Notes under the pieces: model-generated | What the model was told of the DNA's origin: nothing | Seen by the model: only the letters and a program-made list of their open reading frames with translations | Database searches by the model: none | Assembly: GCA_964448235.1 (NCBI GenBank) | Contig: CAYUWD010000001.1 | Coordinates: forward strand, 1 to 62,358 | DNA from: an uncultured Bacteroidales bacterium | GTDB taxonomy: Bacteria; Bacteroidota; Bacteroidia; Bacteroidales; ML635J-15 | Direction: 5' to 3' | DNA: 62,358 nt | Translations under genes and position numbers: made by a program | Part shown: positions 1 to 62,358 of the stretch, piece after piece | How the letters are laid out: every line of letters starts with the position of its first letter | Numbering within the stretch: the first letter of the stretch is position 1

Positions 1-15
1 TTCCAGGTTGTGGAG

Positions 16-2931
16 CTAATCTGGGTTGCGGCAACGCCCACGTTGAGCAAGACATTCTAAGTTTCCCCACTCAGTATTGCCTTCAACATATGGTATAGGT
101 GTACCATCCGGATAGTGAGTAACTTTAAGATTTTCTGCCATCCATTCTTGTTCTCCAATTATTACAGTTGGATAAGTATTTCCGTCAATATCTGTTACAC
201 TCCCACCAATATTACTTGATACCCATAAATAATTATCTTTTGATTCAATATCTGTTCCAAATTCATTCTCAACGGTAAGGCTAATGTCATAGGTTCCCAT
301 AATGGTATAAATATGAATTGGATTTCGGTCTGTACTAGTTGATCCATCTCCAAAATCCCAAAACCAAGTTTCAGCGTTGTTTGAAAAATCATAAAACTGG
401 ACTTCTTGATTTATATATGTTAATGTATTGTCAGCTGTAAATTCTGCTATCACAGGAACAACTTCATCATAAACATCAACTTCAATACTAGCTTCGCACT
501 CATTTGCATCTTTTACATAAATGATATGTGTTCCTGTTACAACTACTGTAAAGGTATTGTTAGATGAATAGCTAACTTGATCATCAATAGAGAATTGATA
601 CGGTGCCTCACCACCAGAAACACCAACCTCAATTACATTACCCATCACATTAGTATTGATTATTAAATTTGTATTTTCACAAACATCCGTTGGAGCTACA
701 AAGCTTTCCGATGCATAACAACCTGCATCATCACGAACCATAAATAAATATGTTTCACCATTAACTATACTAATTTGTGGTACAGTTGAACTAAAACTAA
801 TACCATCTGTAGAATATGTATAAGGTGGTGTTCCCATAGAAGGTATTGGCTGAATAATTCCATCTTCTTCCGATACGACAACAGATAATGATGTTTGTGA
901 ACAATCGTTTGATTCTGTATATGCAGAAATTATAACAGGTGAATTATTGATATTATGTCCATCACAATCTAAAACAGAAACATCCAATTGAGATTCCTCA
1001 AGTCCTCCTGGTGTCCATGTAACACTTGCAATTCCTTCAGAATTCGTAAATACATTTATGCTATTTACGGTTCCACCATTTTGAGGCTCAAAGTGTACAA
1101 TAGCTCCAGGCACAATAATTCCGTGGTTTCCAATTACCTTAACAGTAATTTCTTGCTCTAATTCATTACCTTCTGAGTAGATTTGATTGTTACCGGAAAC
1201 AATCTCTATATTATGAGGAAACTGAAGGTTGTAAAATCCTTGTTCCCAAGTTTTACTAACATCAAATAAAGTGTAGCCTAATACTTCTGCTAAAGCCCCT
1301 ACAGTTAATTCACCACCAATATCCATACTTGCCTGCCAATTATCATTATAAAAGCAAAGGTTAAGCTCTTCTGTTATTCTTGCGTCAATATATGGTCCAA
1401 CAATGCCATAAATTTTAAATGTAATGTTTGGTCCTATATCAAAGTGCTGTGTCAAATCTCCTGTGATCTCAAAAGTATTATCTGTTTCAACAAATTCTTG
1501 TTCATCATAGATATAATCCCACTCACCGTCTTCATACTCTACTGCTGCAACATATTGTGATGTTTTGTTATATGAATGTGTTGCTTCCATTTCAGCACCA
1601 ACCTCAATTGAAAGATTACCATCCACTTTAAACTCAGCTAATATCCAGACAGGAACTCCACCAATTAAAAATACAATATTTTTAGGATAAGAAATAAGTG
1701 TGTAATGATGATCCAAGACACTTGTAGATGCTGTAGCTGATAGTACCAATTCATAATTTCGTTCAATAATTCCATTATACATCCCCATTTTAAATGACTT
1801 TAGTCTAAGCCTCTTATAATCAAGATCTGCTCTGAAATTTGGATTAAAAGAATATGAACCGTTTAGTTCTAGCATTATATTACCCAAATCAAGTATTGTC
1901 TGATTGAATTCTAAATCTATCAATGATCCACCGTCTTTCTCAGACATATTATTAATACTTACACCAGGGTGTACATATGTAGGTTCTGAATCAACAATGT
2001 AATAGTAGTTCCCATTTTTAAGTTCCGGATTTGAAATCAACTCTGCACGTGTCGGCATATGATTTAGTCTTTTGTATGATGATTTTTTTGATCCGTTTAA
2101 ACTTGTGTCAAGACTAAATGCCTGTCCTACATCGAATGCTCCGTATTTAGTAATATCTTCTAAACTAGATTGAACTGTTTGCATTGTGTAAACATCTCCC
2201 ACATTAGTAAAAGACTCTACTTTGCGCATAAAACCATTATTGATTAGTCCTAATAAAACTGTAGAATCTGTAATCTCAGGAACAGGATCGCTAAACTCAA
2301 TTACATACTCTCCAGCTTCTAACTGTCCTGCATCACTTGTTAGGATATCTGTTTCATCAACAACTACTAATTCATCTATATAAATATTTTCTCTAAATTG
2401 AATCTCAATAGTATCAGAACTAGTACCACAAACATTGGAAACTTCCCAAACAACCTGATAAATTGTATCTGTTCCATCAAATGCAGTATAAGGATCTGAA
2501 CTGTCCGTAAACAAACCTCCATTTCCGCTATAGACCGACCAACTTCCACTTGATGCACTATTTGTGCTTCCCATCATGACAACACTATTTCCCGGCACAA
2601 TTCTATCTGCACCTGCATTTGCTATTGGTTTTAATTGTACATGGCTTACTTCAGAATATATTGGAGGACATTCCGCGAATCTTACCATAGCTCTAAAATA
2701 TTTTTCTTCATTAGGGAAATACTTATAAATAGTATCGTTTGCTCCATGAATATTAATCCAATTTGTGTTATCTAATGAACTTTGCCATTGTACTGTACCG
2801 TACTGATAATTTGATGTCTTTAAAACTATAGTATCACTATCACCACACACATCCACAGTTTGTGCAAATATGCTTGAATTTGCTAAAAATAAAATGCAAA
2901 TTATATATATTATTGATAATACTCTTTTCAT
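16..2931 (-). CDS. Large secreted multidomain surface protein (Ig/PKD-like, Big_1-like, SprB-like, PKD) with a C-terminal Fib_succ_major (FISUMP) domain that appears truncated
   Basis: Signal peptide; PIANAGAD PKD-like start; GTPPYTYS/GGEAPYQFS SprB-like motifs; WFWDFGDG PKD; DIDGNTYPTVIIGEQEWMAENLKVTHYPDG FISUMP start. Similarity to paralogues stops after WGNLE (about nt 55). Confidence 0.8.
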   Translation of the reverse strand: MKRVLSIIYIICILFLANSSIFAQTVDVCGDSDTIVLKTSNYQYGTVQWQSSLDNTNWINIHGANDTIYKYFPNEEKYFRAMVRFAECPPIYSEVSHVQLKPIANAGADRIVPGNSVVMMGSTNSASSGSWSVYSGNGGLFTDSSDPYTAFDGTDTIYQVVWEVSNVCGTSSDTIEIQFRENIYIDELVVVDETDILTSDAGQLEAGEYVIEFSDPVPEITDSTVLLGLINNGFMRKVESFTNVGDVYTMQTVQSSLEDITKYGAFDVGQAFSLDTSLNGSKKSSYKRLNHMPTRAELISNPELKNGNYYYIVDSEPTYVHPGVSINNMSEKDGGSLIDLEFNQTILDLGNIMLELNGSYSFNPNFRADLDYKRLRLKSFKMGMYNGIIERNYELVLSATASTSVLDHHYTLISYPKNIVFLIGGVPVWILAEFKVDGNLSIEVGAEMEATHSYNKTSQYVAAVEYEDGEWDYIYDEQEFVETDNTFEITGDLTQHFDIGPNITFKIYGIVGPYIDARITEELNLCFYNDNWQASMDIGGELTVGALAEVLGYTLFDVSKTWEQGFYNLQFPHNIEIVSGNNQIYSEGNELEQEITVKVIGNHGIIVPGAIVHFEPQNGGTVNSINVFTNSEGIASVTWTPGGLEESQLDVSVLDCDGHNINNSPVIISAYTESNDCSQTSLSVVVSEEDGIIQPIPSMGTPPYTYSTDGISFSSTVPQISIVNGETYLFMVRDDAGCYASESFVAPTDVCENTNLIINTNVMGNVIEVGVSGGEAPYQFSIDDQVSYSSNNTFTVVVTGTHIIYVKDANECEASIEVDVYDEVVPVIAEFTADNTLTYINQEVQFYDFSNNAETWFWDFGDGSTSTDRNPIHIYTIMGTYDISLTVENEFGTDIESKDNYLWVSSNIGGSVTDIDGNTYPTVIIGEQEWMAENLKVTHYPDGTPIPYVEGNTEWGNLECLAQRGRCRNPD

Positions 2932-2935
2932 AATC

Positions 2936-3331
2936 TTAATTTTTGCTTATTACAATTTTGGTTGATACTCGTCCAACTTCAGTTGATAAACTCACCGAAT
3001 AAACTCCAGGTTGTAGGTCTTTAAAATCGAATGCTTTTACACATTTTTTTGACTCACTAAAGAACTTTTCTTGATACAATAATTGCCCTGAAGCATTTAC
3101 AATTGAAATTTCAAACCTACCAAGCTCTACCTTTGAATTGATTTCCAATTCAAATTGACCGGTATTTGGATTTGGTAATACAGTTACAGATAAGTTTTCA
3201 TTTTGCATGAATTGGTTTTGTTCAATACTTAAATTTGAACATGGATTTGGCAGTTCTAAACTGACTGATGTTTGTGCTGAAAGAAACTTCACAGCAATAA
3301 GTAAAATTAAAATAGATATTGTCTTTTTCAT
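2936..3331 (-). CDS. Small T9SS type A sorting (CTD) domain protein with only a ~25-aa passenger
   Basis: Signal peptide, then VLPNPNTGQF...VNASGQLL...LQPGVYSV...KIVI, the typical CTD signature. Confidence 0.85.
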   Translation of the reverse strand: MKKTISILILLIAVKFLSAQTSVSLELPNPCSNLSIEQNQFMQNENLSVTVLPNPNTGQFELEINSKVELGRFEISIVNASGQLLYQEKFFSESKKCVKAFDFKDLQPGVYSVSLSTEVGRVSTKIVISKN

Positions 3332-3342
3332 AATATAATTTT

Positions 3343-5643
3343 CTAGTTTTTAACACACCTTACAGATGTGCCATAAGACTTGTATGTAGTTGTAGTGCTT
3401 ATGTGGTTATTATACTGATTCATATGTTTTACCCTTGCTTCAGTTGCTGTTGAATTGGTGCTAGTCCACCAACTTGCAATGTCACCAGCACCTTCAAACT
3501 CTCCAGGGTCTGCAGTTCCTGTACCCCAACTTGATCTTCCTCCTGTCGGATAGGCAGCAAAGCCATAATAGTCATATCCATTACCTACCGCTGTGTTCCA
3601 TCCGGAAGTTGATGCTATTGCTTTTTGAACATCATAATATAATCCATTAGCATTAAGGTCATCAAAAATATAATAATTTAAAATATCCCATTCGTCTTCT
3701 GTTGGTAAATGCCATCCATTAGGACAAACTCCTTGTACCTGATTACCAGTAGATGGAACACCATTAGTTGCAGCAGCATAAGTGTATAATGCACCATAAC
3801 CTGTTGCATAAGATGAATTATTATTATAAAAACAATATGCTTTATCTGTATCATTATTCTCAAGATCTCCCCAATCTAAGAAATCAGTAACAAGAGGTAT
3901 TGGAGTCCCATCAGAATAATGTGTTGATCTCAAATTTTCGGACAACCATTCTTGTGTGCCAATTACGACACTTCCATAGTTATTCCCATCATAATCTGTA
4001 ACACCTCCTCCTTGCGAATAGAAGGTAGTTGTTGTGAATTGAACCTGATTACCATAAGCTGTTCCGTTAGCATTTGTTGCATAAGCTCTCACATAATAAG
4101 TTTGTCCAGGTGTTAAGTCTGATAAGGAGGAAATGAATACTCCGTTTCCAGAACCATTACTCGTTACTTCATCAGATAAATCAGGATTTGAACTTGTACC
4201 ATAGCAAACTCCCCGCTGTGTAACACTAGAACCACCGCTAGAGGTAACATTACCTCCAGTTTGAGCCCTAATATGTGCAATATCTGTTATTTCAGTTGTT
4301 ATTACGCTTGGAATACCTGTGTCCCCGGTTGTAAAACAAATTTCATTTCCATAAATTGTTCCGTAATAGTAAGTTGCATAAGCTCTTACATAATAAGTTG
4401 TATTTGTTTCTAAGCTACTTATATAGGAGTTAAAGCTACCAAAATTATCTCCCTCATTACTATAACCAATATTATTTTCAATAGTTGGGTATGACTGATT
4501 ACTCCAGCAAATTCCATACTGATAAGCATAACCACAAACATCACTAACCTCTCCACTGCAATAAGCACTGTTATAATCAATATCTGTTGCATTATTTGTT
4601 ATGACACTTGAACCGAAGGTTGTAAAAGAAATATTTTCTCCATATGCCGTACCGGCTCCATTTGTTGCATATGCCCTAAAATAATAAGTAGTTGATGGTA
4701 ATAAATATCCAACAAGCTTATCGAAATTTCCAGTTCCTGACCCACTAGCTATAATCTCATCATCAATAGTAGGATAAATATGAGTTGCATAGCAAAAGCC
4801 CTTATATGTTTCGTCATATAAGTCTAATGAAGAAACTACATTTCCATGTAATCTTACCGAATAACAACTTAAATCACTAACTGATTCTGTAATTACTTCT
4901 GGTAATAATGTCCCAAATTCTAAATATACTATATCATTATTTTCTGGTGTTAATTCGATTGTGTGACTTAAAAATAAATCTACTCCCAATGTCCCTGTTA
5001 ATGGGCCTGAGAATGCATAAATTTCTACAACATCTCCCGGTTGATATGACCATCCACTTTTTGAGTCAGAAATATTTTTAGTTGATAGCGTATTCTCTTT
5101 CATATTTTCTGAGAATACGTATTTATCACCTAAATCCAAAAGTTTGAAAGAATTACTTGCCTGTTTTGAATCTACTCGAACTATAACCGGACAATTATTA
5201 GGAATTTCTAACTCTATTTGATCAGAACCACTTGAAACGCTATATGATTTCTGATTAAGAATCTGACCAGCAAGATTGATTACTTTTATTGACAAATTAT
5301 CAGATTCAATAAAATTTGTCTGTAGATAAAATCTATTGTTTATTACGTCTATATTTAATAATCCAGAATCAAAACTATTATCTAAAATTCCTACTGACAA
5401 ACCAAATGTCCCGGCTGTTAGATTCACATCAATACTACTTAAGTCTGTTCTTAGTCCTGCAGTAGTAAAAGACAAATCTGAACCATTAGAAATATTTTCT
5501 ATTGTAATATGATCAAGACTTATTGGATCTGGAGTTACAGGAGTTGTTCCACTATTTACTGATTGTAATGTTATAATAACATCCTGTGAAAATAGGATTG
5601 TTGATAGCATTGTTGCTAAAATAATTAAATAAGTTTTTTTCAT
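3343..5643 (-). CDS. Secreted protein: internal CTD-like domain + 3 FN3-like repeats + Fib_succ_major tip (766 aa)
   Basis: ATG 5643 (MKKTYLIIL) preferred over 5670, which overlaps the upstream gene. YYxRAYA repeats x3; DYDGNNYGSVVIGTQEWLSENL...GWHLPT...SVRCVKN. Confidence 0.85.
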   Translation of the reverse strand: MKKTYLIILATMLSTILFSQDVIITLQSVNSGTTPVTPDPISLDHITIENISNGSDLSFTTAGLRTDLSSIDVNLTAGTFGLSVGILDNSFDSGLLNIDVINNRFYLQTNFIESDNLSIKVINLAGQILNQKSYSVSSGSDQIELEIPNNCPVIVRVDSKQASNSFKLLDLGDKYVFSENMKENTLSTKNISDSKSGWSYQPGDVVEIYAFSGPLTGTLGVDLFLSHTIELTPENNDIVYLEFGTLLPEVITESVSDLSCYSVRLHGNVVSSLDLYDETYKGFCYATHIYPTIDDEIIASGSGTGNFDKLVGYLLPSTTYYFRAYATNGAGTAYGENISFTTFGSSVITNNATDIDYNSAYCSGEVSDVCGYAYQYGICWSNQSYPTIENNIGYSNEGDNFGSFNSYISSLETNTTYYVRAYATYYYGTIYGNEICFTTGDTGIPSVITTEITDIAHIRAQTGGNVTSSGGSSVTQRGVCYGTSSNPDLSDEVTSNGSGNGVFISSLSDLTPGQTYYVRAYATNANGTAYGNQVQFTTTTFYSQGGGVTDYDGNNYGSVVIGTQEWLSENLRSTHYSDGTPIPLVTDFLDWGDLENNDTDKAYCFYNNNSSYATGYGALYTYAAATNGVPSTGNQVQGVCPNGWHLPTEDEWDILNYYIFDDLNANGLYYDVQKAIASTSGWNTAVGNGYDYYGFAAYPTGGRSSWGTGTADPGEFEGAGDIASWWTSTNSTATEARVKHMNQYNNHISTTTTYKSYGTSVRCVKN

Positions 5644-5654
5644 TTTGTTTTTGT

Positions 5655-7082
5655 TTAATTTTTTATACATCTTACAGAACCTGCATCGTTTTTTCGACCA
5701 AGTCCTGCATCAATTTTTAATTCTAGCCCAGTATTAACATTTCCTGTATATGCCTCATCAGAAATAATCTCATCACTAGCCCACCATTTAGCTATATTAA
5801 ACCCCCAAACAAACATACCTTGATATAAAGTACCACCAAAACGAATTCCACTATGTACTCCATTAAAACCAAAAGTGTTAATTCCATTGTTATCATCAAA
5901 CCAGCCCGAAATTGATTTTAAAGCATGTCCTTCATTACCAGAGTATCCGTTTGAACCAACGTAATCTTTAAGTTGCTGCCATTCTGCAGAGCTAGGCAAA
6001 TGCCAGCCATCAGGACAAACACCTTGTACTCCACTTGGGTTAGAGGAACTACTTACAGCATTATCTCCCATTGCTGCTGCCCATGAATAAAGTGCCCCAT
6101 AAGGACTACTTGTATTATTATTGTAGTAACAAAATGCATCATCAGTATTATTTGCAAGCAAATTACCCCATGTTATACCATCTGTTATGTAAGGAATAGG
6201 AGTGCCATCAGGATAATGTGTTGCTTTAAGATTTTCTTTTAACCAACATTGTGTTCCGATTTGAACTGTTGCATACACATTGCCGTTAATATCCATAACA
6301 TAGCCACATCCCGGAAATTCAGATGTTGTGAAGCTTTTTTGATTGCCATATGCTGTTCCAATATTATTCGTTGCATAAGCTCTGACATAATAAGTTGTAT
6401 TTTCTAAAAGTTGAATAATATTGCTTACAAATACACCAGAGCCACTACCATCAATAGTTTTAATATCAGCTATTGTAGGATTACTAGATGTACTCCAGCA
6501 TAAACCTCTTTCTGTAACAGAACTACCACCATCATCCGTGATGTTTCCACCGCAAGTTGCAGACACCGGTGCAACATTGCTTGGATTATCGGTTGTTAGA
6601 GTTGGGATATCAAGTGTTGTAAACATTTGTTGATTCCCATAAGAAACCCCTACACTGTTTTTTGCATAAGCTCTAACATAATAGATAGTTCCTAATGAAA
6701 GTCCTGTTAAGTTACAAGTAAAAGAACCCAAACCAATACCTTCAATTGTAAAATAGTCAGCAATTGTTGGATTCGAAGATGTACTCCAGCAAACACCACG
6801 CTCAAATATTTCTGCTCCTCCATTTTCTGTAATATTTCCACCACAAGTTGCTGTTATGCCTGTGATATCACTTACGCTATTTGTAGTTAGTGCTGCAAGA
6901 CTGAGCAATTTTCCGTTTTTATTTAACACTCCACTTGATGAAACCTCCCCGTTTTGATTTACAAAACTTGAACTTGTGTTAGTTTGCTCTCCTGTGTTTG
7001 TGATGGATTGGGAGAAAACAATACTACAAAAACATAACAAAATAAACAGAGGACTAATTTTAAATATATTGTTTCTAAGCAT
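5655..7082 (-). CDS. Secreted protein: 37-aa N-terminal motif + 2 FN3-like repeats + Fib_succ_major tip
   Basis: Signal peptide; two RGxCWSTSSNPT...YYVRAYA repeats; QCWLKENL...CPDGWHLPS...SVRCIKN. Confidence 0.88.
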   Translation of the reverse strand: MLRNNIFKISPLFILLCFCSIVFSQSITNTGEQTNTSSSFVNQNGEVSSSGVLNKNGKLLSLAALTTNSVSDITGITATCGGNITENGGAEIFERGVCWSTSSNPTIADYFTIEGIGLGSFTCNLTGLSLGTIYYVRAYAKNSVGVSYGNQQMFTTLDIPTLTTDNPSNVAPVSATCGGNITDDGGSSVTERGLCWSTSSNPTIADIKTIDGSGSGVFVSNIIQLLENTTYYVRAYATNNIGTAYGNQKSFTTSEFPGCGYVMDINGNVYATVQIGTQCWLKENLKATHYPDGTPIPYITDGITWGNLLANNTDDAFCYYNNNTSSPYGALYSWAAAMGDNAVSSSSNPSGVQGVCPDGWHLPSSAEWQQLKDYVGSNGYSGNEGHALKSISGWFDDNNGINTFGFNGVHSGIRFGGTLYQGMFVWGFNIAKWWASDEIISDEAYTGNVNTGLELKIDAGLGRKNDAGSVRCIKN

Positions 7083-7097
7083 GATTTCTTGTTTAAA

Positions 7098-9140
7098 TTA
7101 ATCCTTGATGCAACGTACAGCACGCCCGTCTGAACGTCTGTTACTGATCTCGTTAGCAGAGCTACTACCTATTTCCAAGAAATAAATATTGGCACCATTT
7201 ACAGTACTCGAATAATAGTTACCCCAAGACGAGCTATAGATTGAACCATTAAGGTAGTCGCGTACACCTCCCACTGTCAATTTAAGAGGCGAGGCAAAAG
7301 CACCCTCTGCATCATTGCTAACCCAACTTTGGCGTTCTGAAGTCCACTCTGTTTTAGTAGGTAATCGGTAACCACTTGGACAGGGGTTGTTGATACCACT
7401 TTCACCCTGCCAAAGATTGTCGTTTTGTGTGCTGCGCCAATCATCTGACTGGATAATAAAGTTAGAATGTCCAGGTGTATCGCTATTGCTTAATATTGTT
7501 GTTGTACCAGATGTTCTTAATTGGTGCCCATCAGAAGCACGACCCCACTGGTACAGGTCACCGTAAGAGTCTGCATCGGTACTACTGGTGGCTACTTGTG
7601 AAGCACCGAGATTGCGGTCAAGCCAACATTTATTAGAACTAGCTACTATTCCATATCCTGCTGGAGGTGTAATGCCTGCACAAGGATTACTTGTCGTAAA
7701 CGTAATTTGATTACCATAATTTGTGCCAACTGAATTAGTTGCATATGCCCTTGCATAATATGTTGCCCCAGGACTTAAACTGGTTATATTACTAGTAAAA
7801 CTACCTGTCCCCATACCATCCGTTGTATGAGAATCATTCGTTGTGGGATTCTGTGAAGTACTCCAGCATACACCTCGCGAAGTAACATTAGTTCCTCCAT
7901 CTGATGATACATTTCCCCCACTTATAGCAGAATTTGAGGTTATTGATGATGCTGAATATGTAGATATTGTTGGGGGTATAGTTCCTGATGTAAAAATAAC
8001 CTGATTACCATAACTTGTGCCTTCAGAGTTCGTCACATAAGCTCTTACATAATATGTTGTTCCGGGAATTAATCCCGTAATACTGCTTGTAAAACTACCT
8101 GTGCCGCTGCCATCTGTTGTATGAGAATCAGCTATTGTAGGATTTTGTGAGGTACTCCAGCAAACACCTTGAGCAGTTACTGGTATCCCTCCGTCAGAGG
8201 TTACATTACCGCCACAAGTTGCAGTTGTTCCAGCAATATTTGTTACCTCATTAGTACTAATCTCCGGCAACCCAGCTGTTAATGTCATAAAACTAACCTC
8301 ATCACCATAAGAAACTCCTTTCGCGTTTTTTGCATACGCTTTTACAAAGTACTCGGTATTGTAGTCAAATCCGGTTATATTGGCACTATACTCACCTTCC
8401 TGGTCATATCCGATATGGATTTGGTCTGCAATTGTTGGATTTGATACAGTATTCCAACAAAACCCACTTTGGGTAATGTTTAGACCACCATTGTCAATTA
8501 TATTTCCGTTAAATATTGCGCTATTTGTTGTTATATTATCAACAGATATTGTTTGAACATCTGGCAATTGAAATATTTTACCCGAAGAGCTGATTAATGG
8601 AGTGTTAGTAACTTTGCCATTTTCACCAACAAAATTATCACTAGTTGAACTTTCTTGCCCATATTTTGTAACAGCAGAAATAGGTTCATTACTAACTATT
8701 AGTTTATATCCCTTTAAAGTATCTGGGACCTCATAAGCCATTCCCAAGAAAGAAACTCTATAATCTAAAACAATTTCCAACTCATTTAATCCAATACTTT
8801 CGATTGCTGGCAAACCCTCAATTGTAAAACAACCATTTGTGTTTGCTAGCCAAAACCCAGAATTGGTATTAGCAGTAAATGATAGATTTGACGGTAGATT
8901 TAAAATGCTAAATACTCTAACAGAATCAACAGCAAGAGTATATCCCTGCAACTCAACTTCTGTAGGAATAACAGCATTAATCACTGTACTATAAGCCTCT
9001 CCAACAACAGCGGGAGGAATATTTATTATTGTGTCAGGATAAAACCCGGGATCTGTATAATTTAAATCCGGATTACATTGCGCATTTAAAACACTTTGTG
9101 CAAAAAATATTGCTATTATTATAAATAATAATTTTTTCAT
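7098..9140 (-). CDS. Secreted protein: Ig-like N-domain + 37-aa motif + 3 FN3-like repeats + Fib_succ_major-like tip
   Basis: Signal peptide; three stalk repeats; WLDRNLGA...GDLYQWGR...NPCPSGYRLPT...AVRCIKD. Confidence 0.88.
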   Translation of the reverse strand: MKKLLFIIIAIFFAQSVLNAQCNPDLNYTDPGFYPDTIINIPPAVVGEAYSTVINAVIPTEVELQGYTLAVDSVRVFSILNLPSNLSFTANTNSGFWLANTNGCFTIEGLPAIESIGLNELEIVLDYRVSFLGMAYEVPDTLKGYKLIVSNEPISAVTKYGQESSTSDNFVGENGKVTNTPLISSSGKIFQLPDVQTISVDNITTNSAIFNGNIIDNGGLNITQSGFCWNTVSNPTIADQIHIGYDQEGEYSANITGFDYNTEYFVKAYAKNAKGVSYGDEVSFMTLTAGLPEISTNEVTNIAGTTATCGGNVTSDGGIPVTAQGVCWSTSQNPTIADSHTTDGSGTGSFTSSITGLIPGTTYYVRAYVTNSEGTSYGNQVIFTSGTIPPTISTYSASSITSNSAISGGNVSSDGGTNVTSRGVCWSTSQNPTTNDSHTTDGMGTGSFTSNITSLSPGATYYARAYATNSVGTNYGNQITFTTSNPCAGITPPAGYGIVASSNKCWLDRNLGASQVATSSTDADSYGDLYQWGRASDGHQLRTSGTTTILSNSDTPGHSNFIIQSDDWRSTQNDNLWQGESGINNPCPSGYRLPTKTEWTSERQSWVSNDAEGAFASPLKLTVGGVRDYLNGSIYSSSWGNYYSSTVNGANIYFLEIGSSSANEISNRRSDGRAVRCIKD

Positions 9141-9151
9141 GATAAAGTATT

Positions 9152-10174
9152 TTAATAATAGTATTCTAATTGGATTCTATCACCAGCATCTAAATCATGA
9201 TTTCCATTGTTAACAGGGTTATACTCTAAACTTGTCCCTGTTGCCGTAAATGCCGAGTTGCTAATTCTTACACCATTAATATACAATTTAATAATACAAT
9301 TAGTCGCTGGAGTATTTGAAAGAGTAAATGTTGTTTGCCCTTCTGTTGCAGCAAATTCATCTACAACTTCAACTATTATTGTTTGCGCGTCTGTTATTCC
9401 GTATCCACTTAGTGTAGTAGGTGTAGATGTAATTTCTGACCAATCTCCTGTTAAATCGTCACTAGCATCGGTATCCATATTAGCGGGAACATCTGTTAGG
9501 TCGTTATAGCTGCCACTAAAATCATCTGTCGCATCAATATCCAAATTTACCGGAACATCTGTAAGACTATTATAACTGCCGTCAAAGTCATCAGAATTAT
9601 CAGTATCCCAACCAGTAAAATCTGGAGTATTTTGCACATCAGCCCAATCCACACTTCCACCAGCAACCTGCCCAGGCTCAAACTTACCTGTTATTTCATT
9701 ATATATAAGAGCATCCCCATCTTGAACATCAGTAAGATCTATATAAGCAACATCTCCTGCGGCAAATGCATAAGGCACAGAAACAAACTCTATTGTTCCA
9801 AGAGTTAAATCAAAGGAAAATGTATTAGTTGGATCATATTCTATTTTTAGAAACTTACTTGCATCTGCCCACGCAATGTTTTCAAATGTTCCAACAGTGA
9901 CATAATTTGCATCTCTGCCAATTTGGAACGAAAACGAACCATAAGCATTAGTTTGTAATGCACGTAATTCTTGATAAACAACAGTGCCCTCGGGAGTTTC
10001 TTCGAGAACCGACAAACGAATTTGAATATTCGTATTTACCATTGGATTACTTTCGGCATCACGTGCAATTGCCTGAAAATTAATTGCTTGTGGAACCTGA
10101 GCAAACAGGCTTGTTAGCCCAAAACTAAATATTGCTGTAAGCAATAAAACTGATTTTTGTAAAACTTTTTTCAT
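9152..10174 (-). CDS. Secreted protein with phage tail-fibre-like repeats
   Basis: Signal peptide; VPQAINFQAIARD N-domain common in Bacteroidota; 22-aa repeats with SGSYNDLTDVP; PTTLSGYGITDA motif. Confidence 0.8.
   Translation of the reverse strand: MKKVLQKSVLLLTAIFSFGLTSLFAQVPQAINFQAIARDAESNPMVNTNIQIRLSVLEETPEGTVVYQELRALQTNAYGSFSFQIGRDANYVTVGTFENIAWADASKFLKIEYDPTNTFSFDLTLGTIEFVSVPYAFAAGDVAYIDLTDVQDGDALIYNEITGKFEPGQVAGGSVDWADVQNTPDFTGWDTDNSDDFDGSYNSLTDVPVNLDIDATDDFSGSYNDLTDVPANMDTDASDDLTGDWSEITSTPTTLSGYGITDAQTIIVEVVDEFAATEGQTTFTLSNTPATNCIIKLYINGVRISNSAFTATGTSLEYNPVNNGNHDLDAGDRIQLEYYY
9410..9607 (-). repeat. Three tandem 66-bp (22-aa) coding repeats DxDxxDDFxGSYNxLTDVPxN
   Basis: DTDNSDDFDGSYNSLTDVPVNL / DIDATDDFSGSYNDLTDVPANM / DTDASDDLTGDWSEITSTPTTL. 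Confidence 0.85.
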
Positions 10175-10193
10175 GTTATTTTGATTATTATGA

Positions 10194-10697
10194 TTACAAC
10201 TTAATAAATTTAATTTCTCCGATATTTTCGCCTACTGCGGAATAGCCTTTAATAAAGTAATTGCCGCTTGTAAGTTTGGATACATCTAATTGATAGATTT
10301 TTTCGGCACTTGATTTTGTTTGCTGCAAAACAATTTTGCCGGCAGCATCGAATACCTGAAATGCAACGGTTTCGCTTTTTAGTCCGTTGATTTGCAGATT
10401 TAGCAAATCCTCAACCGGGTTCGGATAAACCAATGTTCGCATTTGCTGCTCAACAAGCAACGGTTTTGCAGTTGGCATATCAGGAATACCACCAGTATCT
10501 TCATTATCGCTTTGCCCACCGGCATCCAAACTTATGCCATCGGCATTAATAGAAAATACAAATAACTCGCCAATGGTAGCACTAATTCCTTCATTAGAAA
10601 TACCGCCGGAGGATAGGGTTATACGATCGAGGTTTTGGCCTTGCAGAAATGTAATTGCTGCAAACAGAGTGATGAGAATTAGAAGTGTTTTTTTCAT
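10194..10697 (-). CDS. Small T9SS CTD protein with a ~50-aa passenger
   Basis: Signal peptide; VYPNPVEDLLNL...VFDAAGKIV...LTSGNYFIK...KFIKL. Confidence 0.88.
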   Translation of the reverse strand: MKKTLLILITLFAAITFLQGQNLDRITLSSGGISNEGISATIGELFVFSINADGISLDAGGQSDNEDTGGIPDMPTAKPLLVEQQMRTLVYPNPVEDLLNLQINGLKSETVAFQVFDAAGKIVLQQTKSSAEKIYQLDVSKLTSGNYFIKGYSAVGENIGEIKFIKL

Positions 10698-10752
10698 AGT
10701 TTATTTATTTTACTTAATAATCAATATTTTAATAAACATTAGTTATATATGC

Positions 10753-13038
10753 TTAAAATGAACGGATTGCTCTAACTGCATAACCAGCGTTCGTTTTCAA
10801 ATAAGACTGGGAAACCCCTGAGCTACAAGACACCCAATACGCATATGTTGAAGTGTGTTCGGAAGACGACCAATAGTATCCTGTACTTAAATTAGGAATA
10901 TATGCACTGCTTAAATACATTTGATAAAGTTCATCTTTAGAAGGTAAATACCAATCCGAATAGCCACTGAGTGACAAATCACTGCATATCCTGGCGGCTA
11001 TACCTGATTCGCTACACAAATTCACTATCGCTGTTGTGTTGGCTTGACCTGTACCAAATGCTGTTGAAGTTGTTCCAATTAGTGTTCCTGAACAACCCCA
11101 CGTAACACCACTCAACGCTTGATCCGATGCAGCAGCAATTAACCCATGTTGTCCTGTGCCATCCAAATAAAAAATCACTCCCCCACCATAACTTTGCCCT
11201 AGCGTATAAGTAGTTGTAAAGCTAATCTGGTTTCCATAGGATGTTCCAGCAGAATTGGTAGCATAAGCTCTTACATAATAAGTTGTTAGCGGGTCTAAAC
11301 CTGTGATATAACTTGTAAACGAATTGGTACCAGTACCATCAGTTGTAAGTTGATTAGCAGTTGTCGGATTTTGACTTGTACTCCAACAAACTCCTTTTGC
11401 TGTTATTGGTGCACCGCCGTCGCTTGAAATTGAGCCTCCACTAGATGCAGAATTGCCATTAATGCTTGAAGCTGTAACAGTTGTAATTGAAGGAGTGCTA
11501 GGGTTTGTTGTTGTGAAACTTTGTTGTGTTCCATAACTTGTGCCTGCTGCATTTGTAGCATAAGCTCTTACAAAATAAGTTGTGCCAGCAGTTAGTCCAT
11601 CTAGATTGCTGGAGAAGCTACCAACAGAACCAGTACCTAATAGTGTTTTATTATCGCTTGTCGTTGGGTTTGCATTTAATCCCCAACAATGACCATGTTG
11701 AGTTACATTAGTAGACCCGAGGCTTGAAATGCTGCCACCTGCAGTTGCTGAGACAAGCGTAATGTTTGTAATATTGCCTGTAGTTACACTGGGTGCTGTA
11801 GGAGAAGAACTTGTAGTAAATGAAACCTGTGAACTATATCCGGTTCCTGCAGCATTTGTAGCGTATGCTCTTATATAATATGTTGTATTTGGAGAAAGAC
11901 TAGTCAAAGAACTATTAAAAGACCCAGTTGTACTCATAGTGCCCAAAGTCGTTTTATAATTACTCGTTGTAGGATTAGATGAAGTAGCCCAGCAATGTCC
12001 ATGTTGAGTAGCGCTTCCTGATCCCAGATTAGTAATTGCACCCTGAACATCGGCAGTAGTTTCTGTAACATTATTAGCAGCATCAGTGGTTAATGTTGGC
12101 ACAGATGCTGTGGAGGTAGTGGTAAAAATCTGATCAGCACTATACCCAGTACCGCTGCTGTTGGTTGCATAAGCCCTTACATAGTATGTGGTATTTGGTG
12201 ACAACCCCGACAAATCTGAAGAAAAGGAACCCGTGGCAGAAGTAGGTCCTAAAGTCGTAACGTTATTCCCAGTCGTTGGGTTTGGTGTTGTTGACCAACA
12301 ATGTCCTCTTTGTATGACATTGGAGCTACCAATACTTGAAATATTTCCTGAAATCTGTGCGGTTTCTGATGATATATTTGTTGCGGCTGCACAAGTAACA
12401 ACAGGTGAATTTGGGTTTGCGATTTCCATACTTATTGAAATTGTAGCGTTCCCACCATTTGATGTAATTGAAATACTTTGGCTATAGTAACCTTGATTTA
12501 AACCAGTCCTGTCAATTGTAATATTCAAATAACTTACTTCAGTGGTTGTGCTTCCACTCAATGGATTGGGAGTTAACCAATTGATATTCTCAGTTACTGT
12601 CCATTCAAGTGATGCAGAACCTGTGTTTCTTATTTCAATAGGCAAAGTTGTAAGGTTAGATCCAAAATCAAGACTGCTAACATCTACATTAAGTATTGGA
12701 ACTATTGGAGTAATTGAAATATCTCCTTTTCTTGGCGCAGTACCAAATACTGCAACTTCTTTTGTATTCGTTATATAACCCGACTTCGCAGCTTGCACAG
12801 TGTAATCACCTTCAGCAAGTCCATCAAAACTATATCTTCCATCACTACCAGTTGTATAAGATGCATTACCAGGGCTTATAGAAACTGTTACACCAGATAC
12901 AGGCTGTGATGTTTGAGAATCATTTATAATACCTTCTACTCCACCATTTTCTTCATCGTCTTTGCAAGAAATATATATTATCCCTGTACAAATAAGTAAA
13001 ACGGTTACAAAGCTAAAAAACCACTTGCTCCTTTTCAT
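10753..13038 (-). CDS. Surface lipoprotein: carboxypeptidase-regulatory-like + BACON-like + 4 FN3-like repeats + DUF1566 (Lcl C-terminal)-like tip
   Basis: Lipobox ISC followed by KDDEE (Bacteroidota export-signal-like); four stalk repeats; GYSDWYLPSKDEL...YWSSSE...VRAIRSF. Confidence 0.85.
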   Translation of the reverse strand: MKRSKWFFSFVTVLLICTGIIYISCKDDEENGGVEGIINDSQTSQPVSGVTVSISPGNASYTTGSDGRYSFDGLAEGDYTVQAAKSGYITNTKEVAVFGTAPRKGDISITPIVPILNVDVSSLDFGSNLTTLPIEIRNTGSASLEWTVTENINWLTPNPLSGSTTTEVSYLNITIDRTGLNQGYYSQSISITSNGGNATISISMEIANPNSPVVTCAAATNISSETAQISGNISSIGSSNVIQRGHCWSTTPNPTTGNNVTTLGPTSATGSFSSDLSGLSPNTTYYVRAYATNSSGTGYSADQIFTTTSTASVPTLTTDAANNVTETTADVQGAITNLGSGSATQHGHCWATSSNPTTSNYKTTLGTMSTTGSFNSSLTSLSPNTTYYIRAYATNAAGTGYSSQVSFTTSSSPTAPSVTTGNITNITLVSATAGGSISSLGSTNVTQHGHCWGLNANPTTSDNKTLLGTGSVGSFSSNLDGLTAGTTYFVRAYATNAAGTSYGTQQSFTTTNPSTPSITTVTASSINGNSASSGGSISSDGGAPITAKGVCWSTSQNPTTANQLTTDGTGTNSFTSYITGLDPLTTYYVRAYATNSAGTSYGNQISFTTTYTLGQSYGGGVIFYLDGTGQHGLIAAASDQALSGVTWGCSGTLIGTTSTAFGTGQANTTAIVNLCSESGIAARICSDLSLSGYSDWYLPSKDELYQMYLSSAYIPNLSTGYYWSSSEHTSTYAYWVSCSSGVSQSYLKTNAGYAVRAIRSF

Positions 13039-13042
13039 AATC

Positions 13043-14593
13043 TTACTGTTGTAAATTATAAATTTGGGTTATTTCTGATTGAGAGAGAGCACGATTATAT
13101 GTTCTGATATTATCCATCTTTCCATTGTAGGCAGGCATATTATTAAAAGTTTGATCAGCAGGATCATCACCTATATAAGTATTATTATATGTTTGCCATT
13201 TAAAAGTCGTGCTACTTTTTGTTTCATTTAAAACTGCATCGAAATAGTATTTTGCAGAACTTCCATCAAACGTAATTGTAAGCATATGCCATTGATTATC
13301 AAGATTGTTACTTATAGGATTAGTAGATTCCCAATAATTACTACTACTAACATATTGATAAAGTTTAGATGAAGAGTTAATATAAATTTTGCAATAACTA
13401 ACACTTGTAGCATATAGTACTTGGTTTGAGTTTACCGTTTTTAACCAAATATTAAGAGACCAGTTGCTTGCTGGTGGAATAATTGTGTTGGAAACATTGA
13501 TATAAGATGATCCATTAAAAGATGCACAAAATCCAATGTCATTAGGAATATCATTTGAAAATTCTACTCCCACGTTAACACCATTAAAATTACCTGTCCA
13601 GTCATTAATATTTTGGTTATCAAAAGTATAATATGCAACAAGTCCATTTGTGACCACAACAGAACTAGAAGAACTGGTTGTTAATGTTATTTGATTACTA
13701 TACCCTGTTCCAATTGAATTTGTAGCATAGGCTCTTACATAATAAACCTGATCAGGTTCTAAAGCTGTTAAGTTACTTACAAATTGTCCGGCTGATGTTG
13801 TACCACCTAATGTTGTCTTGTTATCCGATGTTGTCGGATTAGAACTTATACTCCAACAATGCCCTCGTTCAATAACTGTAGAATTGCCAATAGAGGTTAT
13901 ACTTCCTACAATATCAGCAGAGGTCTGAGTAATATTAGTTGGCTGATTACATGTTACAGAAGGAACATTATCAGCAGCAACTTCTACATTAACTGTTATT
14001 GTTTCATTTCCACCATTAGAAGTAATTGAAAACACCTGACTGTATTGCCCTGATCCCATTTGATTTCTGTCAATTGTAATCTCAATTGCATCTGTTTCGG
14101 TTGTAGTTGACCCAGAAATTGGATTTATGCTTAACCATGCAACATTCTCTGATATTTCCCAATCCAAAGAATTTGAACCAACATTGGTTATTTCTATTGG
14201 TAATACAGTATATGTTGTTCCAAAATCTAAACTTATCATATTTACTTCCAAAATTGGAACTATTGGGTCTAATGCAACATCTCCTTTTCTTACTTGACCT
14301 CCTAAAACAGTTACTGCTTTGCTATTATCACCATATCCTGTCTTACTCACATTTATAGTATAATCTCCTTCTAGCAAATCTGCAAATTGATATTTTCCAT
14401 CACTACCAGTAGTTGCAGAAGAATTTGCAGGTGTTATTGTTACATTTGCCCCCTCAATTGTTTGTGATGTTTGTGAGTCTGTTATAATTCCTTCAATTGT
14501 CCCTTCATTCTCTGATTGATTATCACATGCATTTAAGAAACTTAAAATTGATATGATCAATATTGTCAACCAATAAAATATTTTATTTTTCAT
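13043..14593 (-). CDS. Lipoprotein: carboxypeptidase-regulatory-like + BACON-like + 1 FN3-like repeat + LamG/ConA-like tip
   Basis: Lipobox NAC; GLVAYYTFD...WHMLTIT...GKMDNIRTYNRALSQSEI LamG signature. Confidence 0.85.
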   Translation of the reverse strand: MKNKIFYWLTILIISILSFLNACDNQSENEGTIEGIITDSQTSQTIEGANVTITPANSSATTGSDGKYQFADLLEGDYTINVSKTGYGDNSKAVTVLGGQVRKGDVALDPIVPILEVNMISLDFGTTYTVLPIEITNVGSNSLDWEISENVAWLSINPISGSTTTETDAIEITIDRNQMGSGQYSQVFSITSNGGNETITVNVEVAADNVPSVTCNQPTNITQTSADIVGSITSIGNSTVIERGHCWSISSNPTTSDNKTTLGGTTSAGQFVSNLTALEPDQVYYVRAYATNSIGTGYSNQITLTTSSSSSVVVTNGLVAYYTFDNQNINDWTGNFNGVNVGVEFSNDIPNDIGFCASFNGSSYINVSNTIIPPASNWSLNIWLKTVNSNQVLYATSVSYCKIYINSSSKLYQYVSSSNYWESTNPISNNLDNQWHMLTITFDGSSAKYYFDAVLNETKSSTTFKWQTYNNTYIGDDPADQTFNNMPAYNGKMDNIRTYNRALSQSEITQIYNLQQ

Positions 14594-14600
14594 TATTATA

Positions 14601-15218
14601 TTATTTAACTATCGAAACTGACACTGTTGAATTACCTCCGTTTGATATTATTGAAATTATTTGTGAATGAGAACCAGACTCCAAAGATGATCGGTCAACA
14701 GTTACCATTACATTACTTGTTTGCGAAGTTGTTATTCCACTCAATGGGTTAATACTTATCCACTCAGCATTTTCAGAAATGCTCCACTCCAAACTACCTT
14801 CTCCCGAATTAGTAATTGCAATTGGCAGTGTTGTCAAATTATTACCAAAGTCCAGGCTTGAAACAGAAAGATTAATAATTGGAATAATTGGTTGCAAAAT
14901 AACATCCCCCGAATTTGTTTGTCCGGCAATCACAGTAACACTTTTTGTATTTGTTGTATAACCATCCTTCTGGACTTCTATAGTGTAGTCTTTTGGATCA
15001 AGATTTTTAAAATCATACTTTCCATCTACTCCTGTTGTTGCAGAAGAATTTAAAGGGCTTAATGTTACATTTGCCCCTTGAATTGGTTCATTAGTCTCAG
15101 CATCTACAACAATTCCATCAATATCTCCTACCACTGGAATATCTATTGGGTCACATCCAAAACACCAAAATAACATCGTAGATAAAATGGCTAAAATTAC
15201 TTTCTTCTTTGTCATCAT
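14601..15218 (-). CDS. Lipoprotein with only the carboxypeptidase-regulatory-like + BACON-like base
   Basis: Lipobox FGC; GANVTLSP...TTGVDGKYDF; SLDFG...LPI.ITN.G...LEW, shared with the two downstream genes. Confidence 0.85.
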   Translation of the reverse strand: MMTKKKVILAILSTMLFWCFGCDPIDIPVVGDIDGIVVDAETNEPIQGANVTLSPLNSSATTGVDGKYDFKNLDPKDYTIEVQKDGYTTNTKSVTVIAGQTNSGDVILQPIIPIINLSVSSLDFGNNLTTLPIAITNSGEGSLEWSISENAEWISINPLSGITTSQTSNVMVTVDRSSLESGSHSQIISIISNGGNSTVSVSIVK

Positions 15219-15220
15219 TA

Positions 15221-16117
15221 TTAAAATTTATAAGTTAATCCAAAGTTTAATATTTTGTTATCATCATAATATGCGTAGAAGTTTGTGTCAGAATTACGTA
15301 TTAAGCCTGCATATTTTTTTGCTCCTCTTGAGGTAGATGCATCAATAATGTTATATATGTATATAGCAGCAAAACCTGCTATACAAAAATAACTACCATT
15401 TCTCCAATTATCAGCCCTGTCAATGTATTGTGTTCTAACATAAATGTTGCTATTCTGTTGAGCTAATCTAAGATTCGATTTATACTGACTATAAGTAACT
15501 ACTGTTCCTATTGCAAATAATCCAGCACTACTAAGAAAACCAATACCTTTATTTCTTTCCTTTTTATAAAATTGTCCCCATCCTGGAACAACTGCTGATC
15601 TCCATACACCACTCATTCCATATCCTTGTTTTATTTCCTTTGGAGATGCTCCGTTCTTTGGGATTTTCATAAGTACCCAATATTGATACTCAATTTTATC
15701 ATTTGTTAAAACTTTTTGCCAATAATCTTCCTCTTTCTGTAGCCCTCTTATCACAATTTCTTCTCCACTACTATTTATGACTTGAATATAATCTTCATTA
15801 TAAGAATACTTCTCTTCACCACTTAAATCTATATCAACATTTTCTTCCTTTGTATATGTTCTTTCAACCTGAATTGTTGTATTATCATTAAATGATATTT
15901 GCGAGAGAACATTTCCAATTGCAGATTCTTGTGCAGATTCTAATGAAGTAGTACTCGAACCAATGCCAGTATAATACTTGTACGAATCTCCAGTTGGGGA
16001 TTCTTCAATCCAGTCAGGTTTACTATTGCTTGATTGATCTATAATATCTTGTGAAGAAACTATTTCGTAACAAAATAATGTAAAAACAAGAAAAATTAAT
16101 TTTAGTTCTATTTTCAT
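15221..16117 (-). CDS. LPP20-like domain protein with a DUF5683-like membrane C-terminus
   Basis: KPDWI...YYTGIG...AQESA LPP20-like; SAVVPGWGQFY plus hydrophobic segments. Confidence 0.7.
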   Translation of the reverse strand: MKIELKLIFLVFTLFCYEIVSSQDIIDQSSNSKPDWIEESPTGDSYKYYTGIGSSTTSLESAQESAIGNVLSQISFNDNTTIQVERTYTKEENVDIDLSGEEKYSYNEDYIQVINSSGEEIVIRGLQKEEDYWQKVLTNDKIEYQYWVLMKIPKNGASPKEIKQGYGMSGVWRSAVVPGWGQFYKKERNKGIGFLSSAGLFAIGTVVTYSQYKSNLRLAQQNSNIYVRTQYIDRADNWRNGSYFCIAGFAAIYIYNIIDASTSRGAKKYAGLIRNSDTNFYAYYDDNKILNFGLTYKF

Positions 16118-16224
16118 TCTTTTATTGTATTTACTATATTATTCAACCATCCCCCCATTAATCATTATTAAATATTTTAAATGATTTACATTCCATAAAA
16201 TTACTTAAATAAATTACTATTTAA

Positions 16225-16293
16225 TGAACATTTGTATTGATTTATTATATGCGAGAATTATGCAAATAAGTGAGCAGTTTTAACAATAAGTGC
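16225..16293 (-). promoter_or_regulatory. Candidate LytTR-type direct-repeat array upstream of the surface-protein operon
   Basis: TGAACAT 16225, TATATGC 16246, TAAGTGA 16267, TAAGTGC 16287 (spacing 21, 21, 20); AATAAGTG occurs twice. Confidence 0.45.
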
Positions 16294-16321
16294 ATTTTGT
16301 ATTACAAAGAAGCATATGTTT

Positions 16322-16711
16322 TTACCCAGACCCCTTCATCATTAAAAACACAATGGCTTTTTTATTTAATTCTAAATAATCGTTGCTTTTTTCAATTTGT
16401 AATAGAAACTTGCACTTATTTTTGTTTTTATCTTCAAATGATAATAAAGCCTGAGGACCAGCGAAACGGAATGTAATGTTCTGCAAATTATCCCATAAAT
16501 AAAATTCGTGCTGATTTTCCTTTTGAGGGTCTTTATCGCAGTATAAATGAATTCCTTTATTTGATATGCCGACCAGATAACATGGCTTTTTTGACTGCAA
16601 GAGAGAAACTATTAAGTTCTTCTTTTCAAATGCAGAACAAAATCCATATAAAACCTCTGTTGGATTTAATTTTGATGAAAAATATTCCTGTATTTCTTTA
16701 GTACCAAACAA
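16322..16711 (-). CDS. Hypothetical 129-aa protein, possibly PH-like fold
   Basis: TTG start; -7 box just upstream; beta-rich pattern ending in a helix. No family recognised. Confidence 0.55.
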   Translation of the reverse strand: MFGTKEIQEYFSSKLNPTEVLYGFCSAFEKKNLIVSLLQSKKPCYLVGISNKGIHLYCDKDPQKENQHEFYLWDNLQNITFRFAGPQALLSFEDKNKNKCKFLLQIEKSNDYLELNKKAIVFLMMKGSG

Positions 16712-16728
16712 TAACCTCTAGTTTTTAT

Positions 16729-16736
16729 CAAAAGTA
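16729..16736 (-). promoter_or_regulatory. Bacteroidota -7 promoter box (TACTTTTG)
   Basis: Matches TAnnTTTG, 18 bp upstream of the TTG at 16711. Confidence 0.55.
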
Positions 16737-16779
16737 CTTAAAACTAAAACAGACTTGATGAATAAAACAGTTGATTTAT

Positions 16780-16829
16780 TAAACGCTAATCTCAAGAGAA
16801 TAAATGCACTATTTTTGAAGATAAGCGTT
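16780..16829 (-). promoter_or_regulatory. Candidate LytTR binding array, three repeats at exact 21-bp spacing
   Basis: TAAACGC 16780, TAAATGC 16801, TAAGCGT 16822. Confidence 0.5.
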
Positions 16830-16966
16830 TCGGGATAAACCGTTTTTGTCACGATTTTTGATATCGCTAAGGCTCAATCATCAAAAAATCTTGCCAAAAA
16901 CTACACTTGTACTATTTACTACCCCGCATTTCAATTCGATAAAAATCGAATCTACATACGTGTAAT

Positions 16967-16990
16967 AAATATTTGACCTCTATGGGGTCA
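16967..16990. repeat. Partial REP-like hairpin (AAATATTTGACCTCTATGGGGTCA)
   Basis: Resembles the last hairpin of the elements at 17792 and 38864. Confidence 0.5.
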
Positions 16991-17007
16991 TCTCAATTTG
17001 GATAAAA

Positions 17008-17742
17008 CTACATCTCGGCTAGATTCTTTGCCAAACGTGTAGAAACAGGTATTAAGAATTCATTTAAATTGCATTTTAATACGCAAATTCTGTTTTTTCG
17101 ATTATATTCTGTAATATATTTCTTATTTACAAGATAAGATTTATGTACACGAATAAAGTTACGCTCATCCAGATCATTTGTGAGATCTTTAAGTGTTTTA
17201 CTTACAACTCTTTTTTCTTTATTTGTTAGCATTAGCTCAGTGTAATTACCGTCTCCATTAGCAAAAGCAATATCGTCGCGATTTAGGAATTCAAACCCAT
17301 TCGCAGTGTTGATCTTTAATTTTGTATCAGTTTGTAATAAGTCAAGCAATTGAGAATAGTCATGCGGTTTTGGAGAGTCCTTTTTAGCAAGATATTTATT
17401 TATTGTCTCCTGCAATTCTTGCTTATCAACCGGCTTTAATAGATAGTCAAATGCGGAATATTTTATGGCTTTTATTGCAAATTCATCGTAAGCTGTTAGA
17501 AAAACAATATCAAAAGAATTAACTCCAAGATTTTTGAGCTTGTCTAATACATCAAAACCGGTTTGTCCCGGCATTTTAATATCAAGAAAAACCAGATCGG
17601 GACTATTTTTTACCAAATAGTCTATGGCTTCGTCAGGATTGGTTGTTGCAAATTCAATTTTTACATCGTCGAACTTTTGCAACATTGTACTAATATTAGT
17701 AATTGCATGTTTCTCGTCGTCTATTATTACTGTTTTTATCAT
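17008..17742 (-). CDS. LytTR-family response regulator
   Basis: Receiver VIIDDE...VFLDIKMP...FLTAYD...LLKP; LytTR FIRVHKSYLVN. Confidence 0.95.
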   Translation of the reverse strand: MIKTVIIDDEKHAITNISTMLQKFDDVKIEFATTNPDEAIDYLVKNSPDLVFLDIKMPGQTGFDVLDKLKNLGVNSFDIVFLTAYDEFAIKAIKYSAFDYLLKPVDKQELQETINKYLAKKDSPKPHDYSQLLDLLQTDTKLKINTANGFEFLNRDDIAFANGDGNYTELMLTNKEKRVVSKTLKDLTNDLDERNFIRVHKSYLVNKKYITEYNRKNRICVLKCNLNEFLIPVSTRLAKNLAEM

Positions 17743-17791
17743 AGTCGTTTATTGTTATTGTTTGATAACCTTCGTTCTTAAAATCTGTTTT

Positions 17792-17908
17792 TTGTCATAA
17801 TCTTTGCTTACAGTTGTAGCAAAGATATACGCCAAAAACGACATCGCTTGGTTTTGTAATCCCCGGACTATGTCCGGGGTTACAAACATTAAACCCCTAC
17901 GGGGTTTT
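17792..17908. repeat. Three-hairpin REP-like dispersed element, copy 1
   Basis: TCTTTGC..GCAAAGA, CCCCGGAC-TAT-GTCCGGGG and AAACCCC-TAC-GGGGTTT hairpins; homologous to 38864-38991. Confidence 0.8.
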
Positions 17909-17942
17909 AAAGGTATTTTAACAAATACTTTTTCCATATAAG

Positions 17943-20843
17943 TTAGATAATGTATTTATAATCAACAGGGATTTTTAAAATTACAAGTGTCCCTTTTGCT
18001 TCATTATTTTCATAAAGGTCGATGATCTCAAACGATGCTTTGTTTTTATTAGATTGATTTGTAATATTAAAGAAATTTGACATTGCTCCTAGTCCAATCC
18101 CTGTCGATTTTGTATGGATTTTACTTGCAGCTTTTCTTCCTATTCCACTATCCTGTATCTCAATATTCAAATAGCTATCTTTATTTTTTATTCTAATCGT
18201 AACTTCTCCACCTTCAGGTTTGTTTTCTATACCGTGTTTGACAGCATTTTCAACAAATACCTGAATACACATTTTAGGAATCAAAATATCTGTATTAATA
18301 TCTTTGGCTAAATATATTGAAAAATCAATTCGTTCTTCAAACCTAAGTTTTTGAAGTTCTAAATAATCTTCTACTACACTAATTTCTTCAGCAAGACTAC
18401 GAACAATTGTATCTTTATTGCTTAAAGAGCTCCGAAGCAAGCGTGTAACTTTTACATAATAATCATAGGCTTTTTCGTTATTATTTAATTGGACTTCTGT
18501 TCCAATTGCCGAAATAGCATTAAATACAAAATGAGGGTCAAGTTGTGCATTTACTGTATTCATCTGCATTGATACTAACATTTTCTCAACCTTCTGTTTT
18601 TCTTTTTCTTTTTTCCTTTTACGATTCAAATAGAGATAGGTAAAGAGAATAACAATAAAAACAGATAAAATAATTATTATAATTAAAAACCAAACTGTTT
18701 GCCAAAAAGCCGGTACAATATGAATTTTAATTACAGCAGGTTTTTTTGTCCAGTTTCCAAACTCATCGCAAGCAATTACTTCAAATGTATAATGTCCGGG
18801 AGAAAGGTTTGTAAACATTACCTCACCCGTATTTATTTCATTCCACTCATTATTGTAACCCTGAAGTCTATATTTATATTTTACTCTTTCAGGACATTCA
18901 TAATCAACAGCATGAAAATTTATTATTATATTATTGTTATCCCATGTTAAGTGATAAATACTGTCCTGATTGATTGGGAATGTACATTTTTCTTCCCAAT
19001 GAAGGTCTTTTCCCGAAGCCGACAAAGAGTAAATATACACAGGTGGAGGCAAAGTGTCAATCTTTAGTTTCTCTGGCATAAATTTAACAACACTTTCTGA
19101 TGTAGGAATCCACACATTTCCTTTTGAGTCAACAAAGGTTCCGTTTTGTCCGCATTCCTTACCTATAAAACCATTATAGCGGTCAAAGAAGTACATACTG
19201 TTTTTACTCCCGGACATATATTTTTCAATGTCAACATAAAGTATTCCGGTTGTATTACCTGCAACTATGTGCGTATCTTTATAATTATTGATAAATGTAA
19301 ATGCCCCTTCATAAACTTTAGTTATTGTGCTATAATCATATATAAACAAGCCTGTTTTATTCCCAAGCCACATATTACCGTTCACATCCCGCCTGCAACT
19401 CACAAACGGGGTATTGTACAAAACATGTTCAGATTCTAAATCAGAAAGAGTGTCACCATCATACAGAAAGATTTTTGCGTTTGTACAAAACCATAATTGT
19501 CCGTATTTATCTTGTTCTATATCCAGTACGTTGTGTCCTTCAGTTTGGATATTTTTAATTATTTTATTTTTTTCGGTATTATATAAATAAATGCCATTGT
19601 TTGTGCCAAAATAAATAATATTTCTAAGACTGTCTTCATAAACACAAAAAGGTGTAAAGTAAATCATTGATATAAATTCCTGCGAACTTTCATTACCAAT
19701 AAATGATCCATGTGACATTGGTATTATCCACTGCCCGTTATTTCGGCAATACCCGTCCATATAAAAAAGTGATGGTAAATCTTCAGGTAAGCCTTTTATT
19801 TTTAAATTTACTTTTTCCAGCTTATTGTTACCTCTTATCTTATATATTTTTCCTGCATATGATGCAAATACAATATCATTTTCCGGAGTTTCAAATATTG
19901 ACCATACGTATTTGGGCATCTCGTCTTTTTCGGTATAATTTTCAAATGCAGTGGAGTTTAATACATATAAACCGTTTTCTGTTGCAAAAAACATACTATT
20001 GTTGTATTCAACAATATCATTAATCTGTACGTCAGGGATTGAATTAGCATCAAGCAAATTGATTTCTTCATCAAACATAGCCCACGTATCTTGATTAGTT
20101 TCAATTACATATTTATATCCATCAAGCGTAAATAAAAATGAGTAGAGATCACTAGTTGTCTCATGTATTTTTGTAGCAATGTTTTTCGAATAATCAAACT
20201 TTATTATGCAGAAGTTATCATTATCTTTAATAAAATAATAAGCAGTGTTTGCTTTATTATGATCAATAAATACGTAATAATTGCTTTTGATAATTTGTTC
20301 AATATTTCCATTCTGATAAGCATACAAACTGTTATACAGACTCAAATAACAAGCACTATCAGAGATATATTTAAAATCGGCAATATTACATGTGTCAGAC
20401 ATTGCGAATAAAGTAGTGAGATTCGTATTTGAATACTTATAAACTTTGCTTTTTGTTGCAATAATAAAATCATCAGAATCGTTTATTTTTCTGACCCTTT
20501 TAATTTTTTCTTCACCGGAATTGTATATTTCTTCAAATCCGTTAGAAATATTTTTTAAAATTGATTCTCCGGTATAATAATAAAGTGTATCATTAATTTC
20601 AAAAATTCCCCTAACATATTGATCGTTTTGGTTCTGTTCTTTAAAAGATACAAAATTTTTGCCGTCAAACCTGCATATCCCACCTTTTGTCCCAAGCCAC
20701 AGAAAGCCATAATGATCAACATAAAGATCCATTACCTGGTTTTGTGGCAAGCCTTCAAAAATTGTGTATTGTCTATAGGAGTAGTGCTGGGCAAATACTA
20801 TTGCGGATAGGAAAACAAAAAATATAGAAAGACTTCTTTTCAT
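17943..20843 (-). CDS. LytS-type sensor histidine kinase with periplasmic beta-propeller and Y_Y_Y domains (966 aa)
   Basis: ATG 20843 preferred over TTG 20864. GLPQNQV..DHYGFLWLGT propeller; YKYRLQG..YTFEVIA Y_Y_Y; TM; AQLDPHFVFNA His_kinase; VENAVKHG, DSGIG. Confidence 0.93.
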   Translation of the reverse strand: MKRSLSIFFVFLSAIVFAQHYSYRQYTIFEGLPQNQVMDLYVDHYGFLWLGTKGGICRFDGKNFVSFKEQNQNDQYVRGIFEINDTLYYYTGESILKNISNGFEEIYNSGEEKIKRVRKINDSDDFIIATKSKVYKYSNTNLTTLFAMSDTCNIADFKYISDSACYLSLYNSLYAYQNGNIEQIIKSNYYVFIDHNKANTAYYFIKDNDNFCIIKFDYSKNIATKIHETTSDLYSFLFTLDGYKYVIETNQDTWAMFDEEINLLDANSIPDVQINDIVEYNNSMFFATENGLYVLNSTAFENYTEKDEMPKYVWSIFETPENDIVFASYAGKIYKIRGNNKLEKVNLKIKGLPEDLPSLFYMDGYCRNNGQWIIPMSHGSFIGNESSQEFISMIYFTPFCVYEDSLRNIIYFGTNNGIYLYNTEKNKIIKNIQTEGHNVLDIEQDKYGQLWFCTNAKIFLYDGDTLSDLESEHVLYNTPFVSCRRDVNGNMWLGNKTGLFIYDYSTITKVYEGAFTFINNYKDTHIVAGNTTGILYVDIEKYMSGSKNSMYFFDRYNGFIGKECGQNGTFVDSKGNVWIPTSESVVKFMPEKLKIDTLPPPVYIYSLSASGKDLHWEEKCTFPINQDSIYHLTWDNNNIIINFHAVDYECPERVKYKYRLQGYNNEWNEINTGEVMFTNLSPGHYTFEVIACDEFGNWTKKPAVIKIHIVPAFWQTVWFLIIIIILSVFIVILFTYLYLNRKRKKEKEKQKVEKMLVSMQMNTVNAQLDPHFVFNAISAIGTEVQLNNNEKAYDYYVKVTRLLRSSLSNKDTIVRSLAEEISVVEDYLELQKLRFEERIDFSIYLAKDINTDILIPKMCIQVFVENAVKHGIENKPEGGEVTIRIKNKDSYLNIEIQDSGIGRKAASKIHTKSTGIGLGAMSNFFNITNQSNKNKASFEIIDLYENNEAKGTLVILKIPVDYKYII

Positions 20844-20874
20844 TAACTTTTTTGAACAATGCAAAATTTCGATA

Positions 20875-20882
20875 CAAACATA
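20875..20882 (-). promoter_or_regulatory. -7 promoter box (TATGTTTG) for the kinase gene
   Basis: TAnnTTTG match about 30 bp upstream of the ATG. Confidence 0.5.
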
Positions 20883-20891
20883 TATAAAAAA

Positions 20892-21298
20892 GACACTATC
20901 TCACTATGTGTATAAATTAAATAGTTTTTTAACAATTAACATTTTAATCTGGCATCAAATATAATTAAATTTGGTTAAGGACAATACCCCTGTTGTTTCT
21001 GATAGGTAGAGTTCATATCTTAATAGCATCTCTTAGAGCAAGGTAAGTTAATTTAATAAATACTTCGTCTGTTGGGAATAATACCAATATAACCACATAA
21101 TGCCGCATATAAATTGATTGTTTTTAGTGCATTTTCTAATTATATTCAATAAAAACTGGTATTATAGATTGTTTTTTGTTTGCAAAAGGGAACTCAAAGA
21201 AATCAGTCAAGTTTCCTATTTATTCGAAATTGTTTAATTAAGTGTGTCGGTTTAGATTTCCTTCATGTCTTTAGGAGACTAAATAAATATTACACAAA
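20892..21298 (-). mobile_element. Decayed IS256-family relic (frameshifted transposase C-terminus plus a probable terminal repeat)
   Basis: Minus-strand fragments DMKEI (21255-21269), NLTDFFEFPFA (21181-21213), FPTDEVFIKLTYLALRDAIK (21019-21078), then TLPIRN..GIVLNQ and IIFDARLK, in IS256 order; GACACTATC..TGTGTATAA end at 20892. Confidence 0.78.
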
Positions 21299-21302
21299 TC
21301 CA

Positions 21303-22757
21303 CTAAAACTTCTGCTCTTCTATATCAAAAATCTTCATTCTATCGAATTCCAGCCAATATACAATAGCTAGCTCTCTAATTCTAAGCCAGTAATCAGGAG
21401 TTAAATTTCCATACAGTTTTATAGCTTCTTTAACATCATTTTGGATTTGTTTACAATATTTATCTTTTAAACGAAGTTTTATTTTTTGATCCTTAAATTG
21501 AAAATCTGCTTCAGGTCTTTTAAATTCGTTGTCAGAAATTTCAATTAATCCATGACCAATTGTAGCTCCTACACTGACTTGCAAACCGTCATTCATACAA
21601 CTTGTAGGTGGATTTGTGCCAGCATATGAAGTAATCATTATATCATCAACTCCGATATTAAAATATTCTCTTACTCTGATACCCATTTTAACCCCAATAA
21701 TTGCATAAATCCCTAAATGTCCGTGTAATTCATTCGTTAAAACTCCAGCACGCCATTCTGTTCGTCCATATTTTTCAATAACATCCTGCATGTTAACAGC
21801 AACATCTTCAGCATATAACTCCTTATCTATTGGAAAAACAGAAAATACTTTACACTCCTTTGTTGTCTTACTGTTTAAAATCTCATAAAAACAATTATTT
21901 ATTTCTTTAACATTCTCTGTTTTTGGTAGAACTAAACTAACATTTCCATCATTATCATTCTGATTAAAATATTGAGGATATAACAAATAAACAGGTATCA
22001 AATCGTCCCAAAACTTCAATTTCGATTTTGCTATGATATCACTATAGGCACCATTTACATGTGTATTATAAATTTTATTTACATACTTATTTACTTTCTT
22101 AGCAACAAGACTAAGATAATAATCCCCAAGTATAAATTCTTCATTATCATTATTACTAACTACAATTTTTTCAATTTTCGATTTGCTAAATTCTTCAGCT
22201 GCCAGAATATCCAATTCATAATTAAAGCCACTTCCGGCAAGATAATCATCACAATACCATATAATTTTCTCTATTTGAGATGCTAAATCATTATCTTTTA
22301 AGACTTCAACAATATTTGTCAATGGCCCAAGACATATAAGTAAAACTTTTTCTTCTTCTCCAATAATAGAATTACGAATTAAGTCTTTTGCTCCTTGCTT
22401 TTCAGGTATTTTGATTTCTTCTGAACTTCCCCAAGAAACTGAAAGATTTAATTCGTGACAGGCAGTTTTTTTTATTGAATTATTTTCTCCATAAGCCACA
22501 GCAATCCCCTGATGTCCAAAATCATCAAGCAAAGAGGTAACTTTAATATATCCTTCACGAGGCGTTAAGACTCCATCTGATGTTGTAATTGCCAAAACTT
22601 CAAATTCCGGCGAAGCTAATATCATGCACAATGTTCTTAGGTCATCGGCTGCACAATCTGTATCAACAATTGTGTGATATCTGGCTTTCCCTGAATGTGC
22701 ATAAGTTGAAAGTGAAAATAGTGTTATTAAAAAAATTGGAAAAAGTATTCTTTTCAT
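21303..22757 (-). CDS. Secreted inosine/uridine-preferring nucleoside hydrolase fused to an FmdE-like domain
   Basis: Signal peptide; DTDCAADD (DxDxxxDD) and GPLTN motifs; C-terminal LHGHLG...SCMNDGLQVSVGATIGHG. Confidence 0.85.
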   Translation of the reverse strand: MKRILFPIFLITLFSLSTYAHSGKARYHTIVDTDCAADDLRTLCMILASPEFEVLAITTSDGVLTPREGYIKVTSLLDDFGHQGIAVAYGENNSIKKTACHELNLSVSWGSSEEIKIPEKQGAKDLIRNSIIGEEEKVLLICLGPLTNIVEVLKDNDLASQIEKIIWYCDDYLAGSGFNYELDILAAEEFSKSKIEKIVVSNNDNEEFILGDYYLSLVAKKVNKYVNKIYNTHVNGAYSDIIAKSKLKFWDDLIPVYLLYPQYFNQNDNDGNVSLVLPKTENVKEINNCFYEILNSKTTKECKVFSVFPIDKELYAEDVAVNMQDVIEKYGRTEWRAGVLTNELHGHLGIYAIIGVKMGIRVREYFNIGVDDIMITSYAGTNPPTSCMNDGLQVSVGATIGHGLIEISDNEFKRPEADFQFKDQKIKLRLKDKYCKQIQNDVKEAIKLYGNLTPDYWLRIRELAIVYWLEFDRMKIFDIEEQKF

Positions 22758-24625
22758 TATTTAAGCTTATTAAAATATAAATTAATTCCTGCAAAAACAT
22801 TTATCCCCGGCATTGGGTACTGGTAATTTATTTCATATTCCGAATTTAAAAGGTTATTTCCTGCAATATATATGTCAATATAATTATTATGCTTATAATT
22901 TACTCTTGCATTAACTATCAAATAATTTTCCTTTATAATATTATTTTCAGCAACTGATGTATAAAGTCCATGTATATACTGAGTATTTGCGCTGAAAGAG
23001 AATTTATTCCATTTATATGTTGCACTAAAATATCCTTGATGTTCAGGAGATGCAATTATAGGTTTTTCCATGTATAAGTAACTATAATTTAAATGGAATT
23101 GCATATTACTATTTAACCTGTAATTGGTTGCAAACTCTATACCACTATTTGTAAATTCCCCAGTATTCATATGCTTAGGAACTCCACCTTCGAAAACAGT
23201 TTTAATCATATTTTCTCCTGTAATATAAAAACAACTGATTTCAAAATCAACTTTATTCTTAACATTTTGAAGATAACTAAACTCATAATTCATTAACTCT
23301 TCGGGTAACAAATTGGCATTTGCTGGTGCCCAAAGATACAATTCTCGAATTGTCGGACTACGAAACCCCTTTGATGCAATACCTTTAAATGTCGTATTTG
23401 CGTTCAAATTGTATGATAAACCGGCTTGTGGCACCCACTGATTACCATAAACACTATGATACTCAGAACGAATACCTGCATTCAATATTAGTTTTTGTTT
23501 TATATTTTGCTGACTCATAACATAAACTCCGGTTTCAGTAAGTGTTGTATCTCCAAATATCATCCCAGCTCCCATCATAGCTTCAGTATTTTCAGCAATT
23601 CCTCCAAAAGTTTTATAATCAACACCAATAGTTGTAGAATTACCTTTAAAAAATTTAAAAGATTCATATAACATTAGTCCTGAATTAATATCATTCGAAT
23701 GAAAACCATCATACAGATAATGCTCTCCAAAATTATGAAATACTTTAACTGCACCAGACATTTTATCATAATTATTTTCAATTGTAAAAGATGCTTTACC
23801 ACGTAAAATATCAATCCAATGTCCATAGTTTTGAAATGTAGTATCAATTGTGTTTATTGGACCGGGATCACATGTATAAAATTTTGCAACATTAAAGTCA
23901 ATTGTAGATTTTACATTTTCATTTAACCTATACAATATTTTAGCGTATGCATTATCTATTTTAAATTTTGAATTTTCTCTATGTCCATCAGTTTGATCAT
24001 GATTATATGAGATAAAAGCAGAAAATTTATTCTTTTTATATCCTGCACTTGCCATATACTTTTGAGTATTAAAAGAGCCATAAGATACTTTCCCTTTTAA
24101 AGATAATCCATCTTGCTTTTGTTTCTTAGTAATGATATTTATCACTCCACCCATAGCACCAGAACCATAAAGAATTGATGCCGGACCTTTTATAATTTCA
24201 ACTCTGTCAACATCAGACGAAACATAAGAATCCGGTAATGGGTGCCCCATAATCCCCATATATTGAGGATGACCATCTAGTAACATTAAAACCTGTGTAT
24301 TTGGACTACCTCCAATTCCACGAATACTAATCTGTCCGGCGGATCCATCAGCAACACCAAAACCGGTAACACCTCTTTCAGTTACAAATACACCCGGCAC
24401 ACGCTCACTAATAACCGGCAACAAAGCAGACTCATTTGTATTTTCTATTTCTTTTTCGTTAATAATTGAAATTGTCATCGGAATATTATTCCTGATTACT
24501 TCTGTTTTTGTTCCAGATATTACAACCTCTTTTAACCTAATAGTATCTTTAGTAATTTCTTGTCCATATAGAACAAAGCTAAATCCAAAAATTACGAATA
24601 ATGCTAATAAACTTTGTTTAATCAT
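22757..24625 (-). CDS. TonB-dependent receptor (BtuB-like size)
   Basis: Plug motif RVEIIKGPASILYGSGAMGGVINIITK; NLLN..Y...YPMPGINVFAGI C-terminus; TAATG stop/start overlap with the downstream gene. Confidence 0.93.
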   Translation of the reverse strand: MIKQSLLALFVIFGFSFVLYGQEITKDTIRLKEVVISGTKTEVIRNNIPMTISIINEKEIENTNESALLPVISERVPGVFVTERGVTGFGVADGSAGQISIRGIGGSPNTQVLMLLDGHPQYMGIMGHPLPDSYVSSDVDRVEIIKGPASILYGSGAMGGVINIITKKQKQDGLSLKGKVSYGSFNTQKYMASAGYKKNKFSAFISYNHDQTDGHRENSKFKIDNAYAKILYRLNENVKSTIDFNVAKFYTCDPGPINTIDTTFQNYGHWIDILRGKASFTIENNYDKMSGAVKVFHNFGEHYLYDGFHSNDINSGLMLYESFKFFKGNSTTIGVDYKTFGGIAENTEAMMGAGMIFGDTTLTETGVYVMSQQNIKQKLILNAGIRSEYHSVYGNQWVPQAGLSYNLNANTTFKGIASKGFRSPTIRELYLWAPANANLLPEELMNYEFSYLQNVKNKVDFEISCFYITGENMIKTVFEGGVPKHMNTGEFTNSGIEFATNYRLNSNMQFHLNYSYLYMEKPIIASPEHQGYFSATYKWNKFSFSANTQYIHGLYTSVAENNIIKENYLIVNARVNYKHNNYIDIYIAGNNLLNSEYEINYQYPMPGINVFAGINLYFNKLK

Positions 24626-24646
24626 AATACATAAATATTTATCTCA

Positions 24647-24654
24647 CAAAGATA
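24647..24654 (-). promoter_or_regulatory. -7 promoter box (TATCTTTG) for the TonB receptor
   Basis: TAnnTTTG match 22 bp upstream of the ATG. Confidence 0.6.
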
Positions 24655-24692
24655 AAACAAACAAATTACATATTACGCTAATTGTCTGATTT

Positions 24693-24720
24693 TCAAGTTG
24701 TTAAACTTTTAACAACTTGA
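24693..24720. promoter_or_regulatory. Perfect 13-2-13 palindrome, candidate operator
   Basis: TCAAGTTGTTAAA-CT-TTTAACAACTTGA. Confidence 0.55.
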
Positions 24721-24875
24721 TAAACTACTGATATTTAGAGAATAATAATATCTAAAATATTTTCTATTCTATATATATGCTCCCAAAACAATTATTATAT
24801 AGATATGATTAGACATAATAAACCAATCACCCGAATAAACACTTTTATGATATTTATTTACAATTTCAAAATATC

Positions 24876-26492
24876 TTAATTCACAATCAATCGTTTTGTA
24901 TTAACTTTTGATTTATCCTGAACCTTAACAAAATAACATCCTGCATTTATTTCACCTAATGAAAGATTAATCAAATTACTTGTAGATTCTTTGGTAAAGA
25001 CTAAACGCCCACGTAAGTCATAAATCTCAATTATTCTATTTTGTTCATTATTAAATTCCAGTATTACCAAATTATCAGCAGGTTGTGGATACAGTTTAAA
25101 ATCATTAGCATTATTTTCAGTAATATTTGAAACATTTACATCATGAGCATAAGCTCTGATAGTAAGGTCTCTTTCTCTATCAACGACATCGTTACCATAA
25201 GCAAACCATGATGCTCCTGTACTACTGATCCAACAAACTCCTGCCTCAATCTGGGGATCTGCATAACCATCAGAAAACTTTTCAAATGGAATAGGGTAAT
25301 TGTATCCGGGAGTATTATACTCAACTTTTACGTAAAAGTCTTCACCCTCAGCAAGAAGAATTGGGCTAGGAATCTCATAAGAATAATATCCTGGATAGTC
25401 AACAGTAAAAGGCCCTAAAGTTGTTAAAAGATTTGAAAGAGTATTATCTACTTTGTCATCGTATACCTCAAAACTTATAGTTGCTCCTTCAGTATTGACA
25501 TAAGTACCAAGACCATTAATTTCATTTTCGCCACCTGTTACAAATTTTACAAGGCCATAACCAGTTTCTGCACTATATCCGGTATTGCTTATCCAACCAA
25601 GCTCATTGTACATATAAATTGTATCTCCCGGGATTACTTCTTTATATCCCGGAAAAGCAGCTACACTGGTTAGGTATTTTGTATCATTATATGATATATA
25701 GAAATAACCATTATCTCCCCAATCATCATCCCATGAGTTTCGTACAATCCATGCACCTGTACCACCAGCAGTTACTAAATTATCATCCCAGCCACATAAT
25801 AAAACAGCATGGTCTGTATCTTCAGCACCATCATAATAATATGTATTATCCGATGAATTATAATATACACCATCATAATACATATTAGTATATATTGCTC
25901 CATAATCAAGAACAGCTTGTTTTACAACTGCTATATCTGATGGAAATATTTTAAACTGATTAAAACAAAAATCTGTTGCACGATATTCTGTACAAGTTGC
26001 ATTTTCATCTGCATCGTAAGGTAATACTGTTTCATCAATTGGGCCGTCCATTCTTGAGAGATATGCAAATGCTTTTTTAGGACTACCACCACTACAAGTA
26101 AGATTTTCGCCCAACTCAAATCCATGACAAGTACGCATATTTTGCTCAGAAAAATCGTAAACTCCTTCTCCTGACTTTAACAAAAAACTTTCGAGTGACC
26201 CCATAGTCGTAAAAGTCCAGCATACACCACAAGCTGCCTGGTCTTTGACAGAAGTCACATATCCTTCTGAACGTAAATCATAAACAGGATCAAATTGAAC
26301 ACCCTTTACTAAATTATGTATATTTTGAAAATGTGGAGTAACATAAAACGGTATATCCCCACATACATCTTCGCCATTTAATTTCATTTGTTGCCACCTT
26401 AAAAACTCCGGGTTTACAGGTGCTTCAATATCCTGTGCAAAGTTTGAAGCCGCTAAAATAAGTGTAATAGTAATAATAAATAATCTTTTCAT
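24876..26492 (-). CDS. Papain-family (C1) cysteine peptidase + lectin-like domain + T9SS CTD (538 aa)
   Basis: VKDQAACGVCWTF, DHAVLLCGW and WIVRNSW catalytic motifs; LYPQPA CTD. ATG 26492 preferred over GTG 26540. Confidence 0.92.
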   Translation of the reverse strand: MKRLFIITITLILAASNFAQDIEAPVNPEFLRWQQMKLNGEDVCGDIPFYVTPHFQNIHNLVKGVQFDPVYDLRSEGYVTSVKDQAACGVCWTFTTMGSLESFLLKSGEGVYDFSEQNMRTCHGFELGENLTCSGGSPKKAFAYLSRMDGPIDETVLPYDADENATCTEYRATDFCFNQFKIFPSDIAVVKQAVLDYGAIYTNMYYDGVYYNSSDNTYYYDGAEDTDHAVLLCGWDDNLVTAGGTGAWIVRNSWDDDWGDNGYFYISYNDTKYLTSVAAFPGYKEVIPGDTIYMYNELGWISNTGYSAETGYGLVKFVTGGENEINGLGTYVNTEGATISFEVYDDKVDNTLSNLLTTLGPFTVDYPGYYSYEIPSPILLAEGEDFYVKVEYNTPGYNYPIPFEKFSDGYADPQIEAGVCWISSTGASWFAYGNDVVDRERDLTIRAYAHDVNVSNITENNANDFKLYPQPADNLVILEFNNEQNRIIEIYDLRGRLVFTKESTSNLINLSLGEINAGCYFVKVQDKSKVNTKRLIVN

Positions 26493-26568
26493 TTTTTCAT
26501 GTTTTCTAAAAACAAAAATAAGCAAAATAGATAAAACCACTTTGCTTATTTCAATTTATCTTTAAGGT

Positions 26569-28014
26569 TTATTCTACAATAGATACTGTATATGATTTAT
26601 CTCCAATCATCAAATGATACATTCCTGAATCGATATCATTTAATTCAATGATACTATTTGAATTATTTAATTCCCCTTGATTAACAATTTGACCTAATTG
26701 ATTTAATACCTTATATTCAATAGTTTCATTTTGCATATCACCAAGATTAACATTTAGATAATCAGATGTAGGATTTGGATAAATCTCAATATTAGTATCA
26801 TGATTAAAATCTTTAATTCCAATTGTTGGGTTTTCATAAACTTGTACAATACCGTCAGCTTCGGCATTACCCATAGCAGAAGGAGCAGATACTGCCATTA
26901 CAGCTCCATCTTCGGATAAAGCAACTGCTGTTCCCATTTTATCTTCAGGATTAAATCCGGTAATTCCACTACCTATAAGTGTCCAGTTACTACCAGAATA
27001 CTGATACATCATCACATGACCGGCATTAGAATAAGAAATATTGCTACCAGGAGCACCAATTGCAATAATATTTCCGGATGCACAAATTGCAACACCTGTT
27101 CCTGTTAAATCAGTTGCGTCAGTACTCTGAATATTTGATCCTTTTTGCACCCATACACTTCCTGTATAATTGTAAACTGCTACCATTGCATCTTCAGCAT
27201 CACCACAAATAATAGTTTCTCCATCTTCATTTAGTGCTATTGTATTTCCAAAAGTACCTGTACCATCAGCAATATTAAGACCCATTAAATCCCATTCCTC
27301 AGAAGATGAATTATATTCAAAAACCTTAACATAAGCACCTCCCGGAGCACCTGAAGCAATAATAGTACCTGCATCATTAATAGCTACTGACATTCCTAAT
27401 TGATCAAGAATATTATCACCCTGAACAGTATTACCTTTTTGTTCCCATGTGCTAGCTGAATATTCGTATACCTTAGCTGTTCCACCATAATTATCGCCGG
27501 GATCACCAGGAGTACCAATAATCACTGTATTACCATCAGCACTAATATCAACAGATTGTCCATATGTTGTGTATGCAACTGTACCTGTAATGGAATTACC
27601 TTTCTGAACCCACACACCTCCAGAATATTCATAAACAATAGCTTGTCCGTTACTTGATGCTACAGAACTCTCTCCTGGTATTCCTACAATTAAAGTATTA
27701 CCATCATCACTTAGAGCTACTGAGGTACCAAATGCATCATCATCAGCAACACCATCGATATCTGAACCTTTTTGTACCCAATTTCCACCACTTAATTCAT
27801 AAACTCTTACATGTCCTGGTGAATCTGGACTTATAGCCCCTTTATTAAACTTAGAACCAATTGCTATAACAGTGGCATCTGAGTTTAAACTTATTGCTTG
27901 CCCTGAATAATCAAAAGCAGCTTCACCAATAATATCTGCTCCAATTGGAGTCCACTGAGCAATACATAACTGGTATAATACTATACCTAATAACAATAAA
28001 ATTACTTTTTTCAT
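26569..28014 (-). CDS. T9SS-secreted FG-GAP-like beta-propeller protein
   Basis: About 7 repeats WxQxG..I.G....D..G.SV.L..DG..xAIG; IYPNPT CTD. Confidence 0.85.
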   Translation of the reverse strand: MKKVILLLLGIVLYQLCIAQWTPIGADIIGEAAFDYSGQAISLNSDATVIAIGSKFNKGAISPDSPGHVRVYELSGGNWVQKGSDIDGVADDDAFGTSVALSDDGNTLIVGIPGESSVASSNGQAIVYEYSGGVWVQKGNSITGTVAYTTYGQSVDISADGNTVIIGTPGDPGDNYGGTAKVYEYSASTWEQKGNTVQGDNILDQLGMSVAINDAGTIIASGAPGGAYVKVFEYNSSSEEWDLMGLNIADGTGTFGNTIALNEDGETIICGDAEDAMVAVYNYTGSVWVQKGSNIQSTDATDLTGTGVAICASGNIIAIGAPGSNISYSNAGHVMMYQYSGSNWTLIGSGITGFNPEDKMGTAVALSEDGAVMAVSAPSAMGNAEADGIVQVYENPTIGIKDFNHDTNIEIYPNPTSDYLNVNLGDMQNETIEYKVLNQLGQIVNQGELNNSNSIIELNDIDSGMYHLMIGDKSYTVSIVE

Positions 28015-28020
28015 TTTGTT

Positions 28021-29487
28021 TTAGTTTTTAATTATTTTAGTCGAATAGACTGTTACACCTGCATCAATCTTCAAAAGATATAATCCTGAATCCAAAGACA
28101 TAATATCTATTTGACCATTTTGAAAGATCTGCTCTTTATTTATTAATTTTCCATCTACAGAATATATCTCAACCATTATGTTACTATCTGATTCAATGTT
28201 TAAAACATCGCTAACTACTGTAGGATAAACTTTAATCCTGACATTTTCAAAATTCTCAAATATATTACTGGATATATTAGCATTATAATAAACCTCAATT
28301 ACACCACTTTCAGAAACTGCATTTTCGTCTCTACCAGGGATTCCTATTGCAACTGTACTACCAATTGCATCTAAAGAAACATTAAAACCCATATTATCAT
28401 CATCAACAGTTTCTCCAAAGATTGAATATCCGGGAAATTCTTCATTTCCATAAGGTCTCCACAGACCACTATAAAGTTTCAACACATCTGCCAAACCTCG
28501 TTCCTCTGTTCCTCCTGCTACTGCATAACCTGGAGATCCTACAGCAAGTAAATCTCCTACTGCATTCAAGCTAACTGAAGAACCTGCCAAGCTATTTTCA
28601 CTATTACCATAGAAGGTATTACCTAATTGTTGCCAGTCATCTGTTACAAATTCGTAAACTTTAACATAACCTATGTCGTCAATTATACCTTCTGAATCTT
28701 TACCGTCCGGAGCTCCCGCAGCAATTATAGTTCCATCACTGTTTATAGACACATCCGAACCGAAATGACTGTTACTACCATCACCGGTTAATACACTGCC
28801 TTTAAGAGACCATGTCCCTTCATCGTATTCATATACACTAACCGTTCCCGAAGGACTATGATATTTAGACCCTATAACGACAGTATTTCCATCTGTACTT
28901 ATGTCGGTTCCCCACCCCATCATTTGTCCTGATTCACCATAAATAATATCACCTTTGAGTTCCCATGAGCTTCCATTCAATTGATAAATGCTCAAGGATC
29001 CAGTTCCGGAATTATCATTAGTAGCAGTAATTGCGATTACATTTCCGGTATCATTTAAAGAAAATGAATATCCGAACATTACACTACCAGTCTCTCCGAT
29101 AATGGTATCTCCAAGCAAAACCCAGGCATCTGCATTTCTTTCATAAACACATACATATTCTCTGCTGCTCCATGCTCCGCCACTCATGGCAACAATAGAA
29201 CCGTCATAATTTATGGAAACCTCTCCATTTAGATTAGCACTACTCTCGTCAGTAAAGCCATCTCCTATTTGCACCCAGTTATCAGATACATTTTTCTCAT
29301 AAACTAAAGCAAGATTAGAGGTTGAACCAACAATAACCGTTGAGCCATCGCCACTTATCTCAACATATTTTAAATACTGATACTCAGTGTTTTCGCCAGG
29401 AATTGCATCTCCAACTTGATTCCATTGAGCGAATAAACTAGAAAAAATCAATAAAATTAACCCTGTAAAAACTATTCTCTTTTTCAT
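28021..29487 (-). CDS. T9SS-secreted FG-GAP-like beta-propeller protein (paralogue of 26569-28014)
   Basis: Same repeat pattern; VYPTVV..LDSGLYLLKI CTD. Confidence 0.85.
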   Translation of the reverse strand: MKKRIVFTGLILLIFSSLFAQWNQVGDAIPGENTEYQYLKYVEISGDGSTVIVGSTSNLALVYEKNVSDNWVQIGDGFTDESSANLNGEVSINYDGSIVAMSGGAWSSREYVCVYERNADAWVLLGDTIIGETGSVMFGYSFSLNDTGNVIAITATNDNSGTGSLSIYQLNGSSWELKGDIIYGESGQMMGWGTDISTDGNTVVIGSKYHSPSGTVSVYEYDEGTWSLKGSVLTGDGSNSHFGSDVSINSDGTIIAAGAPDGKDSEGIIDDIGYVKVYEFVTDDWQQLGNTFYGNSENSLAGSSVSLNAVGDLLAVGSPGYAVAGGTEERGLADVLKLYSGLWRPYGNEEFPGYSIFGETVDDDNMGFNVSLDAIGSTVAIGIPGRDENAVSESGVIEVYYNANISSNIFENFENVRIKVYPTVVSDVLNIESDSNIMVEIYSVDGKLINKEQIFQNGQIDIMSLDSGLYLLKIDAGVTVYSTKIIKN

Positions 29488-29507
29488 AATCTATTTATTA
29501 TTTAATT

Positions 29508-31487
29508 TTAATTACTTGCATCATCAATTTTTTTACTTGCAGCTTCGTACCTCTCGGTAAAACCTGGAATATCATGACAATTATAAAGATTTTCCCATTC
29601 TTCACTATATTTGCCAAATTGTTCCATTAACTCTGTCAATTGATTAATTGCATCCATATCATAAGGATTTTCCTGAACTCTTTTAATAATTTGAGGATAT
29701 TTATCAGCAAACTCTTCATATCTAATAAGAAAATCTTCACAATCTGAATTTGCAGAAATGGAATTTTCATCTGTAATATTACCATCTGAATTATTTGTTT
29801 GTGTTTCAGAACCTGTATAATTTCCTGTATAATTTGAATTTAATCCGGAAAATGGTCTATCTCTATCCTGAACTAAAATATTATCAATTTTAGAAATTGG
29901 GAAAGAAGTACCAGAACCGATACATTTATTCTCAATAATCACAGATCCTTCTTCTTTACCATCCTGAGTTAATTTAAGTTTAAAAGTAATAACACTTACC
30001 TCGTCGTTGGTATCAGGATGTGACTCATCTAAACAAAATACAGAAAAAATAACATCTCCAAAACCTTCACCTTCGGGCACGTTAATGCTAATATCAGCTG
30101 TTCCATTACCAATGTCCTCAATTTTTACATAATCTGGTTTTATTACTGTATAAAATGAAATCTTATCGCACTCAGAATCTAATGCGGAGATACTTCCCCT
30201 CCATGATTCTCCTGGAGCAATATTTGTTTTACCAGTGTATCCTGAAATATATGGTGGGTAATTGCAATTCACATTTTGTTCATTATTATGTACTTTTAAT
30301 AAATATAAATTATTATTATAATCAGATGCATAAAAAACAAATACATCATCTTTGCTATTAACTAAAATATCCGTATAAGGAGTTGCTTCATCTCCCTCAC
30401 CTTCATATATTTTTTGCCATTTTTGTTCACAGCTACACGAACGTTCATAAACTTGCATATGAGGTCCGCCAAATGCAATATAATACTTCCCTTTACTGTC
30501 AATAACAATTGCAGGAGCTCTTTTTGAAGCAGTTTCACCAAAACTATGGTCTATCATCCACTCTCCATTACTACATCCACTTTTATCCAACACATTAATT
30601 CCATGAAACCAATTTAAGCCTTCCTCAACCCAATCAAAATAATCAAAAAATACAAACACCGGATTTCCTGCAGGATTTGTAGTAATAGATGTCTGATGTT
30701 TCCAGGCATTCATCTCGCCAGGTTGAGAGAATTTTTCAAAAGCCTCAATATCCCATTCACCACCAGAGATTTTCTTAGATGCAAAATGCAAATCTCTATC
30801 ACCACCAATAGTAATATAAACCATATCTCCTGCTGTTGCAATGGATGGATCTGCTGCATAAGAAAACTCATTTGCTATTCCTGGCATTATCATATCCATT
30901 TGCCATTTATCCGAATTTGCAGCTTTATACCAATACACCGCAGACATCCAATGTTGAACACCTGTTTGATCCGTCACACTAGCACAAGCATATAAATGCA
31001 AACCACCATTTTCATCAATGCACATATCAGTGTATTCATCGTGAATTCTAAATTTCATGAAATCTGATGATTCATTAGCGTTTTTAAAAGTCCATTCTTC
31101 GTTACAATTACTTATATGTTTTGTATCCCAATAAATATTTTCCTTGTAACGGCCAAAAATAGCAATGCTAATATTATCGTTATTATCTATAGCAATATTA
31201 GGATAAGTCGACTCCTCCTGAGTTTCTTTATAATGATTATCAAAATAAGTTAAATGTTGATATTTCCAGGATCCAGATCTGTTAGTTCCAAAATAAACAT
31301 GATTGTCAAATCCTACAAAGACGATATAAAGATTGTCCTTACTATCAACAGCAGACTTAACATGCTGTATTCGAGCACTTGAGTTTTCATCAGTAAAAAT
31401 TACACTTTTTTGAATAGTATATTCTTGAGCAATCATACTTAATAAAACACCCAGAAAAAACGTTAAAAATAATGTTATCCTTTTCAT
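29508..31487 (-). CDS. Secreted propeller-like + Ig-like protein with a helical DUF6591-like C-terminus
   Basis: Signal peptide; repeated IAIDxxxNI/L blades; C-terminal CEDFLIRYEEFADKY helices. Confidence 0.65.
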   Translation of the reverse strand: MKRITLFLTFFLGVLLSMIAQEYTIQKSVIFTDENSSARIQHVKSAVDSKDNLYIVFVGFDNHVYFGTNRSGSWKYQHLTYFDNHYKETQEESTYPNIAIDNNDNISIAIFGRYKENIYWDTKHISNCNEEWTFKNANESSDFMKFRIHDEYTDMCIDENGGLHLYACASVTDQTGVQHWMSAVYWYKAANSDKWQMDMIMPGIANEFSYAADPSIATAGDMVYITIGGDRDLHFASKKISGGEWDIEAFEKFSQPGEMNAWKHQTSITTNPAGNPVFVFFDYFDWVEEGLNWFHGINVLDKSGCSNGEWMIDHSFGETASKRAPAIVIDSKGKYYIAFGGPHMQVYERSCSCEQKWQKIYEGEGDEATPYTDILVNSKDDVFVFYASDYNNNLYLLKVHNNEQNVNCNYPPYISGYTGKTNIAPGESWRGSISALDSECDKISFYTVIKPDYVKIEDIGNGTADISINVPEGEGFGDVIFSVFCLDESHPDTNDEVSVITFKLKLTQDGKEEGSVIIENKCIGSGTSFPISKIDNILVQDRDRPFSGLNSNYTGNYTGSETQTNNSDGNITDENSISANSDCEDFLIRYEEFADKYPQIIKRVQENPYDMDAINQLTELMEQFGKYSEEWENLYNCHDIPGFTERYEAASKKIDDASN

Positions 31488-31508
31488 ATTATTTCTTTTA
31501 AATTTTCA

Positions 31509-31516
31509 CAAAACTA
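31509..31516 (-). promoter_or_regulatory. -7 promoter box (TAGTTTTG)
   Basis: TAnnTTTG match 22 bp upstream of ATG 31487. Confidence 0.5.
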
Positions 31517-31565
31517 AGCTTTTAATATACATTATACAATTAAATATTGTTAAGATTTACCAAAA

Positions 31566-31937
31566 TTAACATTCTGATATTTCTTTTCTATACATTGATG
31601 GCGTTTTCCCTGTATGTCTTTTAAATGCTTCAATAAAGCTAGTTCTATTGCTAAAGCCAACATCAGAGATAACATTTTCAATTGTATATTTCCTGTCTAC
31701 ATCTACATTAAAAATTTTTATTGCATATATAATTCTATAATAGTTTATTAATTGATTAAAATTAGATTTAAAATGCTTATTAATCACAACTGACAAATAC
31801 TGTCTGTTTGTATTTATCATTTTTGCAAGAGAATTAATATCCAGACCAGAATTCAAATAAACTTCCTCTTCAATAAGCTTATTAACTGCAATTAAAATCT
31901 CTTTTTCTTTTTCTATAGGAATACAATTTCCTGTCAT
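31566..31937 (-). CDS. Stand-alone AraC-type HTH protein
   Basis: YLNSGLDINSLAK..NRQYLS...GFSNRTSFIEAFKRHTGKTPS. Confidence 0.8.
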   Translation of the reverse strand: MTGNCIPIEKEKEILIAVNKLIEEEVYLNSGLDINSLAKMINTNRQYLSVVINKHFKSNFNQLINYYRIIYAIKIFNVDVDRKYTIENVISDVGFSNRTSFIEAFKRHTGKTPSMYRKEISEC

Positions 31938-32035
31938 TATTACAAATAAATGATTTATAATATTTCAAAAATATATACAAATAATTTTTAATGCAATTAA
32001 GCTTTGTCAAGATTGGTAAAATTTAACAAAAAAAA

Positions 32036-33760
32036 CTAAGATTTATCTGCATTTGCTTTAAAATAAGAGGGTGTAACACCAGTATATTTCTTAAATGCAC
32101 TAATAAAAGAAGTCCGATTGCTAAAGCCAGAACTTTCAGCAATACTTTCCATCGTATATTTATCAAAATCAGAATCTAAAAGAAGTCTTCTTGCCTCTTT
32201 AACACGATATTCATTAATAAAAGTGCTAAAATTTTTACCAAAACATTCGTTTATAGTTTTAGAAATGTACTGTCTATTACTTTCAAGTGCTTTTGCTAAC
32301 TTATCTATCGTAAAGTCAGGTTGCAAATAAGATTTTTCCTTAACAACATATTTTAACAATTTATCAGCAAGGTCATTATTTTCTATTACACTCTCATCTG
32401 TTTGTTGAATAATTACTTCTTCCTTTGTTTGCTCACATTTTACAGCCTGAACATTCATTTTAACCAAAGCTTTATAGGCTATATGCTTTTGAATATAAAA
32501 CCTCCAGATAATTAATGTAAGAATTAGAGCAACTGCTAGTATTGATGCCAGAATTATAATAAATAGTCTTTGCTTTTGATTTTTATCTTTTTCTAACTGA
32601 TTTTGTACATTTAAAAACTCAATTTTCTGTTTTCTCTTTTCAGTTTGGTATTTAGTGTCAACTTCAGCTATTTTCTCAAGAGATTCAATGCTATAAACAC
32701 TATCCATACAAATATTATATTCGTTAAAATAGTTTTGTGCACTTTCAACATCACCATTTTTTAGACTTATTTCAAATAAATAGCTTACAGATTCAGCAAT
32801 GCCATCGTAATTACTTTCTGTTTTAGCCATTTGATAAGCATCTAAAGCATATCGTTCAGCTTTTTCGAGATTACCAAGTTCAATATAGACACTACTCAAA
32901 GAATTTTTTGAGATTCTTATTCCATAATAATGCTCTAATTTCTCCTCTATCTCCAACGATTTTAAATGATACTCCAAAGCTTTATTATAATCTTCAAGAT
33001 TTATGTAAACATTTCCAATATTACTATAAGCTGCTGCGATTCCGGTATCCCAACCAATCTCTTGAGAATAACGTAATGTTAAATCATAATACTCAATTGC
33101 CTGAGTATAGTTTTCATGTATTTTTTCGAGTATGGCAAACTGATTATATATTCTTGCATACATCGTCTTATCTTGAATGATACTATTTAGATTCAGAGCA
33201 TGCTTAATATATTCGTTAGCCTTTTCATATTGTTCAATAGATCTGTACACTCCTCCAATATTAAGGTATGAATCTATTAGCAATATTGTATCATTTGCTT
33301 TATCACTTATTTTTGATGCTTCGACATAATTAACAATTGCATTATCAAAATCCCCACTAAATTCATAAACTAATCCTAAATTTTTGTATGCATTTACAAT
33401 GCCGTTCTTATCATCAACACGTTTTGCAATGCTCAAATAATTATTAAAGCAGATTAATGCACTATCATGCATTCCTAGAGTTTCATAACATATCCCAAGA
33501 TAGTTACTCATATCTGCACTTTCCTCGAGCATATTAGCACTTAGTGCATTATTTCTAGCTGCACTGAAATATGGTAAAGCAAATCGCACATCTTGTAAAC
33601 TAAAATAATATGAAGCAATATTCACATTTGCATGATACTTTTCTACTTGAGAATTAGCATTTCCTAGTTTATAAAGCAAACTATCTTCTTTAGACTGAGA
33701 AAACATTGTACCTGCTAGCAGCATTGACACAAATAAAAAAATCAGGTGAGTTTTAATCAT
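32036..33760 (-). CDS. TPR-sensor / transmembrane / AraC-HTH regulator (574 aa)
   Basis: TPR repeats (AYSNIGNVY), TM segment, AraC C-terminus. ATG 33760 preferred because a -7 box TATATTTG (33779-33786) overlaps the TTG at 33781. Confidence 0.92.
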   Translation of the reverse strand: MIKTHLIFLFVSMLLAGTMFSQSKEDSLLYKLGNANSQVEKYHANVNIASYYFSLQDVRFALPYFSAARNNALSANMLEESADMSNYLGICYETLGMHDSALICFNNYLSIAKRVDDKNGIVNAYKNLGLVYEFSGDFDNAIVNYVEASKISDKANDTILLIDSYLNIGGVYRSIEQYEKANEYIKHALNLNSIIQDKTMYARIYNQFAILEKIHENYTQAIEYYDLTLRYSQEIGWDTGIAAAYSNIGNVYINLEDYNKALEYHLKSLEIEEKLEHYYGIRISKNSLSSVYIELGNLEKAERYALDAYQMAKTESNYDGIAESVSYLFEISLKNGDVESAQNYFNEYNICMDSVYSIESLEKIAEVDTKYQTEKRKQKIEFLNVQNQLEKDKNQKQRLFIIILASILAVALILTLIIWRFYIQKHIAYKALVKMNVQAVKCEQTKEEVIIQQTDESVIENNDLADKLLKYVVKEKSYLQPDFTIDKLAKALESNRQYISKTINECFGKNFSTFINEYRVKEARRLLLDSDFDKYTMESIAESSGFSNRTSFISAFKKYTGVTPSYFKANADKS

Positions 33761-33968
33761 TTGTTTTTTAGTTTGACACAAATATATAAATCTTCGCGAG
33801 TTATTATTAAGAACAATTATAAGTATATTTTCTAAAAGATTTTAATCTTCTACTCAAAATCTACAGTTCAAACCAGCATAAAATACAACTAGAAATCAAG
33901 AATATAATATTATTAACAAACGATTTCAAGAATTAAATAATCTAGATATTTATTATTATCAATTGATT

Positions 33969-34313
33969 TTATTTATCAAGACATGTTTCGGGAATCCAGC
34001 CTGTTACATGATTTGGACCTGAAACAAGTTTTACCTTAACCCAATCATTATCTTCTTCTAATAATTCCACCTTATCACCACTCCAGACAGCATAATAAGT
34101 TTCTCTACCAACTACTTCAGTTGCAATTTCATTGACTAAACCTCCATTTTCTTCTCCAGATCCCTGATATATAGTTTGATTATCACACTTAATTACAAAT
34201 TCCTTTTGCACATCTTCGTCTTTATCAGAATTTTTAGCATCACTTCCACCACAAGCCACAGTAACAACAAATGACATTAAAGCTATAAACACATACAATA
34301 TTTTCTTTTTCAT
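33969..34313 (-). CDS. Small lipoprotein with an SH3b-like domain (114 aa)
   Basis: ATG 34313 (MKKKILYV); lipobox VAC; KVELLEEDNDWVKV...GWIP. Confidence 0.7.
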   Translation of the reverse strand: MKKKILYVFIALMSFVVTVACGGSDAKNSDKDEDVQKEFVIKCDNQTIYQGSGEENGGLVNEIATEVVGRETYYAVWSGDKVELLEEDNDWVKVKLVSGPNHVTGWIPETCLDK

Positions 34314-34332
34314 ATAAAGCCTATACAGTAAT

Positions 34333-35172
34333 TTACATTTCAATTGGATAATCAACACCCAAATATGTAACAATTGCATCATTATCACAAGTACCATCAC
34401 CATAATTAACTGTCATAGTAGAAAGACCTTCAATATCAACATCAAGAATACCTGCTCTAATCCACCCACAACAAACTCTAACATCTAGTTGTTGTTGAAC
34501 AGTCAAAAGATAGGCAATACTATCAGAACTAACACCATTTTGTGTACCTGTAACATAATAGACATCATCACATATATCTAATGTTGTATCGCCTTCTGCC
34601 CATTCTCTATTAGTGTTTTCTTCGTAGTAAATTACTTTATTTGTTATTGGAGCAGTAACTTTTCCATCGATAATCTCAACTGTATAAACATAATTATCAT
34701 CCGCATTACATCCATCATTTGTAACAATTTGAGTTCCTTCAACTTTGAAATCATTTTGATAATAATCTTCAAATGTAATAGTAATAACAGTACCTTCTAC
34801 ACGATAAAATCCTGTAGTTTCAAAATTAATAATACCCCGACGCTCCCTTCCGTCCTGACACAGATAATTTGATGTTCCATAATCTACACATACTGTTTTT
34901 GGCCATATTTGAGGATCAATATTATCTATTGTAATAATAGGATAATCTTTAGTACCATTCTTCGTACCATCAACTTGTTCATCTGCATATTTAGCGGCAT
35001 CATCCGCTTCGCTAAATGAATCAGAGAATAATTTATTAACCAATGCATATTCTGCAATTGCACTAACAGCCTCTTCTGTTGTAGGAGTATTATCAACAGG
35101 TTCAGGCTCTTTACACGAAAACATTATTACTCCTAAAAGAGTAACAAAAAAAAGAATAATATACTTTGTCAT
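34333..35172 (-). CDS. Conserved hypothetical Bacteroidota lipoprotein
   Basis: Lipobox FSC; DGRERRG and YGDGTCDN motifs. Confidence 0.8.
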   Translation of the reverse strand: MTKYIILFFVTLLGVIMFSCKEPEPVDNTPTTEEAVSAIAEYALVNKLFSDSFSEADDAAKYADEQVDGTKNGTKDYPIITIDNIDPQIWPKTVCVDYGTSNYLCQDGRERRGIINFETTGFYRVEGTVITITFEDYYQNDFKVEGTQIVTNDGCNADDNYVYTVEIIDGKVTAPITNKVIYYEENTNREWAEGDTTLDICDDVYYVTGTQNGVSSDSIAYLLTVQQQLDVRVCCGWIRAGILDVDIEGLSTMTVNYGDGTCDNDAIVTYLGVDYPIEM

Positions 35173-35227
35173 AATTTTTAAATTTTAGTTTTTCACAAGT
35201 TATAAATTTTTATGTAAAGAAATTCAA

Positions 35228-36214
35228 TTACTTAAAAAAACTTTTAACAAAAATGTCATTTGATAAGCCAAACATATAATTGTTTAAATCAATATCCGCC
35301 AAAGATTTTATAATATCTTCTCTGACTATTTTACAACCCATCAAACGATTCTCAACATCAACAATTGACTTTTCGGAAAAGAAATCTCCATAAATTTTGA
35401 TATTCTGTATAATATCATCTTCAATATTTGCAAAAACCTCGACATTTCCGTTTTCAAAAGACCAAGATTTATACTTTGACAATTCCTCTTCTTTTCCATA
35501 ATTCCAATCCCAGACAGAATATTTCTTTTCGACTAATTCATTTATTTTTTCTGTATCTTCTTGTGTAAGATTATAAACTATCGCCTCAGGAGACTTACTT
35601 CTAACATAATTATGAAGCAGATCAAGAACCTTTTCTGTTGAGATTACCTCATCCATATATTCAGAAACATTTGTTACTCGACCTTCATTAGATTCTAATT
35701 CGTGTTCTTGATATTTTTCATCATTAAATTTCAATGCATCTACTAAAGAAGTCATATTTGAAGAAATTAATAATGTCCCATGGTGCAATATTTTATTCTC
35801 CATAAATAACCTTGCATGTCCACTAAATTTCTTCCCATCAATTACTAAATCATTTCTTCCTACGAACTCAGCATCTACTCCTAATTTTTCTTTTACAAAC
35901 TCTATAATAAAGTTACTCAGCTTACTAAAATCTGTTAATTTAGATCCATCTCTTTTATGTATTTTAGAAAAATTAATATTCCCATGATCCTGAAAAACGG
36001 TACCACCTCCAGAAAGTCTACGAATAACTTTAATATTATTTTGACGCACATACAATGCATTTATCTCTTGATATGTGTTTTGATTTACACCAACGAGAAT
36101 TGAAGGTTCGTTTATTGCAGAAACAAACACGTCCTCATTAAAATTTTTCAATAAATACTCCTCAAGAGCTAAATTAAAATATGCATCTGTAGATTCAGAT
36201 TTAATTATTAACAT
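35228..36214 (-). CDS. lplA: Lipoate-protein ligase A
   Basis: FNLALEEY, RRLSGGGTVFQD, RNDL..DGKKFSG, HHGTLL, WDWNYG. Confidence 0.95.
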   Translation of the reverse strand: MLIIKSESTDAYFNLALEEYLLKNFNEDVFVSAINEPSILVGVNQNTYQEINALYVRQNNIKVIRRLSGGGTVFQDHGNINFSKIHKRDGSKLTDFSKLSNFIIEFVKEKLGVDAEFVGRNDLVIDGKKFSGHARLFMENKILHHGTLLISSNMTSLVDALKFNDEKYQEHELESNEGRVTNVSEYMDEVISTEKVLDLLHNYVRSKSPEAIVYNLTQEDTEKINELVEKKYSVWDWNYGKEEELSKYKSWSFENGNVEVFANIEDDIIQNIKIYGDFFSEKSIVDVENRLMGCKIVREDIIKSLADIDLNNYMFGLSNDIFVKSFFK

Positions 36215-36355
36215 ATGTTTAGGTTTAATATTTAGTTTGTAAAACTATATGTAAATTTACAAAAAAACAAGGAAATAGCTAACGCAAATGATATATGGAA
36301 TATAAATATCTAAGTCAAAACTTTAAAAATAATTATATATATATACACCAAAACA

Positions 36356-37171
36356 CTATTCATCACTATGTAAATAATTGACTTTTTGATACAATTTATA
36401 TTTATATATTATAACTGTAATAAGATCGTATTCTGTCAAATTCGCAATAAAATCCGGACTAAATCTACACCATTCGATAAACAAATTGGTTTCTTCCCTA
36501 GATAAACCAGTAATTTTCATTATTAGATCTGAACTTACTTTACTATCAATCACATCATTCAGGTTATCTTTCTTTTGAATTTCTTCAAGCTTTCGTCTTT
36601 CTTTTCCTTCTTTGCTAAACATATCATACAAAGCAGATATAGGGCTAAAAACTAAACCAAATCCCGATGCATTTACTCTAGTATAATAGTCAAGATCAGG
36701 TGGTCTAAAAGGAAAATTTCGACTAGCATAAACATAATCATCATCATCTAATTGCATATTTACTATTTCATATTCTAACTGCTTATACCTTTTTAACGCA
36801 ATAATATCTATAGAATTAATTTGATAAATTTTTGTATCTAAGAAAATAATTAAAGGTTTATTATTATCAGAAGCTGAATCATTTATTACTACATATCTTT
36901 TATCATATCCTAAACTAGAAAAGGTCAAAGTATCATTAAGCATGGCCGATATCATAAAATAGCCAGAAGTATCTGTAATAGTTCCTCTTCGAGTTCGTTT
37001 AACATAAACATTAACATATGGTAAAGGATTTCCATTAGATTCTTCAAAAACATATCCGGCAACAATTACCCTATTTGATATTTTAAGAAATTGTGATTTT
37101 GCTTTATTATTAAATAAAATAAAGCAAAATATTAAAAATACTATTAGTAAGCTTTTATGCAAAATGAACAT
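36356..37171 (-). CDS. Carboxypeptidase-like regulatory domain protein
   Basis: GYVFEE..PLPYVNV...GTITDTSGYF...FSSLGY. Confidence 0.85.
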   Translation of the reverse strand: MFILHKSLLIVFLIFCFILFNNKAKSQFLKISNRVIVAGYVFEESNGNPLPYVNVYVKRTRRGTITDTSGYFMISAMLNDTLTFSSLGYDKRYVVINDSASDNNKPLIIFLDTKIYQINSIDIIALKRYKQLEYEIVNMQLDDDDYVYASRNFPFRPPDLDYYTRVNASGFGLVFSPISALYDMFSKEGKERRKLEEIQKKDNLNDVIDSKVSSDLIMKITGLSREETNLFIEWCRFSPDFIANLTEYDLITVIIYKYKLYQKVNYLHSDE

Positions 37172-37220
37172 TTTAGTACTTTAAACGAACAAACAGTAAA
37201 TTTATTTACAATTTAAAGGA

Positions 37221-38687
37221 TTAATTAAATATTTTTCTCAAAAATTCCTCAGTTGCACTATCTTTTGCCTTATAATAAAACTCATTTGTTTTTTTTGAAT
37301 AATGATAATCTCCAATCATATCTTCAAAATGCAGTGCAATTTCTTCAATTGAATCCAAAATAAATTTAAGTTCATTATTGCTAGTTGTTGGATGTATTGA
37401 AAGACGTACCCACCCTGGTTTTTCAGACAAATCGCCTGATTCAATTTTATGAGTAAAGCTGCTTGATTTTTCTTTATTCAGATCAAGTAAAAAATGTCCA
37501 TAAGTTCCTGCACAAGCACAACCGCCTCTAGTCTGGATACCATATCTATCACTTAATATTTTTACAACTAAATTATAATGAATTTTTTCTATATAAAAAG
37601 AGATTACACCTAAACGATCTCTTATTTGGTCTGCTAAAACAGTAATATTAGGGATTTTGTCAAATCTATCAAAAGTAATCTTTAAAAGTTCTTTCTCTCT
37701 TTTCAATATATTATCAGTCCCCATTTCTTCTTTAAGTTCTATTGCTAAAGCTGTACGAATACATTGTAAGAATCCTGGAGTACCTCCATCTTCACGAGCT
37801 TCAATGTCTGAAAAAAACTGATATTCACCCCAAGGATTAGTCCATTCAACAGTTCCTCCACCTGGTTGGTCAGGACTTTTGCGATGGTACAGTTTTTTAT
37901 TAAATATCAATACACCTGAAGCACCAGGACCACCTAAAAATTTATGTGGTGAAAAAAATATTGCATCAAGATACTCATCTTCTTTCTTGGGATGCATATT
38001 TATGTCTTCGTAAGGAGCACTTGCTGCAAAATCTACAAAACAGAATCCCCCATACTCATGCATCAAAGCAGCCATTTTATGATATGGTGTATGCACTCCC
38101 GTAACATTTGAACATGCAGAAAAAGAACCTATTTTAATTTCCCGATTTTTATATTTCTCAAGATTAAGCCTAAGATCTCCAAGATCAACTAAAAGATTTT
38201 CGTCAGGTTTTAGCACAACAACATCTGCTATTGTTTCGTACCATGATGTATGATTAGAATGATGCTCCATATGAGTAATAAATACTACTGGTTTTTCTAT
38301 CTCATCAAGACACCTAACTCCAATCAATTTGCCACAGGTCTTTAATCCAATAATTCGTTGCAATTTTACGACAGCTGCAGTCATACCAAATCCGGGAGTT
38401 AACAACACATCATCATCACTGGCATTCACATGCTTTTTTATAATATGTTTTGCTTCATGATAAGCATTTGTCATTAAAGTTCCGGTCGTATTTGACTCCG
38501 TATGTGTATTTGCAACGTATGGACCTATCAAATTACTTATTTTATCCTCTATTGGCCTATACAATCGACCGCTTGCAACCCAATCAGCGTATACAATTTT
38601 CTTTTCTCCGTATGGAGTTTTATGAATTGAATTAACTCCAATAGTATTTTCTTTAAATTTTTTGAACCTTCTTTCCAGTGTTGACAT
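37221..38687 (-). CDS. Class V PLP-dependent aminotransferase (cysteine desulfurase/selenocysteine lyase-like)
   Basis: YADWVASGR, EHHSN, SPHKFLGGPG (PLP Lys), RGGCACAG. Confidence 0.92.
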   Translation of the reverse strand: MSTLERRFKKFKENTIGVNSIHKTPYGEKKIVYADWVASGRLYRPIEDKISNLIGPYVANTHTESNTTGTLMTNAYHEAKHIIKKHVNASDDDVLLTPGFGMTAAVVKLQRIIGLKTCGKLIGVRCLDEIEKPVVFITHMEHHSNHTSWYETIADVVVLKPDENLLVDLGDLRLNLEKYKNREIKIGSFSACSNVTGVHTPYHKMAALMHEYGGFCFVDFAASAPYEDINMHPKKEDEYLDAIFFSPHKFLGGPGASGVLIFNKKLYHRKSPDQPGGGTVEWTNPWGEYQFFSDIEAREDGGTPGFLQCIRTALAIELKEEMGTDNILKREKELLKITFDRFDKIPNITVLADQIRDRLGVISFYIEKIHYNLVVKILSDRYGIQTRGGCACAGTYGHFLLDLNKEKSSSFTHKIESGDLSEKPGWVRLSIHPTTSNNELKFILDSIEEIALHFEDMIGDYHYSKKTNEFYYKAKDSATEEFLRKIFN

Positions 38688-38819
38688 ATACTCTGTTTTT
38701 ATTATAAAATACTAGCAATCTACTAAGATATTCTTAACTAAATAATTGTGCAATTTAATTAAATTTTTACTTTGCAAAATATCGGAAGGATAATTTATAT
38801 TTAAAATACTAATAAATTT

Positions 38820-39046
38820 CTTAGTACATGACAAAAATTTTTATTCGCAAGCTCATGAGCTCGTTGTCATAATCTTTGCATACCACCATACCTCAGTTTT
38901 AGCAAAGATATACGCCAAAAATCAATTTCCAAATATTTGTATTCCCCGGACTTAGTCCGAGGTTACAAATATTAAGCCCCTACAGGGCTTTGTATGATTT
39001 TCAAACCTAAATAAATTGAAAAATTCAATTTTTGTCATGTACTGAA
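38820..39046. mobile_element. MITE-like element with terminal inverted repeats enclosing REP-like copy 2
   Basis: Perfect 17-bp IR AGTACATGACAAAAATT (38823-38839 / 39027-39043), extendable to 18/20; possible 9-bp TSD AATAAATTT/AATAAAATT. Confidence 0.65.
38864..38991. repeat. Three-hairpin REP-like dispersed element, copy 2
   Basis: Shares TTGTCATAATCTTTGC, AGCAAAGATATACGCCAAAAA, CCCCGGAC..GTCCG and CCCCTAC with 17792-17908. Confidence 0.8.
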
Positions 39047-39091
39047 AATAAAATTATAAAAGTGGATACAAATAATACTGAATGAAAATAT

Positions 39092-40150
39092 TTACTTCCT
39101 TGAATACATATGTACATCTCTTTGTGGAAAAGGAATTGTAACATTATTCTCTCGAAAAAGTTTATCTATTTCGAAACGAAGGTCGCTTTTGATTTTTTCA
39201 ATCCTAAAATTATCTTCTGAATAGAACATTAATCGAAAATCCAAAGATGAATCACCAAAATCAATAAAATACACCGTCGGTAATGGTTTTCGTGCAACTA
39301 GCTTATGATCATTTGCTGCTTTTATTAGTAAATTCTCAACTAATCTAACATCACTTCCATACGCTACTCCAACAACAATATCAAAACGACTCATAGTACT
39401 GTTGTGCGTCCAGTTAGTGATATTTTCACCTGTAAACTTGCTGTTCGGAATAATAACTTCAACATCATCCCTTGTAATTACAACTGAAGTCCGCAAATTT
39501 ATCTTTATAACACGACCAACTAATTCATCCTCAATTTCAACAACATCGCCAATTTTAATTGACCTATCAAACAAAATAATAAAGCCTGAAATTAAATCAT
39601 TAAAAATATGCTGTATACCTAGCCCTAAACCAACGAGCAAGGCAGATAAACTAGCAATAACAATGGTAATATTAAAACCAAGAGACTCAATAAAAAGGGT
39701 TATCGCAATTACATAAATAAAATACTTTATGATTAGATAAATACTACGGGATTTCCCCTTTTCGAGTTGTGAAGATTCCGGTTTGCGGTTTACATAGGCT
39801 TCAAGAATATATATCAAAACTTTTGTTCCGGCAATAATGAGATAAAAAACAAAAATATGATAAACAAAAATATTAATCTTCGGACTGGTAATTATTGTCT
39901 TATGAAGGAAGCCTTTAAAGTCAAGACCTAAGGCTTCAAGACAAGCATATAAGCTAAAAAAGCTAAAAATAATATAAATAAAATTTAATATTGCCTTACT
40001 GTTTCTTACCCCTAGTATATTCCTTATTCTTTTACGACGTAAGAAAGTCCTAAAAAACAGAATGATAATAAACCCGGCAAATAATGACACAAATGCCAAG
40101 ACTATCTGATTAACAGTTAATGAGAATTTTGCCGTTTCTATTAAGACCAT
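39092..40150 (-). CDS. MscS-family mechanosensitive channel
   Basis: VGLGLGIQHIFNDLISG..IKIGD...IPNSKF...VGVAYGSD..DFGDSSL..IPFPQR. Confidence 0.93.
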   Translation of the reverse strand: MVLIETAKFSLTVNQIVLAFVSLFAGFIIILFFRTFLRRKRIRNILGVRNSKAILNFIYIIFSFFSLYACLEALGLDFKGFLHKTIITSPKINIFVYHIFVFYLIIAGTKVLIYILEAYVNRKPESSQLEKGKSRSIYLIIKYFIYVIAITLFIESLGFNITIVIASLSALLVGLGLGIQHIFNDLISGFIILFDRSIKIGDVVEIEDELVGRVIKINLRTSVVITRDDVEVIIPNSKFTGENITNWTHNSTMSRFDIVVGVAYGSDVRLVENLLIKAANDHKLVARKPLPTVYFIDFGDSSLDFRLMFYSEDNFRIEKIKSDLRFEIDKLFRENNVTIPFPQRDVHMYSRK

Positions 40151-40225
40151 TTAAACTTTGTTTAAAATGTAAAAGTAAGGAAATTTAAGTAAAATTTAAT
40201 AATTTAGTCAAAATAATTGCTTATT

Positions 40226-40915
40226 ATGAAAAAACTAATCGTCCTATCCGGTGCAGGTATAAGTAAAGAAAGTGGAATACCTACTTTTCGTGACAATGAT
40301 GGTTTATGGAAATCATATCGATTCGAAGAAGTCGCTTCACCGATAGCCTGGAGACGTGATCCTGAACTAGTTTTGGACTTTTATAATTTTCGTAGGAAAG
40401 CTGTTGTAGAAGCACAACCAAACAAAGCACATAAATTGCTAGCAGAATTGCAAAAACATTTTGATGTAAAAATAATTACTCAAAATGTTGATGACTTACA
40501 TGAGAGAGCTGGTTCAAAAGAGATTTTACACTTACATGGCGAAATCCGTAAAGCCAGAAGTACTGTTGACGAATCGATAATTACAGATATCGAAGGTGCT
40601 GACCTAAATATGGGAGATCTTTGTCCTAAAGGCTCACAATTACGCCCTCATATTGTTTGGTTTGGTGAAGCAGTTCCAAACATTCCGAAAGCAATAGATC
40701 TGGTTCAGACAGCAGATATTTTTCTTGTAATTGGTACAGGTTTACAGGTTTATCCTGCTGCAGGATTAGTTGGTTATATACCTCAAAATGCTGAAAAATT
40801 CCTTATTGACCCGGGAGACAATTTTAGCCTGAGAGGTTTTACTCATATTAAAGAAAATGCTATAAAGGGAATGGAGGAATTTTCGGAGAAAATTCAAATG
40901 ACAAAATTCAAATGA
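40226..40915 (+). CDS. cobB: NAD-dependent protein deacylase (class III sirtuin)
   Basis: GAGISKESGIPTFR, FYNFRR, TQNVDDLHERAG, HLHG, RPHIVWFGE; ATG 40226. Confidence 0.93.
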   Translation: MKKLIVLSGAGISKESGIPTFRDNDGLWKSYRFEEVASPIAWRRDPELVLDFYNFRRKAVVEAQPNKAHKLLAELQKHFDVKIITQNVDDLHERAGSKEILHLHGEIRKARSTVDESIITDIEGADLNMGDLCPKGSQLRPHIVWFGEAVPNIPKAIDLVQTADIFLVIGTGLQVYPAAGLVGYIPQNAEKFLIDPGDNFSLRGFTHIKENAIKGMEEFSEKIQMTKFK

Positions 40916-41016
40916 CAAAATCCAAATAACAAGATTCAAATAACAAAATTCAAATGACAAAATTCTAAATCCTAATTTCTAAATCTAATTTCATAATCCT
41001 AATTTCTTAAATCTAA
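40891..41016 (+). repeat. Heptamer-based (14-bp unit) tandem repeat array overlapping the cobB stop codon
   Basis: AATTCAAATGACAA-like x5 (40891-40960), then four degenerate TTCTAAATCCTAA-like units. Confidence 0.85.
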
Positions 41017-41070
41017 AATCTATATCCTATACTATATGTTCCAAAATAAATTTATAAACTCAAAACAACT

Positions 41071-42699
41071 CTACTTAACCTTCTCCCCACCTATCCAGAC
41101 TTCAAGAACTTTTGCATCCAGAATTTCTTCCTTTTTGCATGTCATAATATCTTTGTCCAAAATAACAAAATCAGCAAACATTCCCTCCTTAATTTTGCCC
41201 TTTACATTTTCATCAAAACTTGCCATTGCAGGCCAAAAAGTAATTGATTTTAAAGCTTCTTGTCTTGTAAAACATTGTGAATTTAAAAATCCTCCTTCAG
41301 GATAATATTTTTTATCCTGACGAAAGATTGCTGCATAAAATGTTTCAATTGGAGAAATATCTTCAACAGGGAAATCAGTACCATTTGGAAGCCACCCATT
41401 TTGATATAAAAGCCTTCGTGTCTGATATGCATCATTAATACGCACAGAACCTAACCTCTCTTCTGCCCAATACATATCGCTTGTTGCATGTGTTGATTGA
41501 ATTGATGGAATTATCGAATATTTACCAAATTTATCGATATCATTTTCATTAACTACCTGAGCATGTTCAATTCTCCAACGTCTGTCATTTTCTCCTTTCA
41601 AAAACTCAGAATAAATATCCAGTATCAATCTATTTGCGCTATCTCCAATACAATGTGTGCAAACTTGTAAATTATGATTATAAGCATATCGACAAACCTC
41701 TTTGTAATATTTAATATCATTGATAATAAAACCTTTATTTTGGGGATCATCTGAGTAATTCTCTATTAAACAAGCTCCACGACTACCAAGTGCCCCATCA
41801 GAAAAAAGTTTTATTGATGAAATTTTCAATCTTTCTGTTTCTTCAAATTCATTTTCAAAATACTCAAAATTTTCTTTAGAAGCACTTATCATTACATTGA
41901 TTCTTATTTTTAGATCACCAGTTTTTTGCAAAGAATCAATCAAAACAATCTGATTCTTATCTAAACCAGCATCTGTAAGTGATGTAAGACCATATTTAAA
42001 ACATGAATCCTGAGCAATTAAAAGTGCATCTATAATTTGTTGCTGATTAGGTTTTGGAATTAACGACCTTATAATACTCATTGCATTGTCGATTAATAAG
42101 CCTGTATATTTCCCGTCCTTTACTCTAATTTCTCCACCATCAACTTTTGTTTCAGTATTTATCTCTGCAATTTCAAAAGCTTTTTTATTAGTCAATGCTG
42201 CATGTCCATCTATACGAACTAAATAAACAGGTTTATCAGGAAAAGCATTATTCAATTTATTCCAATCAGGCATTTCTTTTTGCTCCCAGTCATTCTGATC
42301 CCATCCACGTCCGCACAGAAAATCCGGATTATACTTTTCATTGTACTCAATCAATCTGTCAATAACATCATCAAAAGATTGAGTTTCTTTAAGATTACAA
42401 TACTGCGCTAAATTTGTAGCGTAAGCATAAAAATGACAATGAGCATCGTTAAAGCCAGGAAATACATACCCTCCATTAAGATCAACCACATCTACATTTT
42501 TATATTCTTTTTGTATTTTATTCTGAGTTCCTATAGCGACAATTTTCCCATTTTCAACAGCAAAGCAACTTCCCTGCAATTCACTAGAACAATAATTTAC
42601 AACATTTGAATTTATAAATATTGTTGTATTATTATCTCTAGAAACGTTCATACACGAACTGAATAAACATAAGCTAAAAAATATCAGGATTTTTTGCAT
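41071..42699 (-). CDS. Amidohydrolase-3 family (YtcJ-like) lipoprotein
   Basis: Lipobox SSC; PGFNDAHCH, RIDGH, KLFSDGALGSRGA, HCIGD, RIEHAQ, GTDFPVE. Confidence 0.92.
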   Translation of the reverse strand: MQKILIFFSLCLFSSCMNVSRDNNTTIFINSNVVNYCSSELQGSCFAVENGKIVAIGTQNKIQKEYKNVDVVDLNGGYVFPGFNDAHCHFYAYATNLAQYCNLKETQSFDDVIDRLIEYNEKYNPDFLCGRGWDQNDWEQKEMPDWNKLNNAFPDKPVYLVRIDGHAALTNKKAFEIAEINTETKVDGGEIRVKDGKYTGLLIDNAMSIIRSLIPKPNQQQIIDALLIAQDSCFKYGLTSLTDAGLDKNQIVLIDSLQKTGDLKIRINVMISASKENFEYFENEFEETERLKISSIKLFSDGALGSRGACLIENYSDDPQNKGFIINDIKYYKEVCRYAYNHNLQVCTHCIGDSANRLILDIYSEFLKGENDRRWRIEHAQVVNENDIDKFGKYSIIPSIQSTHATSDMYWAEERLGSVRINDAYQTRRLLYQNGWLPNGTDFPVEDISPIETFYAAIFRQDKKYYPEGGFLNSQCFTRQEALKSITFWPAMASFDENVKGKIKEGMFADFVILDKDIMTCKKEEILDAKVLEVWIGGEKVK

Positions 42700-42778
42700 A
42701 ATTTTTATTAACTTTATAGCACAAAAATAATACTATTTGGCTTGTTTTTTGTATATTTTATAACAAAACTTCAATAAT

Positions 42779-44635
42779 TTGAAACGCATTTACTCTAACA
42801 TATTTTTAAGTATTTTTTTGTTTTTCTCAATAAGTGGATTTACTCAAAATTTTAAAGTTATTTCTTTTGAAGAAGATATCAGTGATCTATCTGCCGTTAG
42901 TTATGCAAGAACTGACGTCAACGATGACAAATGTGCAATAATCAAAGTATACACAAATCTTGACAATCTTTTTTTTGAAACACGATTAGGAATTGAAGGA
43001 GATATTGTAAAAAAAACCGGAGAATATTGGATTTATGTTTCTCCAAAAGAAAAACAATTAAAGATTATTAAAGAATCATATATTCCTTTAGAGTTTGCTA
43101 TCCCAACATTAATAAAACCATCACAAGTATACAAACTTACATTAACCGGCATTGGAAATACTAAAGACAACAATATTTCTTCTGAAAAACTTACCGAATT
43201 TGTAGTTTTTGAAACCGAACCTACTGGAGCACAAATATTCATAAATGAGCACTTAAAAGGTGTCACTCCAATCACCATTCCATTGATAGAAGGTCAATAT
43301 AATTGCAAGATTGAAATGCCTTTTTATAAAACAGAAGAATTTGAATTTAATGTAAAAGCTTCAAATACAATTAGAATTACAAAAACTTTATCAGAATTAG
43401 ATATCTATGGAAATATAGATATTAGCACAGATGAATTTGCTGATATATATATAGATAATAATAAAGTCAGCTCAAATAAATATACTGGTCGTTTAATAGA
43501 AGGTCTACATGTAATAAAGATTAAAGCAGAAAATTATAAAACATATAAAAAAGAGCTTTTAGTTATTGCAAATAAAAATTATACTATTGTGCAAAACCTA
43601 GATCCTAAACTTAGCGTAATATCAGTACAATCCAATCCAATGGGTGCTTCAATATTTATTGATAATAATTTTATGGGAACAACTCCTAAGTTTATTCGAG
43701 ATATTAAGAGTGGAGAGCATACAATAAGCATCGAAAAGGAAGGCTACTCTTCAATAAAAGATAGCATCTATATTCCTTATGATCAGACAAAAGAATTTAT
43801 TTATCCTTTATCTCTAGCAACAACATTAAATATTGAAACCACCCCCTCTGGTGCTGATACTTATTTAAACAACATTTTAATTGGACAAACTCCTATTCAG
43901 TTAAAACTTGATAAATCATTAAACAATAAGATTAAACTTGTAAAAGATGGTTACCATACAATATATGATGAAATTCCACCAAACTCAAATTTAAAACGCA
44001 AGATATACCATTTTGAAAAACACAGTTTGTCAAACAACACTATGACAACGTTACACAGAAATGAGCAACCTACAGTATCTAATAAAAGGAATTTTCGTGA
44101 AAAACGAACTATTATTGGATGGTCTATTTCTGGATTATCATCAAGACCTGGAGGAATTGCCAGTAGCTTATATCTAAATTTGGGAAATATCTCTCAATAT
44201 GGAATTTTTATAGATGGTGGTTATCAATTTAATAATTACAGCAATACATATATAGATGGAATCGTTAATTTCCCAAGATATAGCTTTGGTTTATCTTATA
44301 ACCTATGGCTTGCTGACTTTTCTGTTATTGAAGCATATGCTTCTTATGGGAAAGAGTATGCTTCTGGATTAAACTGGAAAGATTTCAATATATGGGATTA
44401 TGCCCCTGAAAATGTGCATACAAATTTCATTCGGATGGGTTTACGTGTAGGAGTGCGTTTATCTCCTCATGCCGAACTATTTGGAGCATATAATTTTAAT
44501 TTTACAGATGGACCTGCAATTGACATGTATGGAAATCAGGTAGAAATAAACGGAACAAAATATGAATATCAAACAATATTTCCTGACCGCAACACAGAAA
44601 ATTGGGAAGTCGGACTCAGATTCGTAATCTATTAA
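42779..44635 (+). CDS. PEGA-repeat protein with a probable beta-barrel-like C-terminus
   Basis: TTG start; repeats of ETEPTGAQIFIN..GVTP / SNPMGASIFID..GTTP / TTPSGADTYLN..GQTP; ends VGLRFVIY. Confidence 0.85.
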   Translation: MKRIYSNIFLSIFLFFSISGFTQNFKVISFEEDISDLSAVSYARTDVNDDKCAIIKVYTNLDNLFFETRLGIEGDIVKKTGEYWIYVSPKEKQLKIIKESYIPLEFAIPTLIKPSQVYKLTLTGIGNTKDNNISSEKLTEFVVFETEPTGAQIFINEHLKGVTPITIPLIEGQYNCKIEMPFYKTEEFEFNVKASNTIRITKTLSELDIYGNIDISTDEFADIYIDNNKVSSNKYTGRLIEGLHVIKIKAENYKTYKKELLVIANKNYTIVQNLDPKLSVISVQSNPMGASIFIDNNFMGTTPKFIRDIKSGEHTISIEKEGYSSIKDSIYIPYDQTKEFIYPLSLATTLNIETTPSGADTYLNNILIGQTPIQLKLDKSLNNKIKLVKDGYHTIYDEIPPNSNLKRKIYHFEKHSLSNNTMTTLHRNEQPTVSNKRNFREKRTIIGWSISGLSSRPGGIASSLYLNLGNISQYGIFIDGGYQFNNYSNTYIDGIVNFPRYSFGLSYNLWLADFSVIEAYASYGKEYASGLNWKDFNIWDYAPENVHTNFIRMGLRVGVRLSPHAELFGAYNFNFTDGPAIDMYGNQVEINGTKYEYQTIFPDRNTENWEVGLRFVIY

Positions 44636-44673
44636 TTTATTATAAAATAATAACAAATAACACTAATTTCAAA

Positions 44674-45798
44674 TCATAAAACAAATTCCAACACAGAGTC
44701 TGTAATATATTTAAGTATATTCTGACTTAATTCAGTATTCATTGGAAGTGAAAGAACAGTTTTACAAAGTTCGTCAGTAACAGGATAATCATTCTCATTA
44801 TAATCATATCCCTGAAAAGCTTTTTGATTATGTAAGGCAACAGGATAATATACAGCAGAGGCCACTCCTTTCGACTTAAGATGTGCTTGCAAGCCTTCTC
44901 TGTCAACATCCTTAAGTATTAATGTATACTGATGAAAAGTATGTGTTGACTTTTTAAATCTCTTTGGTGTAACAATCTTTTCACATTCACAAAATGCCCT
45001 GTCATAATAATCTGCTGCTGCTCGTCTTGCTGCATTATATTCATCTAAATGCGGGAGTTTAACTCTTAAAACTGCTGCTTGAATTGTGTCAAGACGTGAA
45101 TTAACACCTATTCTATCGTGATAGTAACGCACCTTCATACCATGATTTACAATAGACTCAATTTTTTTTGCAATATTATCATCATTTGTAAATAATGCGC
45201 CTCCATCACCATAACATCCCAGGTTTTTCGATGGGAAAAATGATGTACAACCAATGTGCCCAATTGTTCCGGCTTTCTTTGTCCAGCCTTTTTCAGAACT
45301 AAAATCACTACCAATAGCTTGTGCTGTATCCTCGATAACATATAGATTATGCTTATCGGCAATTTCCATTATTCTATCCATATCAGCACATTGTCCAAAA
45401 AGATGAACAGGAATTATCGCTTTTGTTTTGGATGTAATAGCGTTTTCAATAGCTTCCGGTGATATTATATATGTTTCAGGATCTACATCAACCATTATGG
45501 GTGTAAGTTTTAACAACGCTATAGTTTCTACAGTCGCAATAAAAGTAAAATCAGACGAAATTACTTCATCACCGGGTTGAAGACCAAGAGCCATCATCGC
45601 AATTTGTAATGCATCAGTCCCATTGCCACAAGTTATAACATGTTTTGCATTCAAATAATTCTCTATTTCTTTACGTAATTCTTTAACATCTTCACCATTG
45701 ATAAATGACGTATTTTTTATTACATTTTGAATTTTATTGTCAACCTCAGTTTCAATTTTTTTGTACTGAGATTTTAAATCGACCATTGGTATATTCAT
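44674..45798 (-). CDS. DegT/DnrJ/EryC1/StrS-family sugar aminotransferase
   Basis: NGTDAL, PVHLFGQ, EDTAQ, SFFPSKNLGCYGDGG, NSRLD. Confidence 0.95.
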   Translation of the reverse strand: MNIPMVDLKSQYKKIETEVDNKIQNVIKNTSFINGEDVKELRKEIENYLNAKHVITCGNGTDALQIAMMALGLQPGDEVISSDFTFIATVETIALLKLTPIMVDVDPETYIISPEAIENAITSKTKAIIPVHLFGQCADMDRIMEIADKHNLYVIEDTAQAIGSDFSSEKGWTKKAGTIGHIGCTSFFPSKNLGCYGDGGALFTNDDNIAKKIESIVNHGMKVRYYHDRIGVNSRLDTIQAAVLRVKLPHLDEYNAARRAAADYYDRAFCECEKIVTPKRFKKSTHTFHQYTLILKDVDREGLQAHLKSKGVASAVYYPVALHNQKAFQGYDYNENDYPVTDELCKTVLSLPMNTELSQNILKYITDSVLEFVL

Positions 45799-45969
45799 AA
45801 TATTGCATTTTTTAACAAAAATAATATTTCTTTTATTATACTTTCTAAATTAGAGCTACTAACAAAAATTTATTGTAAAATATTATTATATCTCATTTTC
45901 ACAAACCTACAATTTCTCAATTCACATCTCCCTATATATCAACACTATATGCATTTTACACAATCACGT

Positions 45970-45987
45970 ATATGTTCTTTAACATAT
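45970..45987. promoter_or_regulatory. Cur/BT4338 (Crp-family)-like palindromic site
   Basis: aTATGTT-CTTT-AACATAt, compared with the recalled consensus TATGTTnTAnAACATA. Confidence 0.55.
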
Positions 45988-46029
45988 TTTTCAAAGACTA
46001 AAGGACTATTTAAAATTGCATTAAACTAT

Positions 46030-46037
46030 TATCTTTG
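46030..46037 (+). promoter_or_regulatory. -7 promoter box (TATCTTTG)
   Basis: TAnnTTTG match 50 bp upstream of ATG 46088. Confidence 0.6.
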
Positions 46038-46087
46038 AGCAATTGTAAATTTATGTTAAACCTTAAATATTTCTAAATTATTTAGTT

Positions 46088-47425
46088 ATGGCAAGAAAAA
46101 ATGTTCTTATCATCGGAGCTGCTGGAAGAGATTTCCACAACTTCAACACTTATTACAGAGGTAAAGAGGAATATAATGTTGTAGCTTTTACAGCTGCTCA
46201 AATTCCTGATATTGACGGAAGAAAATATCCTACAGAATTAGCTGGGGAACTTTATCCAGAAGGAATTCCTATTTATGCTCAAGACGATTTACCAAAATTA
46301 ATTGAAGATCTTAAAGTAGAAGATTGTGTATTCTCATATAGTGATGTTCCTTATGAAAGAGTAATGAATATTTCTGCATTAGTAAATGCATGTGGTGCAA
46401 ACTTTGTTTTATTAGGCCCAGAAAAAACACAAGTAAAATCGACTAAACCACTTATAGCAGTTGGTGCAGTACGTACAGGATGTGGAAAATCACAAACATC
46501 AAGAAGAATTATTGAATTATTAATGGAAGCTGGTCTTAAAGTTGTTGCTATTCGTCACCCAATGCCTTATGGTGATTTAGTTGCTCAAAAAGTTCAACGT
46601 TTTGCTACAGTTGAAGATTTAGCTAAACACAAATGTACTATTGAAGAAATGGAAGAATACGAACCACATGTAGTTCGTGGGAACGTAATTTATGCAGGTG
46701 TTGATTATGAAGCTATCGTTAGAGCTGCTGAAAATGATCCAGATGGATGTGATGTTATTCTTTGGGATGGTGGAAACAATGACTTTTCATTTTATAAACC
46801 AGATATGATGATTACAGTAGTTGACCCACACAGACCAGGTCACGAATTATCATACTACCCTGGTGAGGCTACTCTAAGATTAGCTGACGTTGTTGTTATC
46901 AACAAAATGGACTCTGCAGGACCAGAAGCTATTCAAATTGTTAGAGATAACATTGAGAAGGTTAATCCTAATGCTAAAGTTGTTGATGGAGCTTCTCCAC
47001 TTTCAATTGACAAGCCTGAACTTATCAGAGGTAAGAGAGTATTAGTAGTAGAAGACGGACCAACTCTTACTCACGGAGAGATGAAAATTGGTGCTGGTAC
47101 AGTTGCTGCTATGAAATGCGGTGCTGCAGAACTAGTTGATCCAAGAGAATATGCAGTTGGTAAATTAGCTGAGACTTTCAAAATTTACCCAAATATCGGA
47201 ACACTTCTTCCAGCTATGGGATATGGTGATCAACAAGTTAAAGACCTTGAAGCTACAATCGCAGCAACTCCATGTGATGCTGTAGTTATTGCTACTCCTA
47301 TTGATCTTAATAGAATCGTCAAAATCGACAAACCAAATGTAAAAGTTGGATACGATCTCCAAGAAATTGGAACTCCAAGCTTGAAAGTTTTCACTGACGA
47401 GTTTATTGCTAAGTTTGTAAAGTAA
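46088..47425 (+). CDS. Cyclic 2,3-diphosphoglycerate synthetase-like P-loop GTPase (COG2403-like)
   Basis: GAAGRDFHNFN, AVRTGCGKSQTSR P-loop, IRHPMPYG, WDGGNND, VVEDGPTLTHG. Confidence 0.85.
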   Translation: MARKNVLIIGAAGRDFHNFNTYYRGKEEYNVVAFTAAQIPDIDGRKYPTELAGELYPEGIPIYAQDDLPKLIEDLKVEDCVFSYSDVPYERVMNISALVNACGANFVLLGPEKTQVKSTKPLIAVGAVRTGCGKSQTSRRIIELLMEAGLKVVAIRHPMPYGDLVAQKVQRFATVEDLAKHKCTIEEMEEYEPHVVRGNVIYAGVDYEAIVRAAENDPDGCDVILWDGGNNDFSFYKPDMMITVVDPHRPGHELSYYPGEATLRLADVVVINKMDSAGPEAIQIVRDNIEKVNPNAKVVDGASPLSIDKPELIRGKRVLVVEDGPTLTHGEMKIGAGTVAAMKCGAAELVDPREYAVGKLAETFKIYPNIGTLLPAMGYGDQQVKDLEATIAATPCDAVVIATPIDLNRIVKIDKPNVKVGYDLQEIGTPSLKVFTDEFIAKFVK

Positions 47426-47447
47426 TCCTTTATAAATAATATATTTT

Positions 47448-47476
47448 GAGCCCCCAATTTAGGGGGCTCTTTTTTT
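47448..47476 (+). terminator. Intrinsic terminator
   Basis: GAGCCCCC-AATTTA-GGGGGCTC followed by T7. Confidence 0.9.
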
Positions 47477-47506
47477 GCAATATGTTTCTTATTTATTGTA
47501 TATTTG
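47474..47506 (+). promoter_or_regulatory. lepA promoter (-33 TTTG, 21-bp spacer, -7 TATATTTG)
   Basis: Full Bacteroidota consensus; the -33 box overlaps the upstream terminator T-tract. Confidence 0.7.
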
Positions 47507-47528
47507 CCGACTATTATAATTATAATAA

Positions 47529-49319
47529 ATGAAGAACACACGTAATTTTTGCATTATAGCTCATATTGACCACGGAAAAAGTACTTTAGCAGACAGACTT
47601 TTACAAACGACTAACTCTGTAAACGAAAGGGATTTCCAAAATCAAATGCTTGATGATATGGACCTCGAAAGAGAAAGAGGAATCACCATTAAAAGTCATG
47701 CAATTCAAATGGATTATGAGCAAGATGGAGAAAAATATATTTTAAATCTTATTGACACTCCCGGTCATGTTGATTTTTCGTACGAAGTAAGTAGATCGAT
47801 TGCTGCATGCGAAGGAGCTCTACTTATTGTTGATGCTACCCAAGGTGTACAAGCTCAAACAATCTCGACATTATATCAAGCTATTGATAATGACTTAGAA
47901 ATAATCCCAGTTCTAAACAAAATGGATTTGGATGCCGCAATGCCTGATGAAGTAGAAGATCAAATTATTGAACTTATTGGTGGTGAACGTGAAGACATTA
48001 TACACGCTAGTGGAAAAACAGGATTTGGAGTCGATAAAATCATTGATGCAATTATCAATAAAATACCTGCACCTGTTGGTGATCCAGAAAAACCACTAGA
48101 AGCATTAATTTTTGATTCTGTCTTTAATTCCTTTCGCGGAATAATCGCATATTTCAGAATTCTAAATGGTTCTATTCATAAAAAAGAATTAGTAAAATTT
48201 GTTAATACTGGTAAAGAATATATTGCAGATGAAATAGGTGTCCTTAAAATGGGTGATAATAAACCCAAATCTTTATTATCTGCTGGCGATGTAGGTTATA
48301 TAATTTCCGGCATAAAAACTGCTGTAGAAGTAAAGGTTGGAGATACAATTACTTCTGTTCAGAATCCTTGCGAAAAAGCAATTGAAGGATTTTCAGAAGT
48401 TAAACCAATGCTTTTTGCAGGAATTTATCCTGTTGACGCTGATGATTACGAAGAACTAAGAGCTTCAATTGAAAAACTTCAACTTAATGATGCTTCACTA
48501 ACATACACTCTTGAATCTTCGGCAGCTTTAGGTTTTGGATTTAGGTGTGGATTTTTAGGACTACTTCATATGGAAATTGTTCAAGAAAGGCTTGATCGTG
48601 AATTTAATATGGATGTTATCACTACTGTTCCAAACGTACAGTATCTTGCTCATACAACTAAAGAAGAAATTATCAAAGTTCATAATCCATCAGGAATGCC
48701 TGAACCTAATTATTTAGATTATGTAGAAGAACCATATATTATTGGGACTGTAATTAGCAAATCTGACTATATTGGCTCTATCATTAAACTAGTGATTGAT
48801 AAAAGAGGTATGCTTAAAGATCAAATATATCTTAGTACTGATCGAGTTGAACTTCGTTTTGAAATACCGTTAGGAGAAATCGTATTTGATTTTTATGATA
48901 AGTTAAAAAGCATCTCTAAAGGATATGCTTCATTTGATTATTATCAGTCTGGATATGAAAAATCAAAACTAGTTCGTTTAGATATTCTTCTAAATGGTGA
49001 AATGGTTGATGCCTTATCTACTTTAACACACTTTGATAATGCGCAAAGTTTTGGTCGTAGGATGTGCGAAAAGCTTAAAGATCTTATTCCAAGACAACAA
49101 TTTGATGTTGCTATTCAAGCAGCTATCGGAAGTAAAATCATTGCCAGAGAAACAGTAAAAGCTCTACGAAAAGATGTTACTGCAAAGTGTTATGGTGGTG
49201 ATATTACTCGAAAACGTAAACTGCTAGAAAAACAGAAAAAAGGTAAGAAAAGAATGCGTAATGTAGGCAATGTCGAAGTTCCACAATCTGCATTCTTGGC
49301 GGTATTAAAACTAGACTAA
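47529..49319 (+). CDS. lepA: Elongation factor 4 (LepA)
   Basis: Plus strand reads ATG AAG AAC ACA CGT at 47529 and TAA at 49317-49319, so the minus label in the ORF track is wrong. [36 protein letters not shown]. Confidence 0.97.
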
Positions 49320-49326
49320 AATATAT

Positions 49327-50490
49327 TTAATTCTTAACCAATTTAATTGACGAAACGACTTGGTTATTTTGATATATTACAGCAAAATAAAAACCTAAAG
49401 GTAAACTTTCTGTATCCCATTCAAAAGTATTTTCTCCTTTAAAAATCTTTTGTGAAAGAACTTTTTTGCCAAAAACATCATAAATTATTAATTGAACAGA
49501 ATTAACTAATTTATTATAGTAAAACGTTGTCTTATTAGAAAATGGATTTGGATAATTAACAAAACTTGGATTTTGAAATTTACTTCCTGCAATATCAGAG
49601 TTCTTTGTAACTTTTAGTTTGATAGCAACAGGTCTATGATCAGAAATATAATATTCATAATCATTCCATCCTCCTGTCATACATTCATCAATTTTAATTA
49701 CATCAATCGAAGAAGTCGAATCAGCAAAATCCGAAGACAAGTTATCTGTAATTAAAATATGATCAAGGTGTGATGGCCAAGAAGGATATGACCAATCATT
49801 TGAATCTCCATTAGCAATTTCCATATCAGCAAAAAGATAATTTTCCTGATCTTCTAAAATCACTTTAAATACGTTGTTATTTTGATTATCTGTCAACTCA
49901 TCATTAAAATCTCCAAGAACAATAACTTTATCATTTGCAAAATACACATCAATATATGATTTTAATAAAATACATGCATGAAATCTTCGTGTTTCCTCAT
50001 CATAATTATCTGTCAAGTCCAAAATCCCATCACCACAACATTTCAAATGATTATTTATTACAACAATTTTCTCATCCTTATATGTCAATTCCATAACCAT
50101 AGGCGAACGTGGAAATTCATCCCAATATGAATAATCTGTATATATTTCATAAATATCATCAATAATAACAACATTTGGATTATAAATAAAAGCCAAACCT
50201 GCAAACCATGAGGATTCATAATATGTATTATAGCTTTCCAACTCTAAGATCATCTGATTAAACAATACTGTATCATAAAGCTCTTGTATTGCAAGTACAT
50301 CAACATCTATGCTTTGTATTATTTCTGTTACATAATCAACTGTAACATTACTTTCTTTAGGAAAATTTTCTACATTCCAAGAAACAACCTCAAAAGTTGA
50401 ATCGGTTCCATATCTTAAATCTTCAAAGTTCTGAGACAATAATATTCCAGTAATACTACAAATAATAATAAATAGAATAAGCTTTTTCAT
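49327..50490 (-). CDS. Endonuclease/exonuclease/phosphatase (DNase I-like) protein with T9SS CTD
   Basis: SWNVENF, AIQE, LGDFND, LDHIL, SDHRPV; NYPNPF CTD; ATG 50490. Confidence 0.9.
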   Translation of the reverse strand: MKKLILFIIICSITGILLSQNFEDLRYGTDSTFEVVSWNVENFPKESNVTVDYVTEIIQSIDVDVLAIQELYDTVLFNQMILELESYNTYYESSWFAGLAFIYNPNVVIIDDIYEIYTDYSYWDEFPRSPMVMELTYKDEKIVVINNHLKCCGDGILDLTDNYDEETRRFHACILLKSYIDVYFANDKVIVLGDFNDELTDNQNNNVFKVILEDQENYLFADMEIANGDSNDWSYPSWPSHLDHILITDNLSSDFADSTSSIDVIKIDECMTGGWNDYEYYISDHRPVAIKLKVTKNSDIAGSKFQNPSFVNYPNPFSNKTTFYYNKLVNSVQLIIYDVFGKKVLSQKIFKGENTFEWDTESLPLGFYFAVIYQNNQVVSSIKLVKN

Positions 50491-50503
50491 ATAGTTCAAA
50501 TCT

Positions 50504-50983
50504 CTAAGCAAACCTATTATCTGACGTTCTAGAACTTATATTGTTTTTCTTATTTGCATACCAACCTAGTTTAGTACCCTCATGATAATCAAATTCCGGA
50601 ATATATGGTTTAATATCCAATAAAGGTGTGCCATTTAAAATATCGACATTTTCTATTTCTAGAACATTTCCATTAATACTATTAAGTTTTACTGTTGACA
50701 AACCTATTGCATTTGGTCTTTTCGGAGCTCTTGTAGAGAAAACACCTCGAAAAACATCATCAAGAAAAGGAATTACTTTTAGTTTATATGTATTTGACTT
50801 ATGCAAATGAAATAATATAGTTATATGAGAAAAGCCCTCTAGGTCAGATATTCCATCTAGATATTCTTCATTCAATACTATTTTCCCTTTTATTCCATTT
50901 GCATAAATAGGTTGCACCGGAACTCCCACATTAGAATCATGAGGAGTATAAATTGTTCCAATATAATTAAATTTTACCGACAT
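50504..50983 (-). CDS. tsaA: tRNA t6A37 N6-methyltransferase TrmO/TsaA family
   Basis: GVFSTRAPKRPNAIGLS, DILNGTPLLDIKPY. Confidence 0.9.
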   Translation of the reverse strand: MSVKFNYIGTIYTPHDSNVGVPVQPIYANGIKGKIVLNEEYLDGISDLEGFSHITILFHLHKSNTYKLKVIPFLDDVFRGVFSTRAPKRPNAIGLSTVKLNSINGNVLEIENVDILNGTPLLDIKPYIPEFDYHEGTKLGWYANKKNNISSRTSDNRFA

Positions 50984-50997
50984 AATTACTATTAATA

Positions 50998-52044
50998 CTA
51001 TACTTTTGCCATTGTAAAAGCCACTGTAGTCCCCACTCCTAAAGTACTTCTCACATTAACCGTTTGCCCATGTGCTTCTATAATATGTTTTACTATCGCT
51101 AATCCCAAACCCGATCCTCCTGAGTTTAATGATCTACTTTTGTCTGCCCTATAAAATCTTTCAAACACTCTTGGCAAATCTTCTTCAGAAATACCAATAC
51201 CATCATCAGTAACCTCAATCAAAACATTGGTATCCATTTCAAATAATTCAATTTTTATATTTCCTTTTTCATCATTATAATGAATAGCATTAATCAATAA
51301 ATTGATTATTATCTGATTTAAATACTCCTTATCAGCTTTAATAAAAATTTTCTTTTCAAAATGTTTAATAATTTCAACAGAAATATTTTTTGCATTATAT
51401 ACATCTTCAAGTGAATCAAGAACATCCTCGCATATTTCTACAAGCTCCAAAGACTCTAATCGAAGTTCTAATTGACCGGATTCAAGTTTGGAAATAGAAT
51501 CAAGATCATTAACAATATTTATCATACGATTAATGTTCTTTTCAATCTTTTTTAGATACCTTTTATTTATTGTTTCATCCTCTAACCCCCCTTCTAAAAG
51601 ACTCAATGTATACCCCTGAACATTAAATATCGGAGATTTTAATTCATGTGAGACATTTCCGACAAATTCTTTTCTGTACTTATTCATTTCGATCATTCTT
51701 TCGATTTCAAGTTCTCGTTCTTCTACCCACCTATTCACATCGTCCTGAACTTGATTTACAAGATCCGAATTATAATCAAACTTTATTGAATGGCTATATT
51801 TACTTGTTTTACGTTTATTAATCGTCTTATAAATCAATTTAATTCTATCATAAACAAAAGAAAACACGAAGTATCTTAACACAAAAAATGACACTAAAAA
51901 ACAACTCATTGCAATAACAATAACCCCCCATGTTTTCTGTGTTTTATCCACTACCTCACTACAAACAAATAGTAATAATAACATAAAAAACAAAATCAAC
52001 AAAGAATACAAAAAGGATAATCTATTTGAGCTATTATTTTTCAT
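50998..52044 (-). CDS. PhoR-like sensor histidine kinase
   Basis: Two TM segments; NVSHELKSP, NLLINAIHY, DDGIGI, VFERFYR, GGSGLGL. Confidence 0.92.
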   Translation of the reverse strand: MKNNSSNRLSFLYSLLILFFMLLLLFVCSEVVDKTQKTWGVIVIAMSCFLVSFFVLRYFVFSFVYDRIKLIYKTINKRKTSKYSHSIKFDYNSDLVNQVQDDVNRWVEERELEIERMIEMNKYRKEFVGNVSHELKSPIFNVQGYTLSLLEGGLEDETINKRYLKKIEKNINRMINIVNDLDSISKLESGQLELRLESLELVEICEDVLDSLEDVYNAKNISVEIIKHFEKKIFIKADKEYLNQIIINLLINAIHYNDEKGNIKIELFEMDTNVLIEVTDDGIGISEEDLPRVFERFYRADKSRSLNSGGSGLGLAIVKHIIEAHGQTVNVRSTLGVGTTVAFTMAKV

Positions 52045-52071
52045 GGATATTTCTAAAATAAAAATTACAAA

Positions 52072-52758
52072 TTAAAGAATAATTTTATAACCAACTCCTT
52101 TAAGAGTTTCAATATATTTATTCCCAAGTTTTTCTCTTAATTTTCTAATATGAACATCAATAGTTCTATCACCAACTATAACATCACTACCCCAAACTTT
52201 ATTATAGATTTGTTCTCGGGTAAAAACATCTCCAGGTGCAGAAATCAATAAAGATAATAGCATAAATTCCTTTTTTGCCAGTTTCACTTTTCGATTCACT
52301 ACAAAAACGTCTCTTGCATTAAAGTCTATCTTAATATCACCTAACTCAAACACATCATTTGTATGCATTAAACCTATAAATTTTGCTCTTCTAAGTAATG
52401 CTTCTATTTTTTTAATAAAAACAGCAGGTTTAATAGGTTTAGTAATATAATCATCTGCTCCGGCATCAAATCCTGCAATTTGAGAATAATCTTCTCCCCG
52501 GGCAGTAAGAAATGCAATTATTACATTCTTTAGTTTTTCTTTTGATCGTAGAATCTCACAAACCTGAATTCCATTTTTATCAGGCATCATAATATCAAGA
52601 ATTATTAAATCCGGAATATTATTTTCTGCAATAACTATAGCCTCATCACCATTATATGCATTATAAACATCAAACCCTGCTTTTATTAAATTGTATGTCA
52701 TAAATTCCTGTATATCCGTATCATCATCAACAAGAAGTATTTTTGCTTTATTTAACAT
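52072..52758 (-). CDS. OmpR/PhoB-family response regulator
   Basis: LVDDD, LDIMMP, FLTA, GADDYITKP, RTIDVHIRKLREK, GVGYK. Confidence 0.95.
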   Translation of the reverse strand: MLNKAKILLVDDDTDIQEFMTYNLIKAGFDVYNAYNGDEAIVIAENNIPDLIILDIMMPDKNGIQVCEILRSKEKLKNVIIAFLTARGEDYSQIAGFDAGADDYITKPIKPAVFIKKIEALLRRAKFIGLMHTNDVFELGDIKIDFNARDVFVVNRKVKLAKKEFMLLSLLISAPGDVFTREQIYNKVWGSDVIVGDRTIDVHIRKLREKLGNKYIETLKGVGYKIIL

Positions 52759-52841
52759 TTTTCAATTGTTTGATTTACAATTTAATTATTTACCATAAAA
52801 ATACGATTTTTTTTAGTTTATTCATATTTTATTAAAGAACA

Positions 52842-54263
52842 TTAAAAACGGAAATAAATAAACGGATTAAATCCTGAAGATGTGATTGATGCAGTTGATA
52901 GTATAAGCAATAAAATACAGGCAATAGCCATTAAAAAGTATTCTATAACAGAATATTTGCCAAAGAAAACTTTTTGTTCAAATTTATATCCCCATTTAAA
53001 AAGAGTAAGAAAGCTAAAAAATATAGCAAAAATAAGAATTATCCAAAATTCTATATTTGGGACTATTGCTTTTCCAGACTCAAAGCTAAACATCTTTAAG
53101 ATATATTTTTTTGCAAATCCAATAGATTCAGATCTAAATATTACCCAACCAATTGTTGTCACAAAGAATGTTAATATTATTGAGGGAAATTTTCCTATTT
53201 TATCAAGAAATTTTAACAGGAACAATCTATCTAAGATTAAAAACACACCATGAAAAGCTCCCCAAATAACAAACGTCCACGATGCTCCATGCCATAATCC
53301 AGAAATAAGAAAGACAAACCATAAATTAAAGTATAAACGAAATTTTGAATTTACTCTGTTTCCTCCCAAAGGAATATAAAGATAATCTTTCATCCATCGT
53401 CCTAAAGTCATGTGCCATCTACGCCAAAACTCAGATATTGAACGACTCACATACGGATTGTTGAAGTTCTCAGGAAACTTAAAGCCCATCATTTTACCTA
53501 AACCTATCGCCATATCAGAATAACCAGAAAAGTCGAAATATATCTGAAATGTATATGCTAAAACCCCAATCCACGCTACTGAAGAGGATATTACATTAGG
53601 ATCTAGAGCAAATATTTTATCAGCTTCGGCACCCACAACATTTGCAATTAATACTTTTTTGGCTAATCCAATAATAAAACGATAGAAGCCGGTTATTTTA
53701 TTATCTATTGTATCATTACTTTTCCTATCTGTTAATTGATCAGCAATTTCACTATATCTTACAATAGGACCGGCAATTAATTGAGGGAATAATAATATAT
53801 AAAGGAAAAGATCCCATACTCTATTTAAAGGCTTATGCTTATTTCTATAAACATCGATTGTATATGTAAATTTTTGGAAAGTAAAAAATGATATTCCAAT
53901 TGGCAAAATAACTTTAGCCATTTGAATCTCACCAACACTAATAATATTTAAAAACGAATTTAGATTATCTACAAAAAAATTGGCATACTTAAAATATGCT
54001 AATAAACCAATATTTAGTATAACAGATATAATAAGGAATGTTTTTTTCTTTACGCCATCTGACTGATACATTTTTTGCACCAAATAAAAATCAGCTAATA
54101 TAGAGCCTAAAACGACAAAAACAAACCTTGGTGCACCCCATGCGTAGAAGAACACACTTGCAAAAAGGGCTATATAATTTTTATATCGATAGTCAGCAAG
54201 AAGATATAAAAATAAAAATACAGGTAAAAAGTAGAATAGAAATATGTTACTACTAAAAACCAT
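52842..54263 (-). CDS. MBOAT-family O-acyltransferase (AlgI-like)
   Basis: MVFSS, LPIGISFFTFQ, FPQLIAGPIVRY, FDFSGYSDMAIG, EFWRRWHMTL, GLWHGA; ATG 54263. Confidence 0.95.
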   Translation of the reverse strand: MVFSSNIFLFYFLPVFLFLYLLADYRYKNYIALFASVFFYAWGAPRFVFVVLGSILADFYLVQKMYQSDGVKKKTFLIISVILNIGLLAYFKYANFFVDNLNSFLNIISVGEIQMAKVILPIGISFFTFQKFTYTIDVYRNKHKPLNRVWDLFLYILLFPQLIAGPIVRYSEIADQLTDRKSNDTIDNKITGFYRFIIGLAKKVLIANVVGAEADKIFALDPNVISSSVAWIGVLAYTFQIYFDFSGYSDMAIGLGKMMGFKFPENFNNPYVSRSISEFWRRWHMTLGRWMKDYLYIPLGGNRVNSKFRLYFNLWFVFLISGLWHGASWTFVIWGAFHGVFLILDRLFLLKFLDKIGKFPSIILTFFVTTIGWVIFRSESIGFAKKYILKMFSFESGKAIVPNIEFWIILIFAIFFSFLTLFKWGYKFEQKVFFGKYSVIEYFLMAIACILLLILSTASITSSGFNPFIYFRF

Positions 54264-54264
54264 C

Positions 54265-56181
54265 TTATTCAATAATTATTTCATAGATTTCACCCAAATA
54301 ATCCTCAGCTGGGAATGGGATATTTGCTTGATGGTAAGGAGATCCAGGCCACCAGTCGGTATTATGAAATTCTTGGGTAACAATTAACAACATTTGATTA
54401 TCAGGAATCATAGATATTGTTTGATCAATATAACCGACTTCAAATAATTTGTCTTTTTCCGGACCAATTCTCCATATTATTTTATCTGGTTGCCAGTCTA
54501 TTTGAAAATAGTAATAATCACTTCCAAAAAGGACATTATCAGGAGCCATATACTTTGTTGTAACAGCTCTATAACAATCCTCCCAACGGTGAGCAAGATA
54601 TGTTTTTCCATTATGCGTTACTTCATGACATCCTGATGAAAAATTTTCAGGTTCCCAACAAGCCATATCCCAATTAGTACAACAGACAGCTATATTTCCA
54701 TCATCTTCTAACACATCTTCAGGCAAATCTACATTCCAATCTCTCACTCTATTTGGATGGGCTTCGTAATTACCATAAACAGGAGGAAATTTACTTGAAG
54801 GACAATATGGTACTGTTTTTAAAATCTCAAAATCAATCTCAGAATATGAAACTCTTTCTACTCTATCATCAAAACGCCCTCCCCAGTATGTTTTCATATA
54901 GCCTTTTTCACGACATGGACGACGCAAATTCCATCCGTTCTCTGCTCCTCTACCTCCTTGATTTATCAACCATATTGCATTTGTAATTCCATTCCAAACA
55001 TTATAAGTATTAAGTAATTCTGTCATTTTGGCTTTTACAGTAAACTTCCCATATGTAAATCCATGTCTAGTTATCATGCCTACATTTTGTTTTTGCCAAT
55101 TACCATATGTAGATTTAGGATTTCTTAAGATTATCTTATTATCAACAGAATCGCTTAATATAGTTTCACATGGCACTTTTGGTGTTTGAGGCAATACTCT
55201 TATTCGTTCTTGAGGACTATAAAAAGCTCTTAACCAATTATACTCTTCCTTTGTAAATTTCCCATTAAAGAAATCTGTAATTACAGGAACATTATCAAAT
55301 TGTGATGATTCATCGATGTAGTGAATAAATTGTGCAACCGAGGCTTTCTCATACATCTGATCAGACTCATTACAATTGCAATTATAATATTCCTCAAATC
55401 CTTCATCGTCCTTATTAACAAATTTATATTTATCAATATATACACCATCTCCAAGATCAGGTGATGCTTTTACATTAATAAATTTCTCATTAAGATTAAC
55501 CTGACATGATTTTAGCCTAGAGCCATCTCCATGTTTAAAGTAAAAAAACGGCGAAACAAATTGATCATTTTTTGTTTTTCCAATATTTACAAGTTCATCA
55601 GGAATTTCACTCAGGGCTTCAGAATTGACAACAACTATCATTAAAGTATAATCTCCAACTCTCGGATTACGCTTCCATCTGTCATTTTCACCTTCATAGA
55701 AATATTTTTCTTCATTTCTGGGATTTCCAACTATTCTAAATGAGTCTTCAATTTTAATTTGTTCACCTGCCTTAATCTTTCCGCATGGTTTAAAGCCAAT
55801 TTGTGTATCTTCCCAACTGCCATAAAAATTCTCATGAGCAAATTCATGTTGTTTTGTTACATCAGAAGGGTTTGTATCAGGAAATTTATAAGACTCATTT
55901 TGATAATAAATTTTATAGAAATACTCTTCTTCTTTGTCAGAAGTATTTTTAACAAAAAATTCAATGTCAAATTTCCCATTAGATGTTTGATTCTTACTTG
56001 GTATTACAAATCCATGAATTGCACCTTCATAATCCATCCAGATTGACGCATCTAAATAATTAGTTAACAACCCGACATTTGTTATTTCAATCCCAGATTC
56101 ATTTTTTTTATTCGTATTATGTTTACAAGAGAACACACAAAACACAATAACACCAAACAATAATATTTTAAATCTATCCAT
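54265..56181 (-). CDS. Lipoprotein with a C-terminal GH16-like domain
   Basis: Lipobox FSC; FTYGKFTVKAK..NAIWL..EIDFE (ExDxE, 54826-54840)..YFQIDWQPDKIIW. Confidence 0.7.
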   Translation of the reverse strand: MDRFKILLFGVIVFCVFSCKHNTNKKNESGIEITNVGLLTNYLDASIWMDYEGAIHGFVIPSKNQTSNGKFDIEFFVKNTSDKEEEYFYKIYYQNESYKFPDTNPSDVTKQHEFAHENFYGSWEDTQIGFKPCGKIKAGEQIKIEDSFRIVGNPRNEEKYFYEGENDRWKRNPRVGDYTLMIVVVNSEALSEIPDELVNIGKTKNDQFVSPFFYFKHGDGSRLKSCQVNLNEKFINVKASPDLGDGVYIDKYKFVNKDDEGFEEYYNCNCNESDQMYEKASVAQFIHYIDESSQFDNVPVITDFFNGKFTKEEYNWLRAFYSPQERIRVLPQTPKVPCETILSDSVDNKIILRNPKSTYGNWQKQNVGMITRHGFTYGKFTVKAKMTELLNTYNVWNGITNAIWLINQGGRGAENGWNLRRPCREKGYMKTYWGGRFDDRVERVSYSEIDFEILKTVPYCPSSKFPPVYGNYEAHPNRVRDWNVDLPEDVLEDDGNIAVCCTNWDMACWEPENFSSGCHEVTHNGKTYLAHRWEDCYRAVTTKYMAPDNVLFGSDYYYFQIDWQPDKIIWRIGPEKDKLFEVGYIDQTISMIPDNQMLLIVTQEFHNTDWWPGSPYHQANIPFPAEDYLGEIYEIIIE

Positions 56182-56182
56182 A

Positions 56183-58294
56183 CTATTCGAAACAATACAT
56201 TTCTACTTTTTGAGTCAACCAATTTACTTTATTTAAGTTATCTTGAAATATTAAAACTTCAGTTTTACTATCTCCAAAAAAGTCTCCAGTAATTATTTTT
56301 GAAACTTCATAATATTTTGGGTTTTGACTATCTTGGAAACCTGTAAAATCAATATTATTTACAATTTCATAAGACATTTCGTTTAATTCTACTAGTTTCA
56401 ATAAAAATTTGGGCGATTTTCCAAACTGTAACAATTTTTCATAACTATTCAAATCAGATTTACATACAAAATATGTATCATTAAACTCCAATTTATCATA
56501 GGCCTGAATCATTTTATTTGAATGTAATTTTGAAATATTCCAAGAATTTAACTCCTTTGAATAGTCAAATACTTTATAAATATCTTTTCCGGATTGTAAA
56601 TATATAATCACAAGTTGTGGAGAATCGCTAAGAAAGTTACCTTTAATACATTTTACATTTCCATATTCTGTATTAATTAGCACTTGAGTATTTAGTAGCT
56701 TATAACTACTTTCTGATAATACAAATGTATTTATCTTACCATTATTTTCAAAAATACTTATTGATTTATCGCTATTATATATAACACAATTTATTTTTGA
56801 AACATTATTGTAATTAAAGTCTGCCACCAATTTAAGTTCATTACCTTTTAAAACAAATTGATACAACTTAGAATCTTCTTTACTGCCAATAAAAACAAAT
56901 CCTTCATCCTGACAAATAAAATTTTGATCATTAATATTGAAATCATGTTTTATTTCATTAGAAACAAGTTGTTTATTTTCAAATGAATACAAAATAATTT
57001 TGGTATTATAAAAAGCAAGTATTGCATCTTTATTACTTGTATCACAGAATTGCCCTGTTATTATTTTTTTACTTTTCGTAAACACTTTATTCAAGTCATA
57101 AAGGTCATTACCTACATTGCATTTTTTTAGGTACAAATTTTTATAAGGAGGATAATTTATTTTTTTTATAAATTCGTCATTATGAATTAAATCACAGGCA
57201 GGATCTATTGAAATATTTTTCTCATTCTCCTCTTTAATAACCAAGTACACATCATCAATATAAATTATATTATCATTACGATTCCACAAATACACTTTAA
57301 TACTATTAGAAGGATCTATCACATCTTTTGGGATTATCGCAGTACCATTACCGATATCCCATTCGTTAATCTCATGATCTTCAAAATTAAGGTGTGTACT
57401 TTGCCACATAACATCTTTACCTGTAGAATCAGAAACAGAAATAACAAATACTGCATCAACCTCCGGTTTTTCACATAAGTAATGAAAACTATATGATATA
57501 CTTTTTAGATTATCATATTTTAATTCATTCATAGAAATTGTTATAGATTTAGAGAATGAATCTTCTCCATCCGCAAATGTACTATAAAAGCCTGACAAAG
57601 AATATTTTGAACTAATTCTATTACCTTCAGTATTCTCAAAATCTATAAATTTGGATCTTGGACTTTCTACTACAAAATTTTCATTAAGGTTCAATGTAAG
57701 ATCATCCAGAAATATTACTTCTCCACTATCATCTAAATTCCACAAATAAACTTTTATATAATTATCCGTACTGATTAATTCTTTTGGAAATTCAAATTTA
57801 TGTTTAAATGGCTGCCAATTCCCAGGTATTATATCATCTTTATTAATATTAAAACCATCCCAATGTATTTGATTTTTGTTTTGATCCAAAACTGAAAAAA
57901 CCAATGTTACATTTACTTTTTCTCCTGAAGGATTTACCCAAAATGAAACATTTAAGCCATCTACTTTTGAACTATCATTTGTGGGGACAGGAATATTTAC
58001 AGCAGGGCTATATGCCTTATATCCAGACAATTTACCACTCTTAGATCCTGAAAGAAACTGCTCTGTAGTAATTGCAGAACTATTAGTTAAATAACGATTT
58101 GTTTCAAAATCTATCAAATATTCAAATTCATGATTATTTAGATTTGGCTCTTCTATTACTTTTATTGGCAATGAGTCTAAATATCTGCCAACATAATAAA
58201 CAAGAGGAACTAAAGCCAGAATAAGAAAAGCAACAATAATCAACCACACTTTTCTATTTAATAGTTTTGTCTTTTCAGTACGCCGTTTTACCAT
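56183..58294 (-). CDS. Membrane-anchored protein with two tandem CBM-like domains and FG-GAP-like motifs
   Basis: N-terminal TM; duplicated DFE...IKVYLWN...I(F/Y)(L/I)DD units; IITG(Q/D)F motifs. Confidence 0.7.
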   Translation of the reverse strand: MVKRRTEKTKLLNRKVWLIIVAFLILALVPLVYYVGRYLDSLPIKVIEEPNLNNHEFEYLIDFETNRYLTNSSAITTEQFLSGSKSGKLSGYKAYSPAVNIPVPTNDSSKVDGLNVSFWVNPSGEKVNVTLVFSVLDQNKNQIHWDGFNINKDDIIPGNWQPFKHKFEFPKELISTDNYIKVYLWNLDDSGEVIFLDDLTLNLNENFVVESPRSKFIDFENTEGNRISSKYSLSGFYSTFADGEDSFSKSITISMNELKYDNLKSISYSFHYLCEKPEVDAVFVISVSDSTGKDVMWQSTHLNFEDHEINEWDIGNGTAIIPKDVIDPSNSIKVYLWNRNDNIIYIDDVYLVIKEENEKNISIDPACDLIHNDEFIKKINYPPYKNLYLKKCNVGNDLYDLNKVFTKSKKIITGQFCDTSNKDAILAFYNTKIILYSFENKQLVSNEIKHDFNINDQNFICQDEGFVFIGSKEDSKLYQFVLKGNELKLVADFNYNNVSKINCVIYNSDKSISIFENNGKINTFVLSESSYKLLNTQVLINTEYGNVKCIKGNFLSDSPQLVIIYLQSGKDIYKVFDYSKELNSWNISKLHSNKMIQAYDKLEFNDTYFVCKSDLNSYEKLLQFGKSPKFLLKLVELNEMSYEIVNNIDFTGFQDSQNPKYYEVSKIITGDFFGDSKTEVLIFQDNLNKVNWLTQKVEMYCFE

Positions 58295-58312
58295 TTCTAA
58301 AAATTAGAATTG

Positions 58313-58329
58313 CAAATATATATATATAT
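58313..58329 (-). promoter_or_regulatory. -7 box (TATATTTG) merged with an (AT)7 microsatellite
   Basis: CAAATATA at 58313-58320; ATATATATATATAT at 58316-58329. Confidence 0.45.
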
Positions 58330-58384
58330 TTTAATTTTAATCCTACTCCTTACATTTAAATCATCCAATTTTTCACATTATTGT

Positions 58385-59845
58385 TTAACTCTCTTTTTTA
58401 TTTAACGAACTTTCCTTTAATAATTTAAGAATAGGTTTTAATTTAAAGACTCTAAGTAAAAAAGCACAAACCAAACTCAAGACAGCTGCAAAAAATGCTG
58501 TATAATACCAATTAAAACTATCAAATCTCAACTGAGAAACAATTATCATACTAATAATTATAAATATTAGAATCGAAATAATATACTTATAATTATTTTT
58601 AAAATTAAACAATCTTTTAGAAATAATCAATTGACTTAATCCTGTTAATATCTGAGTAATCATACTTGAAATTGCAGCACCCATAACCTGATATTTTGGA
58701 ATCAAAATAAAATTCAACACAACATTTAGTATCATTCCACAGAAGGCCATTATATTTAAGTATTTCAAGCTTCCATTAGCAGTTAGAAGAGTCCCATATA
58801 TATATGTTGTACAAATTCCTGCAAAACCAATCATCAAAATGCTCAAGACTTTTGAACTAATAGCTACATGCTCCCAATACATCAACCCCATAATATCTTT
58901 ACTATAAAAGACACAAATCCCAATAACTATAATTGCAGGAACAATAATTAAAGAATATGATAATTTAGACAAATCTTCTATAGATTCTTTCTTTTTTATC
59001 ATTCGAGCAAACATAGGCAATAACAATACTCCAAACAAATACCCAAACATCGAAGCGGCCTCTAGTATACGATATGCCTGTGCATATATTCCTGCTTGCT
59101 CTTTACCATCTATAAGCAATCTTTCAAGCATAACAGAATCAATCCTATTATAAAATGCCATCAATAATATTAGAAGTGCATATGGATAACTCTGCTTTAA
59201 GAAAACTCTAAAAAACTTAAAATCAAAATTCAATTTAAAAAATGAAGCTTTACTAATCACAATAAAAAATGCGGTTAAAGCAGTTAATAAATAAGCACCC
59301 GTCTGAGCAAGAACAAACCACTCTATTTTCATAGTCTTATCTGTAACATTTCCCCATATTAGAACTGCACATATAACAATCATTAGTAAGCGATCTAAAA
59401 CAGAAACCATACTGTCTGTCTTAAATAATTGCAGACCACTTATATTAGATCTCAGGTACAAGACCATAGAAAGAAGAAACTGATTAAATATCAATATTCC
59501 AAGCACAGTTAACTGTCTTTGATCATAACCAATTATAAAAGCTATCGATAAAGATAAAACAGCATATACAATAGCTAATAAAAATTTAAGTGCAACGATA
59601 TTTGAAACATGTTTACTTAAAATATTGTGATTTTGTGCAATATTTCTGTTATTAAAATTTGTTATTCCAAAATCAAGAATAATATTTAATATCAATGAAA
59701 AGTTCAATAACGAAAAATAAAAACCAAATTCTGATGCCCCAACAATATTTTGGACAGACCGTTCTACACCAAATATCCAAAAAGGCTTAACAAGCAAATT
59801 TAGAAAAAGCAGAAAGATTAGATTTATGACAAATTTACGTTTCAA
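58385..59845 (-). CDS. Wzx-like oligosaccharide flippase
   Basis: TTG start; 12-14 TM pattern; LDFGI, FYNRIDSVML, AGIYAQAYR, LIPKYQVMGAA. Confidence 0.9.
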   Translation of the reverse strand: MKRKFVINLIFLLFLNLLVKPFWIFGVERSVQNIVGASEFGFYFSLLNFSLILNIILDFGITNFNNRNIAQNHNILSKHVSNIVALKFLLAIVYAVLSLSIAFIIGYDQRQLTVLGILIFNQFLLSMVLYLRSNISGLQLFKTDSMVSVLDRLLMIVICAVLIWGNVTDKTMKIEWFVLAQTGAYLLTALTAFFIVISKASFFKLNFDFKFFRVFLKQSYPYALLILLMAFYNRIDSVMLERLLIDGKEQAGIYAQAYRILEAASMFGYLFGVLLLPMFARMIKKKESIEDLSKLSYSLIIVPAIIVIGICVFYSKDIMGLMYWEHVAISSKVLSILMIGFAGICTTYIYGTLLTANGSLKYLNIMAFCGMILNVVLNFILIPKYQVMGAAISSMITQILTGLSQLIISKRLFNFKNNYKYIISILIFIIISMIIVSQLRFDSFNWYYTAFFAAVLSLVCAFLLRVFKLKPILKLLKESSLNKKES

Positions 59846-60033
59846 TAAGATATTTTTATTTACAAAGATAATTTTTTTGTGTTGTCAAAAAATAGTATAT
59901 TTTTTTAATCATTAATGATAAACTAAAATTTTAACAAAATATTATAATTTGATGTATCTAATAAAAGCATAAAATATATTTAGATTTATTTTAAAAAAAT
60001 AATTTTAATTTTTTAATTAATAATACAGTATGG

Positions 60034-60063
60034 TTTGTACTTACATATTTTTTATTATTTTTG
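60034..60063 (+). promoter_or_regulatory. Promoter for the EF-G paralogue (-33 TTTG, 18-bp spacer, -7 TATTTTTG)
   Basis: Near-consensus boxes. Confidence 0.5.
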
Positions 60064-60127
60064 TCAGCCAATTAAAATTAGTAATAAATTGACAATAAAT
60101 AACTTAAATTAATTCTAGGATTGTTAT

Positions 60128-62278
60128 ATGAAAACTTATCAAACCGACCAGATTAGGAACATTGCCCTTGTAGGTAATTCAGGTTCCGGAAAGACAACTC
60201 TTGCAGAGAGTATGTTGCAAATAGGCGGAGTAATTAAAAGAAAAGGAGACATTGGAAGTAAAAACACTATGTCAGATTACCGCCCAATAGAACAAGAGAA
60301 TGAAAATTCATTATTTTCTACTGTATTATATAGTGAAATCGGAAATACAAAAATCAATATTCTTGACAATCCAGGCATGGATGATTTTGTTGGACACTTA
60401 GTTTCTTCTTTATTCCCAAGCGATATTGCTCTAATGACAATTAACGCTCAAAATGGCGTTGAAGTTGGAACAGAAATACATAACAGATATGTAGAAAAAG
60501 CGGGCAAACCAATGATTATTGCCATTAATCATCTCGATCATGAAAAAACAAATTTTGAAAAATCTGTTGACATGATTAAAGAATCCTTAGGAGGCAATGC
60601 TGTTGTTGCACAATTTCCAATAGATGCAGGCACAGAATTTAGTTCTATTATTGATGTTATTACAAATAAAATGTATTCAATAAAAGGGAATGATATTACT
60701 ATTAGTGAGATACCCACAGAATATATTGATAAAGCAGAAGAATATAAAACAGAATTAATAGAAAAAGCTGCAGAAGCAGACGAAACTTTGATGGAAGCCT
60801 TCTTCGAAAATGACACATTAACAGAAGAAGAAATGATGAAAGGAATTGCAGCAGGTCTTCCACAAAGAGGGATATTCCCAATTTTTTGTATAAATGCAAA
60901 AAATGATTTAGGTGTAAAAAGGTTAATGGAGTTTATTGCAGATGTTACTCCTTCTCCTGATAAATTTGATGCTATTAAAGATACTGAAGGTAACGAAATC
61001 GTTTGTGACTCAAAAGGCAAACCAGTTTTATTCATTTTTAAAGCTTCTACAGAAGAACATATAGGTGAAATTTGTTATTTCAAAGTTCTTAGAGGAACTT
61101 TAACAGAAAGCATAGACCTATATAATTCAAGAACAAACTCCAAAGAAAGATTATCTTCATTATTTGTATGTGCAGGAAAGAATAGAGAAAAAGTTGATAA
61201 ATTATTTGCTGGTGACATTGGAGCAACAGTTAAACTTAAAGCAACAAAAACTTGTCATACCTTAACAGCTCCTGGTGATGATACTCAAATAAATGAAATT
61301 TCATGGCCAAATCCAAAATACAGAGTTGCTGTAAAAGCTTTAAGTGAAGGGGATGAAGAAAAGCTTGGCGAAGCATTAAACAGACTTCGTGACGAAGACC
61401 CAACAATTCTTGTTAAATATTCTAAAGAATTAAAGCAACTTATTGTTCAGGGACAAGGAGAATATCATCTAAATATTATGAAATGGCATTTAGATAATCA
61501 ATTTAAAATTGAAACTGAATTTCTAAAGCCTAAAATTCAATATCGAGAAACAATTACTAAAAAGGCTGCCGCAGATTATCGCCACAAAAAACAATCAGGT
61601 GGAGCAGGTCAATTTGGGGAAGTTCACTTAATAATTGAACCTTATGTTGAAGATATGCCAGATCCAACAATGTACAAAATTAATGGTAAAGAATATAAAA
61701 TTTCTGTTCGTGGCAAAGAAGAAATTGATCTAGATTGGGGAGGTAAACTAATATATTATAACTGTATTGTTGGTGGTTCTATTGATGCTAGATTTTTACC
61801 TGCTATTCTTAAAGGTATAATGGAAAAAATCGAAGAAGGTCCTCTTACCGGATCATATGCCAGAGATATAAGAGTTTGCGTTGTTGATGGTAAAATGCAC
61901 CCTGTTGACTCAAATGAAATTTCATTTAAATTAGCCGGTCGTAATGCATTTAGTACAGCATTTAAAAACGCTGGACCGAAAATCATGGAACCTATTTACA
62001 ATCTGGAAGTTCTTGTCCCTGGCGACAGAATGGGTGATGTAATGAGTGACTTGCAAGGCCGTCGTGCTATCGTTCAAGGAATGAGTAGCGAAAAAGGTTT
62101 TGAAAAAATTTCTGCCAGAGTCCCTCTTGCAGAAATGAGCACATATTCAACAGCACTACGTTCAAATACCGGCGGACGTGCTATGTATGAAATGTCCTTC
62201 TATGAGTACCAACAAGTACCACCAGATGTACAAGAGCAACTACTTAAAGAATATGAAGCAAGTCAAGAAGAAGAATAA
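60128..62278 (+). CDS. fusA2: Elongation factor G paralogue (EF-G2 type)
   Basis: EF-G architecture (KKQSGGAGQFGEV, VDSNEISF, VMSDLQGRR) with divergent G motifs GNSGSGKT, DNPGM and NHLD, plus a domain IV insert. Confidence 0.9.
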   Translation: MKTYQTDQIRNIALVGNSGSGKTTLAESMLQIGGVIKRKGDIGSKNTMSDYRPIEQENENSLFSTVLYSEIGNTKINILDNPGMDDFVGHLVSSLFPSDIALMTINAQNGVEVGTEIHNRYVEKAGKPMIIAINHLDHEKTNFEKSVDMIKESLGGNAVVAQFPIDAGTEFSSIIDVITNKMYSIKGNDITISEIPTEYIDKAEEYKTELIEKAAEADETLMEAFFENDTLTEEEMMKGIAAGLPQRGIFPIFCINAKNDLGVKRLMEFIADVTPSPDKFDAIKDTEGNEIVCDSKGKPVLFIFKASTEEHIGEICYFKVLRGTLTESIDLYNSRTNSKERLSSLFVCAGKNREKVDKLFAGDIGATVKLKATKTCHTLTAPGDDTQINEISWPNPKYRVAVKALSEGDEEKLGEALNRLRDEDPTILVKYSKELKQLIVQGQGEYHLNIMKWHLDNQFKIETEFLKPKIQYRETITKKAAADYRHKKQSGGAGQFGEVHLIIEPYVEDMPDPTMYKINGKEYKISVRGKEEIDLDWGGKLIYYNCIVGGSIDARFLPAILKGIMEKIEEGPLTGSYARDIRVCVVDGKMHPVDSNEISFKLAGRNAFSTAFKNAGPKIMEPIYNLEVLVPGDRMGDVMSDLQGRRAIVQGMSSEKGFEKISARVPLAEMSTYSTALRSNTGGRAMYEMSFYEYQQVPPDVQEQLLKEYEASQEEE

Positions 62279-62293
62279 TTCAAATGATAATAT

Positions 62294-62331
62294 AAAAAAA
62301 CCTAGCCAGATATTTTCGCTAGGTTTTTTTT
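62294..62331 (+). terminator. Intrinsic (bidirectional-type) terminator
   Basis: A7-CCTAGC-loop-GCTAGG-T8. Confidence 0.85.
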
Positions 62332-62358
62332 CATATATACTCTTTAACCATAACAGTT

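Follow-up and report, generated by a model that had tools for sequence, protein, structure and literature searches.

Three candidate anchor and lectin-tip cassettes in a gene string of an uncultured Bacteroidales bacterium

A string of 11 ATG-initiated ORFs (g1-g11), all on the minus strand, spans positions 16-16117 of the window analysed here, a 62,358-nucleotide stretch of DNA from an uncultured Bacteroidales bacterium. Our preferred reading, held with moderate confidence, is that three cassettes, independent of one another, stand in tandem in the string, each pairing an anchor with display proteins. In all three, long proteins would be mounted by their N-terminal end, and the C-terminus, with its lectin-type binding domain, would stay free.

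The original prediction described 11 co-oriented, closely spaced genes with a shared module and differing tips, and this is confirmed by the ORFs, the gaps and Pfam/NCBIfam profiles. From g1 to g11 the intergenic gaps are 2, 7, 4, 55, 19, 11, 15, -16, 11 and 4 nt; a g9 start at the second Met (before MKKTYL) turns the -16 gap into +11. Judged from the gap sizes, co-transcription of the 11 genes is plausible. Common to the string are secreted or lipid-anchored modular proteins, one stalk module and exchangeable tips of the C-type-lectin class. An SPI-type signal peptide and no CTD are found in g6, g7, g8, g9 and g11. The stalk is an Ig/FN3-like module of ~97 aa, present in exactly 13 copies (one in g3, four in g4, three in g7, two in g8, three in g9) that form DNA family D5 with a spacing of 291-306 nt. 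Its protein motif is Y[YF]x[RK]A[YF] and pairwise identity is 29-68% (mean 47%). Since the repeats match the N-terminal domain of NCBIfam NF049889 at E 4e-19 to 2e-38, the family is far beyond chance. All three base classes carry the module, as do g6-base proteins at other loci. In the BT0360-type arabinanase of Bacteroides thetaiotaomicron the homologous domain (NF049889 positions ~35-146) is an N-terminal spacer, whereas here one to four tandem copies lead into lectin tips and a glycoside hydrolase domain is lacking.

It had further been proposed that all 11 products build one multi-component adhesin or ligand-display apparatus, encoded by one operon under the adjacent LytS/LytTR pair. This we consider very unlikely. 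The proposal fits the co-oriented genes with gaps of 2-55 nt and the finding of no terminator-like sites beyond chance inside the string. It also fits the stalk module crossing cassettes, with repeats 2 and 3 of g7 sharing 65-68% identity with repeat 4 of g4, and the recurrence of g4-g11 (the same eight genes) in another sample of this species (locus L001). However, recurring synteny of all 11 genes, set beforehand as the test, fails outside the own species, and the complete set was in no other locus among ~180 fetched. Synteny instead resolves three cassettes that recur, A (g1-g4), B (g5-g9) and C (g10-g11), with independently recurring two-gene cores: g1 with a lipoprotein, g5 with g6, and g10 with g11. 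Homologues of g5, g6, g10, the g11 N-part and the g7/g9 N-domains occur in 0 of 80 g1-homologue species loci, and neither g1 nor g2 was found at g6-type or g11-type loci. In the closest relative of g1 (63% identity, locus L010) the g1-g4 equivalents are followed directly by rsgA. As for the regulators, Pfam confirms a LytTR regulator and a Reg_prop/Y_Y_Y/His_kinase sensor upstream of the string:

17008-17742, minus strand: LytTR response regulator
17943-20864, minus strand: Reg_prop/Y_Y_Y/LytS-type histidine kinase

Control by this pair is unsupported: it does not lie beside g1, g6 or g11 homologues elsewhere, and synteny at those loci gave no evidence that kinase or regulator belongs to the cassettes. 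Hairpins follow both the kinase and the regulator genes, and the pair is set apart from g1 by another ORF, of 129 aa, and by terminator-like hairpins.

Cassette A comprises the following features.

15221-16117, minus strand: g1, 298 aa, SPI signal peptide, candidate anchor or scaffold
15659-16048, minus strand: LPP20-like alpha/beta domain of g1 (residues 24-153), sub-threshold at 19.1 bits (cut-off 25.9)
15332-15607, minus strand: DUF5683 hydrophobic helical hairpin of g1 (residues 171-262), Pfam 33.8 bits vs 26.7
15224-15286, minus strand: C-terminal beta-hairpin of g1 ending in Phe
14601-15218, minus strand: g2, 205-aa lipoprotein, CarboxypepD_reg and BACON_2 only, a tipless base
13043-14593, minus strand: g3, 516-aa lipoprotein, CarboxypepD_reg, BACON_2, one stalk repeat (13673-13954)
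13070-13516, minus strand: Laminin_G_3 tip of g3, 68.7 bits
10753-13038, minus strand: g4, 761-aa lipoprotein, CarboxypepD_reg, BACON-like, four stalk repeats (11209-12396)
10762-11001, minus strand: Lcl_C/DUF1566 tip of g4, 36.6 bits (cut-off 34.9)

The signal peptides of the lipoproteins g2, g3 and g4 end in Cys, and the g4 lipobox is followed by acidic residues (C-KDDEE). A g2 orthologue (203 aa, 71% identical) holds the same position in loci L010-L012. In the g1 family DUF5683 was matched in 19 of 23 members and LPP20 in 8 of 23, and all 23 aligned homologues end in F, W or L. For g1 (AF2 pLDDT 71.5), Foldseek yielded nothing significant. Its two hydrophobic helices resemble an inner-membrane hairpin and its C-terminal beta-hairpin with Phe resembles an outer-membrane beta-signal, and its sequence is ambiguous as to location. 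Full-length g1 homologues were counted in 29 species, 27 of them with at least 1.2 kb of downstream DNA. A CarboxypepD_reg-BACON ORF on the same strand starts within 800 nt in 18 of these 27 and lies within 5 kb in four to five further species; the adjacent partner is missing for 9 of the 27. The partners are all lipoproteins, many with acidic residues straight after the Cys, and the downstream tips vary (LamG, Lcl_C, Fib_succ). The phyla with this pair include Bacteroidota, Neomarinimicrobiota, Cloacimonadota and Ignavibacteriota, and the flanks are otherwise unrelated. We suggest that g1 is an envelope membrane protein partnering three paralogous lipoproteins, which share a CarboxypepD_reg-BACON base with no tip (g2), a LamG tip (g3) or a DUF1566 tip (g4) and would be held by their own lipid and probably organised by g1. 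The Slam genes of Neisseria are a parallel in gene organisation only: the genes of this small envelope protein family reportedly adjoin those of the surface lipoproteins served, adjacency being the main predictor, but Slam is a DUF560 barrel with TPR whereas g1 is LPP20-like with DUF5683.

The core of cassette B is a mini-CTD gene and a fibre gene.

10194-10697, minus strand: g5, 167-aa mini protein, signal peptide, proposed trans adaptor
10434-10640, minus strand: conserved N-region of g5 (residues 20-88), motif NLDR-x3-SSGG-x10-GE-F-F...TGG
10197-10430, minus strand: T9SS type-A CTD of g5, Por_Secre_tail 54.6 bits, TIGR04183 41.3 bits
9152-10174, minus strand: g6, 340-aa CTD-less fibre-like protein, signal peptide
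9659-10099, minus strand: conserved beta-sandwich base of g6 (residues 26-172), NF053851 Bdello_MAT_N 26-28 bits
9380-9619, minus strand: tail-fibre-type repeats of g6 (GSYNxLTDVP), weak PHROG tail and tail-fibre matches (residues 190-314)
9155-9379, minus strand: small beta-rich C-terminal tip of g6

Upstream DNA was available for 46 distinct genes with a g6-type base of at least 45% identity; for 41 of them a g5-like mini-CTD ORF ends in the 400 nt before the gene, and those without are mainly second genes of tandem arrays. Among more distant loci, where the base is 33-41% identical, about 20 of 22 show the pairing: an HMM of the minis places a ~170-aa mini there, at a distance ranging from a 28 nt overlap to 53 nt upstream. 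No Por_Secre_tail is present in any g6 homologue among the 120 matches listed. In 43 distinct aligned homologues the N-region of the g5-type mini has a mean identity of 55% vs 38% for its CTD, and among 1.84 billion representatives this N-region occurs almost only in proteins of 160-173 aa. Its variation tracks that of the fibre base (r = 0.84; partial r = 0.62 once the CTD is accounted for), the CTD giving a partial r of 0.29 with the base once the N-region is controlled for, although shared phylogeny and linkage inflate such mirror-tree correlations.

Cassette C has the same arrangement at the edge of the window; here a mini of a second type precedes a giant PKD/SprB protein.

2936-3331, minus strand: g10, 131-aa mini protein, signal peptide, ~30-aa N-motif (L-x-L-P-N-P-C-S), proposed trans adaptor
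2948-3178, minus strand: T9SS type-A CTD of g10, Por_Secre_tail 46.2 bits
16-2931, minus strand: g11, 971 aa, SPI signal peptide, ~570-aa private N-part, Big_1, SprB-like repeats
235-450, minus strand: PKD of g11
58-186, minus strand: Fib_succ_major tip of g11, cut after ~43 aa (first ~29 of 187 profile positions only)
19-57, minus strand: last 13 aberrant codons of g11, foreign-looking GC-rich sequence

Full-length g11 homologues have 1027-1371 aa and a complete tip. A g10-type mini accompanies a g11-type gene in three of five contexts outside the window and is missing in the other two; it lies 11-14 nt upstream of g11 homologues (31-53% identity) in L176, where it is a fragment, and in L178 and L180/L181, where it has 129-137 aa. 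Por_Secre_tail is likewise absent from the g11 homologues aligned over most of their length (P0149-P0170); some low-coverage matches, confined to the PKD region, carry PF18962.

The remaining genes trail the core of cassette B.

7098-9140, minus strand: g7, 680 aa, SPI signal peptide, private N-domain, three stalk repeats (7689-8561)
7101-7676, minus strand: Fib_succ_major-like tip of g7, sub-threshold (TIGR02145 33.7 bits vs 41.65)
5655-7082, minus strand: g8, 475 aa, SPI signal peptide, short N-region, two stalk repeats (6321-6893)
5658-6284, minus strand: Fib_succ_major tip of g8, 102 bits, above threshold (cut-off 33.9)
3343-5670, minus strand: g9, 775 aa, SPI signal peptide, private beta-rich N-domain, three stalk repeats (4027-4896)
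3346-3990, minus strand: Fib_succ_major tip of g9, 124 bits, above threshold (cut-off 33.9)

No lipobox, CTD, g6-type base or private mini partner was found for g7-g9. The anchoring model therefore gives them no surface route or retention, and they could be periplasmic. Their want of a partner gene would fit an ordinary cluster of paralogous, independent glycan-binding proteins, surface or periplasmic, in which g1, g5 and g10 are unrelated and adjacency reflects co-regulation or shared inheritance. So would the wide occurrence of Fib_succ_major/FISUMP, DUF1566, BACON and CarboxypepD_reg, very common paralogous families in Bacteroidota, and the use of the stalk repeat as an arabinanase spacer. 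We nevertheless regard this explanation as unlikely. Even where bases share as little as 33% identity and nothing of the flanks is kept, the mini-CTD gene remains in place, within a few to 200 nt upstream of the base gene. What is best conserved in the mini is the portion outside its CTD, and this portion co-varies with the base; the g1-lipoprotein pair, for its part, persists across phyla. Pair conservation of this degree is hard to explain without functional coupling.

The g6 base family resembles the mosaic adhesive trimers (MATs) of Bdellovibrio bacteriovorus, chimeric fibres whose N-domain has been proposed to lie near the cell and to bind its surface through a partner (Caulton et al. 2024, PMC10769870; NF053851). 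Bdello_MAT_N was matched in 14 of 15 members (best E 1.9e-8), and AF2 pLDDT is 90-97 over g6 residues 30-130. As in MATs, a signal peptide is directly followed by a conserved beta-rich base of ~130 aa, phage-tail-fibre-like repeats and freely exchangeable C-terminal tips, with many paralogues and "tip swapping", some g6 relatives carrying Peptidase_S74 or Collar tips. Unlike MATs, g6 falls under the NCBI family cut-off (28 vs 60 bits), the host is a Bacteroidales and not a predator, the tips belong to the CLec type (Fib_succ_major/DUF1566) and are diversified by DGRs in relatives, and there is a dedicated upstream mini-CTD partner gene, for which nothing equivalent is described in MATs.

The tips of g6-type and g11-type relatives are genuine DGR targets, with mismatches at template adenines in 31/31 and 29/29 cases; loci L093 and L176 hold bAvd and RT, and their TR/VR pairs differ at template adenines only. 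This bears out the original prediction that Fib_succ_major/DUF1566 tips are variable binding domains, which are among the category d DGR variable proteins (Wu et al. 2018, PMC5758913). The C-terminal CLec-type tip, ending in ...SVRC[IVL][KR][DN], and N-terminal lipid anchoring are also those of category d/CLec2 (DUF1566/DUF823/Fib_succ_major; Legionella LdtA). Unlike these systems, the 62-kb window holds no RT, Avd or TR that we could find, nor any A-biased divergence of its tips from the relatives' TRs. The ligands are probably glycans or the surfaces of other cells. Least probable of all is that the string is what remains of a receptor-binding cassette that was mobile, DGR-linked or phage-derived, its genes being decaying tail-fibre-like cargo of a past element and not a functional surface system of the cell. 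The tail-fibre-type repeats and weak PHROG matches of g6, the likeness of its base fold to phage fibre N-domains (E around 1e-3), the DGRs adjoining relatives (in one case also a Y1 transposase) and the foreign-looking sequence that truncates g11 at the window edge are consistent with this. Against it, phage structural, integrase, RT and Avd genes are absent from the 62 kb, the GC content of the string is like that of the rest of the window, all genes but g11 are intact with Bacteroidota-type signal peptides, and mini and fibre pairs elsewhere have housekeeping neighbours, among them genes for ATP synthase and riboflavin.

Under the preferred reading of three anchor and display cassettes, each mini in B and C (~130-165 aa; nothing but a short conserved N-region, of 50 aa in the ~165-aa type, and a T9SS type-A sorting domain) would be made with a large Sec-exported adhesin that lacks a CTD. 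A CTD in cis would fix the C-terminus of the adhesin, yet this end, hypervariable in relatives, must stay free as the binding tip. The mini may act as a T9SS adaptor in trans: it would supply the signal for export and A-LPS anchoring, and through its conserved N-region would dock onto the N-terminal base of the fibre, which is conserved too. A T9SS in the source genome is indicated by further CTD cargo genes in the window, at least four in number. Like T9SS type-A cargo, g5 and g10 carry bona fide Por_Secre_tail/TIGR04183 domains with YPNP, GxY and KxxK motifs, and Porphyromonas gingivalis PorA is a small CTD protein with an accessory, not enzymatic, role (PMC7712824, PMC12152298). Unlike PorA, which has a FimH-like domain, g5 and g10 hold only 30-68 residues besides the CTD and, unlike such cargo, form a strict pair with the gene of a CTD-less adhesin; neither trans use of a CTD nor this pairing is described for type-A cargo or PorA. 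The literature searched does not establish that the T9SS exports CTD-less proteins through association with a CTD carrier. The modular anchor-stalk-tip logic with N-terminal anchoring is shared with the tip adhesins of the Bacteroides type V pilus, anchored to the pilus stalk (bioRxiv 10.1101/2024.11.15.621889), but there are no fimbrillin domains here and the proposed anchoring is by T9SS and a trans adaptor, not pilus polymerisation. The association, in two cassettes, of a secretion-tagged tiny protein with an untagged large adhesin suggests an undescribed way of mounting adhesins on the cell.

The string consists of eleven ORFs, numbered g1 to g11 in transcription order, all with ATG starts and all on the minus strand between positions 16 and 16117. 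The original prediction of eleven co-oriented genes with differing bases and 13 stalk modules describes them accurately. Nine of the intergenic gaps fall within the predicted 2-55 bp, but one is a 16-nt overlap of g8 and g9 (gaps from g1 to g11: 2, 7, 4, 55, 19, 11, 15, -16, 11 and 4 nt), which vanishes if g9 starts at its second Met. Among the predicted tips, Fib_succ_major in g8 and g9, DUF1566 in g4 and LamG in g3 stand, but that of g7 is sub-threshold and that of g11 is truncated. The products are as follows.

g1, 15221-16117, minus strand: first gene of the string; DUF5683 with a weak LPP20-like N-domain
g2 to g4, minus strand: lipoproteins with a common CarboxypepD_reg and BACON base
g3, minus strand: Laminin_G_3 tip, above threshold
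g4, minus strand: Lcl_C/DUF1566 tip, above threshold
g5 and g10, minus strand: signal peptide, short region and T9SS type-A C-terminal sorting domain (CTD)
g6 to g9 and g11, minus strand: SPI signal peptides, no CTD match
g7, minus strand: sub-threshold Fib_succ_major tip (TIGR02145, 33.7 against 41.65; no Pfam match)
g8, minus strand: Fib_succ_major tip, above threshold (PF09603, 102.1 bits against a cut-off of 33.9)
g9, minus strand: Fib_succ_major tip, above threshold (PF09603, 123.6 bits against a cut-off of 33.9)
g11, 16-2931, minus strand: last gene of the string; Fib_succ_major fragment (model positions 1-29 only), followed by 13 aberrant, GC-rich codons and, at the edge of the window, a stop

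The stalk repeat, a module of ~97 aa, is present once in g3, four times in g4, three times in g7, twice in g8 and three times in g9. At the DNA level the 13 copies form a direct-repeat family with a spacing of 291-306 nt, and at the protein level they are 29-68% identical (mean 47%). The module has only a faint fn3/NAR2 match in Pfam, and in NCBIfam it matches the N-terminal spacer domain of the BT0360-type arabinanase model (E 4e-19 to 2e-38). Immediately ahead of the first stalk repeat, g7 (residues ~165-190, 8571-8650) and g8 (residues ~38-62, 6897-6970) have in common the motif F-V-x-[EQ]-N-G-[EK]-V ... S-S-S-G-K-[IL], a possible site of docking or strand donation in two proteins that otherwise have no anchor. 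In each of the eight non-lipoproteins Gln occupies the predicted +1 position, the Bacteroidetes "Q-rule". For a type V pilus, there is no fimbrillin, Mfa or P_gingi_FimA family match in any of the 11 products; for a polysaccharide utilisation locus, there are no SusC, SusD or GH domains among g1-g11, and the TonB receptor at 22757-24625, on the far side of the kinase, is not accompanied by a SusD. Directly downstream of this receptor is an unusual fusion of an inosine-uridine nucleoside hydrolase with FmdE (484 aa; both genes within 21303-24625). Rfam has no match anywhere in the window. The LepA protein encoded in the window falls into a cluster (90% or more) with MAG proteins of Bacteroidales/Marinilabiliales.

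g11 is truncated in the window, as its full-length homologues of 1027-1371 aa carry a complete tip. Positions 1-57 span the final 13 codons of g11 (CLAQRGRCRNPD*) plus the next 15 nt; they are GC-rich against surroundings of 33% GC, and this foreign-looking end stands where ~160 aa of the Fib_succ_major tip would be expected. No second copy of the odd 54 nt at the start of the window was found in the window, in the 178 loci fetched from relatives or in viral contigs. The contig of the same species (L001) stops within g11, and an exact-sequence look-up of g11, aimed at a view beyond the window start, found no record. Insertion, rearrangement or a junction made in assembly could each account for this end. 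In relatives the place exactly downstream of the g11-type gene is taken by a DGR.

The eleven genes had been thought to build a single apparatus, controlled by the adjacent LytS/LytTR pair, but neither idea is borne out by the relatives. The 11-gene unit recurs in none of the other loci, and what does recur is three smaller cassettes: g1-g4 (cassette A), g5-g6 with g7-g9 trailing (cassette B) and g10-g11 (cassette C). The kinase and the regulator have no conserved linkage to any cassette; in a tblastn search of all 178 loci they gave two weak generic matches only (L054 and L027/L038), none adjoining a cassette. Hairpins follow both the kinase and the regulator gene, and a 129-aa ORF lies between these genes and g1. 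The hairpins after the regulator gene (16974-16990) and in the kinase-regulator spacer (17743-17942) are perfect and GC-rich (AAAACCCCGTAGGGGTTT; AACCCCGGACATAGTCCGGGGATT), which suggests that kinase, regulator and g1 are separately transcribed. Within the string, scans for sigma-70 promoters and terminators gave chance-level results only, so co-transcription of the eleven genes is possible. Neither g1 nor g5 has the Bacteroidetes -7 motif TAnnTTTG upstream of it. We consider it slightly more likely than not that the locus consists of three cassettes of N-anchored display proteins.

Homologues of g1 are rare, with only 27 at E <=1e-3 among 5.8 billion proteins. In three unrelated contexts the gene of a CarboxypepD_reg-BACON lipoprotein, with stalk repeats and a tip of the LamG or Lcl_C type, starts 4-18 nt after the g1 homologue, and the locus with the closest relative of g1 (L010, 63% identity) has equivalents of g1-g4, then rsgA, and no g5-g11. 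A scan of one genome per species yielded 80 loci and 29 full-length g1 homologues, 27 of them with enough downstream DNA. In 18 of these 27 a g2-like ORF starts <=800 nt downstream on the same strand, and in 4-5 more within 5 kb. The pairing spans Bacteroidota, Neomarinimicrobiota, Cloacimonadota and Ignavibacteriota. The tips found near g1 homologues are LamG and Lcl_C, with Fib_succ once (L022), and no marker for g5, g6, g10, g11 or the private N-domains of g7 and g9 was found in any cassette A locus scanned. In two loci (L003, at 9127-9742 and 14162-14777, and likewise L004) a DUF6934 gene (148 aa) with a 52-aa ORF is present in two copies, one directly upstream of the g1 homologue and the other upstream of a DUF1573/HYDIN-like Ig protein; this may be a recurring regulatory or mobile pair.

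In all partners of g1 homologues the signal peptide ends in Cys, often with acidic residues right behind it. An acidic stretch resembling the lipoprotein export signal (LES) follows the lipobox Cys in g4 (C-KDDEE), g3 (C-DNQSENE) and g2 (C-DPID), and most partners have similar stretches, for example CSKDDD, CKEDDP and CKEEEF. An LES consensus has reportedly been described for the surface lipoproteins of Bacteroidota (Lauber 2016 and Valguarnera 2018), and from this motif we predict that g2-g4 are surface exposed. The g1 product itself matches DUF5683 (PF18935) with 33.8 bits (gathering score 26.7), as do 19 of 23 homologues. Its LPP20 match (PF02169) is below the gathering score (19.1 against 25.9 bits) and it has no lipobox; LPP20 matches occur in 8 of the 23 homologues, with E down to 4.7e-5. 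The AF2 model of g1 (pLDDT 71.5) shows an alpha/beta domain, then a pair of long hydrophobic helices and, at the C-terminus, a beta-hairpin; Foldseek found no significant solved homologue for this model. The final residue is F, W or L in 23/23 homologues, and the alternating pattern resembles an outer-membrane beta-signal. DUF5683 is a family without known function, and the literature search found nothing relevant on it or on its pairing with lipoproteins. Two further envelope proteins in the window have folds related to those of the locus, a 271-aa CarbopepD_reg_2 protein (36356-37171) and a 618-aa protein with three PEGA domains (42779-44635).

In cassette B the conserved element is the base of g6. 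Its 308 homologues have only the first ~170 residues in common (55-80% identity), behind which there are Fib_succ_major, Lcl_C, PKD, Collar, Peptidase_S74 or collagen tips, often joined to the base by the same ~97-aa stalk repeat. The middle of g6 consists of GSYNxLTDVP-type repeats with weak phage tail or tail-fibre matches. An extreme mosaic with two lectin domains per fibre is the 1064-aa protein of L122 (8004-11198), in which an internal Fib_succ_major domain is followed by fibre repeats, two stalk repeats and an Lcl_C tip. AF2 models the g6 base as a beta-sandwich (pLDDT 90-97 for residues 30-130 of a single-chain model, the fibre part being of low confidence). Among solved structures Foldseek found no significant homologue of this base; what it returned were generic Ig/prealbumin folds and, at E ~1e-3, N-domains of phage fibre or minor-tail proteins. 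Sequence searches of the PDB with g7, g8 and the profiles of the g6 base and g1 gave nothing usable, a match to 4r8o (E 1e-3) being limited to a loop region.

The base is accompanied by a short protein, here called a mini, made of a signal peptide, an N-region and a CTD; in g5 the CTD is type A and above cut-off (PF18962 54.6 bits, TIGR04183 41.3 bits). The first two g6-type contexts had a Por_Secre_tail protein of 163-167 aa immediately upstream. A metagenome scan with the base alignment yielded 80 loci, in which a g5-like mini ORF ends <=400 nt upstream of 41 of 46 distinct base genes (>=45% identity, upstream DNA present); of the five without one, most come second in a tandem array. With an HMM built on 43 minis, a mini of ~170 aa was also detected immediately ahead of the base gene, from 28 nt of overlap to a gap of 53 nt, in 20 loci with a base of only 33-41% identity. 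The 50-residue N-region of the minis has the motif AQ-NLDR-x3-SSGG-x10-GE-F-F-...-TGG and a mean pairwise identity of 55%, against 38% for the CTD. Among 1.84 billion representative proteins the g5 N-region is essentially confined to proteins of 160-173 aa, at the same position; the long matches P0219 and P0220 are spurious, as they are repeat proteins of the Ig and granulin kinds. Between pairs of sequences the N-region and the fibre base diverge in step (r = 0.84), with a partial r of 0.62 when the CTD is controlled for; between CTD and base, given the N-region, the partial r is 0.29. This co-variation, a statistic that is not independent of phylogeny, supports a coupling of mini and base. 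The minis might instead be fission products, the CTD having been split from the preceding gene, but they have their own start codon and signal peptide and hold their position behind unrelated upstream genes, and we reject this origin. There is no CTD among the 120 listed g6 homologues. A Por_Secre_tail-like stretch in the private N-domain of g9 (residues ~113-157, 5200-5335) is not significant as a hidden CTD (E 0.44). Extra lectin-tipped genes trail the mini and base pair in L115, L119 and L127, as g7-g9 trail g6.

Cassette C repeats this arrangement with another mini. The CTD of g10 is again type A and above cut-off (PF18962 46.2 bits, TIGR04183 35.6 bits), and the g10-type minis have their own short motif, L-x-L-P-[ND]-P-C, different from that of the g5 type. 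Comparing g11 homologues of 31-53% identity, we found a Por_Secre_tail mini of 129-137 aa 11-14 nt ahead of the g11 homologue in L178 and L180/L181 and a contig-truncated mini before it in L176 (E 1e-19); L177 and L179 have no mini. The g11 homologues that match over most of their length (P0149-P0170) have no CTD, which is found only in low-coverage PKD-region matches. One 9-kb stretch (L105) has three pairs of mini-CTD and g6-base genes, two of them on the opposite strand, with minis that are g10-like rather than g5-like, a hint that minis and bases of different types can be brought together by recombination. The window also has ordinary CTD proteins. Three T9SS-CTD cargo genes lie in a row at 24876-31487 (a papain-type C1 peptidase with Lectin_like and CTD, FG-GAP with CTD, and a CTD with an N-part of unknown type), followed by a 659-aa ORF without Pfam match, and an Exo_endo_phos nuclease at 49327-50511 is a further CTD protein.

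The tips of the relatives are targets of DGRs. Genes for bAvd and a reverse transcriptase (RT) come after the g6-type gene of L093 (82% identity in the base) and after the g11-type gene of L176 (53% identity); the last ~195 nt of the g6-type or g11-type gene, ending ...GFSVRCLRD, have a template copy between bAvd and RT. The mismatches between template and variable repeat are at template adenines in 31/31 cases in L093 and 29/29 in L176. The pattern is the classic mark of DGR targets, here from the DUF1566/Fib_succ_major "category d / CLec2" class of variable proteins (PMC5758913). RT or bAvd is also found downstream of the gene in L101, L106-L109, L113/L114, L128 and L179. In L093 a GIY-YIG ORF (6549-6881) lies between bAvd and RT, and in L176 the DGR is followed by a Y1 (IS200-like) transposase (6864-7292). 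A DGR within the window itself is rejected: tblastn found no RT or bAvd in the 62 kb, positions 1-16200 contain no near-identical repeat pair or template-variable pair, and the window tips have no adenine bias relative to the templates of relatives; a remote DGR may lie elsewhere in the genome. The predicted modular ligand-display proteins are supported.

The locus resembles MAT fibres, DGR CLec2 proteins, T9SS cargo such as PorA and Slam-lipoprotein gene pairs, and does not show all the defining features of any of them. The only NCBIfam match of g6 is the MAT family (NF053851), at 26-28 bits against a family cut-off of 60; 14 of 15 g6-family members match this model (best E 1.9e-8), all below the 60-bit cut-off. 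The place of the g6 base directly behind the signal peptide and its AF2 beta-sandwich fold agree with the MAT model. Caulton et al. (PMC10769870) describe the MAT N-domain as a conserved, beta-rich region of ~130 aa that directly follows the signal peptide; in their view it probably lies close to the cell and binds a surface element yet to be identified. In the literature searched we found no description of a mini-CTD protein paired with a CTD-less adhesin and nothing relevant on T9SS piggy-back export or on DGRs together with T9SS. Modular CLec-tipped adhesins and T9SS cargo are known kinds; the mechanism proposed here is new and specific.

The data show the architectures, the three conserved gene pairs, the co-variation of mini and base and, in relatives, the targeting by DGRs; for binding, export route, surface location and ligands we infer the following. 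The display proteins would have a common logic, with an N-terminal anchor, 0-4 stalk repeats and, for the ligand, a lectin-type tip at the extreme C-terminus. In g2-g4 the anchor is the lipid, and g1 would be, as its synteny suggests, a dedicated envelope partner. By current understanding a T9SS cargo protein has to bring its own C-terminal sorting domain, and this domain becomes the attachment point. A CTD in cis would take up and tie down the very end of g6 and g11 that needs to be free and that is hypervariable in relatives. We therefore propose that the CTD is provided in trans by the minis; the absence of a CTD from the listed g6 homologues and the near-full-length g11 homologues is consistent with the need for a free C-terminal end. 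The N-region of the mini would bind the conserved fibre base and its CTD would interact with the T9SS; once sortase has processed the mini, its short N-region would stay on A-LPS as an anchoring stub, and the fibre would either cross the outer membrane with the mini or be captured afterwards. That a CTD-only mini supplies the T9SS signal to a CTD-less adhesin is a tentative proposal, to which we give rather less than an even chance. g7-g9, with their private N-domains, fall outside it. If the pairs do not interact, the locus would be an ordinary paralogous adhesin cluster.

More generally, we speculate, with the balance tilted somewhat against us, that Bacteroidota have a split-signal mode of T9SS, in which a CTD-only protein of 130-170 aa binds, with its short conserved N-region, the N-terminal base of a MAT-like or giant adhesin without CTD and carries or tethers it via the T9SS, so that the adhesin is held at its N-terminus and the C-terminal lectin tip, in many cases diversified by a DGR, is free, and that LPP20-DUF5683 proteins are dedicated envelope partners of cross-phylum CarboxypepD_reg-BACON surface lipoproteins. 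Adhesins with the binding site and the DGR variable region at the extreme C-terminus are incompatible with a cis CTD, because the CTD becomes the attachment point. If true, a trans CTD adaptor would explain how Bacteroidota display such adhesins and would widen the range of T9SS cargo, and the split-signal mode would name a candidate for the class of surface partner that is still missing for MAT-type fibre bases. It would also define a new and easily recognised class of DGR targets in Bacteroidales of anaerobic digesters, rumen and freshwater, and the pair of g1 and its lipoprotein would give a first functional handle on DUF5683.

Follow-up and report, generated by a model that had tools for sequence, protein, structure and literature searches.

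We have identified two distinct gene pairs in a Bacteroidales contig, each encoding a small protein with a T9SS type-A CTD and, directly downstream, a larger secreted protein that has none. The arrangement is not due to chance, because both pairs recur in unrelated contigs and a reverse search seeded with the passenger of one pair alone found its partner family directly downstream at 32/32 informative loci. Their recurrence across many Bacteroidota suggests that a small partner, encoded separately, may provide the large protein with its signal for secretion or anchoring. We assign a probability of about 0.5 to the reading that each small protein carries the product of the neighboring gene through the T9SS in trans and anchors it.

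Background

In ordinary type-A T9SS cargo, the CTD is fused to the passenger, and export and attachment involve the PorV shuttle, the PorU sortase and linkage to A-LPS. T9SS cargo is now defined, and predicted in genomes, by the CTD on the cargo itself. Our literature searches turned up neither a CTD-less protein co-exported by the T9SS nor a description of a trans-acting T9SS tag or CTD.

Two gene pairs in the window

The window analyzed is the whole 62,358-nt stretch of contig CAYUWD010000001.1 (assembly GCA_964448235.1) from an uncultured Bacteroidales bacterium. All ORFs of both pairs are on the minus strand. In pair 1, the gene for small CTD protein B (131 aa; 2936..3331) is separated by 4 bp (2932-2935) from that for partner B (971 aa; 16..2931); in pair 2, the gene for small CTD protein A (167 aa; 10194..10697) is followed after 19 bp (10175-10193) by that for partner A (340 aa; 9152..10174). 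Both small proteins belong to the T9SS type-A CTD families, with scores above the curated cut-offs (27 bits for PF18962, 23 bits for TIGR04183). Protein A matches PF18962 (Por_Secre_tail) at aa 90-153 with 54.6 bits and TIGR04183 at aa 90-166 with 41.3 bits, and protein B matches PF18962 at aa 52-128 with 46.2 bits and TIGR04183 with 35.6 bits. No CTD was matched on the 340-aa or 971-aa partner in Pfam or NCBIfam; in each pair the type-A CTD is found on the small protein and never on the large one. ORFs, profile matches and spacing thereby confirm the preliminary description of two near-empty T9SS-CTD genes, each lying 5' of a CTD-less protein with a signal peptide.

Protein A is composed of a signal peptide (aa 1-20; 10638-10697), a passenger (aa 21-89; 10431-10637) and a CTD (aa 90-167; 10197-10430), and protein B of a signal peptide (aa 1-19), a passenger (aa 20-51; 3179-3274) and a CTD (aa 52-131), all on the minus strand. 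This three-part layout had been described before, but with passengers of ~25 and ~50 aa rather than the ~32 and ~69 aa found here. The Sec signal peptides of both small proteins, read from the sequence, consist of MKKT, a hydrophobic core and (A/G)-Q. Judged from such sequences, small protein and large partner alike are shown to enter the periplasm via Sec signal peptides.

Between the pairs are three co-oriented genes (3343..9140, minus strand) for proteins of 680, 475 and 775 aa, each with a signal peptide, fn3-like repeats and a FISUMP domain; they have neither a CTD nor the N-terminal module described below, and are context only. The window also encodes four ordinary cargo proteins, each bearing a CTD of its own, which implies that the organism uses the T9SS. 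No core T9SS genes were found among the window ORFs scanned, which were part of all ORFs. A scan for sigma-70 promoters and terminators performed no better than on shuffled sequences, and a sigma-70 scan is ill-suited to Bacteroidota.

Pair 2 is a conserved two-gene module

The passenger of protein A carries the family motif QNLDRI(T/S)LSSGG...IGE.F.F...ISL(D/E).G..S...NTGG, which is conserved in upstream genes of unrelated contigs and is kept across orders. In the AF2 model of protein A, the CTD is a beta-sandwich with a pLDDT of about 90, the signal peptide is a helix (2-17), and the passenger, modeled from a 16-sequence alignment only, has a pLDDT of 36-46; the passenger is predicted to be unstructured when alone. 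A passenger-only phmmer search of 1.84 billion representatives returned 13 matches, ten of which are proteins of 160-173 aa with the motif at aa ~20-89 and one a 62-aa fragment. Two long matches (P0139, P0141) were discarded as spurious, repetitive proteins. Phmmer and a DNA-pattern scan gave a better yield than a word-based protein search with the passenger profile, which was too insensitive and found five proteins only; the alignment used for the metagenome scan comprised four sequences. The passenger is found almost exclusively in ~165-aa proteins adjoining fiber genes.

Partner A is a tail-fiber-like protein by homologue and model comparison, and consists of a signal peptide (aa 1-25), a conserved N-terminal module (N-module; aa ~26-170; 9665-10099), a repeat stalk (aa ~171-265) and a C-terminal beta domain (aa ~266-340), all on the minus strand. 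The N-module is a beta-sandwich of ~145 aa, modeled by AF2 at pLDDT 94-97 over aa 30-130. Partner A has no Pfam match, and its score of 26 bits against NF053851 (Bdello_MAT_N; E 6.7e-6, aa 16-93) is below the cut-off of 60. Its stalk gave weak matches to phage tail and tail-fiber PHROGs and to a tail fiber in the PDB. In fold searches, the 340-aa model matched nothing in the PDB at E <= 1e-3, and the matches in BFVD were weak, local and phage tail-fiber-like only.

The N-module is all that 308 homologues of partner A have in common, their C-terminal domains being varied. Fused to swappable stalks and tips of phage-tail-fiber-like character, it is present at no fewer than 570 GTDB loci in species-representative genomes, among them rumen, gut, digester and soil lineages. 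Cultured carriers include Paraflavitalea sp. CAU 1676, with Chitinophaga as a further candidate, so far through MAG matches only. The tips include FISUMP, Lcl_C/DUF1566, tail collar, S74 chaperone and collagen domains (PF09603, PF07603, PF07484, PF13884, PF01391, PF26696 and others). The pair-2 partner is thus shown to be a mosaic fiber in which the N-terminal beta-sandwich is invariant and the distal tips can be exchanged, and collagen, S74, PTL_trimer and tail-fiber-like parts in relatives imply a trimeric state for the family. An own CTD was present in 0/120 listed homologues and 0/62 complete ORFs. The earlier proposal that the C-terminus of the partner must stay free fits this pair, in which tips are swapped and a CTD is never present.

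Whether the CTD-only gene and the downstream family occur together in other genomes had been put forward as a check, and the outcome was strongly positive for both pairs. In pair 2, the small gene is upstream in 13/13 fiber loci of the window's own clade, to which the 32/32 loci of the passenger-seeded search also belong, the gaps are mostly <= 40 bp, and the arrangement is kept in more than 80 loci belonging to several orders. Pair 2 was also found at three further loci (L008, L010, L132) and in three metagenome contigs with unrelated neighbors (a TonB receptor, a rhamnosidase and ATP synthase). Among 81 N-module genes in GTDB species genomes, the small gene is directly upstream of 40, directly downstream of four, and upstream of another fiber gene in four more cases. 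Common carriage of either gene alone had been named as evidence against the adaptor reading. In the genome loci, 46/46 adaptor-like ORFs adjoin a fiber gene. The other 33 of the 81 N-module genes, most of them from Chitinophagales or further distant clades, lack a small gene in their 4-kb flanks; three of these genes (L035, L038, L068) share one complete MAG chromosome. In the distant clades, ~40% of fiber genes are without an adjacent small gene and about half have one; dependence on the small protein is therefore either satisfied in trans or not universal. The reading of the small proteins as adaptors or anchors, raised in the preliminary description, is partly supported: it gains from the co-occurrence seen in both pairs and is weakened by these unaccompanied partner genes.

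Some small genes stand singly ahead of two or three fiber genes (L008/L025, L048), and some small proteins have a tandem pair of passenger motifs (L079, L050); both features fit a docking element. Some fibers (L058, L063) are preceded by larger CTD proteins; these have no passenger motif and resemble ordinary cargo unrelated to the pair. A mirror-tree analysis of all 47 pairs gave a closer correlation of the passenger with the N-module (partial r 0.72) than of the CTD with the N-module (0.23), but within the two clades this difference disappears or is small. The signal was therefore rejected as evidence of contact, and the co-divergence shows co-inheritance only. The small gene and the partner gene are shown to be tightly linked, co-oriented and inherited together.

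Pair 1 is a distinct, rarer family pair

Protein B does not match the HMM of the pair-2 passenger, and pair 1 is a family pair distinct from pair 2 and rarer. It is kept, at identities as low as 31%, in all of the three relatives whose upstream DNA could be read, which makes three independent relatives only. The passenger of protein B (QT.V.L.LPNPCS) has the residues Q20, V23, L25, P30 and C31 invariant among upstream homologues. By Pfam, NCBIfam and homologue comparison, partner B is a large, multidomain, adhesin-like protein that comprises, in order, N-terminal Ig-like domains (C29...C88), a large beta-rich region, Big_1, SprB-like repeats, PKD and the start of a FISUMP domain. Its close relatives (P0127-P0131) likewise have no CTD. 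The cysteines named in the preliminary description are present, in NPCS of the 131-aa passenger and in DVCG at aa 29 of the 971-aa protein, and both C31 of the small protein and C29 of the partner are invariant. The two could form the disulfide proposed between small protein and partner, but C29 also has a likely mate within its own domain, the equally invariant C88.

The same description took the C-terminus of the 971-aa protein to be free, which is not its native state, as the ORF is cut inside the FISUMP domain at the window edge. The FISUMP (Fib_succ_major) match spans profile positions 1-29 of 187 and scores 24 bits against a cut-off of 33.9; it is followed by 13 unrelated residues and a stop codon (16-18) lying 15 nt from the edge. 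These residues come from a GC-rich stretch (1..55) that replaces the remainder of the domain, has no second copy in the window and contains no tRNA. Either foreign DNA abuts the gene here or the assembly was joined at this point. Homologues of the 971-aa protein have 1026-1044 aa and run on for about 150 aa, and the three with a PF09603 match (P0127, P0128 and P0131) have a full FISUMP domain (PF09603/TIGR02145 family), from which we conclude that the C-terminus is truncated here. No database record was found for the 971-aa protein of the window.

A candidate mechanism for export in trans

In the mechanism that we propose, the short passenger, predicted not to fold alone, would bind the conserved N-terminal module of its partner in the periplasm, and the CTD of the small protein would take the complex through the SprA/Sov translocon. 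PorU would then remove the CTD and link the new C-terminus of the passenger to anionic LPS; the fiber, tethered to the cell surface at its N-terminus, would thereby point its tip (FISUMP, Lcl_C, tail collar or other) outward. With the signal on a separate, N-terminally bound partner, the C-terminus of the fiber would stay free. This would matter because the tip of trimeric tail-fiber-like proteins is the ligand-binding end, and because a CTD fused to the auto-cleaved S74 chaperone at the C-terminus of some relatives would be lost on cleavage. For pair 1 the scheme would be the same, with neither its passenger nor its N-terminal Ig-like domain related to the counterparts in pair 2. The fuller form of this proposal, in which CTD-less and probably trimeric tail-fiber-like adhesins are exported in trans through SprA/Sov by a ~50-aa docking peptide plus CTD and then anchored to LPS, and in which the system is widespread in Bacteroidota and evolved at least twice, we hold at a little under even odds.

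Several known systems resemble parts of this scheme. Like ordinary type-A cargo, the small proteins combine a Sec signal peptide with a genuine type-A CTD, but here the bearer of the CTD is nearly passenger-less and the large functional protein is separate and CTD-less. Tat hitchhiker export lets a subunit that has no signal travel with a partner that has one, as with hydrogenase and DMSO reductase subunits. A folded partner there crosses a membrane on the signal of another protein, although the membrane, machine and signal differ and the likeness is an analogy only. Type-B CTD cargo is encoded alongside a cognate PorP/SprF-like partner, as in SprB-SprF (PMC9143113, PMC12635249), and in such systems too a dedicated accessory gene adjoins a large adhesin gene; it is needed there for export or anchorage of the adhesin. 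In that case, however, the adhesin carries the CTD and the accessory protein is an outer-membrane beta-barrel, whereas here the accessory is a soluble protein of ~130-170 aa with a type-A CTD. No type-B CTD was matched on the partners, and no PorP-like gene is adjacent, the neighbors being FISUMP/Lcl_C proteins. The mosaic adhesive trimer (MAT) fibers of Bdellovibrio resemble partner A and its relatives: they combine an invariant N-domain, presumed to dock on some element of the cell surface, with chimeric C-terminal tips of S74 and non-S74 types, and they have a phage-tail-fiber character (PMC10769870). Partner A also shows weak sequence similarity to the MAT N-domain model. MATs differ in phylum, in the sub-threshold NF053851 score of partner A and in that no small partner has been described for them. 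To our knowledge, Bdellovibrio has no T9SS.

Alternative explanations

The genomic evidence would be identical if the small protein left through the T9SS by itself and, once attached to LPS, bound a fiber that reaches the surface by another route such as vesicles, lysis or an unknown exporter. Single small genes serving several fiber genes and the bivalent forms suit such a dock, and fiber genes without an adjacent small gene could share one. The tight operonic coupling suggests instead assembly before export, and we know of no general route by which a signal-peptidase-I protein lacking both CTD and lipobox could cross the outer membrane of Bacteroidota; we consider this explanation unlikely, though it is the strongest of the alternatives. 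Less probable still is that the small protein is a fiber-assembly chaperone or periplasmic holdase that aids folding or trimerization of the N-module, with the CTD used for later disposal only. The partner is tail-fiber-like, the passenger is predicted to be unstructured alone, and phage fibers often require a small protein encoded alongside. This would leave the exit of the fiber from the periplasm unexplained, however, and the fiber chaperones known to us serve the C-terminal tip and have their genes downstream, contrary to a small gene that is upstream of a fiber whose invariant part is N-terminal.

Small CTD proteins are common in Bacteroidota, and those described here could be independent surface or signaling proteins that are merely co-transcribed with their neighbors and have no direct action on them. 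PorA of Porphyromonas gingivalis, a small CTD protein that acts in regulation (PMC7712824), provides a precedent, and in it, too, a modest N-terminal part lies between signal peptide and CTD; however, its N-terminal part is a folded FimH-like domain, it signals to PorXY, and it is not paired with a CTD-less neighbor (PMC7712824, PMC12152298). In Pfam and NCBIfam searches, the small proteins had no match to a PorA or FimH-like domain outside the CTD. This, the two unrelated passenger families each faithful to one partner family, the unbroken adjacency in both the passenger-seeded and the adaptor-like ORF sets, and the near confinement of the pair-2 passenger to proteins beside fiber genes make independence about as improbable as a chaperone role. 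The 3' damage to the 971-aa gene might point to gene fission or an annotation artifact, with the CTD gene as the broken-off end of a neighboring cargo gene. The small genes nevertheless have their own start codons and signal peptides and lie 5' rather than 3' of their partners, and the 775-aa protein encoded upstream ends in a complete FISUMP domain. Conservation of the arrangement across orders effectively refutes fission, which we regard as extremely improbable.

Implications

If export in trans by a small CTD partner is correct, a large and diverse class of Bacteroidota adhesins, encoded at 570 loci or more, would be invisible to CTD-based cargo prediction, and the translocon would have to accept non-covalent complexes. 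Fiber tips could be swapped without touching the secretion signal, and the invariant N-domain of the Bdellovibrio MATs would gain a concrete analogue for its binding target. A peptide of ~50 aa with a CTD, together with a module of ~145 aa, would also offer a handle for surface display in which the C-terminus of the displayed protein is left free.

Results

All genes between 16 and 13038 are oriented on the minus strand. In transcription order they encode a lipoprotein-like protein of 761 aa that combines CarboxypepD_reg, fn3-like repeats and Lcl_C; a 167-aa small protein (10697-10194) and a 340-aa protein (10174-9152), together designated pair 2; three FISUMP-domain proteins of 680, 475 and 775 aa that also contain fn3-like repeats (3343-9140); and a 131-aa small protein (3331-2936) and a 971-aa protein (2931-16), designated pair 1. 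Both small proteins consist of a Sec signal peptide with an A/G-Q end, a passenger of ~32 aa (131-aa protein) or ~69 aa (167-aa protein), and a type-A T9SS sorting domain (CTD). The latter scored 46.2 bits with PF18962 (cut-off 27) and 35.6 bits with TIGR04183 (cut-off 23) in the 131-aa protein, and 54.6 and 41.3 bits, respectively, in the 167-aa protein. The gap to the next start codon is 4 bp in pair 1 and 19 bp in pair 2, and a CTD of any type was absent from the 340-aa and 971-aa partners in Pfam and NCBIfam searches. These scores and gaps confirm the observation, made in the preliminary description, that two CTD-bearing small proteins are each encoded just upstream of a CTD-less partner. 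Four genes for ordinary cargo, each encoding its own CTD and three arranged in tandem, are found at 24876-29487 and 49327-50511 (a C1 peptidase with a lectin-like part, an FG-GAP protein, a 488-aa protein without assigned family and an Exo_endo_phos nuclease), indicating that this low-GC, Bacteroidales-like organism also uses the T9SS conventionally.

The 680-, 475- and 775-aa FISUMP-ended proteins have signal peptides and lack a CTD, an N-module (described below) and a visible lipobox. There is a 16-bp overlap (5655-5670) between the 475- and 775-aa genes. Immediately upstream of this cluster, 13043-16117 (minus) encodes two lipoprotein-like proteins and one other, namely a 516-aa protein (CarboxypepD_reg, BACON_2 and Laminin_G_3), a 205-aa protein (CarboxypepD_reg and BACON_2) and a 298-aa DUF5683 protein. 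As read from the sequence, a Cys followed by acidic residues in the 761- and 516-aa proteins resembles the export signal of Bacteroidota surface lipoproteins. A short way further upstream, 17008-20864 (minus) encodes a 244-aa LytTR response regulator and a 973-aa Reg_prop/Y_Y_Y histidine kinase, which may regulate the adhesin cluster.

For the 340-aa protein, 308 homologues were detected, all similar to it over the first ~170 residues only. The conserved N-terminal part of ~145 aa at residues 26-170, termed the N-module (VPQAINFQAIARD...VSVPYAFAAG...), is followed by variable C-terminal parts that include FISUMP, Lcl_C/DUF1566, PKD, phage tail collar, the Peptidase_S74 intramolecular chaperone, collagen repeats and PTL_trimer. 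PF18962 was found in none of the 120 homologues listed, and none of 62 complete N-module ORFs has a CTD of its own. When a single genome per GTDB species was scanned, at least 570 N-module loci were found, in Bacteroidales, Chitinophagales, Flavobacteriales, Saprospirales and others.

N-module, passenger and CTD HMMs were built in this analysis and applied to 81 N-module genes whose upstream DNA was long enough. A small passenger-CTD gene lay directly upstream of 40, upstream of another N-module gene for 4 (one small gene serving two to three fibre genes, i.e. genes encoding an N-module) and directly downstream of 4. The remaining 33 have no small gene within their 4-kb flanks. Three of the latter (L035, L038 and L068) are all located on OY820914.1, a complete Bacteroidales MAG chromosome. 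Within the window's own clade (≥ 59% identity), the small gene was present at 13 of 13 informative loci. The arrangement recurs on three metagenome contigs with entirely different neighbours, and at the homologous loci L008, L010 and L132. At L008/L025 (2435-6722) and L048 (1034-8322), one small CTD gene precedes two or three differently tipped fibre genes. In the reverse direction, metagenome contigs were scanned with the passenger motif alone. The small gene was immediately followed by an N-module gene at 32 of 32 loci that had 400 bp or more of downstream sequence (five shorter loci were left out), and all 46 adaptor-like ORFs at genome loci adjoin a fibre gene. Gaps between the two genes are mostly ≤ 40 bp. 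Altogether, the analysis yielded more than 80 natural pairs.

The passenger of the small protein, at residues 21-89 in the 167-aa protein, reads QNLDRISLSSGG...(V/I)GE.F.F...ISLE.GS.SS..NTGG in Bacteroidales and Q.L.P.V(I/V).S.GG......L.(Y/W)T(I/V)GE......LTQGFQQP in other orders. A passenger-only HMMER search yielded 13 representative clusters: ten proteins of 160-173 aa in which the motif spans residues ~20-89, a fragment of 62 aa, and two long matches that were rejected as spurious repeat proteins. At L079 (4895-5854, 319 aa) and L050 (4869-5894, 341 aa) the small protein is longer and combines two tandem passenger motifs with an fn3-like region and a CTD; in both cases its gene is downstream rather than upstream of the fibre gene. 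The source of L079 is a cultured strain, Paraflavitalea sp. CAU 1676, whose carrier locus is on NZ_JARHUJ010000005.1 at about 383-392 kb. Chitinophaga is another carrier genus, among the MAG hits.

The AlphaFold2 model of the 340-aa protein (90 sequences) has a beta-sandwich at residues 30-130 (pLDDT 94-97), followed by a hairpin (155-168), an ill-defined repeat stalk and a C-terminal beta domain of ~75 aa. No PDB match reached E ≤ 1e-3 in Foldseek; phage CBA120 tailspike 4 came closest, through its N-terminal part. BFVD gave weak local hits on tail fibres and tailspikes of phages, and the stalk repeats (..GSYN.LTD.P..) weakly resemble PHROGs for phage tails and tail fibres as well as a tail fibre of solved structure; these matches point to a secreted, phage-tail-fibre-like protein. 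Among named families, the N-module is hit only by the model of the Bdellovibrio MAT N-domain, with a score far below the family cut-off. In the model of the 167-aa protein, from an alignment of only 16 sequences, the CTD is predicted at a pLDDT of about 90 and the passenger is unstructured (36-46); the conserved passenger thus probably does not fold autonomously.

The 971-aa protein of pair 1 has few relatives, and every one whose contig includes upstream DNA is preceded, at 5-12 bp, by a 126-146-aa Por_Secre_tail gene; these are P0127 (61% identity), P0128 (59%, two contigs) and P0131 (31%). Taken with the 13/13 and 32/32 counts for pair 2, these three relatives generalise the observation and bear out the expectation that the small gene and the downstream family co-occur across genomes. 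The pair 1 small proteins have a common passenger, QT.V.L.LPNPCS, with Q20, V23, L25, P30 and C31 invariant. This passenger does not match the pair 2 passenger HMM, and an HMM scan found no N-module in the 971-aa protein, so the same arrangement appears to have arisen with different parts. At L094 (7079-8725), in the most distant relative, a phage-type integrase gene ~1.5 kb downstream hints that the pair 1 module may travel on mobile DNA.

The N-terminal ~75 residues of the 971-aa protein resemble an Ig-like domain flanked by C29 and C88. An intermolecular disulfide between the pair 1 proteins is possible but not indicated, because Cys88, Cys168, Cys526 and Cys751 are as invariant as Cys29 in the partner family and because a distant relative with PF19081 has the Ig-like domain fused to its own CTD. 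One study describes its SprF/PorG-GldK links as nearly the sole permanent intermolecular disulfides known between periplasmic proteins (PMC12635249).

The C-terminus of the 971-aa protein, taken at face value in the preliminary description, is not native as seen here. The ORF covers merely positions 1-29 of the 187-position Fib_succ_major model and ends in 13 unrelated residues, with its stop 15 nt from the window edge. These residues derive from a GC-rich stretch (window 1-55; surroundings ~33% GC) that takes the place of the remaining FISUMP domain and supplies the stop codon. The relatives, of 1026-1044 aa, extend through the FISUMP region in the alignment, and P0127, P0128 and P0131 match PF09603. 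The stretch is not a tRNA and has no second copy elsewhere in the window; it may mark an assembly join or the end of an inserted element.

Discussion

Judged by its sequence, the pair 2 partner is a mosaic fibre with an invariant N-terminal module. Linkage to the small gene is strict both ways in the window's clade, and both members are Sec-exported by signal peptide with a T9SS signal on the small one alone. We propose that the passenger binds the N-terminal module of the partner and that the CTD of the small protein would take the complex through the translocon. PorU would then replace the CTD with anionic LPS, so that the fibre would be anchored through its N-terminus and its variable tip would face away from the cell. 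A C-terminal tag on the fibre itself would occupy the binding tip of what is probably a trimer and, in S74 members, would be lost with the cut-off chaperone.

Gene order, conservation and the presence of a signal peptide on each protein rule out simple gene fission. The small protein could instead serve as a surface dock without co-transport, which we regard as unlikely, or as an assembly chaperone, which seems improbable; that the two are unrelated and merely co-transcribed is equally improbable. A distance-correlation test gave no discrimination within clades. A main weakness of trans carriage is the 33 of 81 fibre genes without an adjacent small gene, three of them on one complete MAG chromosome. 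Carriage or anchoring in trans is plausible and has passed a first genomic test.

Reviews and primary papers describe T9SS cargo as bearing a CTD of its own and as probably folding in the periplasm ahead of recruitment (PMC10202324, PMC8545088). In a literature search with partial journal coverage, no published case of a trans-supplied CTD or of T9SS hitchhiking came up. Among the nearest parallels, type-B cargo has adjacent PorP/SprF-like anchors, but there the adhesin keeps its CTD. PorA is likewise a small CTD protein, but is a folded regulator; Bdellovibrio MAT fibres follow the same mosaic logic, with an N-domain presumed to bind a cell-surface element (PMC10769870); and Tat hitchhiking is an analogy only. 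Given these differences and the lack of a reported precedent, we place the pairs within the T9SS cargo world and apart from the type-B/PorP, PorA, MAT and Tat systems. Carriage in trans would account both for a CTD never being found in the fibre family and for the free exchange of its tips.

Follow-up and report, generated by a model that had tools for sequence, protein, structure and literature searches.

A TonB-dependent receptor translationally coupled to an exported nucleoside hydrolase-FmdE protein: a candidate nickel acquisition module in Bacteroidota

Introduction

TonB-dependent outer-membrane transporters of nickel that are controlled by NikR include FrpB4 and FecA3 of Helicobacter pylori (PMC11247825). 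In the periplasm, NikK and NikL have been proposed as extra components of the Nik(M)QO transporters, and NikA is a nickel-binding protein (PMC545781, PMC2667541). The FmdE domain, named from molybdenum formylmethanofuran dehydrogenase operons, has a core with a structurally shown metal site that was occupied mainly by Zn in crystals, with mixed Zn/Ni occupancy in one of them, and most members of the family are said by the same authors to adjoin metal-ion transporters (PMC2954224). The searched literature on FmdE together with nucleoside hydrolases, TonB or nickel gave no account of a protein joining FmdE to a nucleoside hydrolase, and no experiment or paper tying such a family to nickel was found.

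Described here is a gene pair in which a TonB-dependent receptor (TBDR) is joined to an exported protein of this kind, hereafter called the fusion. Compared by regulon and role, the pair would resemble FrpB4 and FecA3 in TonB-dependent outer-membrane uptake, in a NikR regulon and in serving urease and [NiFe]-hydrogenase. Unlike FrpB4 and FecA3, the receptor forms a small barrel about the size of BtuB and comes from Bacteroidota and Aminicenantes; it is translationally coupled to a dedicated, presumably periplasmic nucleoside hydrolase-FmdE protein, a partner that the searched papers do not describe for FrpB4/FecA3-type systems. The operator of the copy studied here is also of the Rex type, not NikR. 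The fusion is, like NikK, NikL and NikA, a proposed periplasmic nickel holder on the way from the outer membrane to an importer of the inner membrane, and in urease loci it is found together with CbiM(N)QO-type genes. Its fold is unrelated to theirs, and it is tied genetically to an outer-membrane receptor, not to an ABC or ECF transporter.

Results

The pair lies in the window, the whole stretch of 62,358 nucleotides analysed (the 62-kb window). Its coding features are as follows.

22757..24625, minus strand: TonB-dependent outer-membrane receptor (TBDR), 622 aa, including a signal peptide
24143-24487, minus strand: receptor plug, residues 47-161 (Pfam)
22850-24010, minus strand: receptor barrel of 22-strand size, residues 206-592 (Pfam)
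21303..22757, minus strand: exported two-domain protein (the fusion), 484 aa
22698..22757, minus strand: fusion signal peptide, residues 1-20 (sequence features)
21942..22670, minus strand: nucleoside-hydrolase-like domain of the fusion, residues 30-272 (IU_nuc_hydro, PF01156, Pfam)
22641..22664, minus strand: DTDxxxDD motif, D32-D39 (DTDCAADD)
21399..21728, minus strand: FmdE domain of the fusion, residues 344-453 (PF02663, Pfam)
21717..21725, minus strand: H345-G-H347

A preliminary description of this DNA had read a TAATG-coupled two-gene unit here, with the receptor coupled to a second protein that carries a signal peptide and an FmdE-like HGH...C domain. The coupling was borne out, as the two reading frames have base 22757 in common (TAATG, a one-base overlap), and the same overlap is kept in the closest relatives, loci L085 and L087; co-transcription of the two genes is supported. 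The receptor was recognized by the Pfam Plug (75.6 bits against a curated cut-off of 23.9) and TonB_dep_Rec_b-barrel (115.2 bits against 27) models. The genes flanking the pair encode a C1 peptidase and a histidine kinase (Pfam). The window as a whole matched only marine-sediment DNA runs.

The architecture of the fusion is fixed across at least 1277 homologues in about 256 clusters at 50% identity, and the AF2 model (mean pLDDT 87.1, pTM 0.87) predicts a compact fold. The N-terminus, in which MKRILFPIFLITLFSLSTYA is followed by HSGK with A at -1, T at -3 and no lipobox Cys (read by eye), confirms the earlier mention of a signal peptide and reads as a signal-peptidase-I signal with a predicted cut after TYA, which would place the fusion in the periplasm with His21 (HSGKARYH) as its first residue. 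Among 83 relatives the residues of this mature N-terminus are well kept (H21 in 78, S22 in 82, K24 in 81 and H28 in 75).

The nucleoside-hydrolase-like domain scored 70.1 bits with IU_nuc_hydro against a cut-off of 34.2, and the best Foldseek matches were RihA/YbeK-type hydrolases (target TM about 0.75, E 2e-13). It shares with RihA/YbeK, IU-NH and IAG-NH this fold, the DxDxxxDD Ca site, the T-N and N motifs (T147-N148 and N179) and Asp251 of the W250-D251 motif. The Ca-binding Asp motif, T147-N148, N179 and D251 were invariant in a residue census, with D32, D34, D38, D39 and D251 each kept in 83-84 of 84 relatives. The DxDxxxDD motif had been called intact, and this holds for the motif itself but not for the remainder of the active site. 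In a profile alignment to RihA/YbeK, the catalytic-acid His of RihA (the 'LHD' position) corresponds to an invariant Trp250; by the same alignment the 5'-OH Glu of RihA (the 'EFN' motif) corresponds to Gly177, which is Gly in 77 of 84 sequences, and the GxGN loop expected to carry the Asn 5'-OH ligand is deleted. The domain departs from RihA/YbeK and IU-NH in its export, its Trp and its missing 5'-OH ligands, and it may be described as one in which the Ca/diol core is retained and the 5' pocket appears to be opened. Trp at the acid position is a hallmark of purine-specific IAG-type nucleoside hydrolases, so the domain may still be catalytic.

Public annotations label the family 'pyrimidine-specific ribonucleoside hydrolase'. 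This label, and the Pfam and NCBIfam matches to RihA/RihC-type hydrolases, would fit ordinary scavenging, in which nucleosides taken up by the TBDR are split into base and ribose by a nucleosidase in the periplasm. We regard this as very improbable, insofar as NCBIfam scores fall far below their equivalog cut-offs (45.8 bits against 433 for the RihA model), neither the acid His nor the 5'-OH ligands are retained, and the FmdE domain is obligatory across the approximately 256 clusters. In addition, no ribose or nucleoside catabolic genes recur near the fusion loci, unlike nickel genes, which do.

The FmdE domain scored 47.7 bits against a Pfam cut-off of 22.9, and the HGH...C pattern reported earlier corresponds to H345-G-H347 with a downstream Cys. 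A PDB search with this part of the protein gave a marginal match to 2GVI (E 0.37), which was used for ligand mapping only. The metal ligands of 2GVI are His16, His18, Cys20 and Cys61 (PMC2954224). By this marginal alignment, H345, H347 and C387 correspond to the Zn ligands His16, His18 and Cys61, and G349 takes the place of Cys20. H345, H347 and C387 are invariant in 84 of 84 sequences, so that three of the four structurally known core ligands are invariant in the fusion; His402 was also invariant in the residue census and could, judging by its conservation, stand in for the missing equivalent of Cys20. The four residues H345, H347, C387 and H402 are accordingly the candidate members of a putative metal site, and the earlier view of FmdE as a putative metal-binding module is supported. 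The domain resembles the stand-alone FmdE proteins (PDB 2GLZ, 2GVI and 3D00; PMC2954224) in its alpha+beta core and candidate His-x-His ... Cys site. Unlike them, it is exported, lacks a C-terminal zinc ribbon, is joined to a hydrolase-like domain, and has Gly for the third ligand Cys together with the invariant His402.

Upstream of the receptor, the following regulatory features were found.

24690..24723, unstranded: palindromic operator, an inverted repeat with 16-nt arms, 94% complementary
24698..24715: operator core TTGTTAAAAGTTTAACAA (gene strand), matching the Rex consensus TTGTTAANNNNTTAACAA at every position
24647..24654, minus strand: candidate Bacteroidetes -7 promoter element TATCTTTG (TAnnTTTG type), read from sequence

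The operator core is found 73 nt ahead of the receptor start codon. Its assignment to Rex is by motif identity with a consensus that is Clostridial (PMC8457756); the window contains one such match, where 0.13 would be expected. Both L085 and L087 have kept the 18-mer unchanged despite diverged flanks, and a Rex-type box with one mismatch lies upstream of the orthologous TBDR in L002, L007 and L008. In L002, hypA, the two hydrogenase operons and the TBDR orthologue are each preceded by a Rex box, with a rex gene alongside; rex is also present in the related loci L007 and L031, and no rex gene was found in the 62-kb window. From these motifs, the window operon, like the hyp and hydrogenase operons in its close relatives, appears to be controlled by a Rex-type redox repressor. 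That the palindrome might be where transcription of the upstream gene terminates was considered and rejected, since it has no T-run and a loop of 2 nt, and a scan for intrinsic terminators detected none. The candidate -7 element, assigned by the Bacteroidetes consensus TAnnTTTG, stands 22 nt before the receptor ATG and is kept as TACTTTTG in L085 and L087. A sigma-70 promoter scan was uninformative (27 found, 26.7 expected). At gathering thresholds, Rfam gave no cobalamin riboswitch and no other element across the window, and at E<=10 nothing relevant between 24500 and 25000. No NikR box was found upstream of the window operon; the sole match in the window lies inside an ORF, at 11082-11108.

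Relatives of the pair were surveyed in 77 non-redundant loci with enough upstream sequence, in which TBDR adjacency was scored by profile searches on six-frame translations. A small TBDR is located directly upstream of the fusion on the same strand in 54 of the 77 loci, and in 19 the fusion occurs without any TBDR; the association with a receptor noted in the preliminary description therefore recurs elsewhere, and the outcome which that description had named as refuting, a fusion not tied to TBDRs in other genomes, did not arise. The receptor and fusion trees are congruent, and the pairing is not a product of chance. Many of the pairs have uninformative neighbours. Both the receptor and the fusion of the window fall inside a clade with hyp/hydrogenase and nikR loci; the receptor shares 68-69% identity with the TBDRs of the hyp/[NiFe]-hydrogenase loci L002 and L007 and 46-54% with nikR-linked TBDRs.

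The recurring neighbours are genes of nickel metabolism. In L002 and L007 the order is hypA-hypB-(His-rich membrane protein)-rex ... TBDR-fusion, with a [NiFe]-hydrogenase adjoining in L002, and Alistipes-type loci have the order ureD/ureF-ureG-urea transporter-cbiM(N)-cbiQ-cbiO-[MFS]-TBDR-fusion. The nikR gene is directly upstream of the pair in seven loci (L004, L031, L059, L068, L078, L081 and L082), divergent in L055, and ahead of a plug-only gene in L088 and L089; the NikR of L059 scored 157 bits against a cut-off of 105. In the nikR loci a His-rich DsbD_2-like membrane protein is encoded downstream of the fusion. NikR boxes, of the form GTGTTAC-N13/14-GTAACAC (PMC545781), immediately precede nikR, the TBDR or the fusion, with perfect copies in L004 and L088, and they also occur where no nikR is adjacent (L001, L091, L010, L023, L027 and L030). 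Altogether, nikR or a NikR box is present in at least 16 loci of the family. By analogy with these relatives, the neighbourhoods suggest that the pair serves outer-membrane import of nickel, and of cobalt in some lineages.

Searches of the 62-kb window for nikR, hyp, urease, hydrogenase and nickel permease genes, including profile searches for nikR, hyp, ure, cbiM and DUF4465, found none, and the 40 ORFs annotated with Pfam comprised only surface or secreted proteins, regulators and housekeeping genes. The case for nickel as the probable substrate of the window's own copy therefore draws on its orthologues and on the operator shared with them.

Zn, Fe or a Mo/W-pterin was also considered as an alternative metal or metal cofactor. 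The origin of the FmdE name in molybdenum enzyme operons and the predominance of Zn in the crystals would agree with this, as would a gene for aldehyde:ferredoxin oxidoreductase, a member of a tungsten-enzyme family, located downstream in L004. The regulators and neighbours that recur are nevertheless nickel-specific (NikR, HypA/HypB, UreG/UreF/UreD), neighbour clustering gave no recurring Zur, Fur or ModE-type context, and we consider this explanation improbable.

In eight Alistipes-type loci the fusion stands behind a cobalamin riboswitch (six identified by Rfam at 86-99 bits and two more by nhmmer), together with DUF4465 (BtuH-like) and DUF5074 (BtuG-like) genes and, in three, a TBDR. Here the fusion is last in the riboswitch operon, an arrangement like that of the Bacteroides BtuB-BtuG(-BtuH) loci (PMC10404256). 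Such loci are what would be expected if the receptor took up a nucleoside-containing cofactor, for example a cobamide, that the hydrolase domain processed in the periplasm with FmdE as an accessory. An invariant hydrolase core with lost 5'-OH ligands would fit a 5'-substituted riboside, and E. coli BtuB was the sole PDB chain to align with the window receptor end to end, with a weak match (E 1e-14). The riboswitch clade, however, arises as a derived group at the tips of the fusion tree, and its TBDRs, at 710 aa, belong to a lineage unrelated to the usual partner of 620-635 aa and gave no BLAST match to the window receptor. Unlike the BtuB-BtuG(-BtuH) loci, the window locus has no riboswitch and no adjacent BtuG-, BtuH- or BtuFCD-type gene, its receptor comes from another TBDR lineage, and its clade occurs in nickel contexts. 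A comparison with BtuB, proposed earlier, left the receptor far under both cut-offs (125.2 bits against 599.7 for the B12-receptor equivalog TIGR01779, and 111.1 against 836 for the BtuB equivalog NF007926); all partner receptors, the window's included, reach 125-140 bits on the former model, with 127-139 for the orthologues of the window receptor. In addition, the lower ligand of cobamides is alpha-linked, and nucleoside hydrolases of this type cleave beta-ribosides (textbook chemistry). Cofactor import is on these grounds unlikely.

The preliminary description had proposed import and processing of a nucleoside-containing cofactor (a cobamide lower ligand, NAD or flavin precursor) or of a metal-nucleoside chelate. 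The first proposal is unsupported at the window locus, where there is no riboswitch and the receptor score and nickel neighbourhoods disagree with it, and its cobamide part finds agreement solely in the derived Alistipes clade; of the second, a metal chelate is compatible with the data. The candidate functional residues are all identical in the riboswitch clade, and the biochemical function must therefore also suit a cobalt or corrinoid setting; the fusion may have a role of that kind in this clade.

Discussion

We consider it fairly probable that the receptor and the fusion constitute one operon encoding a module for TonB-dependent acquisition of nickel (or cobalt), in which the fusion would be a new kind of metal-handling protein of the periplasm. 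In the proposed mechanism, the receptor would carry Ni(II), free or chelated, over the outer membrane, and the exported fusion would take it in the periplasm, where the His345/His347/Cys387 site of the FmdE domain, possibly with His402, would hold the metal. The processed N-terminal His21 may join in this. The hydrolase-like domain may bind or cleave the riboside part of an imported species, or may be a scaffold. A permease of the inner membrane, in relatives either a CbiM(N)QO-type ECF transporter or the His-rich DsbD_2-like protein, would then presumably take over the metal, and the HypAB or UreG machinery would finally deliver it to [NiFe]-hydrogenase or urease.

A simple metal-chaperone role does not explain why a hydrolase-type active site is so strictly conserved. 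A more elaborate scheme is that the receptor imports a riboside-type nickel or cobalt carrier (a 'nickelophore' or a nucleotide-bearing metallocofactor from other microbes) and that the Trp-type domain, its 5' pocket being open, cuts the N-glycosidic bond of this carrier in the periplasm, releasing the metal onto the His/His/Cys of FmdE. Such catalytic metal release coupled to TonB uptake, if true, would explain why the same protein comes under NikR, Rex and B12-riboswitch control; we regard it as rather unlikely.

If the pair is a nickel acquisition module, as we favour, several consequences follow for the family. The approximately 250 clusters labelled 'pyrimidine-specific ribonucleoside hydrolase' are probably misannotated. 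The long-orphaned FmdE domain gains a testable role in metal hand-over, and a riboside-type metal carrier is raised as a possibility. Nickel supply limits urease and [NiFe]-hydrogenase, two activities at the heart of nitrogen and hydrogen cycling in guts and in anoxic sediments. To our knowledge, the passage of nickel through the outer membrane and periplasm of Bacteroidota is essentially undescribed, and the pair provides a concrete candidate route for it, together with its regulators.

Conservation of the receptor and fusion pair

The receptor and fusion reading frames overlap by one base at 22757 (TAATG), and all four of their Pfam domains scored well over the gathering scores.

22757-24625, minus strand: TonB-dependent receptor (TBDR), 622 aa, with Pfam plug and barrel domains
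21303-22757, minus strand: fusion protein, 484 aa, with Pfam IU_nuc_hydro at residues 30-272, then FmdE at residues 344-453

The motif coordinates in the preliminary description (DxDxxxDD at 22641-22664 and HGH at 21717-21725) were correct. The N-terminus of the fusion reads as a signal-peptidase-I type signal (...STYA-HSGK) without a lipobox, and on this basis the fusion was taken to be a soluble periplasmic protein. An AlphaFold2 model, predicted from a 24-sequence alignment, was confident and compact with two domains (pLDDT 87.1, pTM 0.87), and its N-terminal half resembled RihA/YbeK-type hydrolases in a structure match.

At least 1277 proteins, labelled 'nucleoside hydrolase' as a family in databases, matched the fusion, and both domains were present in 120 of 120 among the matches listed. 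An exhaustive search (E<=1e-30) gave 256 clusters at 50% identity, nearly all of 470-510 aa with end-to-end matches at identities down to about 30%. In one-genome-per-species contigs 342 relatives were found, and the best 80 of these 342 loci came from Bacteroidales (Alistipes, Tannerella, Odoribacter, Parabacteroides and many MAGs), Aminicenantes and Acidobacteria. The proposed coupling of receptor and fusion proved to be conserved beyond the window. Six-frame translations of 77 non-redundant loci whose upstream sequence was long enough were searched with profiles. A TBDR gene immediately precedes the fusion, in the same orientation, in 54 of these loci and lies elsewhere in the locus in four; it was absent from 19. 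Neighbour-joining trees built for the fusions and for the partner receptors shared their major groups, which indicates that the pair was inherited as a unit.

Nickel-related neighbourhoods of the relatives

Four independent contexts recurred around the relatives (loci numbered L001 to L091), all of them nickel-related: nikR, NikR boxes, hydrogenase maturation and urease. The order nikR-TBDR-fusion, with nikR immediately upstream, was observed in L004 (Aminicenantes), L031, L059, L068, L078, L081 and L082; in L055 nikR is transcribed divergently, and in L088 and L089 it stands ahead of a plug-only gene. NikR boxes, for which the published signal is GTGTTAC-N13/14-GTAACAC (PMC545781), were found a short distance ahead of the nikR, receptor or fusion gene. 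Perfect boxes occur in L004 and L088, and boxes are present also without an adjacent nikR, for instance in L001 and L091, where the fusion stands alone. About 20 distinct sites were found in 1.4 Mb, the majority at nikR, receptor or fusion promoters. Loci L002 and L007 have the order hypA-hypB-(His-rich membrane protein)-rex ... TBDR-fusion, adjoined in L002 by a [NiFe]-hydrogenase operon, and Alistipes-type loci have the order ureD/ureF-ureG-urea transporter-cbiM(N)-cbiQ-cbiO-[MFS]-TBDR-fusion.

The plug-only gene (230 aa; L088 7312-8004, L089 2683-3375) lies between nikR and the fusion, has no barrel and shares 4 nt with the start of the fusion gene; in L088 a perfect GTGTTAC-N13-GTAACAC box precedes it at 7270-7296. 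It may be a receptor that has decayed, or else a plug protein in its own right. The His-rich membrane protein, of about 235 aa (237 aa) with a long loop ...HKHSHLHSGGVVHEHVHTHSEDHDHVH... (L059 11465-12178 and homologues; L002 2076-2774), usually comes after the fusion in nikR loci and after hypB in hyp operons. It matches Pfam DsbD_2 only weakly and an NCBIfam nickel/cobalt efflux transporter faintly, and is a candidate for an uncharacterised nickel permease.

The window copy and its Rex-type operator

No nikR, hyp, urease, hydrogenase or nickel permease genes were found in a search across the 62-kb window. The window receptor is 68-69% identical to the L002 and L007 receptors and 46-54% identical to nikR-linked receptors, and both the receptor and the fusion branch inside the hyp/nikR-linked clade in neighbour-joining trees. 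One further element lies in the leader.

24698-24715: perfect 18-bp palindrome TTGTTAAAAGTTTAACAA, 73 nt ahead of the receptor ATG

The palindrome, matched once in the window against 0.13 expected, is invariant in the closest relatives of the pair (L085 and L087), in which the surrounding leader has diverged. It is equal to the Clostridial Rex consensus TTGTTAANNNNTTAACAA (PMC8457756). In L002, Rex-type boxes with at most two mismatches lie ahead of hypA, both hydrogenase operons (FeFe and NiFe) and the receptor orthologue. Given the kinship of the receptor, the conserved palindrome and the L002 boxes, the window operon is read as putatively belonging to a hydrogen and nickel regulon under redox control.

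Locus L002 contains five Rex-type boxes in 17 kb (at 579, 3895, 7698, 16632 and 16921), which head hypA, an NADH-linked FeFe-hydrogenase operon, the TBDR, the NiFe-hydrogenase operon and one further gene; its rex gene (2793-3458) is embedded within the hypA-hypB operon. Together these boxes and genes resemble a small, closely packed Rex regulon that would serve hydrogen metabolism in this Bacteroidales MAG. In L031 (3656-3673, 9204-9221 and 9260-9277) nikR, the first gene of a nikR-TBDR-fusion-permease operon, is preceded by one box of the NikR type and one Rex-like palindrome. Two more Rex-like boxes lie ahead of a divergent rex gene, suggesting combined nickel and redox control.

Genes flanking the operon code for surface proteins sorted by T9SS and for a two-component system.

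16-16117, minus strand throughout: block of large surface-type proteins (Fib_succ_major, fn3, PKD, CarboxypepD_reg, BACON_2, Laminin_G_3)
17008-20864, minus strand: Reg_prop/Y_Y_Y sensor histidine kinase (973 aa) and LytTR response regulator, directly downstream of the operon
24876-31487, minus strand: run of exported proteins, of which several carry a T9SS sorting domain at the C-terminus
24876-26540, minus strand: papain-family C1 peptidase with a lectin-like domain
26569-28014, minus strand: FG-GAP-repeat protein
28021-29487, minus strand: similar-looking neighbour of the FG-GAP-repeat protein
46088-47425, plus strand: 445-aa protein, sole match a partial CobW/HypB/UreG G-domain (26.5 bits, residues 235-299)

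The exported run also includes a 659-aa protein, and the 445-aa protein had no NCBIfam match. A gap of 438 nt separates the fusion gene from the kinase and regulator pair, and no link between that pair and the operon was found; a sensor family related to the kinase (f3 in the clustering) occurs near some homologous loci.

Putative metal site and hydrolase-like domain

Structures of FmdE-family proteins contain a tetrahedral His-x-His-x-Cys...Cys site occupied by Zn or mixed Zn/Ni, and most family genes were reported to adjoin metal-ion transporters (PMC2954224). Residues H345, H347 and C387 of the fusion align with three of the four ligands; the fourth position is Gly349, and an invariant His402 is found in the next conserved loop. 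A near-invariant His opens the mature N-terminus (HSGKA+xH). N-terminal His residues are among the known types of nickel ligand, and by this analogy that of the fusion may serve as one. In the hydrolase-like domain the Asp cluster for Ca binding is retained, as are T147-N148, N179 and D251, with Trp250 at the acid His of RihA, Gly177 at its Glu position and a deletion of the loop expected for the Asn 5'-OH ligand. With this residue set the domain could accept a ligand that has a ribose-like cis-diol and an aromatic aglycone and whose 5' end is free or substituted.

Nickel or cobamide

The preliminary description had favoured import of a nucleoside-containing cofactor such as a cobamide lower ligand. 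At the window this was not borne out: an Rfam scan found no cobalamin riboswitch there, and the partner receptors all fall far below B12-receptor cut-offs. Eight Alistipes-type loci (L046, L052, L064, L067, L070, L072, L073 and L074) have an operon that starts with a cobalamin riboswitch and ends with the fusion gene; six of the riboswitches scored 86-99 bits with Rfam, and two more were found with nhmmer. These operons encode DUF4465 (BtuH-like) and DUF5074 (BtuG-like) proteins, joined in L070, L072 and L074 by a TBDR of 710 aa that is not related to the usual partner receptor; the operon of L052 consists only of riboswitch-DUF4465-fusion. The riboswitch clade is a derived tip group of the fusion tree with urease-linked copies as sisters, and all candidate functional residues are identical in it. 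Specificity of Ni/Co transporters has been assigned by NikR versus B12-element control (PMC2667541). By analogy, the simplest reading is that the B12-controlled clade reflects the Ni/Co duality of metal transporters; a corrinoid-directed role of the fusion in this clade is conceivable.

A proposed nickel uptake route

TonB-dependent uptake of nickel under NikR control is known from Helicobacter, and for some proteobacteria it was predicted (PMC11247825). The pair described here would be a variation on this theme, with a coupled nucleoside hydrolase-FmdE partner; no description of such a dedicated, translationally coupled periplasmic partner was found in the literature searched. From the observed gene content, conservation and regulatory motifs, we infer the following steps of transport and transfer. 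The receptor would import Ni(II) or a Ni chelate, energised by TonB, and the periplasmic fusion would capture the nickel, possibly with release from a carrier. The nickel would then be handed over to an inner-membrane permease, and finally delivered to the HypAB or UreG machinery.
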